Positions 1 through 64,000 of a stretch of DNA of 64,000 nucleotides are shown in pieces; positions within the stretch are counted from its first letter, which is position 1; every line of letters begins with the position of its first letter. The DNA lies in contig OZ176050.1 of NCBI GenBank assembly GCA_964247055.1, positions 10,788,001 through 10,852,000 of the forward strand, read 5' to 3'. A program made the translations under genes and the position numbers. The notes under the pieces were generated by a model. That model was given only the letters and a program-made list of their open reading frames with translations, was not told the origin of the DNA and made no database searches. The DNA is from Paragordius varius. Its lineage: Eukaryota; Animalia; Nematomorpha.

Positions 1-517
1 CGTTTCCGTATCCGCTTCCTCCTTGTATAACTGAATATTTGAATTTTTTACATTGACTCATATGTTCTATAGGTAAGTTAAAATGATTATTTACCAAATT
101 TTATAAGCATGAATAAATATACAAGGTATATTGAAAAATACATAAAAAATATTGAAGGGAAATAAATGATTAGTTTTTATTGATTTTACTATCAATAAAT
201 CAATTTGTATTATAACACTCGTTATCCACTACAAAACAATCAAAGTTCAAAAACTGGTCAAAAAAACAATTAAAATTAAAAGTTTAATCTTTAGCGGAAA
301 TTTTATTAATAGAAACATAAAGTTAAAAATAAGAGGTCAAGTGGAAGATATTCGGAGAGTACTTATTTTTTGAGTAAATTGTTGTACCCATCATAGTGTA
401 CACGTAAAATAAATACAGATATCAATTAATTGTATTAACGCAAAACGTTTTTATAGCAATAAACTTGGAATGTAAGGGTGCATACAAAAAAATTGTTATT
501 TCAATACAAAATCATAC

Positions 518-753
518 ATGTCTAGTACAAAATTTTGGTTTACTGCTTCAGCTATTAAAAAATGGTATTTTAAATACAGTAACAAGACTCATTAAAGGCC
601 ATATCTGTATTGTTAATGACTAAAAGGGTTGTATTTAATTTACATATCTGTTGCCTTGTATAATTCATTTTTATCAGTTACATTTTTAAAAATTATGAAG
701 AAAAATACCGTGTTTAATTTAAAATATGTAAATAGTACAATGAAAAATCTCAT
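518..753 (-). CDS. Candidate 5' exons of an orphan secreted protein; downstream exons unresolved and may run off the window start
   Basis: Exons 753-709, 647-578 and 551-518 join in phase through GT-AG introns of 61 and 26 nt. They give MRFFIVLFTYFKLNT-ICKLNTTLLVINNTDMAFNESCY-SEAVNQNFVLD, with a hydrophobic N-terminus, Cys residues and N-x-S/T sites. A possible further exon at 30-1 reads IQGGSGYGN. No homology recognised, and AT-rich DNA can give such fits by chance. Confidence 0.3.
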
Positions 754-1129
754 ACATAGCCACAGACATGAAAATTAAATGCACATTTTGCCATTTAAAA
801 TACAGATGATGCTTTTAATAATCCTCGTTAGGGTGTTAGGTCAAATTAAAATTAAGGAAAGAGAGCTAGCTAAATTTTGTTTGTTACTATATATTATACA
901 ATATATATTCGGTTCCAATTTTCGGAAGGCCCTTTAAGATTAACTAAATCGCACTTACACGTATCAAAACTAAAAAATGCGATTGTGCGAGATATGTTAA
1001 AAAATAATTTCATAATAAAAAGAAAACTATTTTAATGTATTGGCATCATAGGTTAAGTTTTGTCCACTTTTTACAAAACACTTAACATCTCATTATGGGA
1101 TAGTATAAAGTATATTCATGATACTACAT

Positions 1130-2303
1130 ATGTACAAATGTTTTATAAGTTTGTACCTGTTTTTTAATTAATTGAAAGAAAATTAATTATATATTAAATC
1201 AAAATCTTATGCCCCGGTTTCCACACATTTCGCCCATCTTTTAGATACGTCACAGAAAAACTGATATCTTTTGCGAAAAACCAGTCGTCAAGTCCAACGT
1301 CTTCTAAATATTTAAAGTCCTGCTCTGCTAGGGTGTGTCCCAAGGATGCGGAGTTGCATTATCAGATGACGCCCAGTCAAGCGTTTCCAGAATTTCCCAT
1401 TGAAGCGAACTCAAGGTACCTTTCACTGGTTCTGTGTGAGACGGAGCATGTCATAAAGCAACATTTTTGCCATGTTTTCTGGCTCATTTCGATTGTATTT
1501 TATAAATGCATCGTTTTAATTAGGTATTTGTTAGCGATAGTGTTGTGTATTAACAATTTCGCAAGACTTAATAAATTTATAATACACAATATCGCTCCCA
1601 CAAGACACAGAGCATGGTTCTCTTGCCCAAACGATTTGGCCTTATTGTGGATGGAAGGGCTGGGCAAAATAAAAGCCACGATTACTTTACTTTGCATTTC
1701 CAAAACAAAGCCATTACCCCTCACTCGTCCAAAGATACGAAAATGATTTCTTTTTTGTGACGTTGAAGCAGGATTTCACAAGTCACTTAACGATTTTCGA
1801 TTTGACGTCATTCAAATTGTGTGATACCCATTTACTGAGTTAATTAATCTTTTCCATTACTCGTAGACATCTATTGATTGTTTTTTTGATATATGTAAAT
1901 GCCAATTGTTGCTAAGTTTGAGTTGATCATCCTTCAATAATTCTTGCATTTTAACGTCTTCGCTGTTGTGTGGTCTACCAGAGCGCCCACATTATTCTCA
2001 TGAAAAATATTTTATACAAAACCCTGTTTCCCATGTGTTAATCGATAGAGTATGTTAACCATATCTGCCCGCAAACGATTTTCAAAAGCCTTTTTCTTCT
2101 GATGGTAATGCGTGCCGCAAATCCTTTACACGCACAAAATTTCGGAAGATTACCGAATAATGAATAAACGTCTCTAATTTTTTTGTAAACATAAGCTTTG
2201 TGTAGTTGTCGTTGATAAAGAAAATAGTTATGTAGCAAATTGTCTACTCTTCTCTGGGATCTTCTCTTAGTTGAACGGGTAAATAATTATAAATACCCCT
2301 GGT
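1130..2303 (-). mobile_element. Decayed near-full-length mariner (Mos1/mauritiana-like) transposon
   Basis: Minus-strand translation across stops and frameshifts gives, in Mos1 order, RSGRP, KWVSHNL, RPNRLGKRTMLCVLW, HAPSHTEPVKGTLSSLQWEIL, ASLGHTLAEQ, LDDWFFAKD and RWAKCVETG. Ends are approximate. Confidence 0.85.
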
Positions 2304-2786
2304 TCTATTACAAAAACTTTAATCAAACTTTTCACAGCCAAATATATTTATTATAAGTCAGATCAATAAAAATATACTATTTATTATTCTCAAAAACTTT
2401 TGGGAGAAACTTATCGCTGTATACTTAGTATAAATTAGCGCCAACAACTTTTTCAAATTAGAGTATATACTATTCCTTCCTACAAGCCATTTATGACACA
2501 TTTTACTATTATTAGAGTTTTTGTACATGGCTGAATAAAGACGGAAAATACATGGTTTTTACATCGTAGATATCCCTTAGGAGCGATCTAGGCGTTGAAT
2601 TGATAGCACGTTCCATTTAAACTCTACCAAATATATTTACTATTTTTTGTGGGTCTTCTTGTGACCTTTTTGGTTTTGTCTTATGGTAATATATTCACAA
2701 AGCCGTTTATGGACAAATAAAGTTTTGAATATTTAATTTATCCCTAAATCTATAAATTTATCTGGTCAAATATCAATAATTTTGAG

Positions 2787-2938
2787 CAGGGTGTGATTAC
2801 CAATTGGATAGACGTTATAAAAATTTGTTTATTTATCAATTTTATTAATATTCTGTGATAGTATATTTATTATTTATGGAATTCCAAATTTTTTGCGGGC
2901 CGCACATAAAGCCTTGGGCCGCATGTTGGCCGCCCTTG
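2787..2938. mobile_element. Degenerate hAT-type MITE (CAGGGGTGTCCAAC-like termini)
   Basis: Begins cagggtgtg and ends gggccgcatgttggccgcccttg, resembling the termini of the copies at 4346, 23630, 45268 and 53235. No intact TSD. Confidence 0.4.
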
Positions 2939-3638
2939 ATCTAGAATTTTCCATAACCATCAGTCATTGTTACATTGTACAGTATGAATAAAATTACGCT
3001 GATAGTTTTTCATTATGTATTGCCACACATTTATCAAAGAGTTATTATTGGCTTATAATAGGAAAAAATAAATAAAATAACTACAAAAATACTGCCCTTT
3101 GCTTTATAAGTTGTCCGGTAATAATTAATGAACAATTAGAAATGGATACTTCAACTGTATATCTAGCGTCGAAACTTTCATTTTTTGTCTTATCTTGATT
3201 CCTTATTCAAAAACCACAGGTTTGTGTTCAAATGAATATTTGATTGCTTAGTTGATTAGGTTGATAAATTATTATAGTAACGGTATATAATTTAACTTCT
3301 TATAAATATGAGCTAAAATTTAACTATTATATATTTAACCTTAAATATCTAGTTGTTATTTTCTACAACCAATTTATCAGGTAAAATAGTTTGGATGGAA
3401 AACTCCGGCATCAAGTGCGGCCTGATTAGTAGAATTTTCCTGACATCATATACAAAATGCCACACTCTCTTTAGACTCCATAAAATATTGTCAAACAATC
3501 AAAAAAAATTTTTATTAAGTTTTTTTTATTAAGTTTAGTTTGCGAAAACTTAGATAACCAATTCGGTAACCTTATGAAACATATATAAGATTTTACAATT
3601 TATTGATATACATGATATGAATCATATGCACTTATCAA

Positions 3639-6600
3639 TCATGATGTGCCCCCAAAACATTTCAAAATCTTAGTTAATTTAATGGGATTATCACAATCGT
3701 AGCGATTTATAATTGAATCACCGTTCGGACAATATATTTGTACCAAAGCATAATCTTTATATTCTACATCTATGGAATCGAAGCGTACATAAACCCCATC
3801 CGAATCTTGTTTTATTAAGGCATTCTATGTGGTAATGATTAATGTTTAATATTTTGCATATCAAACAAAAAATATTAAATTATCATAATATAAGGTTGGG
3901 TATGACCACTTTATTAATAGCAAGTAAAAAATATTATTAGAAATGTAACATTTTATTTAAACTAAAAAAGCAAGCTAAAAATAATTTTTCCAGATGCATA
4001 AATAGTTAATTATGACTATGAATTAATAAACGATAAAATCGATTTTCATTTTTAAAATGATCCACCCTATACCCAATTTTAAATTAGATATTATGATAAA
4101 ACGAATATGCAATGCATAAAAAACATACTTCCGGTAGGGTTAAGGAAATCCCGCTTCCATTTTTGATATTTAGCACTGTTAAATAGCATGTTTTGTAATG
4201 TATAAAGTCTATTCGACACTAATATCGAACATAAAATCCAATTAAAAAAATTGTACGAAAAAATAATTTAAAAATACAGTCATATAAAATTAAAAAAGTA
4301 ATATGTCTTCACTAAAAAGTGTAATATTGTATGTAATTTATAAATCAGGGGTATCCAACACAAATGGTTTCTGGACCGCAATTTAACTCAAAAATCTGGC
4401 GGGTTCGAATTGGAAATATACATGGGCATATTTATAATTTATTATATTTCAAACATATGACTGTAAAATGCAAACGCAATATACCAATTATTTCTAGTTA
4501 CTGCCAATTGGATAGATTAATTTATGAAAATTGTTTAGAAAATATTGCTTTTTATAAGATTTTGTAATTTTTACTAAATATAGATTTCCTAATGTTTCGC
4601 CCGCATATAAAGTCTCTGAGGGCTGCGTGTTGAATACACCTGCATTAGTATTTCATTAGTACCTTTGGGATAGGTATAAATAATCATATTAATTTTAAGT
4701 TATTAGAAATTCCTTATCTTAATATCCATGAATATAAAATATAATATTTGGGTAAACAAAAATGGTATATTGACTTTTGGGACTAAAAATGTCAAGCGGT
4801 AAAGTAACCGTGTGTGAAACCAAAACCGTGGTTGCGAACGGTTCCAAAAATTATTTATTTATAGTTTGTTTTTTCGATATTTGATATAATGTTTTACTTT
4901 TTAATATTGTTATACATTCGGATCATAAAAGGAATTTAAAATTAATGGCATACATAATATTCCGTGTTTGATAATGTTTGTCGTCTTTAATCACATGGTA
5001 GAATTATTATTAGGGTAACAAAATCTATGAAAATTGTAAACTGTTTGAATAGAAAACATTGGAATCGGATAAGCTTATTTCAAAAAAGCGTGAACAGGAC
5101 CCAGAATCAAACGAATCGATCTAAAACAAACAAAATGGGTCTTCAATCCTGGTATTCATTCCTAGCAAAGAAAAGTGATGTTAAGTTTTTTGTGTTAAGT
5201 TTTAAGTTAGCGGTTTAATCAGTGAAAAGTACACAGACGATTAATTTGAATTTCCCATTCTGCTAATCTAACATTACATGACAAACACACACAAGTTTAA
5301 AAAGTAGCGTCTTGTTATCATTCAATAATCATATTAAATATTGTGCCTGAAAAAGAGATTTTATGGCACGCATTGCTTTTTTTTAGCCCATCAGAAGAAA
5401 AAGTTGGTTGAAAGTCATGCTAGGAGAAACATATAATGGACATGGTTTTTCTATAAAAAGATATGAAATATGGTATCCATAACTTGAAAGTTTTGATTTC
5501 AATGTGAAACAGTGTGAGTCCTCTGGTAGACCACACAATAGTAGATGATAAAGTGAAAGAGTTATTGGATGATGATCAGATCAAACTTAATTGAAAGAAA
5601 AAGCATTACTAGAACAAATGACAATCAGTAGACGTTTGCAAGCAATAAGAAGGATAAAAAATATATACAGTTTAGAGTCTCTTTTTTCCTTTTTTATTAA
5701 AGGGTAAGGACTTAAATTGTATCCGGACATGTGAAGGCTTTAACACTCGCCTGCCCAGGGCTGACAGTGATGATGTAAAAATTGCGTAGTTTCGGGGTTC
5801 GAACTCTGACACGCAGTGTAAAAGTCCGGCGCCCTATCTACTATCATTAAATGGTTCGACACATTTTGAACGTTATATAGAATATGGTAAAGTGGTTTGT
5901 GAAATCCTGATTCAACGTGATGAAAGGATATCATATTTGTGATCGTGATAAGAAAGGATTTAATGTGTAAATCCGAACTATAAATACTATATTTGGATGA
6001 AATGAATATAATTACTATGTAATGACTTTTAATTTGACACACAAATTAATTTTTATTTAAAAGATGCTTGTTTCAAATCCATTATGGCTATCTAAATAAA
6101 AGATATACCAGTCTAAAAAATATTAGTTTTTGGAGATTAATATAGATTGACCATATTTTAGCATAACCTTTTAAATAATAGGGCTTTGCAAATTATAACC
6201 ATTTTAAACATATGCCCCAAAATTTATTTTTAAAAAAGAATGTAATGAAATGTTAAGGGCAGATATTGTTAGCCATGCCAGAATAACAGTTTAAAAAATC
6301 TCAAAGCATATGCTGAACAAAAATATTTTTAGAAACATTAAAATGTTTAATTATGGTCTTGAAAGATTTGGATTTTCGATATAATAGTTTTAAAATTTAT
6401 TAAAGGGACTTGTTAGCACCGTGTCACTATTTAATAGTACCAACAAAATATCCAACTTATAATCTATAATAACTAGCAGACAAACAAGCTAAATAAAGAA
6501 TCATTTTTGATTTAATCACAGCGAGGCCTGACGGATATGATCCATATTTTTTATAATGTTAAATAAATCACATTAAGTAATACCAAATGCATATTCATGT

Positions 6601-7063
6601 TTAAAGGCATGAGTTGGATTAACGTTGATTTTATTATTCTATAGTTTGCCATCATACTATACATATGTGACGAAAAATTTAAGGGTAAATAAAATTGAAT
6701 GTTAAACTCTATTCTTGTTACATTAGGATTGGAACTGTTTAATAAGCGCATGTATAATTTTGATCTGTTATGAGAACTATAATGTCAAAATATATATAAA
6801 CTTTAAGACGTCGTGTAGAAAGCAAACGTTGGAAAAATTTTGAAGTAAATCATCTTTTTTCACACATCGATAAAATATGGTGCTACCCATTGCAAATAAA
6901 TCTTCATAATAATTTTGACAATCTGTACTATTCAAATTCAGGGTTCGACGATATCTCATGCCATGACATATTTTCGTACCTTTTATATAAAATCATGCAT
7001 ACCCATGAGAATTAACAAAACGTATAACTTGAAAAACAGGGCCACAGTTAAATTTATTTTCAT
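3639..7063 (-). CDS. Orphan secreted glycoprotein gene (signal peptide plus RYRR furin-like site)
   Basis: Exons 7063-7003, 6979-6802 and 6776-6584 join in phase through 23- and 25-nt GT-AG introns: MKINLTVALFFKLYVLLILMGTKICHGMRYRRTLNLNSTDCQNYYEDLF... Distal exons 5120-5042, 4175-4129 and 3824-3639 join in phase with canonical sites and end ...KCFGGTS*. The path between 6584 and 5120 is not uniquely resolved. No homology recognised. Confidence 0.6.
4346..4642. mobile_element. hAT-type MITE
   Basis: Imperfect TIRs caggggtatccaacac ... gtgttgaatacacctg. The reverse complement of the left end matches the aaaatgcggccc...tatttgtgttgga termini at ~23700, ~45537 and ~53511. Confidence 0.65.
5340..5990 (+). 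mobile_element. Partial mariner relic of the same family as 1130-2303, interrupted by a SINE
   Basis: DNA similarity to the reverse complement of 1760-2130 (ggcacgcatt, ctctggtagaccacaca, tgtgaaatcctg.ttcaacgt). Translates to SGRPH...KELLDDDQ...ISRRLQA, then resumes as KWVRH after the SINE. Confidence 0.75.
5661..5847 (-). mobile_element. tRNA-derived SINE, copy 2
   Basis: Near-identical reverse complement of 47495-47689 over about 185 nt, including the B box GAGTTCGAACCCC. The 5' end is slightly eroded. Confidence 0.85.
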
Positions 7064-8539
7064 ATAGGAATAGCAAAAAAATTATTGAACTCATAAAAAG
7101 TAATTAAGGTGTTTACTAAAACTTTAAATAGATACAAATATGCTAAAAATGCAGTATTTTTAGTTATTGTAAATAACTACTGAGTTTAATGAAATAGTTA
7201 AAGAGCGAAAGGTCATCTTAAGGATTATACCACTAAATGAACTTTATCAAATAAAATGATATATATTTGACCAATTTATAATTTTTAAGTATGCCTCGTA
7301 CAATACAAAGCTGTTTCTCAATTTTCATGCCTTTAAAACAGTGGAGTCCTGTAAAACTTTCTCAAATGATTTTAAAATAAATCATATGTAATTATTATTC
7401 AAATATAAAAGGTTTCAAACTTATTATATGTGAACATATATTGTAAACAAAATAGTAGGAATAACAAAGTCAACTTTTATGGGCCCTGTTCGTCGACTTA
7501 GTCGACAATATTAGTAGTGAATAGACAATCTATATTTTTCTGCGATTAACAGACAAAGATTAGTCGAGAAACAATAAATTGTTGGAGACATATTTGAAAT
7601 CAGTGTTCTAACTAATCATGAATTTACAAAAGTGCTAAATTTTGTCTTTATGTAAAAGATTAATGTATTCTTATTTGATCTTATGGTTTTATGGTTTTAA
7701 AGTTTTTTATATGGTCACGCATTTAGATGTAGAGAGCGGCCAATTAAATTTAATGCTAAAAGTAGTATGGTGTAAAATCGTTTTTTCGCGTTAAATAGAT
7801 TTTGAAATCCTGAACGCTTATTGATAACGAATGCCCACATAAACGTTAAAATTATTCTTATATTTGACATATTTTCATAAGATGTTTTAGGCATGATTTT
7901 TTTGTTAATGTGATGTTTTTTGTAAATTTTAAAACTTTATCGCAGCTAATTCGTTTCTTTTTATTGATTTCGGATAAAAGTATTATTATTTTCAAACCTA
8001 AGGGGTCTTTAGCTGTCTGAAATTATTATACAAGAAAGCTTGCTATTATGGTTGAATATGTAAACCCACTACAAATAATATCTAATAATTCATAAAATTG
8101 TTTCTCGATCACCATTTTGATGGAATTAAAAGTGAAAGATAATGGATATATCAGCGATTAAACAAATAATCTTTGAGATTTTATTTTTCAATTTAGTAGA
8201 ATAATAGTAGAAATCATGGATGGCTTTATGTCAAAACAAAAATTTTGATTTTAGGAGTATAGGAAAATTTTGGGATCAAGACAAACAGCATCAAATTTTA
8301 AAAACTCCAGACGATTTTTTTGAACCAAACACGGTTATTTCCAAACCCACCAAGTTCGGGCTCCACTTTTTTCGGCTTGTAGCCCTGGAAAAAACATATT
8401 GAATTTTATAAAAAATTTAAAATTAGATTGATATAAAAACTTTTAAAAAGATAGTCCATATTGTCTTACTTAAGATAGTATCTCAATTTAAAATTTTTAA
8501 ATTTAATATAACAATCAGATATGTTATAATTGCCTTTTT

Positions 8540-11422
8540 ATGTTAACTATAAATGCTGGTGGAAAAATTCTAAAATTTGATAATGAAAGCGTATTTAATT
8601 TAATGAAGGATCATTTTACTGTTCAGAAATGTGTAAAGGACCTAGATGACAACTACAAAAATTTTATGGACGCCGATCCGGACGTTATGAAAATTATTTT
8701 AAGGTTATATATTTTATTTAAAATATATTAAGATAACCACTTACAACCGCAACAAAAGATAATATTTTTTATTTGCATAATATGTATCTATTTTTTCGGG
8801 AAATATTATAAAATGTGTAATAATTTTCAAAAAGGAGTGATAGACCAGCAGTGGCGTACCGAGATTTGCGGCGCCCGGGGCATAAAACTTTTATGGTGCC
8901 CCTGCCCTCCCCCCCCCCCCCCCCCCCCTTTTTTTTAATTAGCCAATAAAACAATTTAGTAAAAAAAATACAAACGTAACCTATACACCATAGATAAGAC
9001 AGCACAGTCATATAAACTTTAATTCTATTAAATATATTAAATTTATATGATATTAAATTTATTCATTTTTAAATACCTAAATATTCTAATAAATTTAATA
9101 ATATGGAAAATATAAGTATATAAATAATGTTTTTGTTGCATATATTGAATAAATCTTATGATGGCGAACAATAATAATTTAAAAAATGATTGTATAGGCG
9201 AATTTTACAATACAATTTTAACAGAATTATAATGCAATTTATTTAATAAAATATTAATTATATGAAGATTTTATCACTTGGAAAGGAAAAAGGCAACTAA
9301 GAGGTAAAATATTTTTTATGTAAAAATTTTTCTGGTCACCTAAATTGCTGAAAAATCTTATTTGAAAAATATTATTATTTTTACATAATTAAAATTTAAT
9401 TTTAAAAAATCATTTAGGCGCCCCTAAATAACGGCACCCGGGGCAGGATGCACCCCCTTGCCCCCCCCTCGGTACGCCCCTGTAGACCAGTGGTTCCCAA
9501 AAGGGGGCGTAAAAAATTTGCAGAAACATTCTTAAATATATGTCAATAAACATAATATTTACTATATAATTGGTTTATTTTATTAATTTAAATTATAAAG
9601 CAACTGTTTCAATTAAAAAATATAATTAAAACAAAATGAATGAGTGATGATCTCAAGTGCAAGTTATCAAGATTTGCGCCCGTTATGGAGAAAATAGTTC
9701 AACAATCGCAGAGACAAGGATTTCATTGGTCATGATTTTTATGGTATTATAATTATTGCATTTGGGAAAAAGGCGGTGGAAGATTTTTTTTAATTTGATG
9801 AGGTGAGAAGAAAAAAAGGTTGTGAATCACATAAGACTTGTTTTCGGGTAAAACACTAGCCTATAGAATAATCGTATTCAAACCGCGACACACGGGCTAC
9901 ATACGGCCAAAAAGTGTGCATTTATGGCCTTGAAATACTAAATTTTCGATTTACTGAAGTACAAATTTCTGCATATGTTTCAAACAGTTTTGCAATATTT
10001 GTCGGTGTTAAATAGTGCCCCGCTCTTCAGAAACCGATAATATTTTATTCAGCTTTGCAAAAAATTTGGTGAGTTCCACTGCTAGCTAAACATCTTCTTG
10101 TGCCAACGATTTTTGTCAATCCTTTAACTTTTTTGTATGTGAGCTCATCGCATATAAACTTTTTTTCGATTAATAATACCGTAAATGCTTTAGTTCGAAT
10201 GTGTATACTTGTTTCATTATGTAGATTTTTCATATTTTTATTATAATAAAGTTTTTTTTCAACATATAATAATCATTTCTAAAGAATCGAAACCAATAAC
10301 TTTTTGTGTAGTTAAAACGATTTAACTCTTGAAAACCATATCGGTTCAAACAAGGATTTTTTAATAATTCATTTATTTTGAGTACAAATATAACCATATA
10401 CTTTATATTGTTTTTTTAATTTAGTTAAAACAAAATTTTGGGATAGAGAAAAGTAGCATGTGAATTTTTGTGACATTTACATTTTATTTTTGGCATTATA
10501 ATATAATATGAATAGAATTGAATTTACTGTAATTTTAAAACATTAAACCCGCAATTAACCTAATTCACCGAAACCGCGAAGAATCAAAACTTTTTGGCAA
10601 AAAAATTCTTTGAGCCTTCTCGTTTGGATCCGTTTTTCAAAATATATAACAGGAACCAATAGCGAAATCATCTTATTTTATATTATATTATACCCCGTGT
10701 GGAGTTAGGAAATGGTGTATTTTGTCCAATTGATGACTCAATAATTTTAACATTAATGTTACGTTTGCTACAGGTATCTTTCAACGAATGACATCAGTTA
10801 CATTACTGCGTTTGCAAAAGGAGTATATCAAAGAGAACTATTAAAAATGGAGGCGAATAAACTTGGTCTTCATGAACTTCATACATTTATGTTATCCTAT
10901 GATAGAGATAAAACCATTTTTCAAGAACAGAAAAAATTAATGGTCGCCCGGAATTTGATGCAAGATATTGATATACTTTTTAAGAATATATGTGCCAATT
11001 TTTTGACTTTTCTCGCAACACAAGATCCAAGCATTTGGTTGAATGATATACAGCTAACCGATGGACAAATTTATTTATCAATATGGTTAAATTTTTATCC
11101 ATTCAAATCACAATCCTCCTCAACAACATCATTGGCAAAAGATTTAACTAAAAAACTCATTACACCCGCATTTCAAGAAACTAATCCTGCCCCCCTGGAT
11201 TCAATTATGTTAGATTTCAGGGAGCAAATAAGGGAAAAATCCTGCGTATTTAGCCATCCTATCAAATCAAGAGTGTTATTGGATACGGATATTTGGAAAT
11301 ATATTACAAAACGATTAGTCAACCATTTGAAAAAATGTGCATTTGTATGTGATTATTTTGAAAATGCCGGCCAATACCCATTTTATGGGGTCAAATTTTT
11401 ATTATTCCCTAATAAATTCTGA
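8540..11422 (+). CDS. Divergent KCTD-like BTB/POZ (T1-type) protein, about 270 aa, two exons
   Basis: Exons 8540-8703 and 10774-11422 join in phase (813 nt). TINAGGK ~ LNVGG; FMDADPDVMKIILRYL ~ FIDRDPxxFxxILNYL; LLKMEANKLGLHEL ~ LLxEAxFYGLxxL. C-terminal region not recognised. The true start could lie a few codons upstream. Confidence 0.7.
8849..9482. mobile_element. hAT-type MITE with 15-bp TIRs and an 8-bp TSD
   Basis: TIRs CAGTGGCGTACCGAG ... CTCGGTACGCCCCTG with one mismatch. Perfect TSD TAGACCAG at 8841-8848 and 9483-9490. Internal poly-C tract near 8902-8929. Confidence 0.9.
9488..9832 (+). mobile_element. Charlie/Buster-like hAT deletion derivative with a transposase C-terminal remnant
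   Basis: Left end CAGTGGTTCCCAAA; degenerate right end aaaaaggttgtgaatcac. Internal DDLKCKLSRFAPVMEKIVQQSQRQGFH resembles the C-terminus of ZBED8/SCAND3-type hAT transposases. Confidence 0.6.
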
Positions 11423-11539
11423 AAGGACGATAACATTTGATGAATAATTTAGAGATCATAATTATGTTTGAAAGTATTTCCTTGTTTAAAATCAAACAAA
11501 TTCGCGCCCATTATTTTTGGAGAAACAATTAAATTTAAA

Positions 11540-11576
<37 letters not shown>

Positions 11577-13069
11577 TTTTATATTTTAATGTAAAATGTT
11601 TGATATAATCTATAGAACGTGATGATTCGTGTAATACTCTCCAAATTTGTCTGACATTTTAAAAAACATGATTAATTTTGAGATATTCAAAAAATATTAA
11701 TACATACAGTATATAATTAAACGTAAATATATAAAGACAAATATTTTTTTATATACAATCATACTTTTTTGATGTTGATTATTCATAAGTGATTGTTATA
11801 AACTTCAAAGTATATATTAGAGTGTAAATTAGTAACACAATTCATTATTTATTTTACGATTGTACTTTAGTGATTTTTTAGGATAAATTAAGGTTTAATA
11901 ATTATAATTGCCTTTTGAAAAAAATATTTGTCTTTATATTTTACGTTTTGTCCGTATAATTTTTCAATTTTTACTGTACATTAAAGGGTTTTTTGTATAT
12001 ATTGTATCTTATCGCAATTTGTATAAAACTAAAGATTATATAACTAACAGCATATTTTTATGAATGGAGAATTTTGTTGAGAATATGAGAATATATTCAA
12101 CGACATCCAATAATTCAGAAAAAGTGGTCATATAATATTTTAGACATGTTGTATACGCCTTTCGACTTCAAGTATTAACCATAAAATAGTGAAAATAATG
12201 ATAAACTTTAAAACAAATTTAAACGTTTTTTTGAAAGAGCTATTTTTATCTAAAAACGCTACATTGTTTAATCACCTGTTTTGACAGAGGGAGTGCAATT
12301 GTAAAGATTATATAAGTAAATCAGGAAGATTCATTGATTGATATCTAAATATATATAAATTTTTGGACAAATTTAATTTAACAAACTAATTTTAAAACCT
12401 CGAAATTTACGATTATGGTAAAAATGGCATTACATAACTCTTTTTATCTACATAAACCCCAAAAATAATATAAAAATCCTGATACTCTAATCATAAATTG
12501 GTTTTATGCTATCGAAATTTCCATGATATTGTATTTCACAGTTAAGAGGAAAGATTTTTAAATTAATTTTTACTGTAGTTTTATAAATTAAATATTTTCA
12601 ATGTCCAATCTTTAAAAAACAAATATCTATTAAATTACAATATTGGTAATTGCTAAACTATCGTTGCGGATATATATTAAACATTAATAATTTAATTAGA
12701 ATTGTAAAATCCGTAATATAATGAATGATAATCGAAAATTAAATAGAAAATTGATTGAAAGATAATTATTAATGGAAATTATCAATATGTCTTCTTAATT
12801 AAATTGATTTCTATGAAATGCCTAAGTAGCTATACACGAAATCTAGGGTTAAACCTAGTGTTAATTTTCAGTTAATTTTCCAATTTTCAGTTTAATTTTC
12901 ATGAATGTTAATTAAATTTAAATTAAATTCGTATAACTGCATTTATACCAAAATTGCAAAGTTGGATATATATACGAAATCGATATGTGAAAACCCCAAG
13001 TCAAATAGTTGTGTCGTACTGATGAGTGCTAACAAGCACGAAACTAGTCTACAATTACTTTTGAAGAAG

Positions 13070-13165
13070 GGTTTTACATATCGTTTATAATTTCTGTTTA
13101 TAATTATCTTTCTATTAGGTTTCACATATCGTTTATAATTTCTGTTTATAATTAATTATCTTTCA
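13070..13165. repeat. 48-bp tandem duplication
   Basis: ggttt(t/c)acatatcgtttataatttctgtttataatta occurs at 13070 and 13118. Confidence 0.85.
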
Positions 13166-13475
13166 ATTAATTTCTATCTAAATTTCGATTATAATTATAT
13201 TATGGATTTTACAACTGTTATAAATGATTTAAGTTTGTATGCTTTTAGGCCCAAAACAATTTCAAAAAACGTATAACTATAGAGTCCTAATAATTATTCA
13301 AGGGGAAAACGGAAAATCTCAAAAATATTAGCATTTTCTTAAAATGATTAAAAAGAATAAAATCCAATTTTTTAAAAAACATTGAATAAATAAAAGTTTG
13401 AGTTTCGCCCCTCATAGAAAATTATATAAGAATTATTTTGTATTTATTAAATATTTTGGAAAAAATGATTTTTGA

Positions 13476-13511
<36 letters not shown>

Positions 13512-13602
13512 TATATTTTAATTATTTCATAAATGAGTGAGTGCCTTAAAGTTTAGTTTAGATTATGGCACTAGGAGTACACGATTGGAGCTGTTTTATA
13601 AA

Positions 13603-13905
13603 TATACAACCTAAAATTTAAATTTACCCTTGAACAATTCAAATTCACCCTCAAACAATTCAAATTCACCCTAAAAATAATTATGTGTAATCAATATAAC
13701 TCATCATTCATATGAAATATATTTTTACGACATCTTTTATTATTTTTTCAGCATTATATTAATTTTAAACAGAATTTCATATTTTAAAAATTTTAATTAA
13801 TAAAGGTAATTTTTAATATTAAAAACACATAATTTATTTAGGTTTAATTTGAATTGTTCGAGAGTAAATTTAAATTGTTCAATGGTGAATTCGAACTGTA
13901 AATGG
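13603..13905. mobile_element. Foldback-like MITE with 21-bp subterminal repeats, copy 1
   Basis: Arms built of CAATTCAAATTCACCCTTAAA-like units in inverted orientation. The AT-rich core is shared with the copies at 39668 and 57920. Confidence 0.75.
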
Positions 13906-14636
13906 TATATTTCAAAAATTATAAATCATTTTTTTAAAAAACTTTTACACTTTCAAAACAATTCCTTTTCCAAAAAAAAATTATTAAATCAAGTTAGAAT
14001 TGTTAATTTTGATAACATTGATATATTTTATGATCATCTAAAAATTTAATGAACATTCTTCAAAATAACTGTAGTGAGAAGGTACATTTTTAATTTATTT
14101 TTTATAACTGGTGGACACCCAACATAAAGATATATTTTATACAATTTTTAATTTATATTTTCTTTTTCAAATAAATACTAAGTTGTAGTATATGCAAAGA
14201 ATAGGTAAATTCTGTAATAAATAACAACAAATTTAATAAATAAAATAAATATAAGAATTAATAATAATAAAAACTTGACCGAGTTTAAAAGGTTTAATTC
14301 TATTTATAAATTAATCCACCTGTATAATAGGAGAAGAGAGGTGTTTTGCATGGAAAATACTTGGCTCTATGTTATCAGAGGTATTTCAAGCACATTTTAT
14401 GTTTGTATTAAAAGTTTATATCTAGATTTTTTCTTTTATTAGTTGGTAAATTTTTTTAATGATCTTACAATTTTATTTTGCTTAGTTTTATATTAATTTA
14501 TGTTTGTATTGATTATGAAAAATTAATATACTATTACATTTTTAATAATTATGGTAAATAAATGTATTATTACTATTAAGAAAAAAATATATTTTATATT
14601 CGATAACCACAGTGTTGGATTATTATTATTTTTATT

Positions 14637-17276
14637 ATGAGAAAAAGTCGTAAAGAGAGATGGAAAAAAGCCATACAACTCAAAATCCAAAATCAAATGT
14701 CAAAATTTGGTATCTATGATTCCCCTAGCCTTTATCGAATATATAGTCTTTGTTATTACTTAACCCCGTCTTGTGCAACATGCCTGAAATGTACACTTTT
14801 TGGCATATTCACATTGTTTTGTACAATGGGAGTTTTTAAATTCTTTGTTGGACATCATGGAGGTTCCCATAATAATGATTTTACCGATTGGTGGTGGACG
14901 TTTCAAGATAAAAAACCAGTAGACCTAATTGATCCATCATATCAGACATTTCATGGGGGTAGGTATGCCGACATACATGGGGCACGAAATCAAACGCTTG
15001 TAATGGTACAAGATATGGATTCCACAAATTATATGGATTACAATTTTAACATTCGTGAAATTTTGCAAGATGATGATGTAGGTCTAACCCTGCCCCCAAA
15101 CATGGCAACTCAAAACCCAGAATCCGATGCCTATTATAAAATCCTGGGAACTTTTTCAAGGGAGGGTGGCCCTCAGCACTTTATAGCAGGGGAACACGAG
15201 GATTATACATATCAAAATTATTTGACCCTTGACGTCAAAAATGTCTATGATGTTTCTGGTAATATTGTTACACCAATTCGTTTTTAATTAGTAGGAGTAT
15301 GTACCTTCTAAAAAATAGGGTTTTTTTATTTTTTACATCAAATTTAAGAGAGACTCTTTGATCATTTTGTTTTTTTACCGTAATATGTTGAAATTAAGGA
15401 AATACTAGTTTCATGATTTTTTGCTATTATGTAAATAAATTATTTTAAAAAATCTAACATGGTAGGAATATGATTTATATTTTTGAAGTAAATTTGTCCA
15501 AAGGAATTGATATGGTAATATTTCAACTTGCTATATTCTAAATTTTGACAGTGTTTAATTGAACACGGTCGTTTGATATTTTTTCATATATTTATTATTC
15601 TGTGGAGAGTTGCCACAAACACCATAATTTTTACAATATTTTTTAGTATGAAGCTATTTTTGCTTTTTATTAGAACTGGGTACAAAAGTAATACCACTTA
15701 CTAATGATCACAAATATCATTTGTTGGATGCAGTGAATGAGTCAATTTATTTTCTACAACATCAATTCTATCCACACATCCATTTCACGAATGAAAATTA
15801 CAAACTCACCAATGTTTATTGGTTAAATGTTTTGGGCTGGGGCACACAATATATCTGCGATTTTGAATTTCTAAACGTACCCAAAGACAAATTACCCCAA
15901 GATAAAAATCCGTCAACCAAAGATGATAATGACTCATTACTTATAAAACGGGTAGTGTATGCGAAACTGTTTAGCCCCTACCCAGAAGTGATTGCCATGT
16001 ACGATTTGAAAGAAAGGGAAGATTCGATGTACATTATATATCCTATTACAGATACCGAGGTTATATTACAACTCCTGTATGATATCGGTAATCAAGGTTT
16101 ATCGCTCTCAGACCCTCATTACATTTTGTACAGGATTGAAAAGTATGCCTGTATTTGTATGAATTAAAAATACTAAAAGATATATATAATATATAGTCCG
16201 TTTAATTGGAATATTTAACCAAAAAGAATTATTAAATTTAAGACAAATCGACTAAGCCTCTTTTTCCGTGAAAAAAACCTATACTGGGTACAATATTTCG
16301 GAAACCTTGAACATAATTTAAGCCCCCTAGAACTGAAACCTGTGTCCTGAAATTGGTTTAGGAACCGGTTATGAGGAATTGGAATCATCCTGGCTTTGGC
16401 TCCACTTTCTCAGGATCGCCCGTGTTCCCTTTTAAGAACTATATTGGTTTCATTTTCAAATTTCTTTTCCTCGAAACACTACCCTGGTTTTTCATAACTA
16501 TAAATGGTTCCTTTATACATTTTAAAACGAAATTATATACGTTGTTCAAAATGCTAAAAAACAGCAAACATTATTTTTTTATTTATAAAAAAATATATTT
16601 TATGTAAAATTTGATAAATATCAACATTTGAGTCTACCCTGGTCATAATATTAATGAATTTTTCGTAAATTATGGAGAATGAATTTATTTTATATAGGTC
16701 TTCCATAGTTTTGACCCATTATATTTAATTGTTAACAATGCTAAATTGTATACTGTGGTATATGAAATGATATTTTTAATTGGGCACTAATAACCGATAT
16801 GTGTGTGCATTAAAGGGATTAAAATTATAATAAAAGGTGCTTGTCTTCATATCATTGGCAAAAAATTATTTGAAGATAAAAATAAAAAAAATGGAAAACA
16901 AATTAGGAACCGGCAGTTAAAATTATTGGACGGTTATGTTTTTATTTTTCAGAAAACCCACCTAGAATCTGATTCCAAAATTTGAAGAATTAACTTAGTT
17001 AGACTTTGAGAATATAATTATGAGACATCTAATACACAACTACCTTGGGGTATGTTGTAAGTGAATTATGTTTCAGAATTAAATAAAAAATGATCTCATT
17101 CACCTGTATCATAATGGTTTTTAGCAGCTGAAGACTGAGTTATAAGTGTCCAAATAAGACGAATTAGTACTTCCATTATTTGTTCAATGTACTAAATACC
17201 ATTTCTATAGTGGAGAAGATTAAAAAGTGATATTAAATTATTTTTATTTGACAAACACTTTGATCGTCAATTGGAC

Positions 17277-17324
<48 letters not shown>

Positions 17325-19685
17325 GACCACATTACGATAATTTTTTATACAACTAGTCACTATTTTTAATAATCTTTATGGTGTACACCTGATGTTAATA
17401 AAAATATTTTTGTTAATTTCAATAAAGGCTTATCAAAAGTTGTAAATGTAACCATTGATTTATATTTTTACAAAAACGATACACAAACCATAAAAGAGCT
17501 AATGAATAGTGAGTGATCTATCTTCATTATAATCCATAAAAATAATTATCTACATAAAAATTATTTTTATCAATAAATATATAAAAAAATATAAATTAAA
17601 TTTATATCATATAACTGTTTTTTACAATAACAACACCCTTAGAACAATTCGTTTGGTAGTGGATACGTGTGACCCCAAACTGAATTTTATGTTCACACTA
17701 ACAACCAAATATCCGTTGGGGAACAATGGAACGCGATTTTTCGACCAGTTGACAGATTCGGTTCGCCTTCTCGTCAATTCCCTCGACAAAGATTGCCCTG
17801 GCACAGAAATTCAAATGGCGGCAGAGGATTCGGCCGGGGCAAGTCGTATAAAAGCTCTGCATGCAGCAATCTCTGCCTTAGATGATGACTCACTTATAAT
17901 GATTAGTGATTTGGATCTTCGATTTAACCTAAATTTTTTAGATCGGTGTCGTCACAACACAATCTATGGTAAAAGTGTTTATTTACCTATACCATTTCTC
18001 AAAGAGCTATCTGCAAGGGATGCCAATCAAGAGAAACGCAAAACGCTAAGTCTTTACAATGATATGGAAACCCTGAGTAGCCCAGGTAAATGAACGTTTT
18101 ACAAAAATGTATAATTTTATAAGGTACGTTGGCCGATTCACATCCTTTTTAGCTATCTATACAGTAGCGAAGTTGGGCAAAAAACAACTAATGGTTGAAT
18201 TTAAACAATTTTTTCCTATAATCTTACAACATCAAATTTGTTTTTTTAGTTATAGACAAAATTTGTTTATCATACGCTACTCTATCACAAGCTGTCCAAA
18301 TGCGAATTGGCCAACATAAATGTGGATCTGAATTTATAATTTAGTCATAGCATTATCTAAAGTAATGAATGATCTTTTATTTGGTAGATAATTGGTTGGC
18401 TGACAATTATCATACTGTGTGCATGTATAAAGACGACTACAACCATGTAAATGGCTACAATATGACAAAAATGTTGGCAGGGAACGAGGAATTGGATCTC
18501 GTTAATAAATACATAACCAGTGATCTAAAAGTTTATTTTCCTTTCACTAATATCTTACAATAGTATGAAATTTAAAGGTCGTTGTGCTTAATCATTGCAG
18601 GTTATATAAAAATTCCGATATATAACAATCTAAAAAACCGTTAACTTCGCGGTAAAGAAAAAGATTGAACCAATTTAAATTTTATTAATATTAAAAATAT
18701 TTCAATTTATTTTTGAAATAAAAAATGCCGACACACATTATATAAGATTTGATTGATCATTTAAGCGCAAAAAGCCGCGAATGTTCGATAAATAATATCA
18801 CCATTATTAAAAAAGGCATTAAAGTCACTTTAAACTTGGCGCTTTCAAGTGCGCAATAAAACTATAAAGCATATTACCGCAAGTACAGATCTTTTATAAA
18901 TTTATAAACATAATTTTACATGATTAAATATACCGCATCAGTTTAATCACAATTAATTATAATTTCATTAAAGAATAGCCTTTTATATTTTTAACGAAAT
19001 AATGGGAAAAAACTTTTACTTTAAATTCAGTGGTGATAGATTATTACTAATTGAAAGGTAGAAAAAAATTTCCTGTAAGTGCATATAATATAAATTAACT
19101 TATAAAATGTGGTTTAATTTTGATATAAAGAAATTGTGATTAGTCAAATATACATAAAAAAATTAAAAACGCCTCTCTTTCTATTGTAATTTTTTTAGAG
19201 GTAATTTATTAGCCTTATGTGCACCAAATCTTTCTGGTGATTGTGTTGTTTCGATTTATATAATGAATCGTAGATATAGCCATCTCCAATGATTAAATAT
19301 ATTTATTTATTACTTTTCAGTGTGATGTTATTAGATTTTAAAATACTATATTTGAGACAAATGTTTCATTCTTTAAATTACAAAAAATATATATCAATGC
19401 AATTACATGCATCATTGAAATTATGAAATGCTGTGATTTTATTAAAAAAATACATAAATATTTTAATTCAATATTGTTTCCATACAGATTATCAGAGCTC
19501 CAGATTTGGACTTGCATTATGTGAAAAATACTTTACCAACACCGTGTATGTCAGAACTAACAAAACAGAAACCATTTCGAATCCTGAAAAAATGTCTAAT
19601 GCACGCTTTCGCAAAAGCGTTTAGAAATGATCGGAAGAAAACACTCAGGCTTTTTGCTCAATTATACCAATTATACAAATTATAA
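14637..19685 (+). CDS. Chondroitin GalNAc-transferase / CHSY-family (CHGN, GT7-fold) type II membrane protein, about 646 aa
   Basis: Exons 14637-15258, 15674-16142, 17643-18085, 18256-18321, 18388-18530 and 19488-19685 join in phase (1941 nt). N-terminal TM segment. SRIKALHAAISALDDDSLIMISDLDLRFNLNFLDRCRHNTIYGKSVYLPIPF, W..DNYHTVCMYKDDY..VNGYN and DLKIIRAPD...CMSEL...KKC align to the CSGALNACT/CHSY catalytic domain. The exon path at 18086-18387 is the simplest in-phase option, not the only possible one. Confidence 0.8.
17282..17320. repeat. (TA)n microsatellite, longest of many
   Basis: Perfect TA run. Similar runs occur near 11544, 13477, 43106, 44427, 46198, 46260, 52952, 56399 and 58477. 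Confidence 0.95.
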
Positions 19686-20006
19686 CGATAAAATAACGTT
19701 GCTATTACAGACTAGTAAATATAATTGACATGCAATATGAAATGCGATTACAAATTAAACATTCAAAAATGTTCCTTGATTAATTATTTATTTGCATAGG
19801 TTAATTGGTGTTTTTTGGAAAAAAAGTTAATCTAACGTAATGACATTTTCATCCCAATCAAAATCAATTGTTGGAATATTACCATTTGATTCTTCTGAGC
19901 TGGTAGTGTTAGAATCTCGTTTTTCTAAATTACATATAAATATGAATTAATAAAAATTTAACTTATCCTTTATTGGGTTATCAAGAAACCTTCAAATATA
20001 TATAAT

Positions 20007-23000
20007 TTAAAAAAGTCCGTAAAAAATTAACGGATCAAAAGTAAAACTTTTAAAGGGCCTAGAAAAATGTAGATAGGGAGAATCATGAGGAATCCGTAAT
20101 ATATCAAATATTGCATCTTGACTCATTTTAGTGAGAAATTCTTTGTGTGGCTCAAGGTACAAGGATTTTAGGGTCCTTAAAATTTCAGGAAACAAAATAT
20201 GTTTGTAGTGTGGAACGAACCGGTATCTTATTTTGAAATATCTAATACACAATTAAAATTATATAATGTTAGTTTACCAAAAAACATTTAAACTTTATTT
20301 CGAGTCTCTTAATATTGAAAAATCTAAAAAAAAATATATATTTCATATAACATCCAAGACGGTGAAATTATATATTAAATACATAATTAATTAACCTAAT
20401 CTATTTAAACTGCTATAATGTAATAATCATCTCAAAAACTCTAAATTATATTTAAGCTTTTATACATATATGACGTTAATAAATAAACTTTATAATTTTA
20501 AAAAACTAATACCTTATTTTTAAAGTACTAAGAGGAACGGATTGAAATGGTGCATCAAACAAGCGATAAATTTCATCCCAATTCAATTCTGAATCATACT
20601 TTATTTTATTCTTGTGACATAAATGCATTAATATCGATAGCAAGCGATCAACTAAAAAGATAATCAATAGTTCGGTTTAATAAAATTGGTAAATGATTTT
20701 TAAAATATGTAATAAATTTAAAAGATAATCAACCGTATAACCCTAAATAACTATATAATCCTGACCAAATCGAAGTTTAGATGGATAAATATAGTGAGTA
20801 AATATGGATTAATTTTAAATACCCTTTTTAAAAATTTCTTAGCAATCACACTTTTTTCGTAATTGTTTAATAACTAGTTGGCCCTGTAACGCTTCGCTGT
20901 GACGTAGAAAACCATAATTATTTTTAATAATTGCAACAAATAGAGGTAATGGAGATAAAAAAATAATAAAAAACATATTTAATAACAAAGAATGTCTATA
21001 ATTATTCTTTTACGGGTTTTGCATAGGCTTAAATATTGTTTACTCGAAACTGACCATATTTAAACATTTCCTCATTAAAGTTAATATTCAACTATCATTG
21101 GATTTATTTTATTTTAAAAGTATTATGAAATTGTGTTCACATAGCTGGCAAAGAGATCAGTTCTAATCCCTTTTTAAAGGAAAAACTGATATTATACAAA
21201 TTTTCAGAAATGTGTTTGACACTCGTATGGCTTCTTAAGTTTTTTTTAAAATTAGCTCCAAAAGCACGCCATTTTTGTATGGCGAGTCAGTTTTAAACCA
21301 GTAGACCCATACCCATATACCTATATCGAAAAAGCGCTGAAAATTCTTTGCCTTTATAGGGAAAAATATTTAGATCTTTAATACCATCGCCTCCTGTGTT
21401 ATTCAAAAAAATCGTTATATAATGGCTAATAAAAAACGCCCGACACCTAGTTACGGGTAATATTTTAATCTTCTAATGAGCTCATATTGCTTCATAAATT
21501 TTCTGTAAATTAGATCCAAAACAACGCAATTCTATATAGTGGCGCAGTTTTTGGCGGGTAGCTCCTAGCCAGGGGCAGATATAGAAAAAGCGTTGCGCAA
21601 AAGTTTTGCTTTTATATGGGGAATATCTGGAATTATCATGGATTCCATATGTTCCTATTAGACTCATAAATTTTCCGAAATTTGGCTCCAAAGGCATGTT
21701 GTATCGATATGATGACGCAGTTTTACGTGGGTAGCCCCCTAATCAGGAGCCAAACAAAAAACGCTCGATTAGATTTTTTGCCTTAATTCGGGTTATACCT
21801 GAAATCAGGATTGATTCCATATCTCTCGTGGGATTTTCGAAATGCCTCAAAAACAAAAAATCATTCTATGGCGGCGCATTTTTCAGGGCAAGGGCATAAT
21901 TAAGGGGTAATTTAATAAAGCTTCTCTACTTAAATTTTTAACTTTTTACGGGTAATATTTCAAGTATGACCTGATAAGTTTTACAAAATTTGCCTCCAAA
22001 GTCACGCTGTATCGATATGGTGGAGCAGTTGTTGGCGGGTAGCTCCCTATCCAGAGGCCAATATAAAAAAGACGTTCGATAAAAAATTTTGCCTTTATAA
22101 GGGAATACATGCATCATTCAAATTCTTAATAGTTTTTGAAAGAATGGCTTCAAAACTAAATAATACCTAAATGATAGCGCATTTTTAGGGAATAATGGGC
22201 CTAATTAACGGCTAATTTAAAAAAACCATTCGAATTGAATTTTTGGGTTTTTACGGGTAATATTTGAGGCCCTTATTACAATTATATGAATAAGATTTTT
22301 AAAAATTAACTTCTAAACAACGCAATTTCGATATGGTGGCTCAGTTTTAGGCGGGCTCGCTAGCCAGAGGCTCATACAAAAAAAGCTCTTGATTAAATTT
22401 TTTGCCCTTTTTCGGAGAATACCTGGAATCATGATTGATTCCATATGCCATCATTAGTTTTTAGAAAAATTGCCTCAAAACTAAAAAATTATTCTATGGT
22501 GGGGCAGTTTTCAGGGTGAAAAAGGCTTAATAACGGCTAATTTTAAAAAACCGTATCACTTCTAAATTTTTGCCTTGTAACGGGTAATATTTCAAGCACC
22601 TATTGACCTCATATGGCCTGATAGTTTTCTGAAACCTAGCCCCAAAGGCAAGCTATTTTGATATGGTGGGGCAGTTTTTAGCGGGTATCTCCTTACCCAG
22701 TAGGCAATATAAAAAAAACGTATGACTAAAATTTTTGCCTTTTAACAGGGAATATCTGGAATCCTCAATAAATTTTTACGGTCTCATATACTGGGCGAAA
22801 AATAGATTCAAAAAATTATTTTGGTGGACTTTTTTGAAAAAAATGCCATTTTACCGTGGGTGCGGAAAAAGAGGGCCTAAATAAAAAAGCGAGCCGACTA
22901 TGTTCGGCGCATCAAAAAAAGTAAAAAAAGTTATATCTGAAATCGAATGGTCCAACACGTTTTCCGGAAAATTGCCTCAAAGACACGATTTTTGTTGAGT

Positions 23001-24543
23001 TGTGTTTTCAAAAAACCCATTTTTTACACGGGGTGGGCCCGAACTGAGGACCTAATAAAAAAAGGGCGAAGCTATTGTATAATGACCATATTTTTTTGCC
23101 ATTTGAATTTGAATGGGTCTACCGGTTTTCCGGAAACAGATAACAAAGCCAGCATTTTCTATTTTTAAAAATATATTGATTATAGTATAAAGAGTATATG
23201 TATCTACATACATTCCAATTCGGGTCAATCATGCTTTTTATTTGCTATATTGCAATCCCTAATCAAAATATGTATCATGTAAACAAAAATTAAAATACTT
23301 AAATGAGTAATTTTTTGATAAGAATGATTCAAGGGTCATGAGACAAGCGTCATAAATGGTTAGGCAGAAATTTTTTTTAAAACTTATGCAAGAAAAAAAT
23401 GTATGAATTATAAATATATATCTAATTTAACCGCTTTACACAATTTTTTGAGGCAATATTTTACTGTTAAACGCTATTCATCCTTATTAAACAATAAAGG
23501 ATTTTAGGCTTCCAATGATTTCTATGTGCTTAATCGATATTATTTTAGAGGAAAGATTGATAACAATAAACATAAAAAATATAGTTAGTTTTGCTCATTT
23601 TTATGTTTGAAATCTAATTATTAATCTCCATATATAATTCGAATGCAGTCCGTTGAATTTTTGAGTCAAAAATGCGGCCTACGAGTCATTTGTGTTGGCT
23701 GATTTAACCATTAAGATAAACTAAATCTATTATATTTTTACTTTTAAATATTTTCCATATATTTTTCATTTTGCACTTGGACTAAAAATTTGGTACAAAT
23801 ACAAATGTTGAACAAAAAAATAATTCAAAAAATATATAGAGACGTAAAATTTTACCAATCAATAAACTTTTGAGTTTAACACCTCTCTTGGGTGTATTTA
23901 AGCCATAAACTTTGGCTGCCTGTGTCGTAGTCCTGGGTTTTGAGAACAAAATTTTGGATAAACAGGCTTCAGGAGGATCTGCGTTTTCTGAAGGCGCTTG
24001 GGATGATGATGTATTGTCGTCAGAATCACTAACTACAAAAACTGGTTCCTTATTTGTTTTATTGCTTAATAATTGATTATTGTTTATGCTCTTTAAGTGA
24101 TATCCTACGCTAGGGGATTTCACGAATGCTGCTTCCTCATAGGTTTTAGATATATCAATATTATTAGATTCTAAAAATTATAAATTTAATTATCACCACT
24201 CTCTTCTAATGGAACAATATTATTTTTATCATCTTCCAAATATTTTACGTACTTAGAAAGGAGGACAGTTTTCCTAATAAAGTAAATATAATTAATACCA
24301 TGCCCGTTTAAAATTTGGTCCCAAAATTTTTTGTCGTAAATCATGACGCATTTTACAATGCGACAATATTCTCCAATGTATCTTCATATTCAGTAGCAAG
24401 CAATAAATTTGTTGAGAACCAATGTTTTGACGCAATTTAAAAATATCAAATAAAAGATGATTGCGGCAATATTTGGTGACCGATTCAAAGATAACTTTCT
24501 CTTCTTCCTCATCAAAAGTGAATAAATTCTTTTTCTTATCCAT
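20007..24543 (-). CDS. TTF1/DMTF1/Reb1-like Myb-domain protein, about 336 aa
   Basis: Exons 24543-24299, 24273-24197, 24170-23856, 20651-20513 and 20241-20007 join in phase (1011 nt). LNWDEIYRLF...RYFKIRYRFVPHYKHILFPEILRTL aligns by eye to the TTF1 C-terminus IDWEDLA...[25 protein letters not shown]. The N-terminal FTFDEEEEKVIFESV...IHW...W resembles a Myb repeat. The gene model is firmer than the family call. Confidence 0.6.
20873..23180 (+). mobile_element. Putative Helitron/Helentron-type non-autonomous element in intron 3 of the Myb gene
   Basis: Starts ACTAGTTGGCCCTGTAACGCTTCGC and ends ...aaacagataac...ttttaaaaatatattgat. These resemble the termini of DINE-1/Lep1-like elements, which often carry internal tandem arrays. 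Classification is inference. Confidence 0.45.
21240..22800 (+). repeat. Degenerate tandem array, ~160-bp monomer with an A/B dimer of ~315 bp
   Basis: The core tatggtggcgcag-like motif recurs at about 21541, 21714, 21873, 22022, 22176, 22338, 22501 and 22668 (spacing 149-173). Units alternate between a ggcgggtagctcc type and a tttcagggt...taacggctaatt type. Confidence 0.85.
23630..23700. mobile_element. hAT-MITE terminal fragment
   Basis: caaaaatgcggcctacgagtcatttgtgttggc matches the family terminus seen at 4346, 45537 and 53511. Confidence 0.5.
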
Positions 24544-24597
24544 CCAGGCAAGTATCAAGCGCACAACCTTTCATCGTTCAACTTTTTTGCAGAAGGC
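24544..24597. promoter_or_regulatory. 54-nt spacer between divergent start codons (bidirectional promoter / 5' UTR region)
   Basis: Myb-gene ATG at 24543-24541 (-) and PCID2 ATG at 24598-24600 (+). Contains ttttttgcag ending 5 nt before the PCID2 ATG. Confidence 0.65.
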
Positions 24598-27500
24598 ATG
24601 GCTTTCAATCGTTATATTCAAGACGTAAATCTTTTTAAAAAATTATAACATATAGGTTTATAATGCATATATATCCAATGATGGATCCAAGTTATCAGTA
24701 AATTATGTTATATAAAATAGTTTTTAATTTCAATCAATAATGCGGTGTTTAATTATTATAACATTACACCCAGTTTGTTAAATGAGGCCGAACAATTGTT
24801 ACCTGACCCATACAAAGAAATAATTCCCTTACATTTAAAGTATAAAAAAAGGGTAAAAATAATTTTTAGATGTGTTAAAAATTTATGGGAGCGAAATTAT
24901 ACTGATTCTTTTGATTACCAAACATCACTGATACAAGTTTTTACCAAGTATTTGCAATCTAAAAATGATGAGAATTGGATGTTACCCGTTATGAATCAAA
25001 TTTGTTTGGATTTACGGAAATTAGCTTGCACAGTAAAATTTATATTGCTATTTTTTCTTCCCTATCAAGTTATATCATTCACACATTATTTGTGATTTGA
25101 TCTTAATATAATTAAAAAATAATAAAACATAAGTCAAAATAGCCTTATATTTTTTCCGATTTGTGGCTCTATTACTTTATTTTCTAATATAAAGCTTATG
25201 GCGCAACAATTTAACATAATAAATTTATTGATATGAAAGCGTTAACTATTCTTTTTGGCATGATATTTATATTCATTTAACACCCCAATAACTTTTTGGG
25301 TAGGTTAATATCTCAGAGCGATGAAATTTGATTATCTTAAAGAGTATTTAAGGTATTAAGCCGATCTTAGCAAATTCACAAACAAACCTCGAAAACAGTC
25401 TCCAAACTTTTATAAATGTGTGCAAAAAATACAATCTTACATTAAACCTCAACAAAACTAAAATTTTACATATCAACTCCCCTCATTCCTATGACTCGCT
25501 TCGGATTAATGGCGAAACAATTCAAGTAGTCAACGAATACACATACCTTGGAAGCATAATCAACAACTTAAGCTCCAGTTCCCAAGAAATAAGAAGACGC
25601 ATAGCTATCGCCAAATGCGCTCTATCCTCACACTACAAGTTATGGAAATCTCATGACATAACCCTTAAAACAAAAATCCGACTAGTAAATGCATTAATCT
25701 TTCCTATCATGTTATACGGGTGTGAAAGCTGGACTATCAAAAGTGAAGACGAAAAAAGAATAAACGCGTTTGAAATGTTTTGCTGGAGAAAGATACTTGG
25801 TATAACATGGAAGGACAAAATAAAGAATATCGACATTGTAAATAAAATTAACGCACAAACAACGCTTCGGGGTAAAATAATAAAACAAAAATTCGGTTAC
25901 TTTGGACACATTATTCGGGGCAATTCTTTGGAAAAGGATATTATGTTAGGAAAAGTAAATGGTAAGAGAGGAAGAGGCCGCAGACGTATTCGCTGGGTAG
26001 ACGAAATCTTATCACTTTCCAAATTGTCACTGCAAAAACTATCTCAAAAAGCTCACGACAGAACCGAATGGAGGAAGTTTTCCTACAAAATCGCTAATGG
26101 TCGATAACCGACTACAAGCTCAACAACAACAACAAATGCTTCCTTTAGCCTTTTTAGCGCATTACAAAAATGTAAAATTGTGAAAAATTCTCAATTTTTT
26201 TGCCGCCATTTTTTTCCATATTTTTTTAAAATTGCTATTGTAACAGGTAAATAAATGTATATTACGGTTAGAAAATGTACATAATTAATTTTAAAAAGTT
26301 TTCACATTTTACTACAAAAACTTGATATATTTTAATTTTATATCAGCTGTTAGTTTCAACCGTGTTTAGAGGTGTCCCAATTTTGAACTCTAGAAGTCGC
26401 AAAATTGCAATAAGTTTTTTAATCTAATACATGAGAACAACTGATAATTAAATTTTTCCTAATTCAAAACTGTAGTTTATTTAGAATATTGAGCTCTAGG
26501 ATATAAAACTACTCAAAATGTAAACTAAAACAAAAAAGTGAAAAGGTAATGAAGTGTTAAATTATTCAAAATTTGCAATATTTTTCCACTTTTTTTGGGC
26601 AGTTTGTAATTTAATCAAAAATATATTATTTATGATTTTAGGTCGAAACATATTACATAAAAGAAGGTCATCCTAAGCACGGATTGTATTTGGAGAAGGC
26701 TTCAGATACGCTTTTGGGATGTTTTCGCATATGTGCTACAGATAAGTAAATTTCCTAAGATTAAATCTTTAAAAATTATTTAAACCTATATAACGTTGGC
26801 CTTTTATATATAAATGCGTATCTATTTTTAAATTAGTGAGTAAATTAACCATTTTTATACTTTTTATAAAACTACAGTTTCTCATCTCCACAAACGTCAA
26901 AAAAGATGGGAATGCTCTTTCTTGTCAATCAATTATTCAAGATCTATTTTAAGGTAAACCCTTTACATATGACCTAGTTTTTTCAAGAAATGTATATTAT
27001 ATTTGGCATTTTTTATATGATTAATTCAAAAATATTTTTTGAAGATAAATAGACTCCCTTTATGCAAACCCCTGATCCGTGCCATTGATAATACTAAAAA
27101 TTTGGAAAATTACCCAAATTCTCAAGTTGTCACTTATAAGTAAACGCGTATTTTTATATTTTGTATTTTCAAATTTAATTGCGCAATTTTATAATTTAAA
27201 AAGCATATATAAAGTATGCATTTTAATGGTTGCTTATATCTCTTACTATAGTTGGGTATTTGCAACCACAGGAGTAGTGTATGGATAAAACAAAAAAATG
27301 TTAAATAAATAATTTTTTACTTTCCTGTATTACTTTGTTTATTTTATTCATAATTTACTTATTGTTTTTCCATACACTAGTGTGTTGTAAATTTCCCATT
27401 TATAGTGTGAAATAACAACCATTAAAATGCCTACTGTATATACAGTATGAGTAAGTATATATTGCCAGAAAGCTATTAATTATTGCCAAATAGCTAATAA

Positions 27501-30500
27501 CTTTCTAGCAATGTATACTTACTCATACTGTATGTATATATGTATAAATCACACTTGTTTTATTCAAGATTTTTTGTTGGTCGGAAAGCATTTTATGATT
27601 TTGATTATGAACGAGGTATGTATTTTTTATTATTTTTGAATGTTAACAAAACCAAATATTCCTATTTTAACATTTTTATAAAAATAGCTAATGAATTATT
27701 ATCGTACGCTTTTGAACACTGTGACAAACGATCAAAACGAAATATTCGAATGATTCTCATTTACCTTATTCCTGTCAAAATATTATTGGTTTTCATTTTT
27801 ACTTTTTACATTTTGTAAAATATCATATTAATTTTACTAATTTTAGGGTTATTTCCCCAGTCATTACATATTAGAGAAATACGATCTTTTAGCCTTTGAA
27901 CCAATTATTGAAGCGGTTAAGTAAGTTTTATCCGTGTTTTTTCCATAATCTATAACATATATAAACATTTTAAATTATTTTATTATATTTTTAATAAAAT
28001 TAATAGTAATATTTTAATAATTTTTAACATTATGTTTTACTTAATGTATATAAATAGAGTTACGATATTTTGTCTTAATGGTTTGTTTTTCAAAATAAAT
28101 ATTTTTGAATAAAAAACTCTATACATAAGGCAAATAAATAAAAAAAATTATGATCGAATAATATCCAATTTGTTGTTAATTTAATGTATAACATAACATT
28201 AATTTAGATGTGGAAACTTGGGGCAATTGGAAATGACAAAAGAGGCTAACAAAAAGTTTTTTGTTAAATCTGGCATATATCTTTTCCTTGACAAACTTAA
28301 AATGGTCACTTTCCGTAACCTGTTCAAAAAAGTGTATGTCGCTTATTTATATATCAATCTAATGTCGCTAAACTTGATATTTATTGCCTTATGAATCTCT
28401 TTTACATCATAAATAATTAATAAAGACAAAATTTAAAGAGTTAAGGAAAAGACAAATATTTTTTTCAAAACACAATTATATTTAAAACGATGATTTTTTA
28501 ATGTAACCTATTGTGTTGGATTACGAAATAAGGAATAGGAATGCTAATTGGTAATGCAATTTTATAATTTACAATTTTGTACATTAAGTTATAATATATA
28601 AACTGATCAATGATATAATTATATGCATTTTATTATTATTGTAGCAAAGATCGTTGTCGATTTATTGCTTTTTCGAAGGTGGATTTTCTCTAGTTTATTC
28701 GATTGTAAGTGAGTGATGTTAGCTTTTGTAAAGAGAGATTGGTTTCTTTGGTTAGGTTTTCGATCCAGCGCATCTTGCAGCGTCCACGTTTCCTGGATCC
28801 TTCGACCTTGCCTGTCATTAGTTGGATTCCAAGTCATTAGCTCTGGTAATGTGACCAAAGTATGATAATTTCATTTTGAGGCACATGCCAATCAGGTGTA
28901 TCTCGGGATATATTTTTTCAAGGATTACAGTGTTTTTTATTTTATCTTTCCAAGTGATTTGAAGTGCCTTCCGCCAGCACCAGATTTCGAAGGCGTTAAT
29001 GTATTTTTCGTCTACCTTTTTTATTGTCCAGCTTTCTGATGCATATAGCATGCTAGGAAATATTAGTAGGGCTTTAACTAAACGGATTTTTGTTTTAAGT
29101 TTGATGTCGTGTGATGACCATAGTTTATTATATTTTATCATTTTTGTCTTTGCAATTCCTATTCTTCTTTTAATGTCTGGGGTGCTGTTGTTAGTTGTAT
29201 TTATAAGACTGCCTAGGTAAGTGTATTGGGACACTACTTCTATTTGTTGGTTGTGAAAAGATAAGTTGTTATAGTGGTTATGAGCGTTTATAGTCATGAT
29301 TTTAGTTTTTTTAAAGTTGATCGTCAATCCAAATTTTTGACATTCGTTTGAGAATTCAGTTAGGAGTTTTTTCAAGTTGTCCACTGAGTTTGACAGCAGT
29401 ATGGTGTCATCAGCATAATGAAGTGATGATATAATATTGCCGGCAATGCTTGTACCATTAGTTTTATCTATTTCCCTAATACGCTTTTTATGCAGACGTT
29501 AAAAAGAGTATGTGAGAGGACACAACCTTGTCTTAAACTATTGTTCATTTGTACCCAGTTACTTGTGCCATGTGGGGTTTTTATGTTTAGTGATGAATTG
29601 GAATAGAGGGATTTAATGATGTTTAAAATGTGCTCTGAAACTCCCATCTGAGATAGTGCCCTCCACAGCGTGTCGTGTTTCACGCTGTCGAAGGCTTTTG
29701 TAAAATCAATGAAGCAGATGTGGGTTTCTTTCTGAAATTCAATTTGTTTTTCGAATATCCAACATATATTGCTGATCATGTCCCTGCATCCGCGATTGGA
29801 TCTAAATCCCGCTTGGGTATTAGAAAGTTCGGCTTCAATTATGCCTTGGATACGCCTGTGAATTATTTTGAGGAAAACTTTTGATGTTTGATTGATTAGC
29901 GCTATAGTTCTATAGTTGTTAAATAATTTAGGATCGCCTTTTTTCAAGATGGGGATGAGTATTGATTTGCACCAGTCTTGGGGGAATGAGGCGTGAGCAA
30001 ATATCTTTTGGAATAAGTCAGTTAGGATATGAATTGGGATAAAACGAATGAGTTCGGTTGGGATATCGTTGTACCCCTCCGATTTGTTGTTTAGGGAATG
30101 ATTGAGCGCCAATTCAACTTCTTCTTTGATGATCTGCGGGTCATGTTGATAGATATTACTGTTTTTGTCGGCGTTTTATAGGCTGGTGCCGTATAGTTTT
30201 ATAATACATATTGTTCCCATTGTTCCACCAGTGTTTTTTGTCCGTGATGATATCTCCATCTTCCTTTTTCATTGGGCCTTTGTAGATTTTAGACCTACGT
30301 GGAGCAATGTGATCTACGTCAGCAAAGTAGTTGTTGTTATGTTTAGCAGCGTTTTCTAGTTTTAAGCACAGCTGATTGTAGTGATCGTTTTTGTCTTTCC
30401 GAGCGCTTTTTTGGAACTCTGCGTTAAGTGATTTGTATTCTGCCATATTATTCTTGCATTTAGCTTGGCGCCGTTTGTCCGCTAAATCTAAACTTTTTTG

Positions 30501-31407
30501 TGATAGCTTAATTTTGTTATGATGGGATTTTTGGATAGGGATGCATTCTCTGGCTGTAGTACTAGGGATATTTTGTATTGTATTTCAAAGATTTTCAGCG
30601 TCATCGTCTATTTCGAGTGTTTTAAATCTGTTTTCAAGTAACAAAGGAAACTCGGTTTACAAAATATATTAGTTTTACTTTTTCCGTTTTGTCCTTATTA
30701 ATAATTACCGCTAATATAACGATTCTTTAGATTTAACATACTAAAAATGCATCAAATTGATATCCATGCATTTTTGGTGGCCCTAAAATTTGCTGGATAC
30801 GAAGAGGAAGATTGTGATCTCGATGAGGTTGAATGCTTACTCGCTAATCTAATTTACGAGGTATGTTGTGAATACAGTCAAATAAAATTATACTGACAAA
30901 ACGTAAAACACTAAAAAACTATATTTTTATCGCGATTTTTTTTAAATTAAACTCATTCAGTGTTTTGGGGCGCAAAATGAAATATTTAATGTAAATTGGA
31001 AACATACTACTCAATCATACAATTCACAATTATAATAACCTGTCTTTTTTTCCTAGTTGGTAACAACTGAGATTTAATTTGGTTAAATTTTTTTAAAACC
31101 CTAAACAATTTTAAATCATTTTTTAAGGTAATATCATATTATATTTTTATAAATGAACAATTTCAAAATATTTTTGAATACCTTATTGTTTCAATAAAAT
31201 GAGTTTTGAACATTAAAATAAAGTCCAAACATATATTTATATTTTTTCTCGTTTTCACACAAGTTTAATGATCCACTTTAAAATTCCTATTGTCATTAAT
31301 GCGATTAATTGACTAAATAGGGGAAAATTAAAGGCTACATTTCTCATCAACATCGCAAATTAGTTGTGAGTAAACTCAACGCTTTCCCTTCCCTCACAAA
31401 TCAATGA
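24598..31407 (+). CDS. PCID2: PCI domain-containing protein 2 (TREX-2 / Thp1 family), 13 exons, 396 aa
   Basis: Exons 24598-24624, 24656-24697, 24721-24839, 24870-25032, 26642-26745, 26878-26953, 27045-27139, 27569-27615, 27688-27788, 27847-27920, 28208-28333, 30731-30860 and 31321-31407 total 1191 nt in phase. Motifs [64 protein letters not shown] and [11 protein letters not shown]. Confidence 0.96.
25360..26135 (+). mobile_element. 5'-truncated RTE-clade LINE in PCID2 intron 4
   Basis: ORF 25418-26107 has the post-RT RTE motifs [49 protein letters not shown] and [13 protein letters not shown]. Ends in a (CAA)5 tail. Confidence 0.93.
28628..30655 (-). mobile_element. 5'-truncated, frameshifted RTE-clade LINE in PCID2 intron 11
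   Basis: Reverse transcriptase motifs [42 protein letters not shown] and HYADD (after a 1-nt frameshift near 29475). C-terminal ESWTIK...WCWRK. (TAA)n tail at 28628-28640. Confidence 0.95.
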
Positions 31408-32977
31408 GTACAAGACATAGTATTAGAGTTAGAATATATACTGTACATAACTATTATAATAATAATAAATTTTATATATATTATATTGATGTTTCATTTA
31501 TTATGAAATTGAAAAAACTAACCTACTTTTATATTTGTATAATTTAAGGTCTCTTTCTATCAGTTTTGCCATTATTTTTATTTAAGCATGAATGATTTAG
31601 CCTTATGGAAAAACGTTGATTCTTTGTTTTCTGGTTTTTCAGCATTAATATAAATATTTTAATAATATTATGAGATGTTATTTTAATATTAGAAATCATA
31701 TAAATGGGATGGTAAAATTTAAATATATTGTAAATAAAATTTTTATTCGAAAGCTTTAACTACTAATTTAAAACTTTGCTCACTGTTTGATTACGCGGTG
31801 GCTTTAATATGTAACAAGCCTATAATTTTTATTATTTTTATAGAAACTTCGTAGTTCTCTTTTATCTCTCAACTATTATAAAAACAAGTATAATTCGTTT
31901 TCAGCATAATATCTGATATGGAACTAATGTATTTTTATTTCTAACTCAGTTTTAGTTAACTCTTCAGCCTGAGAAGCGTTGTAATTAACACTATTTTACA
32001 GTTTATCTAAATTGAAAAAAATTCTTAGTTATATTCGCATGTAAAATTTCCAATCGTTAAAATAGCAAATGAGTATGGCTAAATTATAGTTAAACTAAGA
32101 AACTTTATAATGTTTTTTCTACTCCCAAAACAAGAATATCCTGTTAAAATACCATAAACCAACCTATAATTGCACATTTATTGTCATATAAATAAATAAT
32201 TATTTAAAAAATATAAAATCTATACGGGAATGCATATAAGTTAAGATAAATAATCTGATTATATTAAAATTTGGAGAATTTGTTTAGTTCCAAAAGCCAT
32301 TACCATCTCTGTAAAAAATATAATATTCTTATTAAATAGAATTTGAAAATACAGTAAAAATTGAAATAATACGGACAAAACGTAAAGGACAATTATTTTT
32401 TAAGACCACCATACTTTTCCAACTTGATTTTTTTAAAATATACCTCATTGTTTTCAATTGTAAAGTATTACCGAATAAAGATGTAAATTGGCAACATAGT
32501 TAATAGGGAAATTAAGGTTTAAAAAGGTGTGGTTTTTGAAAAAAAATTGTCTTTATAATTTAACGGATGAGCCGTATAAATTCAATTTTTATGTTCTCTA
32601 AAGTTTTTTTGGATAATGATATATTATTTGATCAAAATGAGTGACTTAAAAATTGCCCCAATAATATGTCGGTACAAGATATATAAAAATCGTAAAGAAA
32701 AATTAGATTTATTCATTAAGTGATTTTTCGTAAATTAAAAGTGTTGATTAATATGATAGAAAACTGATATCCTTTCCTTTAGTAAGGACTGACTTTGAAA
32801 AAAATGATTGTTCATACCAAAAACACATAAAAAACGATGACCAATTTTTAACACGATAAATAAAATTTCATCTAAAGCGCCATATTAAACTCTTAAATGG
32901 AATAATAAACATTTTTTTTTTCAGTTTTATTTTAAAAATATTTAAAATGCTTAAATCCGTGTATATTATTTTAGAAA

Positions 32978-35900
32978 TTAATGACATATTATAAATATTT
33001 TTCTTACATATGGCGATGAAGCTTGTCGAGATTTCTCTTTCTCGATTATTTTGAGACTTTTTTCCGGCGAAAATTTAAGGACGACACTTAAAACTTTGGC
33101 CATAGTCTGTTAATAATTAAATTAATTTATTTACAGTGGACTTCCTTTAATGACCGCGCTTATAATGTTGGTTTCATGTTCTTTTAACACAAACTTACTA
33201 ATTTTGATTGTTATACCCTCATAAGAGCCAAAATTAAATTAACAACTTTTTCAAAATATCTGTAAAAAGTTGAATTCAATAAATATTATATTTTATAAAT
33301 TTTACTAAAAAAATATGCGGATAATGATCCATATATTTTACAAAATCGAGGTTATTATCGGGGGAAGGGAAGAATCCACACGGTATGTTATTAAAAATAA
33401 AAAAACGCGTGAAATATTTTTATTACCAATGGTTCTTGGCCCATAATATATTCGTAAACAATTTTTCGCAAATATTCCAATTCCGATGTCTCTGGAAATA
33501 ATGGAGGGATTTGATTAATACTACCGCTGTTACTTCCGTCAGATATCTTTCGACTGTACATGAGGAGTTGTCTGGGATCATATTTTTGATTATCTATTTA
33601 TATAATAAATAAAATAAGGTCCTTAAATGTTTCAACACAATCAAACATATATTTTCAAGAATCAAATAATTTTTCCAACAATCAAAATAAGTTGCCCAAT
33701 AACTTTTTTATGTTTGACAAAGATTACTTGTAGTAATCGAAATATTATAATAAATTTATATAATTTTTGCTGAATTATTCCATATATAATAACTTTTTTA
33801 TGTTTCCAACAATCAACACATTTTAAACACCAATAATTATCATATTAAAATCAAATTAAATAGAAGTCAATCAAACTAACCTTATATATTAAACTAAAAC
33901 AGATTTTTATCAGATGAAAATAAATTAACATTAAACTATAATATGGGCGAAAAAAATTCAAACTTACTATTATAAATGTTTTGTGAGTAAGAGTTGGGTG
34001 AATTAAGGGTTGAATTAGAATTCAATGAAATATTATCCGTATTATGCATATTATGTGAATCAAAAGAGAGGATATTTGGTGTCATTGCCAAATTTCTAAT
34101 TATTCCTGTGGTCGGGCTTGCCATGGAATCCTCGAGTGATGCCAAAGAATTAAGTTGTGATCGCAAAAATGGATGCTATTTTAACATAAAATATTATCAG
34201 TCTAAAAACAATTTTTTATTTGGATAAATAAAAATATGACCATTTTTGTTAGTTTATGTATGTGTCATTCATTCAGATAACAAATTTTTATTGTAAGATA
34301 TATATTTTATATATAGCCAATTCAATAAACCCAAATGTCAAAATGATAGGTCTGTGATTAATGTTATTTATATGTAAAAATTCAAGCTTTTTTTCGATGA
34401 CAATACACCTAAAAATTTATTTTTATATTACTTTAAAATAAATTTCTATAAACTAACAGAAATTTAATAAAGGAAAATATCATATTAAAATTTACTTGGT
34501 TATTAGTAATGGCACTATCTACCGGAGAAAGGTTGGCTGAATTATCCCAAGAAATTGTGGAATCTCTGTGTAAAAAAAACAAATTGAAAAAAAAAAATTA
34601 TATAAAACAAAATTTTGTTTTAAATTAATATATGCTATAAAAAGCTATTACATATTAGGCCCGGAATGATTGTTTAAAAGGTTTTCATTGATTTCTTCAT
34701 GTTCCACATAAGATTTTTGTGTTTGAGGAGACAACAATGCTTGATTTGTATTTATCTAAATTATTTTTATTAATTTGTACCAATTATGTAAAATGTGCAT
34801 AATTTAAGAAACATTTATGAAAAGTGAGAAAAATGTCTAATGGAAAAATAAATATTTCTGTCCTTAAAAAATTAATGAAAATCATCGCAAGCGGATAGTA
34901 TATATCCAAATTAATTATTTTTTCCATATCATTTCCCAAAATAGTGTTTAAAACTTAACAGAACTCTATAAAGATAGAAAATAATATTTAAATAATTGGT
35001 TATAACAGGCTGTAAGAGATAAAAACAATACTATCCAATAAAAACAAATTTATTACCATATAAATTAAATTTAAAAACAAAAAGTTATCGTGAATTGAAA
35101 AATTTGTGAATATAACAATAAGTTAAAATCCCAAAATAATAATAAAAGAATAACAAGTGTATCGATACTAAAACTAATAATAAAACTAAACATTATTTAT
35201 AAATATGGCTAAAATTTAATAAAAAACCATAGTAACAAAAAAATTAAATTAATTCCCTTCATAAAATTAAGAGTTTTTCTATGGATAAAAGTAATAAATT
35301 CAGTATAATTTAGATTAGAAAATTGAAACTTATTTAAAAAAAATAAAGCAATGTAAACCTGCTCATTTAGCAGAGCGTTTGGGGACGAGGGTTGTTCATG
35401 TAATATGGTAAGAGCTTGTTGGAGTAATTGATTGATATGATTTTTCCACATTTGATCCTATTTGAATTTAAATAATGCAAATGTTACCATATCTTATTAA
35501 ATTAAGTTATAAAGGCAAACACGTAAAATATAAGTGGAATTTGAGTAAAAAAGCAAACTTAAAACAGTAAAACATGGCCATTTTTTTATGGCGGTCATAC
35601 ACCCATATTGATATAGTTTATATGAGTAGTGGTGTTTATAAAAAAATATAAATAACCCCGAACCCTATATTTTATAATCCTTAATACTGTATCCATAGTA
35701 ACTATAAGTGAGAATAAAAATTTTAAAACATAGTTAACCATAGAAATGACAGTGTTGTTTTGCGTTTTTACAATGGTTTAAATTAAATGATTCATTTAAT
35801 GGATATATATATTGTGATCTTAGAACAATGTAATCATTATATCGATAATATTCGGAAATATGTGTTGTTTTATTTATGATTTAAATCCTTTATAATATTT

Positions 35901-38900
35901 GTCTTCTACTAAAATAAATATTCATTACTATTTCATATTGGATATAAGGACCAAAATCAGCCCAAAGTGTGTTTGGTTCTAAAAGTTTGTTGAATTCATT
36001 GATATCATTTTCACGCATCTCCATTAAACGATTAACAATGATTTGTAATAAGCTTAAAACATAAAAACGAGTAATGATTGTAAATTAATTTTAAACAAAT
36101 TATTGTATCTCATTTTCAAATATGTTATGCAATTGACTTACTTTATTACTCAAAATGTAAAACAAAATATTAGAAGGATTATGGATATCAAAAAACTAAT
36201 TTTGCAAATCAAGCGATTAAATGAACGAAAAAATTAAATTTAAATTAAACAAAAAATTATATAAATATAAACTTATTTATAATCATTCTGACACATTGAT
36301 CAAGGTAAAATTGTAATTTAGGCCCCAATGAAATCAACTGATCTCCTTTCAGGTTTAACAAGTTTTTAAGGTCGGCAATTTCCCTTTCTCTAGCCTAAAA
36401 GAAATAAAATACCATAATATTGGGCAAAATTACTGTTCATTTTATACACTTTGTTAGAGTTATTAAAAAAATATTTGAATTATAACATTTATATAAAAAT
36501 TAAAAAATTTGCGGATCATATATTTTATAAATTAGTCTTATAATGAGAAAAAATCTTGGGTAATATGTGCTTATATACCAAAAGGGTTATTCATAAAATT
36601 ATTGCTGTAATCTTAGAATTATTAAAATACTTCAAGTTTCGTGTCATACTCATCTATAGTACGTTTCATACATTCGTCCGATTGATGTAATATGGCATAA
36701 ATATCTTCTTGGTCATTAAAAGAGGGAGATTTTAGCTTTTGAACATTCGTATTAGTTATCAATTCTGATAATTGACATTGCTGAAAAGAAAAATATAACG
36801 ATTGGATAAGTTTTAAAATTAAAAAATAATTTTTAAATATTTTTTCTAGCATTTTTACCACAATTTATAATATAAAGTGTTATACAACTTCTTGATTCAT
36901 TTTAGTATTTGCATTGTTTAGATTTGATAAGGTTAGATGGGATTTGGAATTCTTGATAGATTCCAATTCTTTTGCATGATTTACTAATGTTTCCTGATAC
37001 AAATTCCGTAAATCTCCAATGTTTTGATTACATTTTTTGATTACCAGATTTTTTTCTAACATTGCATCATCCAAATCAGCTATTCTAAAGTAACAACCGT
37101 AAAAATATTTATTAAATAAAATACTTCAATGGTAATAGTATATAAAATAGAATGAGAAGTAATGTATATAATAATCCCAACCTTTTTTCAAAATCATCCT
37201 TTAATGTTTTCATATTGATTGCATGGTCTTGCATTAGGAGAGTTCGTTCCTTTTCTAACCCAATAACCTTTTCATCCAATTCCTCAGTTATGAGTTGATT
37301 TTCCTTAAAATCGTTCAACAGCGTTTGGTATAGGGCAGACATATCTTTATTCGCCTTAGTTAATTCATCAATTTGGTGCTGATATTTATCGCATGTCAAA
37401 GTATGATCACGCCTTACACTGTTTAAAACATTTTGTAATTCATTGTGATGAGTAGTTTGGTAAGCCCGTTGTATTTGTTCAAAAAGTTGGTTATATTCAT
37501 CACGTATTGTTTTAAGTCTAGTTTGAGCTAATGTTTGTAAACTTTGAAGGACAGATTTAACCGTCTTAATTTCTCCATCTAATGCAGCTAATGAAGTATT
37601 CATGAATTGATTTTTGGAATGTAAAGCTTTGTTCTTTGCAATAATTTGCGTGAAATTAGAGATAATTTTGGCTTCCACTCTTTCTATATGTGCTTCAAGC
37701 GTTAAAATACGCTTTTTAAGCTGTTTAACCGAAAAATTAGATGTGCTAGAATCGATTGAATTTTCATTTAAATAAGGTGAAAGAAGTTGAGCAATTTTAT
37801 CGTTTTCATTGTCTTCACCCACTAATGGCAGGTAAAAAGTAGCAAAACCGCCTAAAATATTCGGCAATAATTCAACTTTTACTAAATCTTTTATAGTTTC
37901 ATCTTTTTGCTTAAATAGGGTTATAACATTTTGTGTTTGCATAGACTCCAAAGTATTTTGATGTGTAGCATTCAAAGTCCTCATAGTTTCTAGAGTTTTG
38001 TCAAGTTCAGATTGTAATTCTTTTATTTTTTGATCATCCCAAATTTTTTGTGCATTTAACTCATTTATTTCGGTTAAGATGGGAGTTATATCAACGAAAG
38101 GTATAGCGTCCAAAGCAACATCACATAATTCAGGTTGAGGTAATGATAGTGTTTGTGTCATAACATTAATAGTGTTAGCGAATGCATTTGTTTGATTGTC
38201 ACCTATAGAATATTGCATATAAAAAGTAGTAATAATTTAAAATTTATTAATCTGATAAAGATTTAGAGAAAATAGTAATCTAGATATATAGTATTAATAA
38301 ATTAAAAGGGTTAAAAAAATCTTGTTTTTATATTTGATAAATTATAGCAGGGACGCTTAAATTAAGCATTAATCAGTAATGTTTTTCGCAACATTAAAAA
38401 TGCAATGTCGTTTTTTTCGTCTCATACCAAAAAAACCAAAATTAAATAAACATAAAACCAATACCATAGCATAATAACAAATATTTGCAATCTTTGGAAA
38501 CTATTTTATCGTAAAAAATAATTCTTAATAAAAACTATATAAAAATCATATTACTGGATTCCTTATTATCTGTAGTTATAGCTTCTGTGTCGGAAGAATC
38601 GGTTATGTCCTCGTCCAACAAATCTTTTTCATTAACCTATAAAATAATATTTCTATTATATATTTCTGATTTAGTTTTTTTGAATTCGTTATCATAATGA
38701 TACGGGGTGAAATAATTCAACCCGAATATTTTAATTTTATAGTCTTAAACGGGACAAGAAAGGAACGAATTCTAACCTCTTGGATGTGAAAACCCTTTTT
38801 AAATAGTATATAAGCTTTTTATTTTTGTGCAAGTTTGTATTTAAGCTGGACGGAGAATACACTCTCCGAGTAGGGTTTATTTTTGGAGTAATACTGCATA

Positions 38901-41900
38901 ATTTTCAAAAGATTTAATTTCTTCATAACTAAATCGTTGCGTGAGTTTTATATTATCAAATAAAATAGAGTAAAATCGTATAATCAACATAAAAATTGAT
39001 ATTTAACAATAATATAGAATTATCAAAAATTACCATTGTATTTTTGTATTTTTTAAGTACACTTCGATTAAGGGCTAATTGACCCTAGAAAATAAATGAG
39101 AGAAATTTGTTTACGTGAGGTTATTTATCAAACATACGAATTTTTTATAATATAATAAAACATTGCATGGCTCTCCAATGAAATATTTTAGCATGAAATA
39201 ATATTAAATTATTTCGAAAGAATAATTTTTGTGAAACCTATTTTATAGAGAAAATAATTTAAATATATCTAGGTGCCATAAACTCCGAATACCATTTTTA
39301 AATATGTACTTTTTATTACCCAAACAAATTTGCATTATTTTTATTATTTTCTTATAAGTTGAACGATGTAAATTTAACATAAATATTATTTGGCGTTAAA
39401 AGTTTAAATATATATTTATAAAATAAATTTAATATGCAAAATTGATAAAACCTTATTAATGAATTGATTTTGCATGAATTGTAATCGTTCTCGCAATTGG
39501 CCACATTCATCTTCTAATTCTTTGATCCTTTCCCACGGGTCAGGTCCAAGCGGTATTTGTTTTACTAAAAAGTTAACAATTAATTAAATTTATTTACATA
39601 AAAATGATTTACATAACTGACCAATTATTTTTGCATAAAAAATGTAAGATGGATTAGTTATATATACATACAATCAATTCAAATTCACCCTTAAACAATT
39701 CAAATTCTCCCTAAAAATAAATTATGTGTTTTAGGGCTAATATAACTCATTTATATGGAATATATCTTTATGGTTTGATTTATTATTTTTTCAGTAGTAT
39801 ATAAAATTAAACAAAATTTCATTTTTTTTAAATATAAAAAAATATAGGTAATTTTTAATCTTAAAAAACAGATAATTTATTTTAGGGTAAATTTAAATTG
39901 TTCCAGGGTGTAAATGTTATGCTAATATCACATATTTACAGTCATGTATGTTTAGAATTGTCAGATATACGTTTTTACTTGATTTTATTTTGTTTTTAAT
40001 TGTTTACAATAAAAAAGCTATTATTATTTTAATGCTTAAAAATGCACTTGTTGAAAGTTGACATATCAAACATTAAAACAATTAAAAACAAATTATAATC
40101 ATTTAAAAACGAATTTCTGTCAATTCTACATATACATGACTGTAAATGATTTTAGAGTAAAAAATACGGCTTGAATACATTTTAATAATAAATAAGTAAC
40201 AAACTTGCAAAAGATTTTTGACAAAAATAAGTTTCCTTTAAACTAACTGCTGTAAAACATACTTGGCTCAAAATTTAACTTATTAGAGCGTAATCTATCA
40301 AGCGCTTCCATTAATTCAGATTCGGTTTTTGATTCCGCGTGATTTTCAACATTTTCATTGGTTGATTCATCGTTTATCTCATCTTTAGCTATTATAGGAG
40401 GTTCAATAGTAATGGGCGAAAGGGAAACGTCACTCCATTCATTCCAATTTTCACATGCAATATTTTGGTTTGATGTTTCGCTATCTTTGGTAAAATGATA
40501 TTATATCAATTAAGGTTAAAATGTATACACAGTATATTATTATATAAAATATAATTGGTAAAAGTTAAATGAAATAGATAAATACATTATATATAATTTT
40601 ATGATTTATACATTATATAATATAATAAATTTCTATAAAAATACTTATATTGTCAGTTTCTTTCGTTGTTTGATCTTTTGCATTTAGTGCTTTTTGCATA
40701 ATTTCAACCTAGATAAAATATAAAAAATTTGATCCAAAATAATTAATTAAATTAACATTGAAACCAAATTAAACAAAAAACAAATGTACATTATGATTTA
40801 ATTAAAAAATTATTAAACATACATAATATATTGATATTAAGTAGTTTGTCCTAAAAAGGGCAAACTAAATAGCTTCAGTTTATAATTAAAGTTGTGATTA
40901 TGGTTTCAGTTTTAACGGCCTTAATATATTTTTATACGATGTCAATGTAGCCACAAAAATATAATATATAAATATGTTGATTTTTTCTAAAAAACTCTGA
41001 TAAAAGACAACAGTATATGGAAAAATTGGGGCGCATTGGAAATAATCTCGTTTTCTAAGATTAGAATAATAGACTCTATGTTTGGCAATTATTTGCTAAA
41101 TTAGTATAAATTATCTAAAATAAATTAAAAAATTAACCATTGGATCCCTTTGGAACACCAGTTAAAATTTTAAAAACGATCCTGTTTTTTTAACATTTTT
41201 CACTTAAAAAATAGTCTCAAAACTCGGGTATAATCTTTATAAAAAAATGCCCCAAAATATTATGTTCCAGAATACAAATTGCGTATGGCATAAAACATTA
41301 TTAGTCCATGAAAGAATAAAAAAATGGTTTTTAAAAAAAAATAAGTCTAGTTGTATACACGCATATCCATAATCCCTTGTTTTTTTTTTCAAAGAAAAAC
41401 ATTTTTTATTCTTTTATGGACTATTATTATTTTATGCCATACGCTACTGTAATTTATGACATATTTTACATCTTGCTGTAGTTTATGGATTTGTGCATCT
41501 TTATCCTCCAACATGGAACGAAATGAAAATTCTAAATGTTCTTTGGCTTGTTGATTCAATTGAGATGCCTCCTGCATTTCTTGTATTCTGCGTAACGTTT
41601 TATCTTGAAATTGACTCAAGGTATTCTGAGAAATTTTAATATATAAAAATCATAATTATCAGTTTTTTAATATTAAAATAAGAATAAGAATTTGGTAATA
41701 AAATAAAAAACTAGATCATTTAAAAAAGATTTGATAAAAATAGGTGAAAAGGGAAATATTAAGAAAATATAAGGACAAACACCGCTCTAATCAAAAATTC
41801 AGTAATAAAGTTACAGAGAATTAATATTGCAGGATACTTTTAGATTAAATTAATATTAGTGTTTTGGTCATAATTTAATATATATAAACTGTAATCCAAA

Positions 41901-42856
41901 AACTATACTAAAATAAAAAAAGGACGGTAAATAAAAATATATAAGATTAAAAAATAAAATCAATCAATAACTAATAATTAATATATTAGCTGATTTATTG
42001 TAAAAACAAAAAAACACTTGAATTGAATATACTTATTATTTTAAATTAAAATTGGTATTTTCGTATGATTATGTCCGATAAATATAAAATTATATAAAAA
42101 GGAATTATATATTATAACCAATAAGTTTGAATAACCATAAATTTGATAAATAAAAAACAGTAGGAACGACCTAAAAAATGGTTTAAAATGTTATTAACAC
42201 AAAGACGTATAATTATAATCCGTTTTATGGATATAATAAAAAAGTTTGAATTTACCTGCATTTTTTCACGTTCCTTTTCCAATGTTTTATAGGCATAGGT
42301 TACCTATTTGTTATAAGGAGTAAATTATTAAATGTAAAACATAAAGTATAAAATATAAATTACTTCTGAGTATCTTCCGCGATATTTGGTTAATTGAGTC
42401 AAAACTTTTTTTACTTTATAAAATAACTGTTCTTTGCTAAAAACATCTAAATTAGCCATATCCTGAACATAGAGATCCTCACCAAATTCGCTACCGCATT
42501 CACTTTCAATATCGGATTGTGGCTAAAATAAAAATCATATATGTGTACAATGTTTATATTAAAAAAATAATCTGATATAAATTATATAATCACTATGTAT
42601 TTTGGTTTCGCGATATTGAAAGTTTTAATTTCAGGGGAGGATGATGTAGGCAGAATTTGGGATAATGAAGTATTGAATTCGCAATAATTCGTAGAACCCA
42701 GAGTGTTGGGCGTTGTGGATTCGACTTCTTTATTTTCATGTATTTCCTGGCAATAAATTTTAATAATACCAGTAATTTTGGCAATATAGGTAAATCTTTA
42801 ATAATCTCCAAATTTTCACCGGAGTCTTCGAGTTTCTTTTTTAAATTCTTGAACAT
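32978..42856 (-). CDS. GOLGA4: Golgin-245 / GOLGA4-like coiled-coil GRIP-domain golgin, multi-exon
   Basis: N-terminus MFKNLKKKL. KYRGRYSE-VTYAYKTLEKEREKMQ-NTLSQFQDKTLRRIQE...AKEHLE...LEDKD matches the GOLGA4 N-terminal block. GRIP domain ELEYLRKIVYEYIMGQE-TMAKVLSVVLKF. Firm exons: 42856-42770, 42746-42594, 42522-42364, 42303-42256, 41625-41470, 38202-37182, 33593-33427 and 33106-~33008. Several middle exons and the last exon are approximate. Confidence 0.88.
39668..39916. mobile_element. Foldback-like MITE with 21-bp subterminal repeats, copy 2
   Basis: Same arms and core as 13603-13905. Lies in a GOLGA4 intron next to a Tc1-type MITE. Confidence 0.75.
39939..40142. mobile_element. 204-bp Tc1/mariner-type MITE, copy 1
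   Basis: TIRs CAGTCATGTAT.T.TAGAATTG.CAGA, flanked by TA on both sides. Near-identical same-length copy at 46789-46992. Confidence 0.9.
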
Positions 42857-43949
42857 TGTTGCTATTATTTATAAGCAAATGTGAAATAATGCCATATGTG
42901 TTACCATTTATCGCTTGTAACATTTACGAGAGAACTTTTGGTGGGGTTATAACTACGAGAAAAGGCTAATCTTAAAAGTTTTTGCGATATCAATTGATTA
43001 ATGGACCTTATGAAATATTATATTTTTTTACAAAACGACCGTTTTTTCTAAGCTCATACTTGGACCCTTCTTTGTTTTTATCACAAAATCACTCAAACTT
43101 CTTTGATATATATATATATATATATATATATAGCCTTCAGCTAAGTTAATGGGCGCAAAGATGTAATATAAAATATTTTTCGCCCTCTTACCATAGGTGT
43201 TTTATATTTCCTTTTGTTTTGGATAAATTCCACTCTGCTTTAGAATACAATAAGTTAATGGCTGAAGCAAAGAGGAATAATCAAAAAAATTACTAATCTG
43301 ACTCTCATAATAGTGATAACTTTCTATCGTTAACCCAAATCGAATAATTTTAAAAAATCTTAATGTGATTAAATTTATGGTTGTATGATAAAGCTTTTGA
43401 ATAATATACAAAAGTTATGCATCTTAAAAGCTTGTCAAACATTTTTAGGTGTATATTTGTATGCCGCATGTTTTTGGTGTAATGTGACCAGATAGGCTGT
43501 TTTTCGCAGTACAGTACTGGTTTTTCAGAAAAAAACTGCGACTGTACCGCCCCCACTTTTGTACTGCTTTTTGATATTCAAAAAAAATTAAATTTTATTT
43601 TAAATATATATTTAATACCTTTTATATTTAAAAAAATAAATTTTAAAATTCGATAAGTATCCTCTGTAAAAATAACCCCATAATTTGTAAGGTTTATTTT
43701 GTAGTAAAAAACAAAGATTGGCCTATTTTTAATTGGTTAATATTTTATTTTCTGCTCTTGAACAAAAAATTTAATTTTGGATCGTTCAAACCGCTCATGA
43801 TTCAGCTTCTCCCGGAGTGGCGAAATTATAAATCTCGGACTCCACCGTAAGATTCAGGCTTATGGCTCTTTCACCTAGGGCTTCCGCAAAAAGAGATGCC
43901 TCAAAATTTAAAATTAACAAAAATTTATGATATTTAATAAATGTTTGAT

Positions 43950-44424
43950 CAAGTTTAGTTTGTTATAAATCAAACGGAAAATTATATAGAAAATTGTTAT
44001 TCTCGTAAAATTATATTCAAAATTTATTATATATGGCATATGATTTCGAAATAACCTGTTTTTCGTAAAGAATAAAAGTTTTCACGTTTTCTTTACTTAT
44101 AAGAGTATGATATTTTTAATTTTTTTTCTAAACATTAATTTTATTAGTTTTCTTATTTTTTGCATAAACAAATTTGAAATGTTTTGTTAAAGCGTACTTG
44201 AAACTATTTAGAAGCATGATGGAAACGGTAAAACGCTTTAAGATATAATAGCCTTTTTCTGAATAATTCGATGATATTGAACATTATTATATGTTTAGAA
44301 TTTTAAAGGTTTGTTTGGTTGCAGATTTTGTGAATTTTTGTAAAAAAACACAATTTTTGTTTAACATAAATTTGAAAACAAACTAATATTTTAAGCAAAA
44401 TTCTTAGTCAGAAAAATTTTCAGC

Positions 44425-44460
<36 letters not shown>

Positions 44461-44905
44461 GTTATAACATCTCAACCGTTTATATCGTTTCCGTCATGCT
44501 CAAAATAGTATGAAGTATGCTTCAACAAAATTTTGGTAAAAATTAAATTTTTAAAAGTAGGCATTTTTAAAAAAATATATGTAGTTGATATCAAAATTTA
44601 GCAAAATTAAAGTTCAATGTCGGAATTTTCGCGTTTATTTTAAGTACAACATTTTAAACAAAAAACCTGGTACTTTAGAGACCACATTTGAAAATTTAAA
44701 ATTTTTAAAAATATTGTTTTGCTTTTTATATGTAGTTAAGGTTATATTTTTTACAATAAGGCATTTAGCTTTCAAAAAATTATTTGAAAAAAGTGTACAC
44801 CTTTTGCAATTTTATACGGAGCCCCTACCGCAAAAGTGTAAATAATTTTTTTATTAACTCTTAAAAAACCAAAAGCACTATGATAATCCTGATATTCCTA
44901 TCATC
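43950..44905. mobile_element. Long-TIR non-autonomous element, degenerate copy
   Basis: The right arm 44460-44905 is the reverse complement of the arms at 53535 and 63107 (gcactatgataatcctga; catgctcaaaatagtatgaagta). The left arm is degenerate and its boundary approximate. (TA)n at the centre. Confidence 0.65.
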
Positions 44906-45267
44906 ATGATATTTATTGTGGAAACTGTGTAAATACCACACCGATGGTGTAAAAACAGGTAAGTATGTTTTGATTTTGTACTGCGTCAAAGTTAAAAATA
45001 TCTGGTCACATTATTTTGGTGTAAAATATTGACACCATTTAAATTCACAAATAATTTAAAGAATACCATCTTTATATTATCAATATTAAAAATGTATTCG
45101 GTATTATGGGAATACAGAGTTTCTTTTTTTTATTTATGATAATACAATTATGGGCATAAGCATTTCAATCCATATAATTTAATAATGCATAGTGTGAAAT
45201 TTTATTTCAGGTTTTAAGTTAATACGATATAAAATGCTTATTTTATCACACTGCCTCAAAAAGGTTA

Positions 45268-45537
45268 TAAATTACTTTAAACTTGGGGCCACAGAGACCT
45301 TGTCTGCGGCCTTCGAAAGATTTCGAAATATTATTTGGCAAAAATATGCTCCCAAAATGTTAAAATGTTGATATTTTTAAACAACTTTTCTGGATAAGTG
45401 TATACAATTGGGAAACTGGAAAAAAAATGTTATTGTGTTTCCATTTTACAGTCATGCCCTTATATATTTGGGATGCAGTTCGCCGAGTTTTTGGGCGAAA
45501 ATGCGGCCCGCCAGGCTATTTGTGTTGGACAGCCTTG
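45268..45537. mobile_element. hAT-type MITE
   Basis: Ends aaaatgcggcccgccaggctatttgtgttggacagccttg, matching the family terminus. Left boundary approximate. Confidence 0.55.
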
Positions 45538-46256
45538 CTTTAAACATAGATGATATTCTATAATTATTTATTTACCATTCAATAAAACGGAAACATCGGT
45601 CTAAAAATGATGTGATTTGTTAGACCTAATTTAATTAATATAATATCCGACAATTTTGCAATCTTCTAGGTATAATTTTATAATACAATTTGTACTATTA
45701 GATCATATGAATTAAGAATAATCTGTATAATGGCATTAATGTATATCATAGTTTTAGTATTTTCCACTTTTTCGATATATCACCGCTTTTTGGTAAAGAA
45801 ACAATTAAATGAAGGCAGCAAATCATTTTAAAATTTATGACTTCTTCAAAACGATAATAAAATAATTTTTCATCTTATTTCTTTGCTCTTAGTATGATGA
45901 TTTCAATTTTTGCTTATATATTGTTAGTCCCGCAAAATTTAGTATTTAAAGCGATAGCAATAGAATTATATTAAAATTAAATGCAAATCTAGTCGCTATA
46001 AAAGTTAACAGGATGGGATTTCACCTCAAACACAGGATACTATGATAATATGTAATAAGTTAGTGATTTATTTTATTAAAATACGGTAAGAATATACATG
46101 CATGAAATAAATTGCTATTAATTATTATATAATAAAAATCGGAATTGTATTTAGTAGTCAAAATATTAATATTAATTTGGGGAGCAAATCAGAATAATAT
46201 ATATATATATATATAGATTAGGTATTAAATAATAATTAAAAAATTTAGCTAGCTAG

Positions 46257-46291
<35 letters not shown>

Positions 46292-46788
46292 AAACAAGGA
46301 TTGACCAAACAAAATAAAATGATTGCGACATAAGTGCTGTTTTCATATTCGCAAAACAATTTTTTATGGAAGGAATGCTCTGTGGTGTTTAATAAAAAAC
46401 TGTTTAAATTTAATAAAATTTGTTTGAAACAAAATATCAAATGAATAAAAATGTGACATCAGTTAATGAAATAAAAAGCAAGTTAGTTATTAAATAACCA
46501 TACATCTTTCATTGTATCAAACTTCACGCAGCAATTACTTAATATTATACGGTTATCACATATATTGTGTTTGAGTGAAAAAAAACTATTTAACCCCCAT
46601 GGTAAAAATATATTGTGTGTTTTATTTGGTCAATATTGGTAATTATATATATAGGGACAATCGACATCTTACTATGAGTGTGTGTGCATATGTATATGGT
46701 ATAAAATATGGATTCTGGAAAAAAACATACGTCCAAATCTATAAACACATAAAATATAAATACAATAAAAAAATACAGTATGAATTTA

Positions 46789-46992
46789 CAGTCATGTATG
46801 TTTAGAATTGTCAGATATACGTTTTTAATTGATTTTACTTTGTTTTTAACTGTTTATAATAAATAAGCTATTATTATTTTAATGCTTAAAAATGCGCATG
46901 TTGAAAGTTGACATATCATACATCAAAACAATTAAAAACAAATTTTTATCATTTAAAAACGAATTTCTGTCAATTCTACATATACATGACTG
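46789..46992. mobile_element. 204-bp Tc1/mariner-type MITE, copy 2
   Basis: TA-flanked TIRs as at 39939-40142, with high identity throughout. Confidence 0.9.
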
Positions 46993-47494
46993 TAAGTGGT
47001 CGCTTATTTTACATATATAGCACACAGTAGTTTATGGAAAAAAAGAAAGGGAAAATTGTTTATTCAACATTTTGTTGTTTATTTTCCACACACTATTGTG
47101 TTGCATATTGCCCAACTATAGTGTAATATAAGCTACCATTATAATGCATACTGTGCATTGGATTTAAATATATTAGTCGAGAAGCTTACAAAAACTAGAA
47201 AAATGGTAATGGTATTGAACTAGTATAAAATATGTGTAAATATGCCATTAGAATTCTAAAAATGTTATAAAACCAAACAAAATAAATTTAACCGTTTGAA
47301 TAGGTAAAATAATTAATATTATGAGTAATAAATTCTCCTTTTTTAAATTTATTGCACTATTATGCTTTATATTAATTTTCTAAGAAAACTACATATTGAA
47401 ATTTTAGACTAGTATTTTTTGAAGCAGTCACACTAGCGGTCATAAATGCATTCATGCCAGCCTAGACTTTTTATAACCTTTTATCCAACAATAT

Positions 47495-47689
47495 TAGGCG
47501 TGATGGTATAGTAGGTAGGGCGACGGACTCTAACTCTGCGTGCCAGAGTTCGAACCCCGAAACTACGCATTTTTTCCATCATCACTGTCAGCCCTGGGCA
47601 GGCGAGTGTTAAAGCCTTCACATGTCCGGATACTATTTAAGTCCTTACCCTTTAATAAAAAAGGAAAAAAGAGACTCTAAACTGTAATA
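47495..47689 (+). mobile_element. tRNA-derived SINE, copy 1, with a 16-bp TSD
   Basis: Head GGCGTGATGGTATAGTAGGTAGG (A box) ... GAGTTCGAACCCC (B box). TSD TTTTATCCAACAATAT at 47479-47494 and 47690-47705. Second copy at 5661-5847. Confidence 0.9.
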
Positions 47690-47802
47690 TTTTATCCAAC
47701 AATATCCTATCATTACTTTTTACCAATCTGGTCTAACATTTTTCCCACCGTTTTAAACAAAATCTTTTAAACCTATTAATTTACCCTATTCCCATGGATA
47801 TA

Positions 47803-50008
<2,206 letters not shown>

Positions 50009-50429
50009 TTCGTTAATACCACGACTTGGCAAAAATCAATCGAAGTGAATTGTTATAGATAACGGGTTAACAATATGTTATAAAAAAGTAGCTTCGATGT
50101 TATGATATATTTTTAGAGCGTATAGTAAATATATCATAATTAATATATAAATAAGTATTTAAAATGTTAGCTTCAAACAAGTTTTCGGGAAACAATTTGG
50201 ATCCATTGTCCAAATTCCGACAAGGGTTACTAAACCGTATTAAAATTTTGGCCCCCGTGCAATAGGGGTGTTTTTAAAAAATGCATCCCAAAATTTGACA
50301 CGTTTTTAAAATATGGGGACCAAGTCGGTTTAAAAAATAAATTTTATCTATTTAAGAAAAGGGTTACTGACATTTTTTCTATAAGCCTATCAGTGATGCC
50401 CTATCTCCCGAAAAAAGGGTTTTATTTAA

Positions 50430-51009
50430 CACTTGGATACAACACATTCATTTTAGTCCTTCGATTCAAATTGGGGTAGTTAAATACCCCAGACCTGTTT
50501 AAAATTAAATTATTTAAAAAATATGGAAGGAATCAAAACCATTGCAAAATTTTGCACCTATATAACATTAATAAACCAAAATATATCAAAAGTTTTATTC
50601 AAAAATACTTAATATTACTTATTTTAAGCTAAAAGAGAGAGGTAAAAATTTAGTCAACCTGACATCTGTGCAATGACAAAATTGAAAAATATTACAAAAT
50701 AAACGGCTTTTTCTATTTTTATCAATGTTATATGTAATTTAAATAAGATATTAGCTTAAAAATTTCCCTTAATATTAAATGAATACGATATTTTGCAAAA
50801 AAAATTAAAATAAAAATGGCGTCGAAGTAGTTTGAGATGGAATTTTTTTTCAAAACAAAATTTTATTTACATATTTTGGCATATTTATGTAATTTTTATA
50901 AGGATAGAAGCATAAATTTAAATTGGGACCGTTTCATTCAATAGTTTTTTTAAAATCCTAATTTAAATTTAGGCTGGGGTATTTAGATACCCCAATTTGA
51001 ATCGAAGTG
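50430..51009. mobile_element. piggyBac-type MITE, copy 1
   Basis: TTAA at both ends (50426-50429 and 51010-51013). Termini CACTTGGATAC / GAATCGAAGTG. Internal inverted repeat TTCGATTCAAATTGGGGTA..TAAATACCCCAG is offset by about 27 nt on the left only. Confidence 0.8.
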
Positions 51010-52947
51010 TTAATCAATTTCAAAACAGACCTATTCGCATTTTAAAATCGATTTTTTTAGATTTTGCAAATGCTCAATGACAGAACTCCTAATTTTACCA
51101 GTTAGCTCCTTAAGAAAATGGCTTTTTTACCATATATTCAAAAAAACTATAGGGAACAAGTTAAGCCATATTCAAATTCAGAAGTTTATATTTTTTAGCA
51201 TTTATTAATTTGATGAGCCATTATTAAACAATGCCCATTAGTTCCCGATTTCTATTAACTCATTATATTTTTTGCACAGATTATATTTTAGGATAGTTCT
51301 ATACCCTAGAGTTTAAACTTGTAAATAAACTACTGTTTGGAAAGATGTTTTGGTTATAATTTAATTTTGAACTTTGTAATCCATTACTAGAAAAAAAACT
51401 TTATATTTTTTACAGTTTTTATTTTCAGGTCTCTAAAACTGGGAGAGCCCCAAAACACTATTATGGTCACTGATTTTATCGATAAATATCAAGAGCTTGC
51501 AGGTAAAATGTACCCTGAAATTCTAAAGTTAATTATATGTCTTTCTAATCATAATCATATATATTGGGAAGAAAATGGCTGCGAAAAAGTTTAAAATGAG
51601 AAATTTTAACACTAAAAAAATGTTTGAAGCATGCACCTCAAAAACTTATACTGCATGTTTTTATATATGTGTTACCTTTGTGATATTATTATTTTAAATC
51701 GCTCTAATGTATAAACTACCTAAGGTAAATAAGTCGACGTTTTTTAAATATATGTTGAGGCAATATACTGGGAAGCGAGCAGGCTCCGAATTCAATAATC
51801 AATACATTATTTAAAATGCGTAATAGTGACTTAGCTATTTATTAAAGCTCCTCAGCCCGATCTCTTTAAAATGGATTTTTGAATATATTGGTTTAGAAAC
51901 GATTTTTCGGAGAACCGGTAATAAAATATGATAATGATTTTTTTATTTTACCAGCGCCAACGGTTTCTGAACTATTTTTTAATTAACCATAATTGACCTC
52001 CATCGTAAAAAATAAGGTGAGCCATTAGAACTCCATTATAGCTATGATTTGCCGAAACATTCATTTTAAAAATATCAGGTTAACCCAATTCTATGGTTGT
52101 TATAGGCTGATTCTTACACGTTCCCTGCTTAATTCAAGTCATGTCGAAGTTTTTTATGACCCTTAGATTACTCCTAGCTTATGTGTAAAAATATTTGATC
52201 GAAATCTTAGACCAATTTTTCGGACAACGATAATCTTATAAAATGATTTATAGGTCAATATTAAATCAATGCGATCAATTTTAAGTAATAATAAAATTAG
52301 ACTGAATGCAAATTTTCTAATGTAAAACATGTAAAAATTTAATTCAGTCGTTTTGGCAACATCGAAGCCTGTCACTTGTTAAATAATGTATAATTGACTT
52401 ACAGATTTTTGACTTTTATCTTTTTAGTATTGCTTAAAGGCGTGATAATATAGTGGAGAGAGCCAAACTCTTACACTATGTGTTGGGTATGCCAGAGTGT
52501 TCTTCCCGAAATTGAGTAATTTATCAATCATCACCGTCAGCTCCAGGCAGTGGGGTTTAGATGTTTCACAGTTTTACTCTAACCCTTTATGTTTGTATAG
52601 GATTGTTAACTCAATGAGTTTTAAATTTGATAAACATTTTATGTATATAATATTGTATATGTCTTACGGATTAACATTTATTTTTTATAAAACTAAAATG
52701 GGACGCTGTAAACGTTTAAATTATAAGCAACCAATTAGTGCTAAATTCTCCAGGGCACTGTCTAATTGCCAAATTAACGTGCAATCATGAAACAATACCT
52801 TATTGCCAAGTAGTAAGGTCTAATTTTAAGGTAGTTTTATATTTAGAAAAACCAATAGTAGTATTTTGTTTTTTTATAATAACATAATAATTGGTAAAAA
52901 AGCGAATACAATTATTTATTAGAAACTAACATTTTCCAATTAGCGAG

Positions 52948-52986
<39 letters not shown>

Positions 52987-53234
52987 GTTGTGAAGTATTA
53001 TATATAATTTGAAAGAGCAAAATCCAACTCTTTTGTCATTTTCAATATGGCGTGAGAGACTTTTTATTTTAAAGGGTCAAATTTACCTGGTTAATGATTT
53101 AAATTAAAGATCTTAAATCATTCATAAATAAATACATTAGGGATAAAAAATATAATATAACACAAATAATTTTCAATAAATATTTAATGAATTTTTGAGT
53201 TGTATTACTTTTGGCCAAATCCAATTATTAAGAG

Positions 53235-53511
53235 CAGGGGTGTCTAGCACCCATAATATTTATACAGCCCGTGAGTAGTTTTGATTTTTTTTATCTAAGA
53301 ATTGATTTTCATAAACAAATTTTCTGAAGTAGTCTTTCCGAATTTCGACAATGAATTAGCAAAATATGTTAAAATAACCACAGATTTTTGCAGTCATATG
53401 TTTGAAATCTAATAAAATATTTATTAACGCCCATATATTTGCATATGTGGACCATCGGATTTTTCGATGTAAAAATGCGGCCCACAAAGCTATTTGTGTT
53501 GGATTCCCCTA
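53235..53511. mobile_element. hAT-type MITE
   Basis: caggggtgtctagcac ... aaaatgcggcccacaaagctatttgtgttggattccccta. Confidence 0.65.
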
Positions 53512-53534
53512 GCACAGTGTCCACAATAGAATAA

Positions 53535-54645
53535 CCTGATGAAATATATTCCTTATGTCAATGTCTCAAGATTATCATGGTGCTTTTGGCCCTACGTATA
53601 ATTTAAGAAAATTATTTAGGTTTCATTGGTAAGTCCTAATCAGAAAATGGCAAAATTTGCGCACATCTTCAAATAATTTTTTTTGGGGAAAGCCAGAGGC
53701 TTCATTCCAAAATATATTGCTAAAATATATCATAAATTACATATAAAAAGCAAACCAATATTTCTAAAAAATTTAAGTTTTAGATGTGGGCTCCAGAAGT
53801 CCCATTTTTTTGCTTTTCTAAAATGAGCTAGTACTCTTAAAATAAACGCAAAAATGCCGGGATTACGTGATAAAATTTTAAATATATGCTAAATTTTGAT
53901 ATCAATGAAATTAAATTTAATTTTTAGCAAAATTTTGGTTAAGCGTACCTCATCCTATTTTGAGTCACGATGAAGACCGTTAATAAACGTTATAACTATG
54001 AATACACTTTTTATATAATTTGATAATGCTGAACATGTCTATAGCTTCAGAATTTCAATAAAAAAGTTGCTGGCCTAAAAATATTGGCGAATTTTTGTAA
54101 AACACAATATTGATTTAACATAAATTTTAAGAAGAACGAATATTATAATAAAAATTCTGGGATAGAAATGGTTCCCATCATAAAAAAGTTTGCGCTTTTA
54201 AACAGTATCCATTATGATTCAAAAGAGTATGAAGTTGGCCAATTTTGCCAAAAATTTAGTTTTTTAGAAAATTATGAATTTTATAATTTTTTTAATTGAT
54301 GTCAAAATTTGCTATTAAAATTATTTATCGCGCAATCCCGGCATTTTTGCGCTTATTTAAAGAATACTAGCTTATGTGAGATAAAAAAATTGGATTTTCG
54401 GAGCCTACATCTAAAAATTAAAATTTTTTGAAAATATTATTTTGCTTTTTTATATGTAGTTTATTGATATTTTTTGGAAAGAAGCCTCTAGCTTTCACCA
54501 AAAAAATTTTATTACAAAAAAGATGCGCAAATTTTGCCATTTTCTGATATGATGCACTTACTACAAAAATGTAAATAACTTTTTTAAATTACTCGTAAGG
54601 GCCAAAACCACAAACAATATGATGATTCTGATACATTTTCCTATC
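53535..54645. mobile_element. ~1.1-kb non-autonomous element with TIRs of several hundred bp
   Basis: 53560-53910 is the imperfect reverse complement of 54295-54640 (e.g. gcaaaaatgccgggattacgtgata / tatcgcgcaatcccggcatttttgc; cagaaaatggcaaaatttgcgca / tgcgcaaattttgccattttctg). Related arms at ~44500 and ~63110. Confidence 0.85.
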
Positions 54646-57299
54646 AGAATATATATATATATATATTACCAGCTAATTTTTATAACCCCGATTTCGGACG
54701 CAGCTCCCTGACTTAATTCAATAGTTTTATACTGATTTATTACGGCGATAGTTTTGAACAAGGAAAGTAGATAATACTTTAACAATCGTTAAAATCTTAA
54801 TTTCGATATAATAAACATGATATTGTCGTTTTCGTATAAAATCACTATTATAAGTTATTTAAAAGTAATAATAAGCGCTTAAAATAGAAAAACTCCTTAT
54901 TTAATGTTTATTAAAAATGCCTTTTTCATATACAAAGTTTCATTTTTACATTGTAGGTTAGAAATATATGGACATCCTCATCTCGCTGCATTGTCGCTCT
55001 ATACATAAAATTAACCATCGACAGACAACATATAAGACATATTAAAGAGTTTATTATCTGAGTCTTACGTTTTTCACGGGACATTTCATTTTGTTTTTTA
55101 ATGCCAATTTTAATAAGATCGCAATGCTAAAATAAAATATAAAGAAATTCTTCAAGGTACGATTGCTGTAACAATCATAGATGGAAAACGAATCCTTGAT
55201 GGTAGAAAATTTATTGGCTAAGAATATTTTCAGGAGCGGTCGAAACCCTTTTTTATTTTAGCCTCTCGGTTATGCCTTACCTTATGCAAAAAATTTGTTT
55301 TTTTAAAAAACATCAGCACACGAATATTGTCATACAGAAAAATATTTTTGGGTTAGTCAATAAAAGCAGTAAATCGTGATTCCTAATGTGAATCTTTTCA
55401 AGAAGATTAATTTCACTCTCCAATCTATATTTAATTTAATAAATTTGGTTTAAAGCGATTTTCTTATAGGCTGCAGTATAGCGGGACTTTTTATGTTTGC
55501 CCTTTAGTTTACCCTGTTATTGCTATTCTTGTTGTTGCTAAGGTCGATTCCGACTAACTGCAACATTGAAATACCTTCTCCATTCATTGCGAATTCTCTA
55601 GTAAAAAGTTATAATAGCAAAAAATATAAATTGCAAAAATAATTATTCGAAAAATAAGAGCTTTCTTATGTTACTCATGAAAATTATAAGACCCGTGAAT
55701 TTTCGTGATTTTTATTGAGTATAAATGTCCAAAACCCCGAACACTAAAAATACCATCATAATTTAAGTGTGAATGTTGGCTTTTAGATCATTTAATTTTA
55801 ATAATCAACATTTTGTGTTTGCGCAAAACCCACCATAAATTTTAATATGTTGGAAAAGAATGATTTTTTAACCTTATTATCATACGATTTTTAACTCATT
55901 TTTATATTTTTTGAATCATCGTCTTCCACGTAATCACTTCGCGGCATAATAAGGCACAGTTAATATTGTTAAATATATAATCTTCAAAGAACCTATTCAA
56001 GGCATAATTAGCGGAATTATCGATTATGCTTCCTGGAAGAAGCCTTTTAAACACAGAAATAAAAAACGATCGATCAATTGATGGTTTTAGGTAGAAACAC
56101 ACGAAGAAGTTTAACCATGAAATTTTACTTTTTTTATTTTATATTTTTTTATTTATCATATATATATCGGATTTAAAAAGTATTTTCTTATCTAACAATA
56201 CTATGTGAATTAAAAATATAATAAAATAAAATGTATAACATTTTACAAAATAAATCAATGCTGTATGATATATTTATATTTAGGAATTTCTACGGTTAAA
56301 ACACAACGCTAAATGCAACAAAGAAGCTTTACACGCGCAGGAATAAAAAAACACAACAATTAAACTAATGGAAATTTATTTTCCGTTTCGTGTTGATTTA
56401 TATATATATATATATATATAATTTTAGATTTTCCTTTTGTTTTACTAAAAAATTGTAGCAATACAATATCAAATAGTAAATTATAAAAGTATTATTTTAT
56501 AAATATAAATTTTATAAGTATAAATAATAAACCAATTATTTTTTACATTGATTTCATTGATTTTTTTCTCGTTCATTTCTTTTCAAATAAAATAATAATT
56601 AATTTTTTTTCTGTGTTTTGAGAAAAACTAAAACCTTACTGTTTTTTGTCCGCTAATTAATTTTTTTAACTATAACGTTATACAAGATTTTCATTTAAAT
56701 AATATAAATATCAATTATATAAAAATAATTTTGTGTGCACGCTATTACTCTATTATATAGGTTTGCAACAATCGCATATAAAATATAATATACAATAAAT
56801 AATATGATTTCAATATCATTTTTCACATTTTTTTCATATTTTATTATTATTCCCTCTAACTAACTAATATCATATTCAGTAATGGTGAATGAGTATTTTT
56901 TTATTTCATAATGATTAAAAAAATTTTTTTACCCACCCTACGTCGTATCTTATAACTTGCATTTATCAAGCATAAAATTGTGATTATATAAACATATAAA
57001 TATACTTATGTGCAAAATTGATAATGATTTTTTAAAAAAACGGGCAATTTTGCTAACAGTCAACCAAACTAAAGTAACTACTATTCATTGCAATAATTAG
57101 ATCTAAATTGGTAATTTTAAAGGATAATCCCAAATTTAAATATCCATATATCATCTCTTATCTCTACTTTCAGATCTAAGCTAAATCCAGTTAACACAGA
57201 ATATAATTATTAATGGTATAATAATAAGAATAATATTTTATAACCTACGATCATTATCAAAATATAATTTAAAATCATTATATAAACAAATAAAAAGTC

Positions 57300-58471
57300 A
57301 TGGAATGTCAATCCTGTCACACAGATTTGAGCGGGAAAGAATACGTTGAAAAAAAGGATAAAAATTATTGCCTTCCTTGTTATGATCAAAAATTTGCGCA
57401 TAAATGCAAAGAATGTGGGAACCTTATCTCAGCTGGACAAAAGGTTTTTATTTCCACAAAATATTTTTTCATTAACTGAATAATGTAATAAAAAATAAAG
57501 GAATTGAATGCTTGAGATTTTTTAAAAAATGGAAATCAATTTCCTTTGTTTGTGATCTTGTTATTTGTATCAAAAAATACTGCTGGCAAAATACATTATG
57601 GGCAAAATAGTTGGTTTTGTTTTCAATCTTGATCTCTTTTGTTTTATTTTCTTGCCAATAAAAAATCAATTAAACTTTCTATTATTGATAATTGGCAACA
57701 GTATAATTCAGTCCCAAAAATTAGTTTATCCATCTATTTTTTCATTAAATTAATTGTTGTGTCGCACATTTTGATATCAACTATTAATTTAAATTAATAT
57801 ATGCCTCCAATACTGGTTTCATTAGTTATTAATATCTTAAAAAATCTTTCAGTTTTTTTCAAAATTTGTCCGTTTCAGTGGCGTTTTAAGTACTTATTTT
57901 AATGACTAGCCAAATATAACATTTACAGTTCAAATTCACCCTTAAACAATTCAAATTTACCCTTAAACTATTCAAATTCACCCTCGAACAATTCAAACTT
58001 AAAATAGATGTTTTTTAAGATTAAAAATTACCTATATTTTTTATATTTTTTGAAAATGGAATCTCGTTTAAAAATAATATAATACTGAAAAAATAAAAAC
58101 AAATTATTTTTAGGGTGAATTTGAATTGTTCATTGAATTGTTCAAGGGTGAATTTAAATTGTAAATGGTAAACAATGTCGATTTGACCTCCGTGTTTATA
58201 GCACCGTGGAAAAAGGTTTAAAATTAAATAGTCGAGTTTGTATGCAAAAGACTTTACTAATCAATTTTTGAGATAACCTTTAATGGCATCATTTTTTACA
58301 AAAAGTGTTTTAATTAATGTTCATGTATATTTTTTCCCGGAAAAATATATTTTTAATCAATATGTGATGAAAATTGAGCAATCGCATCCTATTTAGCATT
58401 AATAATAATAAAAAAGCGTGATAAAGGCATAATTTTTTGGGCATATATTTTAAAAAAACAAAAACTGCTTA

Positions 58472-58508
<37 letters not shown>

Positions 58509-60780
58509 TATATTAACTAAATAATTAAGCTTAAATCATCTACCTCCGAAAAATTATTTATTATGCGTGGGTAAGTGCGACTATTGTTGACATATTGACA
58601 TAAAAAACTAGGCAAGTCTCAATCTAATTCTATATATGATATTAAGGCATTTCGCTATCGGAAAAGCAGTTACAATTATTATTCAATACAATTACCGCTC
58701 TTAGAAACTCGCATATTCAGTTTGCTGGAACTATTTTATAACCGGTTTTAAATACCAACCAAACAAATATCCCTTTAAATACCTAAATATATACCACTTC
58801 TATTTTAAATTGCTAAAAGACATAAATAAAAAATTTAAGCGGTCAAACTAGTCCAGAGAAAAGGAATTTTTATTAGGGCTTCTCAGCCAAAAGACATTAC
58901 TCCAGTCAAAATTGTTTCCATGAAAAATATACAATTTAATTGTTTTCTTTATTATAAAAAGGTAGAAACTAAATATGATTGGACAGATAAGGGTTTTCTA
59001 AACTTGCCTCCAACGATATAAAAATTTATGCGATTGTAGGGGTTTCGAAACATCACCTAGTAATATAGTTCGACTTTAACATTCTTCCACCATGTCTTCG
59101 AAATTTTTCATTACCATAAATACTTAACAGATTTTTTTATATTTTTATGAATTTTTATTGTTTACTGAAGGAATTAATATATGGCGACGAGGGATATTAT
59201 CATGAAAAATGTTTCCGATGCTCAATGTGCAAACAACCCTTAGATGTCAACAATTACGAAACGTATGACAAAAAACCAGTATGTCAAAAATGTTATGAGA
59301 GTACTATTCCAGGCGGAGGGATGTGTCCTGGCTGCAACCAATCCCTAAAATCCGGTTATCATTTGGTTTAAAATAAATATGTATGCGAAACTCGTAAGCT
59401 AAATTTTTTCCAATCTTTTTTCCATAACGCAATAAATATTATATAATCTATAAATACGAATAAATCAATACAAATAACAACCTATTCAAACATTGGAAAC
59501 ATTTAGTTGAAAAAAAACCAAACATAAGAATTAGACTGCCGGATATTTTAAACTATATGAGAAACTTAAGATTTAACCAAAATTATTTAGGACAATCCAA
59601 ATTGGAGTACAAAGGTCGGCAATGGCACGAGGGATGTTTCGTTTGTTCTCAATGTAAGAAGCCTTTGGGTAATGAACGATTTTACACCAAGGATGACAAA
59701 AACATTTGCTTACCATGTTATCAAAAAAACTTTGCTCAAAAATGTGCTAAATGCGGAAAAGTATTAGTTGATTATTTTTTAATATGTTTTATTATAACAA
59801 AACATATTATGCGTCAGTATCAAAGTTCATTTTATTAAACACGTTTTTGAAAGCAAATTATTTTTTTTATTACTAAATTACTTACTGTTATGTTTTAAAC
59901 CGGGAATATTTTAATTATAGGTTTGTTTAACTGTACATTTAGATTATCATTAATTTAATTATTAAAACAGGTTAACCTAGACAATTTTCAATAGTTTATA
60001 TTAGTCCATAAACATAGCATTCTTGCAAAATAGTTCGATTTAGATTAAATATCCATGATTCTCATGTAAAACCCTTAATAATTTTAATATGGTTATAGCC
60101 AATAACTGACGTAGGCGTTAAGTCCAAAAATGACGTTTACCACAAAGAATGTTTTACTTGCTATGGTTGTGGAACGGAACTTTCGGGCAAAAGCGTTGCC
60201 GCAAAAGACAACAAACCCTACTGTGTCGATTGTTATGCTAAAATGTTTGCTAATCGATGTGCCGCTTGTAAACAACCCATATCAGGTAAAAGTAATTTTG
60301 TCTTTGATTAAAATTTGCATATTTCTAAAAAAAATTTTATCTTTGGTTTTAAGCTCGAATAAAAAATGAGCAGAAATTAACGATAATAATTAATAAAGCA
60401 TGTTTAATTAAAAGTGTAAAATTAATCATGTGAAAGTATTATTTGGTTGAAAAAATTTGCAATCTGGTTTAAGATAGGTAGGTAAAACAAAACATACCCT
60501 ACCTTTGTCTGTGGCCTTTTTTATATCTTTTTTATTATATTATTTTAAAAATAAATAAATAAATCTTTTCCATGGAATATTATTTTAATTAAAATTATTT
60601 GTTTCTAAAATATATATAAATATTTTTTTAGGTGCTGGAGGTATGCAATATGTAACCTATAAAGATCGACATTGGCATACGCAATGTTTTAATTGCACCG
60701 TGTGTGGAAAAAATTTGGAGAATAGTGGTTTCAATCTCAAAGATCAAAATATAGTATGTCCCGAGTGTAATAAAAAATAA
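57300..60780 (+). CDS. FHL2: Four-and-a-half LIM domains protein (FHL2/limpet-like), 5 coding exons, 277 aa
   Basis: Exons 57300-57443, 59171-59354, 59591-59760, 60099-60285 and 60632-60780 total 834 nt. A half LIM followed by four LIM domains, with EYKGRQWHEGCF, YHKECF, PISGAGG..Y..YKDRHWH..CFNC and terminal CPEC. Paralog identity within the FHL family is approximate. Confidence 0.93.
57920..58168. mobile_element. Foldback-like MITE with 21-bp subterminal repeats, copy 3 (inverted)
   Basis: catttacagttcaaattcaccctt ... aagggtgaatttaaattgtaaatgg. The core is the reverse complement of copies 1 and 2. Lies in FHL2 intron 1. Confidence 0.8.
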
Positions 60781-61080
60781 AATTAATTTAAATCTCACCC
60801 CTAATTATGTTAGAAAAAGCAGTGTTGTACTATTTTATGGAAGTCAAACCTTAAAAATGATTATACTCAGTAATTTATAAACTATTTACAATTACATCGA
60901 ATATATACATATATATTTAACTTTATATTCAAAAACCCATAATCTATGCAATTCATAGCTGTGTCTTCTTAAAATCACGTTATATTTGATTATTAAAAAA
61001 TAAATTATGTTTTTTAGCCATGACAAATATATTTGTGTGTATGAAAGCGATACAATTTATTAGTGAATGCAAAAGTAATG

Positions 61081-62750
61081 TCATTTCAATATGTAATCCT
61101 TGTTTATATGGACATCTTTTAGAGATTTTGTTCCATTCTTATCTACCAATTTCACCTTAAATGCCGGCAAGTTGACTAATAATCGTTTTTGAATCTAATT
61201 CGTTAACAATAAATATGTAATTTTTTCCAATAGAAGTATGGAATATATCAGATAAAACCAAATGTACAACCTCATCAATCGCTTTTATTAGTAATTCATA
61301 AGCCTCGGTTTCATTCATGTCTATACATTTATAGTAAAAAGAAGAAATGTAACAAAAATAAATATTTAATAGCTGGTTATATAGCATAATGTTTTATCCA
61401 TAAAATTAGAAAACCTTTTCTAATAAATTTTTAAAAAATGCGCATAAGGTAACAAATTATTTTACCGGGTTTGTGATATCGATCAAGGATAGAGTTTGCA
61501 AAAAATGCTCCATAACCCTGAGCTCCGAACGGAACCGTGAGTAAAGAAGCCAAATAATCCATAAAGTAAAGTGAACTCTCATTTGTTACAGTATTGTACC
61601 CAGCTATCATTGAGTTTACTTGGTAGGGATTCGACTTAAATAATATAAAATTTATAATTCTTAATTTTTACGTAAAACCCTTAAATTTCTTTTTTCCATC
61701 CTACATAAATTGAAAAAGTAAATGATAAGGAAGCTACATAATATTTTTTATAAAAACAATCTTAGCCAATTATAACCCCCGTTTAATTGTTTTATCCGCC
61801 AAAAAACTCCAATTTAGGTTATATTTTTTAGAAATTTACTATTATATAAATAACCATACAAAAAGTAAGGAATAATTTTATTTATAAAATTTATTTAAGA
61901 AAATTTCAAGATAAAATATTCGTTGGAGATAGAATTATTCAAAAATAAACACATCTAAGTAATATTGATACTTTTAAACCCTAAATTTCAGTTTTAAAAT
62001 CTATTAAACGGGACAAATCAATTTTAGTTCCGATTCGTTACATAAAAAGCGTTTAAAATTTCTTATTAAGCAAAAAGTGAAAATAAAGTAACTTGTTTAA
62101 AAGTGTATAAACCTTTAAAAAATTATACGCAATAATATGAAGTGGTCTTATTTTTAATCTATAAAGTTTCGGCAATCTTTAGCAAAATAACAGAGACATT
62201 GCTAGAGGTAAGAAAAAAATAAACTATATTGTACTAATGAATCGAACTTATTTATGTAAATGGTGCATTTATTATATAAAACTATTTTGACGAAGAAAAT
62301 TATTTGAATTTGAAATAGTTAAAATTAATGGTGTTTTTATGGTTATGTTAGGTTTGATCGGATAACCTTTAACTAAATATTTAAAAATGGTTTAAAAAAT
62401 AAATATAATAATTATAACTACCGAACGTAAGGCTTCAGCTAAAGTTTTACGCGCAAAATGTGCCACATGTGAAGGGTCAACATCATATCCTAAAATATTA
62501 GTTGAAGTTAACCATTTCTGAATTTATATAATTGCATGTTTTTAGAAATATATTCTGCGAATTCATGACTATCCCCCTTTTCGCCAACAACGCCTATCAT
62601 CACACTACTGTTGATATTATACATTTTTTGACTGTCTATACAATTATATAATATATTACCGTTTTTTATGACCAAAATGCTATGGGTTTCGGTAGCATCT
62701 GAGGCAAGGAGAACAAAGTCTTTGCAGCGAATACCGATTATACACTCCAT
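61081..62750 (-). CDS. PSMB2: Proteasome subunit beta type-2 (beta-4), 6 exons, 204 aa
   Basis: Exons 62750-62660, 62635-62513, 62489-62422, 61634-61466, 61320-61271 and 61194-61081 total 615 nt. [77 protein letters not shown] and QKRLLVNLPAFKVKLVDKNG. Confidence 0.97.
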
Positions 62751-63106
62751 CAAATGTGAGTAGAACTTAAAAATGTCTTTTTACTGTTTAAAAAAGAAAA
62801 TATATAATACGGGTTTTGCACACCACTTAGCGTCTTCATTTTTTATTTTCGAAATTATTTTTGTTAATGAAGTTTTGTAAAAACTCTTACTTAATGGAAA
62901 GAAGAACGCGAAAATTTAAATTTTTCCTTTAGAATAATCAGCGTCATCTTATAAAGCTTTATTTTTATGTTGTTTTTGGGTCAGCATTCAATATATGCTG
63001 TTACAATAATGTGACCAGATATTTTAAACTTTGACGCAGTACATATTTGCCTGTTTTTACACCATCGGTGTGGATTACACGGTTACAAAAATATGATAAA
63101 AATACA

Positions 63107-63575
63107 CATTTTGATAGGGAAATTCAAGATTATCATGGTGCTTTTGATTCAAACCTTTACGAGTTATTAAAGAAAGATAATTCACTTTGTGGTAGGTGCT
63201 CCGTTAAAAATGCAACAAGTGTGCCATTTTTAATATATTTTTGGGTGAAACTAAATAGTTTATTTTAAAACATATCATTAAAATATAATACAAACTACAT
63301 TTAGAAAGCAAAACAATTTTTTTTAAAATTGTTAGATGTGAGCTCTGGTCCGAAATTTTTTGGCTCGTTTAAAATGGACAGTTCTCTTATAGAAAATGCA
63401 GAAATTCCGACATTGTGCAAAAATTTCAAAAATATGCTAAATTTTGATATCAAATATATTTTTAAAATGCATACTTTCAAAAATTTAATTTTTAAGAAAA
63501 TTTTGTTGAGGCGTACTTTATACTATTTTCAGCATGATGGAAACGATATAAACGGTTGAGATGTTATAACTACGG
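63107..63575. mobile_element. Single arm of the long-TIR element family
   Basis: tgatagggaaattcaagattatcatggtgcttttg ... catgatggaaacgatataaacggttgagatgttataac matches the 53535 arm and the reverse complement of 44460-44905. Confidence 0.75.
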
Positions 63576-63632
63576 TTGTGCTGACCAAGTCATGACCAGG
63601 TCAATGATTATTTTTTGACCATGGTCATTTAA

Positions 63633-64000
63633 CACTTGGATACAACACACTCATTTTAGTCCTTCGATTCAAATTGGGGTAGTTAAATACCCCAGGCCTG
63701 TTTAAAATTATATTCTTTAAAAAATATAGAAGGAATCGTAATCATGGCAAAATTTTGCACTTATCTAACATTAATACACCAAAATATATAAAAAAATTTA
63801 TTTAAAAATACTTGATATTACTTATTTTAAGCTAAAACCGAAAGGTAAAAATTTCGTCAACTGACATGTGTCAAATTGTAAAATTGAAAAATTATACAAA
63901 CTAAACCGCTTTTTCTATTTCTATCAATGTTAGATGTAATTTATATAAAAAATTAGCTTTAGTTTTACCCTTAAAATTAAATAAAGACGAATATTTGCAA
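63633..64000. mobile_element. piggyBac-type MITE, copy 2, cut by the window end
   Basis: TTAA at 63629-63632, then high identity to 50430-50800. Confidence 0.85.

Follow-up and report, generated by a model that had tools for sequence, protein, structure and literature searches.

The window, by which we mean the whole 64,000-nt stretch of DNA analysed, is AT-rich, and its GC content agrees with the 26.9% of the Gordionus genome. From the sequence we rebuilt complete open reading frames (ORFs) for nine genes, which form our sample. All of the models (9/9) stay open to a stop codon, and together they contain 57 mapped introns, 14 tiny and 43 other, every one of them bounded by GT and AG. The N-termini agree with those of homologues, and the ATGs are therefore taken as the true starts. 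Positions of the tiny introns are given below as offsets in genomic nucleotides from the ATG, not from the transcription start site (TSS).

Three genes are best supported. Rab1 (47803..50008, minus strand; 215 aa) has six introns, the first four of which are tiny: 49962-49985 (24 nt), 49866-49888 (23 nt), 49794-49817 (24 nt) and 49718-49745 (28 nt), at offsets 23, 120, 191 and 263. Introns 5 and 6 measure 67 and 1392 nt. Against the Pfam Ras profile the Rab1 exons align colinearly: profile positions 1-20 fall in exon 2, positions 21-52 are filled jointly by exons 3 and 4 (32 aa), and positions 53-84, 85-128 and 129-161 fall in exons 5, 6 and 7. PSMB2 (61081..62750, minus strand; 204 aa) is likewise colinear with the Pfam Proteasome profile. 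Its five introns begin with two tiny ones at 62636-62659 (24 nt, offset 91) and 62490-62512 (23 nt, offset 238), followed by introns of 787, 145 and 76 nt. Reading through PSMB2 intron 1 produces an exact 8-residue gap against a PSMB2 fragment of Schistosoma mattheei. The third gene, PCID2 (24598..31407, plus strand), encodes 396 aa and has 12 introns. Introns 1-3 are tiny, at 24625-24655 (31 nt), 24698-24720 (23 nt) and 24840-24869 (30 nt), with offsets of 27, 100 and 242; introns 4-12 measure 1609, 132, 91, 429, 72, 58, 287, 2397 and 460 nt. Intron 3, when read through, adds exactly 10 residues that have no counterpart in human PCID2 (8r7j_B). Introns 1 and 2 are supported by the reading frame and by what we take to be the human sequence.

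Three further genes carry tiny introns that are defined solely by reading-frame logic. A gene labelled 'Myb' (23744..24543, minus strand; 224 aa) has tiny introns at 24274-24298 (25 nt, offset 245) and 24171-24196 (26 nt, offset 347), followed by an intron of 74 nt (23782-23855). Pfam finds no domain in it, and no Myb domain, the label having been taken from motifs alone. 'Myb' and PCID2 form a compact head-to-head pair with ATGs 54 nt apart. A GOLGA4-like golgin (32978..42856, minus strand; 1174 aa) has 20 introns; the first (42747-42769, 23 nt, offset 87) is tiny, and the others measure 60-761 nt. In the unspliced frame of this gene, a stop is reached 3 nt before the next donor. Its GRIP-bearing exon retrieves nothing in Pfam, so that the golgin name likewise comes from motifs alone, and a homologue search with its 340-aa exon found none. 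Candidate tiny introns of 27 nt (40262), 30 nt (35358) and 28 nt (33963) in this gene were rejected because the sequence downstream of each either resembles non-coding DNA or meets a stop. Finally, an orphan gene (6551..7063, minus strand; 154 aa) with a signal-peptide-like start joins an ATG and three ORFs by two AT-rich GT-AG segments, at 6980-7002 (23 nt, offset 61) and 6777-6801 (25 nt, offset 262), and has no homologue. The preliminary description of this DNA set the start of its interval at 24625, which omits the orphan and 'Myb' genes, yet it counted both.

The remaining three genes have no tiny intron. A CHGN-like glycosyltransferase (14637..19680, plus strand), recognised by Pfam CHGN, has introns of 415, 1500, 302 and about 957 nt, the first at offset 622. 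The predicted protein is colinear with the Gordionus protein CAK9297421.1 (40% identity over 474 aa); its best match is thus Gordionus sp. m RMFG-2023 (Nematomorpha), a single-gene best hit rather than a phylogeny. Two candidate tiny introns in exon 1 of this gene were rejected, the exon being one continuous ORF colinear with Gordionus. An FHL-type four-and-a-half-LIM gene (57300..60780, plus strand; 277 aa) has introns of 1727 (offset 144), 236, 338 and 346 nt. An unknown gene (8540..11422, plus strand; 270 aa), for which Pfam, Atlas and homologue searches found no homologue, has a single intron of 2070 nt (8704-10773) at offset 164.

The 14 tiny introns measure 23 (five), 24 (three), 25 (two), 26, 28, 30 and 31 nt, with a median of 24 nt. 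The 43 others range from 58 to 2397 nt, the shortest being 58, 60, 67, 71, 72, 74 and 76 nt, and the range of 32-57 nt is empty among the 57 mapped introns. The introns of the window fall into two separate length classes, 23-31 nt and at least 58 nt, bearing out the two length regimes that the preliminary description had proposed. It had also counted about 25 further introns with none below 58 nt and none between 32 and 57 nt; the gap and the floor stand, and the count is corrected to 43. Judged by eye on this small sample, most donors in either class read GTA(A/T) and most acceptors TAG.

Length is tied to position. All 14 tiny introns start no more than 347 nt from the ATG, at offsets identical to those first reported. 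A Fisher exact test comparing tiny with other introns at a genomic offset of up to 350 nt (14 tiny within and 0 beyond, 4 others within and 39 beyond) gives p = 4e-10, and p = 5e-9 is obtained when the offset is taken along the coding sequence. In all six genes having any (6/6), the tiny introns are introns 1 to k, in unbroken runs of one to four, and none lies behind a longer intron. A permutation of intron order, scoring tiny introns in the first ranks of every gene, gives p = 5e-7; restricted to PCID2, Rab1 and PSMB2, it gives p = 3e-5. Polarity of the short class towards the 5' end is strict in this window, which shows an order rule besides the distance limit: once a longer intron has occurred, no tiny one comes after it. 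The proximal zone also holds longer introns, as had been noted: 71 nt (GOLGA4-like intron 2, offset 263), 787 nt (PSMB2 intron 3, offset 329), 1727 nt (FHL intron 1) and 2070 nt (the unknown gene). With these four longer introns less than 350 nt from the ATG and three genes lacking tiny introns altogether, we agree with the earlier view that tiny introns are permitted in this zone and not required.

On the basis of sequence alone, we infer that the tiny introns are real spliceosomal microintrons with GT-AG boundaries. Seven of the 14 (the four of Rab1, the two of PSMB2 and PCID2 intron 3) must be removed if alignments to profiles or proteins are to be free of gaps, whereas five (the two of the orphan gene, the two of 'Myb' and the one of the GOLGA4-like gene) are argued from the reading frame. 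AT-rich GT..AG segments join short ORFs by chance about 80 times in the window; such joins being frequent, ORF-joining scans for tiny introns are too noisy when used alone. A search of sequencing runs with the window sequence matched only DNA-like runs, and in three putative RNA runs carrying the same species label none of the sampled sequence words was present. Compared with the Rab1 region at 80% likeness, the putative RNA runs of that label yielded only conserved Rab motifs of 38-83 nt at less than 90% identity, and these reads derive from other Rab genes or from another organism. Exact look-ups of an ORF of the window and of the Gordionus protein matched no contig.

The preliminary description held that no such pattern had been described, which is incorrect. 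In Opisthorchis felineus and other flatworms, a class of microintrons (defined as <75 nt) peaks at 37 nt; these microintrons adjoin in clusters, preferentially near the transcription start, in a repeat-rich genome with kilobase introns and a further peak of short ones as well (Ershov et al., 2019, BMC Genomics, PMC6530080). The splice sites of flatworm microintrons are nearer to consensus, their polypyrimidine tract is lost, and default gene finders miss them (PMC6530080). The window shares with flatworms the separate short class, the adjoining microintrons and the preference for the 5' end (14 of 14 at no more than 347 nt). It differs in three respects: its tiny introns, with a median of 24 nt and a maximum of 31 nt, are about a third shorter than the flatworm peak of 37 nt; the statistical enrichment of flukes is replaced by an absolute order (14/14 in this window); and the host is hairworm-like (Nematomorpha), an unrelated phylum to the platyhelminths.

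Other systems resemble the window in part. The 2009 genome paper of Schistosoma mansoni reportedly describes introns that are small towards 5' and large towards 3'; size depends on position and is small at the coding 5' end, as here, in a different phylum. In ciliates and chlorarachniophyte nucleomorphs all introns are tiny, within a narrow range of ~15-30 nt that suggests a ruler-like constraint; these are non-animals sharing with our tiny introns a very narrow length distribution, but without the 5' polarity. The dicyemid mesozoan Dicyema japonicum is an animal whose introns likewise span only some tens of bases, with a genome-wide mean of 38 bp (Lu et al., 2019, PMC6736024), but there almost every intron is short and a positional rule is not described. 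With 43 of its 57 introns measuring 58-2397 nt, the window does not represent a genome-wide ultra-short system of the dicyemid, ciliate or nucleomorph kind. As in eukaryotes generally, intron length here depends on rank, but with the sign reversed: the general rule is that first introns are longer (Bradnam and Korf, 2008, PMC2518113), and here, as previously claimed, they are the shortest. No literature linking Nematomorpha with short introns or spliced leaders was found.

We consider it somewhat more probable than not, at roughly 0.55, that the window contains genuine 23-31 nt microintrons arranged in runs from intron 1, a flatworm-type architecture served by two recognition modes. The first mode would be of fixed length and intron-defined, with the 5' splice site read as one unit together with the branch/3' site, and would be active only while splicing runs co-transcriptionally from the capped first exon. 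The second, standard mode would require U1 and U2/U2AF to fit simultaneously, setting a floor at about 58 nt, and would take over once the first long intron forces definition across the exon. Two such modes would account both for the empty gap of 32-57 nt and for the lack of any microintron behind a longer intron. The authors of the fluke study also suggest intron over exon definition (PMC6530080). The intron positions look ancestral, and the polarity may thus have arisen through differential length evolution rather than new insertions. In Rab1, five of the six intron positions agree with those of the human gene.

A purely evolutionary history is the strongest competing explanation, though an improbable one in our view: all introns would once have been short, the distal ones having grown through transposon insertions and local duplications, with selection against insertions keeping the few hundred promoter-proximal bases compact. 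The genome is evidently repeat-rich, with RTE-type reverse-transcriptase fragments inside PCID2 introns 4 and 11 and a very high-copy repeat at 50.3-51.0 kb in the window, and 63.8% of the Gordionus genome is repeats; the closely spaced 'Myb'/PCID2 pair also fits a compact promoter region. Insertion alone, however, predicts some distal introns of 23-31 or 32-57 nt, and among the 43 other introns there are none (0/43). Eleven distal or later introns measure 58-108 nt and contain no recognisable transposon, yet none is below 58 nt. Introns of 58-76 nt occur at any position in a gene (PCID2 introns 8 and 9, PSMB2 intron 5), and the small proximal introns are therefore not merely those that have escaped transposon insertion.

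Somewhat less probable still is a permissive zone set by distance from the 5' end, in which the cap-binding complex with U1, or early RNA polymerase II, would allow tiny introns near the cap or promoter irrespective of their order. Coupling to trans-splicing and a position-dependent deletion bias were further possible causes named in the preliminary description. The confinement of all 14 to within 347 nt of true-start ATGs, with its Fisher p value, speaks for such a zone, as does the enrichment of fluke microintrons near the TSS. Against it, four long introns lie inside the zone and no tiny intron follows them. The order rule fits equally well, and the two rules fit this window alike. The value of 347 nt is probably not a hard genome-wide limit.

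Very improbable, in comparison, is a tolerance imposed by quality control, whereby unreliable tiny introns would persist only where their retention leads to an early stop and efficient nonsense-mediated decay. Comparable selection is known for the introns of Paramecium, and for 12 of the 14 tiny introns retention would shift the frame or introduce an in-frame stop. Of the four tiny introns with a length divisible by three, however, two are free of stops (PCID2 intron 3 and PSMB2 intron 1) and would add in-frame insertions of 10 and 8 residues; this proportion is about the chance expectation and gives no signal of depletion, in a sample that is far too small.

Equally remote is a sampling artefact, in which distal tiny introns were missed inside ORFs or the claimed ones are chance GT..AG segments: the two stop-free introns just named are real tiny introns invisible to ORF scanning, the GOLGA4-like exons encode a coiled coil of low conservation for which no homologue could be used, and chance candidates are frequent in non-coding DNA, but in Rab1, PSMB2 and the CHGN-like gene the distal exons run parallel to profiles or homologues and show no 7-11-residue insertions at AT-rich GT..AG sites, and the order test remains significant in the three best-supported genes. 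Across 9.7 kb of exons, a scan for hidden tiny introns turned up just three GT..AG segments that are AT-rich and have a length divisible by three, none of them intron-like; they were dismissed as a conserved coding stretch (PCID2 exon 6), a too-short piece of 18 nt and a segment inside a true intron. Hidden distal introns of other lengths are unlikely because they would break the ORFs. The preliminary description had named tiny introns missed in distal exons as the finding that would speak against it; neither the exon scan nor colinearity with profiles and homologues points to any, and hidden distal tiny introns are on this evidence unlikely.

Taken together, the pattern is the known flatworm architecture in a shorter form, not published for Nematomorpha, with introns (23-31 nt) that rank with the shortest proposed in animals. 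Default minimum intron lengths in gene finders and read mappers would leave the 5' ends of such genes truncated or broken, and an ORF-based reading overlooks in-frame cases such as PSMB2 intron 1. One hairworm genome paper reports a BUSCO completeness of 71.6% and never mentions introns; given both, we suggest, without presenting it as a result, that claims of gene loss in the phylum merit a microintron-aware re-annotation. That a genome of ecdysozoan type shows the 5' clustering of flukes suggests that the two arose convergently, and convergence in turn speaks for a mechanistic cause. We put forward tentatively, as a possibility with the odds against it, that hairworms and flatworms independently evolved one position-gated second splicing mode of the ruler type (~24 or ~37 nt), in which ruler excision would operate only in an unbroken run behind the cap and be switched off by the first long intron. 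If this convergence is true, it would be a sign of a general constraint, as yet undescribed, that ties the recognition of the first exon to the minimal length of an intron.

We rebuilt every gene on both strands of the window with a script that set the exon boundaries, checked each intron for GT and AG, joined the exons and translated them to the stop. Nine complete gene models resulted: a secreted-looking orphan gene (ATG at 7063, minus strand), an unknown gene of 270 aa (8540, plus), a CHGN-like gene (14637, plus), a 224-aa gene previously labelled 'Myb' (24543, minus), PCID2 (24598, plus), a GOLGA4-like golgin (42856, minus), Rab1 (50008, minus), an FHL-type LIM gene (57300, plus) and PSMB2 (62750, minus). 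A Pfam search gave no support for the Myb label. The 270-aa gene is a clean two-exon ORF (8540-11422, intron of 2070 nt) for which Pfam, word-sharing homologue and Atlas neighbour searches were all blank.

The introns of these models fall into two length classes. The tiny introns (n=14) measure 23-31 nt with a median of 24, eight of them being 23 or 24 nt long, and the other 43 introns span 58-2397 nt. According to the preliminary description, introns this short occur only near gene starts; its 14 offsets from the ATG were reproduced exactly, the interval of 32-57 nt is indeed empty in the nine models, and the four longer introns reported from the proximal zone (71, 787, 1727 and 2070 nt) were found again. 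Split at a genomic offset of 350 nt, tiny and other introns are distributed as [[14,0],[4,39]] (Fisher p = 4e-10; p = 5e-9 by CDS offset). Within each gene that has them, the tiny introns are always introns 1 to k. The chance of occupying the first ranks in random order is 1/220 for PCID2, 1/15 for Rab1, 1/10 for PSMB2, 1/20 for the golgin and 1/3 for the 'Myb' gene, giving a joint probability of 5e-7, or 3e-5 for the three best-supported genes (PCID2, Rab1, PSMB2) alone. The data are as compatible with a limit on distance as with an order rule, whereby no tiny intron lies behind a longer one. The 'Myb' gene and PCID2 stand head to head (24543-24598) with ATGs 54 nt apart, and the 350 nt to either side of this common start region contain five of the 14 tiny introns. 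The PCID2 ATG is preceded by a strong acceptor-like motif (T-run, CAG) whose end lies 5 nt upstream.

To what extent the tiny introns are real was judged from homology. The Rab1 exons align gaplessly with the Pfam Ras profile, with exon 2 on positions 1-20, exons 3 and 4 (32 residues together) filling 21-52, and exons 5, 6 and 7 on 53-84, 85-128 and 129-161. All six Rab1 introns, four of them tiny, are therefore verified. PSMB2 exons are likewise colinear with the Pfam Proteasome profile, and reading exon 1 through the 24-nt intron 1 leaves a single eight-residue gap at that place relative to a Schistosoma mattheei PSMB2 fragment. PCID2 introns 1 and 2 probably fit the human N-terminus. Read through its in-frame 30-nt intron 3, PCID2 shows an exact ten-residue gap against the human protein (PDB 8r7j_B). 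PSMB2 intron 1 (62636-62659, 24 nt) and PCID2 intron 3 (24840-24869, 30 nt) are 3n in length without an in-frame stop. ORF scanners pass straight through them; retention would add eight and ten residues, respectively, with no premature stop. The orphan, 'Myb' and GOLGA4-like genes hold five tiny introns for which frame logic is the sole basis, and AT-rich GT..AG segments joining short ORFs are frequent by chance in window DNA; these five are plausible, not proven.

The exons were also checked for hidden tiny introns further downstream. Non-3n ones are not expected because they would break ORFs, and none is required behind the first longer intron in any of the nine models. Since in-frame stop-free introns can hide, as in PSMB2 and PCID2, we searched the complete 9.7 kb of exon sequence for GT..AG segments 18-36 nt long that equalled the real tiny introns in AT-richness. 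Just three 3n candidates emerged, and all were rejected: one in PCID2 exon 6 is a conserved coding stretch, one is an 18-nt piece, and the third lies in an intron, as the Gordionus alignment shows. In Rab1, PSMB2 and the CHGN-like gene, the exons further downstream follow profiles or a homologue colinearly; the golgin's coiled-coil exons had no usable homologue for this check.

Splicing of these introns is predicted from the DNA. Among the listed sequencing runs that match the window, none is recorded as RNA. Three runs guessed to be RNA (X6-X8) contained none of the sampled window words, and against the Rab1 region (47001-52800) only the most conserved Rab motifs matched, at <90% identity. 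This genome's Rab1 is absent from X6-X8. These runs share their species label with the DNA runs matching the window; the organism behind the label is probably a different one, whether through a cryptic species, a host or mislabelling. In run X3, whose label names another organism, contigs are identical to the window sequence.

G+C content is 25-31% along the whole window, and tRNA and Rfam searches of it gave no match. Repeats, RTE-like reverse-transcriptase fragments among them, are scattered among its animal-type genes. Of 1.8 billion representatives, the one that best matches the sole lineage-informative protein placed, the CHGN-like glycosyltransferase, is CAK9297421.1 from the horsehair worm Gordionus sp. 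m RMFG-2023 (40% identity, colinear over 474 residues). The published Gordionus genome resembles the window in G+C (26.93%) and repeat content (63.8%). A putative hairworm affinity is supported by this one gene, through a single match and no phylogeny. RTE-like fragments at 25352-26104 (plus) and 28621-30584 (minus) lie in opposite orientations inside PCID2 introns 4 and 11, making up much of their 1609 and 2397 nt. A very high-copy repeat at 50300-51070 reaches a summed contig depth of 10,000-20,000 in run X3, against about 5 in adjoining single-copy DNA, with many rearranged joints. ORF listings reveal two repeat copies with a common short ORF (5743-6045, minus; 47466-47636, plus), probably a dispersed element.

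We favour two modes of intron recognition in this genome, because the short class is very narrow, an empty interval lies between it and a second floor of 58 nt, and transposon inflation of distal introns alone is insufficient. The first mode would be ruler-like and intron-defined, and would work only in introns that follow the capped first exon in an unbroken series; the second, standard mode would need about 58 nt and take over past the first long intron. A pure distance-from-cap zone, as first proposed, would instead set a limit in nucleotides. Tolerance of tiny introns might also be set by nonsense-mediated decay, for or against which the 3n tiny introns give no signal, two of four being stop-free, about the chance expectation. 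A further rival is a promoter-proximal island protected from insertions. Introns that measure 58-108 nt and carry no recognisable transposon are found at any rank, and inflation of distal introns alone leaves unexplained that none of the 43 stayed tiny. The two modes and their rivals are not separable with nine genes read in this way.

The 2009 Schistosoma mansoni genome paper reportedly described small 5' introns and large 3' introns. In Opisthorchis felineus, intron lengths peak at 37 nt, 90 nt and ~3 kb, microintrons of <75 nt make up 34% of introns and tend to lie next to each other in clusters close to the transcription start, and intron definition is suggested to be preferred over exon definition (Ershov et al., 2019; PMC6530080). 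The same study describes a microintron class in other flatworms as well. The pattern had been thought undescribed, a view that this published flatworm microintron architecture overturns. Dicyemid introns average 38 bp genome-wide without polarity (PMC6736024), and first introns are longer as a general eukaryotic rule (PMC2518113). A literature search for intron sizes in Nematomorpha turned up no paper, and the word 'intron' is absent from the Gordionus genome paper. The window pattern is real and repeats, in a different phylum and at shorter lengths, an architecture already known. BUSCO completeness of the Gordionus montsenyensis genome is 71.6%; if very short 5' introns are present in hairworm genes, annotation could account for some of the genes counted as 'missing'.

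Follow-up and report, generated by a model that had tools for sequence, protein, structure and literature searches.

Introns shorter than 30 nt were long held to be impossible in animals. In Caenorhabditis elegans, a member of the nematodes and thus of the sister phylum of Nematomorpha, introns have a mode near 47 nt and a UUUUCAG 3' splice site that is read by U2AF, without a branch-point consensus. Outside the animals, Paramecium is depleted in introns that are both in frame and stop-free. Ciliate introns are about 25 nt long in Paramecium and 15-16 nt in Stentor (10.1101/2021.08.05.455221, PMC9505925). According to a paper of September 2026, animal introns below 30 bp are found only in the myxobolid cnidarians and in Dicyema, with medians of 27 bp in Henneguya salminicola and 22 bp in Thelohanellus kitauei and Myxobolus rasmusseni, and the same paper predicted that more animal cases of introns below 30 nt would be found (PMC13644364). 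Dicyemids combine a reduced genome with introns that are nearly all tiny (PMC6736024, PMC6543705, PMC13644364). The literature that we searched yielded no hairworm paper on such introns.

Here we analyse a 64,000-nt stretch of a chromosome-scale contig of the hairworm Paragordius varius, hereafter the window, together with selected genes elsewhere in the same assembly. Judged by sequence and homology, the very short GT-AG segments that interrupt conserved genes of the window are real mini-introns, which confirms the observation from which this work set out. They very probably represent genuine U2-type GT-AG introns that form a distinct micro class (22-31 nt, with a mode of 23-24 nt and about 86% A+T) in nematomorph nuclear genes.

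Mini-introns in conserved genes

The features of the window are collected in the table below. The original prediction had placed mini-introns of 31, 23 and 30 nt in PCID2, of 24, 23, 24 and 28 nt in Rab1, and of 24 and 23 nt in PSMB2, and in each case both the lengths and the boundaries proved exact. In PCID2, exons 1 and 2 adjoin in the homologue alignments and exons 2 and 3 are colinear with the homologues, exon 3 corresponding to residue 24 onward, such that removal of the three segments, which contain 83-87% A+T, restores colinearity; a representative protein search returned no close relative of this frame, the best match being 43% identical. Four exons of Rab1 tile the human Rab1A chain 4fmc_B without a gap over residues 4-27, 28-43, 44-59 and 60-90, that is, continuously from residue 4 to residue 90. 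Exons 1 and 2 of PSMB2 match residues 1-30 and 33-71 of a solved PSMB2 chain (PDB), and the exon that follows the second mini-intron prolongs the open frame, being without a significant PDB match itself.

Features of the window, with positions counted from its first nucleotide
Feature	Position	Strand	Length	Observation
Myb-like candidate mini-intron	24171..24196	-	26 nt	model-based; connects 62- and 128-codon open frames
Myb-like candidate mini-intron	24274..24298	-	25 nt	model-based; connects 90- and 28-codon open frames
PCID2 exon 1	24598..24624	+	9 codons	ATG start; colinear with homologue residues 1-9
PCID2 mini-intron 1	24625..24655	+	31 nt	GT-AG, 87% A+T; retention shifts frame
PCID2 exon 2	24656..24697	+	14 codons	aligned to homologue residues 10-23
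PCID2 mini-intron 2	24698..24720	+	23 nt	GT-AG, 87% A+T; retention shifts frame
PCID2 exon 3	24721..24839	+		translation, homologue alignment
PCID2 mini-intron 3	24840..24869	+	30 nt	GT-AG; in frame, without stop
PCID2 exon 4	24870..25032	+		matches PCID2-type proteins in representative protein search
PCID2 intron 4	25033..26641	+	1609 nt	reverse-transcriptase fragment 25352-26104 (RVT_1 C-terminal match)
Non-LTR retrotransposon reverse-transcriptase pieces	28821..30584	-		frameshifted; RVT_1 E=1e-22, 9e-10
Rab1 intron, then last exon	47806-48030	-	~1.38 kb (intron)	Ras family match of last exon
Rab1 intron 5	49555..49621	-	67 nt	
Rab1 mini-intron 4	49718..49745	-	28 nt	flanking exons match Rab1A residues 44-59, 60-90
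Rab1 mini-intron 3	49794..49817	-	24 nt	in-frame stop; flanks match Rab1A 28-43, 44-59
Rab1 mini-intron 2	49866..49888	-	23 nt	flanking exons match Rab1A residues 4-27, 28-43
Rab1 mini-intron 1	49962..49985	-	24 nt	retention gives immediate stop
PSMB2 later introns	61195-61270; 61321-61465	-	76 nt; 145 nt	sequence and open frames
PSMB2 intron 3	61635..62421	-	787 nt	sequence and open frames; proteasome family match
PSMB2 mini-intron 2	62490..62512	-	23 nt	CTAAT motif; retention gives immediate stop
PSMB2 mini-intron 1	62636..62659	-	24 nt	in frame, without stop

Ten further mini-introns were found outside the window in BiP, UBE2D and UBE2N, which together with the nine of PCID2, Rab1 and PSMB2 make 19 that are confirmed by homology. 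The homology searches were run exon by exon. UBE2D exons match residues 41-65 and 66-100 of UbcH5b (PDB), and in the UQ_con profile the matched intervals follow directly on one another across genomic gaps of about 25 nt; for UBE2N, colinearity was taken from Pfam profile coordinates and from reading the sequence, and for BiP from reading the sequence. Overall, removal brings seven conserved genes, three of them in the window and four elsewhere, back into colinearity with their orthologues, and this exact, gap-free restoration at many separate GT-AG sites leaves chance as no explanation. Because our material is genomic sequence rather than RNA or cDNA, we infer excision from protein conservation. 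Two more mini-introns, of 25 and 26 nt, had been predicted in a Myb-like gene; long open frames do lie on both sides of each, and they stay model-based candidates. The 23-nt intron predicted in GOLGA4 and those of 23 and 25 nt predicted in an orphan gene were looked for without any unambiguous placement, and they stay predictions. A word search with an exon of this gene returned no match, and an exact look-up of one open reading frame of the window found no record.

Pooled, the 18 mini-introns that were measured span 22-31 nt with a median of 24 nt and consist of 86% A+T. The claimed GT-AG boundaries hold in all 18, as well as in the first intron of UBE2D and the two model-based candidates. 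At the 5' end G1 and T2 are invariant and positions 3-4 are A or T, giving a 5' site of the form GTWWWT, while T occupies position -3 in 15 of the 18; a U12-type 5' site RTATCCTT with a TCCTTAAC branch site occurs in none of them. The length is divisible by three in five of the 18, two of which, among those checked, are free of stops. In PCID2 intron 3 and PSMB2 intron 1, which are in frame and stop-free, removal is required by the alignment, not by the reading frame.

These two segments (PCID2 24840-24869 and PSMB2 62636-62659) might be taken for coding insertions, 10 and 8 residues long and specific to this lineage, whose GT and AG ends are fortuitous, a reading that draws on the fact that both can be translated without a stop and that the frame does not force their removal. 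We consider it highly improbable: the two share their length, their boundaries and an A+T content of 83-88% with the frame-breaking segments of the same genes, tblastn places a 10-residue gap exactly at 24840-24869, from GT to AG, in six PCID2 homologues, and exons 1 and 2 of PSMB2 have contiguous coordinates only after removal of 62636-62659.

The other introns of the same genes measure 59-2400 nt, some of them with retrotransposon fragments, and the predicted coexistence with kilobase-sized, transposon-bearing introns is borne out by PCID2 itself. Reverse-transcriptase fragments lie both in its intron of 1609 nt, after which exon 5 begins at 26642, and in a later intron of about 2390 nt, where the pieces at 28821-30584 sit between exons 28212-28343 and 30738-30857. 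Mini-introns account for about 21 of about 57 sampled introns, roughly one third of a small sample in which conserved genes are over-represented; in this sample the tiny class is a minority, unlike in systems whose genome-wide median intron is below 30 nt. They were seen on at least three chromosome-scale contigs, and were absent from a CCT gene (7 introns of 380-710 nt), from an HSP70 paralogue (11 introns of 67-698 nt) and from UBE2I-like and UBE2L3-like genes with long exons. Internal-stop flags in the CCT matches, considered as possible mini-introns, turned out to be mostly match edges, leaving only in-frame candidates of 36 and 75 nt. Two de novo scans, one for GT-AG segments of 15-70 nt bridging open frames as compared with control dinucleotide pairs and one for bridges joining adjacent long ORFs, were both rejected because chance dominates in sequence of 27% GC; a stricter scan found only the Myb-like candidates.

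Identity of the genome

The assembly comprises 110.6 Mb in 44 contigs, is repeat-rich and has 27% GC, and on sequence grounds the genome is that of a nematomorph. One nuclear marker, PSMB6, is 76% identical to its counterpart in Gordionus sp. m RMFG-2023 and at most 57% identical to the next best match; at the Gordionus PSMB6 locus no mini-intron-bearing gene was found. The mitochondrial genome holds 71 inverted-repeat pairs of at least 30 nt in 15.7 kb, with arms of up to 208 nt, many of the longest being 100% complementary; repeated peptide blocks occur in cox3 and nad4. Its gene order includes cox1-cox2-K-D-atp6-cox3-G-nad3, which at first suggested an arthropod; searches for cuticle-protein and odorant-receptor families were blank, a result of little weight, and PSMB6 and the palindromes favour Nematomorpha instead. 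None of the contigs resembles human DNA. Long perfect inverted repeats inside mitochondrial coding genes are a hairworm trait (PMC6649704).

These data bear on whether the window could be contaminant DNA from a dicyemid, a myxozoan or another organism known to have tiny introns, in favour of which one may cite the lack of a match between any of the window's own proteins and a named nematomorph. Such an origin is extremely improbable: the window lies on the largest of the 44 contigs; introns of this class, like a GC content of about 27%, recur on contigs C1, C4 and C5; PSMB6, on C4, has the affinity to Gordionus given above; and the mitochondrial contig combines a bilaterian tRNA set and an ecdysozoan gene order with coding palindromes of the hairworm type (PMC6649704). 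HSP70 shares 88% identity with ordinary animal sequences, a value that does not suit a fast-evolving myxozoan as the source.

snRNA genes and a possible splicing mechanism

The inspection of spliceosomal snRNAs that the original prediction had proposed was carried out, and genes for all the major ones are present, with Rfam scores above the cut-offs (U6 114 bits, U2 178, U1 124, U5 91 and U4 107). Standard motifs, namely ACUUACCUG, GUAGUA, ACAGAGA and U5 loop 1, can be read directly in U1, U2, U5 and U6. U6atac is also present in the genome, and the search for U12 was blank.

Removal at the level of DNA, by which germline-limited segments would be eliminated in the soma in the manner of ciliates, with an assembly that shows the germline state, might be entertained in so far as the segment lengths overlap those of the shortest sequences eliminated in ciliates and our analysis covered a single genomic assembly. 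It has next to no probability, given that the 18 tabulated and three other segments all have GT and AG at their termini and none of the TA type, that the full set of major snRNA genes is in place, and that ordinary GT-AG introns occur in the same genes; intragenic DNA elimination of the ciliate kind is not known from nematoid animals. That the loci are decaying pseudogenes or assembly artefacts with nothing to splice, conceivable in that they are known here from genomic sequence, is hardly credible against Rab1 and UBE2D exons with 90-100% identity to human Rab1A and UbcH5b and against interruptions that, as random indels would not, keep to one GT-AG form and one size across seven housekeeping genes unrelated to one another.

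Spliceosomal GT-AG mini-introns are thus supported as the sole reading that fits, since this reading accounts for the exact boundaries, the narrow sizes, the high A+T content, the restored colinearity and the presence of the major snRNA genes. In the mechanism that we propose, a 5' site reduced to GTWWWT would pair weakly with U1 and U6, and the 3' end, usually TTTAG, would serve as a short pyrimidine-tract-plus-AG signal read directly by U2AF as in nematodes. The branch A may lie in a TNAY motif 5-10 nt upstream of the AG. Most of the 18 mini-introns contain such a motif at a distance of 5-10 nt between its A and the 3' end, which is not statistically meaningful because sequence of 86% A+T yields TNAY often by chance; the claim that there is no obvious branch-point consensus holds in part. 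A putative branch A at this distance would leave only about 10-18 nt to the 5' site, and would therefore place these introns near the smallest spliceosomal lariat. The narrow size range may be due to such a physical floor, to which ancestral introns would have collapsed by deletion.

Evolutionary setting and comparison with known systems

In Rab1, PCID2, PSMB2 and UBE2N the mini-introns are exactly the first k introns of the gene, an arrangement with a chance of about 1 in 130,000 if the gene models are complete, and this placement would indicate a local, position-dependent collapse of ancestral introns to the spliceosome floor and not a genome-wide compaction. We tentatively suggest, as a possibility that we hold to be short of even, that introns below 30 nt may have arisen independently in Nematomorpha, for the third time in animals, for the first time in Ecdysozoa and for the first time as a discrete minority mode in a repeat-rich genome, concentrated towards the 5' ends of short housekeeping genes by position-dependent collapse. 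If this is true, hairworms would stand beside two parasitic lineages as a third independent animal case, and would do so in the sister phylum of the nematodes, where splicing genetics is well developed. Tiny and ordinary introns share the same transcripts and the snRNA set is standard, so that each gene would provide an internal control for the splicing of 23-nt introns.

Annotation pipelines that set a minimum intron of about 30-40 nt would mis-model such genes, and hairworm gene counts and estimates of missing orthologues need to be rechecked with this in view. Hairworms are reported to have lost about 30% of universal genes; if the mini-introns are as described, standard gene finders and BUSCO would break the genes that carry them, and part of this loss could be an artefact.

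The comparison drawn in the original prediction, with ciliates, nucleomorphs and dicyemids, should be extended to the myxobolid Myxozoa, whose medians are 22-27 bp (PMC13644364). This hairworm and the myxobolids have in common animal GT-AG introns below 30 nt in conserved genes, a 5' motif close to GTA, weak A's upstream of the AG and a standard U2 snRNA, as well as an A+T-rich genome and a life as parasites in a host. In myxobolids, however, the tiny class sets the genome-wide median, whereas about one third of the introns sampled here are tiny and many genes of this genome have only introns of 300-700 nt; moreover, the hairworm is an ecdysozoan, not a cnidarian, and its 3' end keeps a TTTAG signal. 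Dicyema japonicum, a parasitic bilaterian, likewise has introns of about 20-30 nt, which occupy conserved positions and have reduced splice-site motifs (PMC6736024, PMC6543705, PMC13644364), but the hairworm genome differs from the dicyemid one in its 110 Mb, its repeats and its kilobase-sized, transposon-bearing introns within the same genes. Ciliates and the hairworm agree in a narrow length range close to the physical minimum, in A+T richness, in GT-AG ends and in a standard set of snRNAs; ciliates differ in being protists whose introns are essentially all tiny, and the small hairworm sample (n=18) does not show the Paramecium depletion of introns that keep the frame and lack a stop. The nematodes, finally, tend to short introns as the hairworm does, with a 3' end that is T-rich directly ahead of the AG and a branch signal that is weak, whereas the hairworm micro class is about half the nematode minimum in length and carries T, not C, at position -3 in 15 of its 18 measured members.

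Micro-introns in the genes of the window

The original prediction had placed introns of 31, 23, and 30 nt at the 5' end of PCID2, and all three were recovered at exactly the predicted coordinates, each bounded by GT and AG and flanked by exons colinear with homologous proteins. Among 1.84 billion representative proteins, the open frame at 24721-25092 returned PCID2-type matches only, at no more than 43% identity, and tblastn alignment of seven of these homologues against the window gave, in six cases, a 10-residue gap that coincides precisely with the 30-nt segment. The short exons 1-3 at the 5' end follow the homologue N-termini in order (approximately residues 1-9, 10-23, and 24 onward), and the same alignments map the later exons as far as 31401. 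Introns 1-6 measure 31, 23, 30, 1609, 132, and 91 nt, and introns 7-12 measure ~400, 72, 59, ~290, ~2390, and ~460 nt, with reverse-transcriptase fragments inside those of 1609 and ~2390 nt, which bears out the claim that tiny introns lie alongside kilobase-sized, transposon-bearing ones. The G+C content along the whole window is 22-32%.

The exons of Rab1 and PSMB2 were each compared singly with solved structures, all searches being made exon by exon. Those of Rab1 tile one Rab1A chain (4fmc_B) in order, at residues 4-27, 28-43, 44-59, and 60-90 and with near-complete identity, in agreement with the four tiny introns proposed for this gene. The two intron sizes proposed for PSMB2 likewise agree with our model, in which exon 1 matches residues 1-30 and exon 2 residues 33-71, residues 31-32 being absent from the matches because their codons are split at the junction; exon 3 (22 residues) gave no significant match by itself against solved structures.

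The 25- and 26-nt introns suggested for a Myb-like gene bridge long open frames and stand as candidates, with no homologue available to confirm them. A 23-nt intron attributed to GOLGA4 was not confirmed and could not be pinned down in the window, nor were the introns of an orphan gene pinned down within it. The window does carry a GOLGA4-like golgin gene, whose N-terminus and GRIP-type C-terminus look like those of the human protein. No mini-introns were seen in the multi-LIM-domain gene at 57294-60777.

Features located in the window and elsewhere in the assembly (G000), with the PSMB6 locus of Gordionus; unprefixed positions are those of the window, L015 is part of the mitochondrial contig C44, and L017 and L029 are the PSMB6 loci of this genome and of Gordionus
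Feature	Position	Strand	Remarks
G/C run	8880-8935		would encode poly-Pro or poly-Gly; surroundings 27% GC
Chondroitin N-acetylgalactosaminyltransferase-like gene	14607-18090	+	CHGN match at 17533-18090
Candidate 28-nt intron, same gene	15646-15673		joins 32- and 163-codon open frames
PCID2 start ATG	24598	+	sequence reading
PCID2 GT...AG segment, 31 nt	24625-24655	+	interrupts reading frame
PCID2 GT...AG segment, 23 nt	24698-24720	+	interrupts reading frame
PCID2 GT...AG segment, 30 nt	24840-24869	+	10-residue gap versus 6/7 homologues
Rab1 introns		-	24, 23, 24, 28 nt, then 67 nt and ~1.38 kb
PSMB2 introns		-	24 and 23 nt, then 787, 145, 76 nt
Golgin gene, GOLGA4-like	33394-42868	-	long coiled-coil; 374-codon exon at 37115-38236
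Candidate 40-nt intron, same gene	37085-37124
Multi-LIM-domain gene	57294-60777	+	four-and-a-half-LIM-like; introns ~100-1700 nt
SR-type splicing factor gene	L017:704-1237	-	RNA-recognition motif and Arg/Ser-rich tail; adjoins PSMB6
PSMB6	L017:1444-2118		no intron
PSMB6 of Gordionus	L029:10001-12019		one intron of ~1.27 kb, near residue 183
U6atac match	G000:C2:4857045-4857187		66 bits
Large snRNA clusters	G000:C3:257000-530000; G000:C6:565000-633000; C6:3.72-3.73 Mb		U2 46 hits, U1 17 hits
Mitochondrial palindrome	L015 5104-5519		416 bp
Mitochondrial tandem array, 72 nt	L015 6745-7383		spurious tRNA-Val and tRNA-Asp calls by ARAGORN

Distribution and sequence features of the class

The assembly comprises 110.6 Mb in 44 contigs, with the window at G000:C1:10788001-10852000, and GT-AG introns of 22-31 nt (micro-introns) recur across it. 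BiP (contig C4) has introns of 23 and 28 nt followed by one of 69 nt; the UBE2N orthologue (C5) has introns of 22, 22, and 26 nt and then one of ~175 nt; and in the UBE2D orthologue (C1:7.335 Mb) all five introns, of 24, 24, 26, 25, and 25 nt, are micro, the exons on either side of one of them matching residues 41-65 and 66-100 of UbcH5b with complete identity. The class is absent from HSC70 (introns of 80 and 165 nt), from an HSP70 paralogue on C7 (eleven introns of ~67-698 nt), and from a CCT gene (seven introns of ~380-710 nt), and none was found in the stretches read of the UBE2I-like and UBE2L3-like genes. By a rough count on a biased sample, ~21 of ~57 introns are micro, which indicates that tiny introns are not the rule and that this is a two-class intron system. 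In the models of Rab1, PCID2, PSMB2, BiP, and UBE2N, the micro-introns come first from the 5' end, ahead of all longer introns.

Pooled over 18 micro-introns, the length is 22-31 nt (median 24) and the composition 86% A+T; the 5' end is GT with A or T at +3 and +4, and the 3' end has T at -3 in 15 of the 18, TTTAG being commonest. The exon side of these 18 junctions carries no strong consensus, lengths modulo 3 show no obvious bias (5, 7, and 6 introns), and a U12-type 5' site occurs in none. In most there is a TNAY motif whose A stands 5-10 nt before the 3' end, an occurrence that is not significant at 86% A+T and is compatible with a putative branch site.

Splicing RNAs and the hairworm character of the genome

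The inspection of spliceosomal RNAs proposed with the original prediction recovered U1, U2, U4, U5, and U6, all scoring well above the Rfam cut-offs, and the best copies have a standard U1 5' end, U2 branch-recognition sequence, U5 loop 1, and U6 ACAGAGA and AGC; the spliceosome thus has an unremarkable RNA core, and the basis of 23-nt intron splicing is not visible in the snRNAs. Many of the clustered U2 and U1 copies are degenerate and below cut-off, and a few are intact. Besides the U6atac match, a U12 search of the genome was blank.

Contig C44 is the mitochondrial genome (15,693 bp), whose genes contain TGA and which has a bilaterian tRNA set and ecdysozoan gene blocks (cox1-cox2-K-D-atp6-cox3-G-nad3-A-N-S1; T, P (minus strand), nad6, cytb, S2). 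This contig is dense in inverted repeats, dozens in all, with arms of up to 208 nt, many of the longest perfect and some within coding genes (nad4, nad5, and cox3), and such repeats, coding genes included, are a described feature of Nematomorpha (PMC6649704). PSMB6 is a single exon here, whereas that of Gordionus is interrupted; the closest match to the product encoded here comes from Gordionus sp. m RMFG-2023 (76% identity), all others reaching 57% or less. Since the mitochondrial repeats and this PSMB6 identity point the same way, we take the genome to be that of a hairworm, not of Gordionus itself. The GC content of ~27% is like that of Gordionus, 26.9% (10.1101/2023.06.26.546503). The assembly size lies outside the 200-300 Mb of the nematomorph genomes studied in a 2024 preprint (10.1101/2024.06.11.598342).

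Comparison with known tiny-intron systems

When the literature was searched in full text for nematomorph or hairworm names together with terms for introns, no paper reporting short introns in Nematomorpha came up. The abstract of the hairworm genome paper of Cunha et al. 2023 is said not to mention introns. In a study of 51 animal genomes, introns below 30 bp were confined to Dicyema japonicum and the myxobolid myxozoans; their GTA...AG signals are reduced and the A residues preceding the AG are weak, the U2 snRNA is standard, and the text leaves nematomorphs unmentioned (PMC13644364, Mol Biol Evol, September 2026). Judged from sequence, the micro-introns described here would work like those of the known systems, from which this genome nevertheless differs in two respects: the tiny class is a minority within a two-class distribution, and the genome that harbors it is bulky and repeat-rich.
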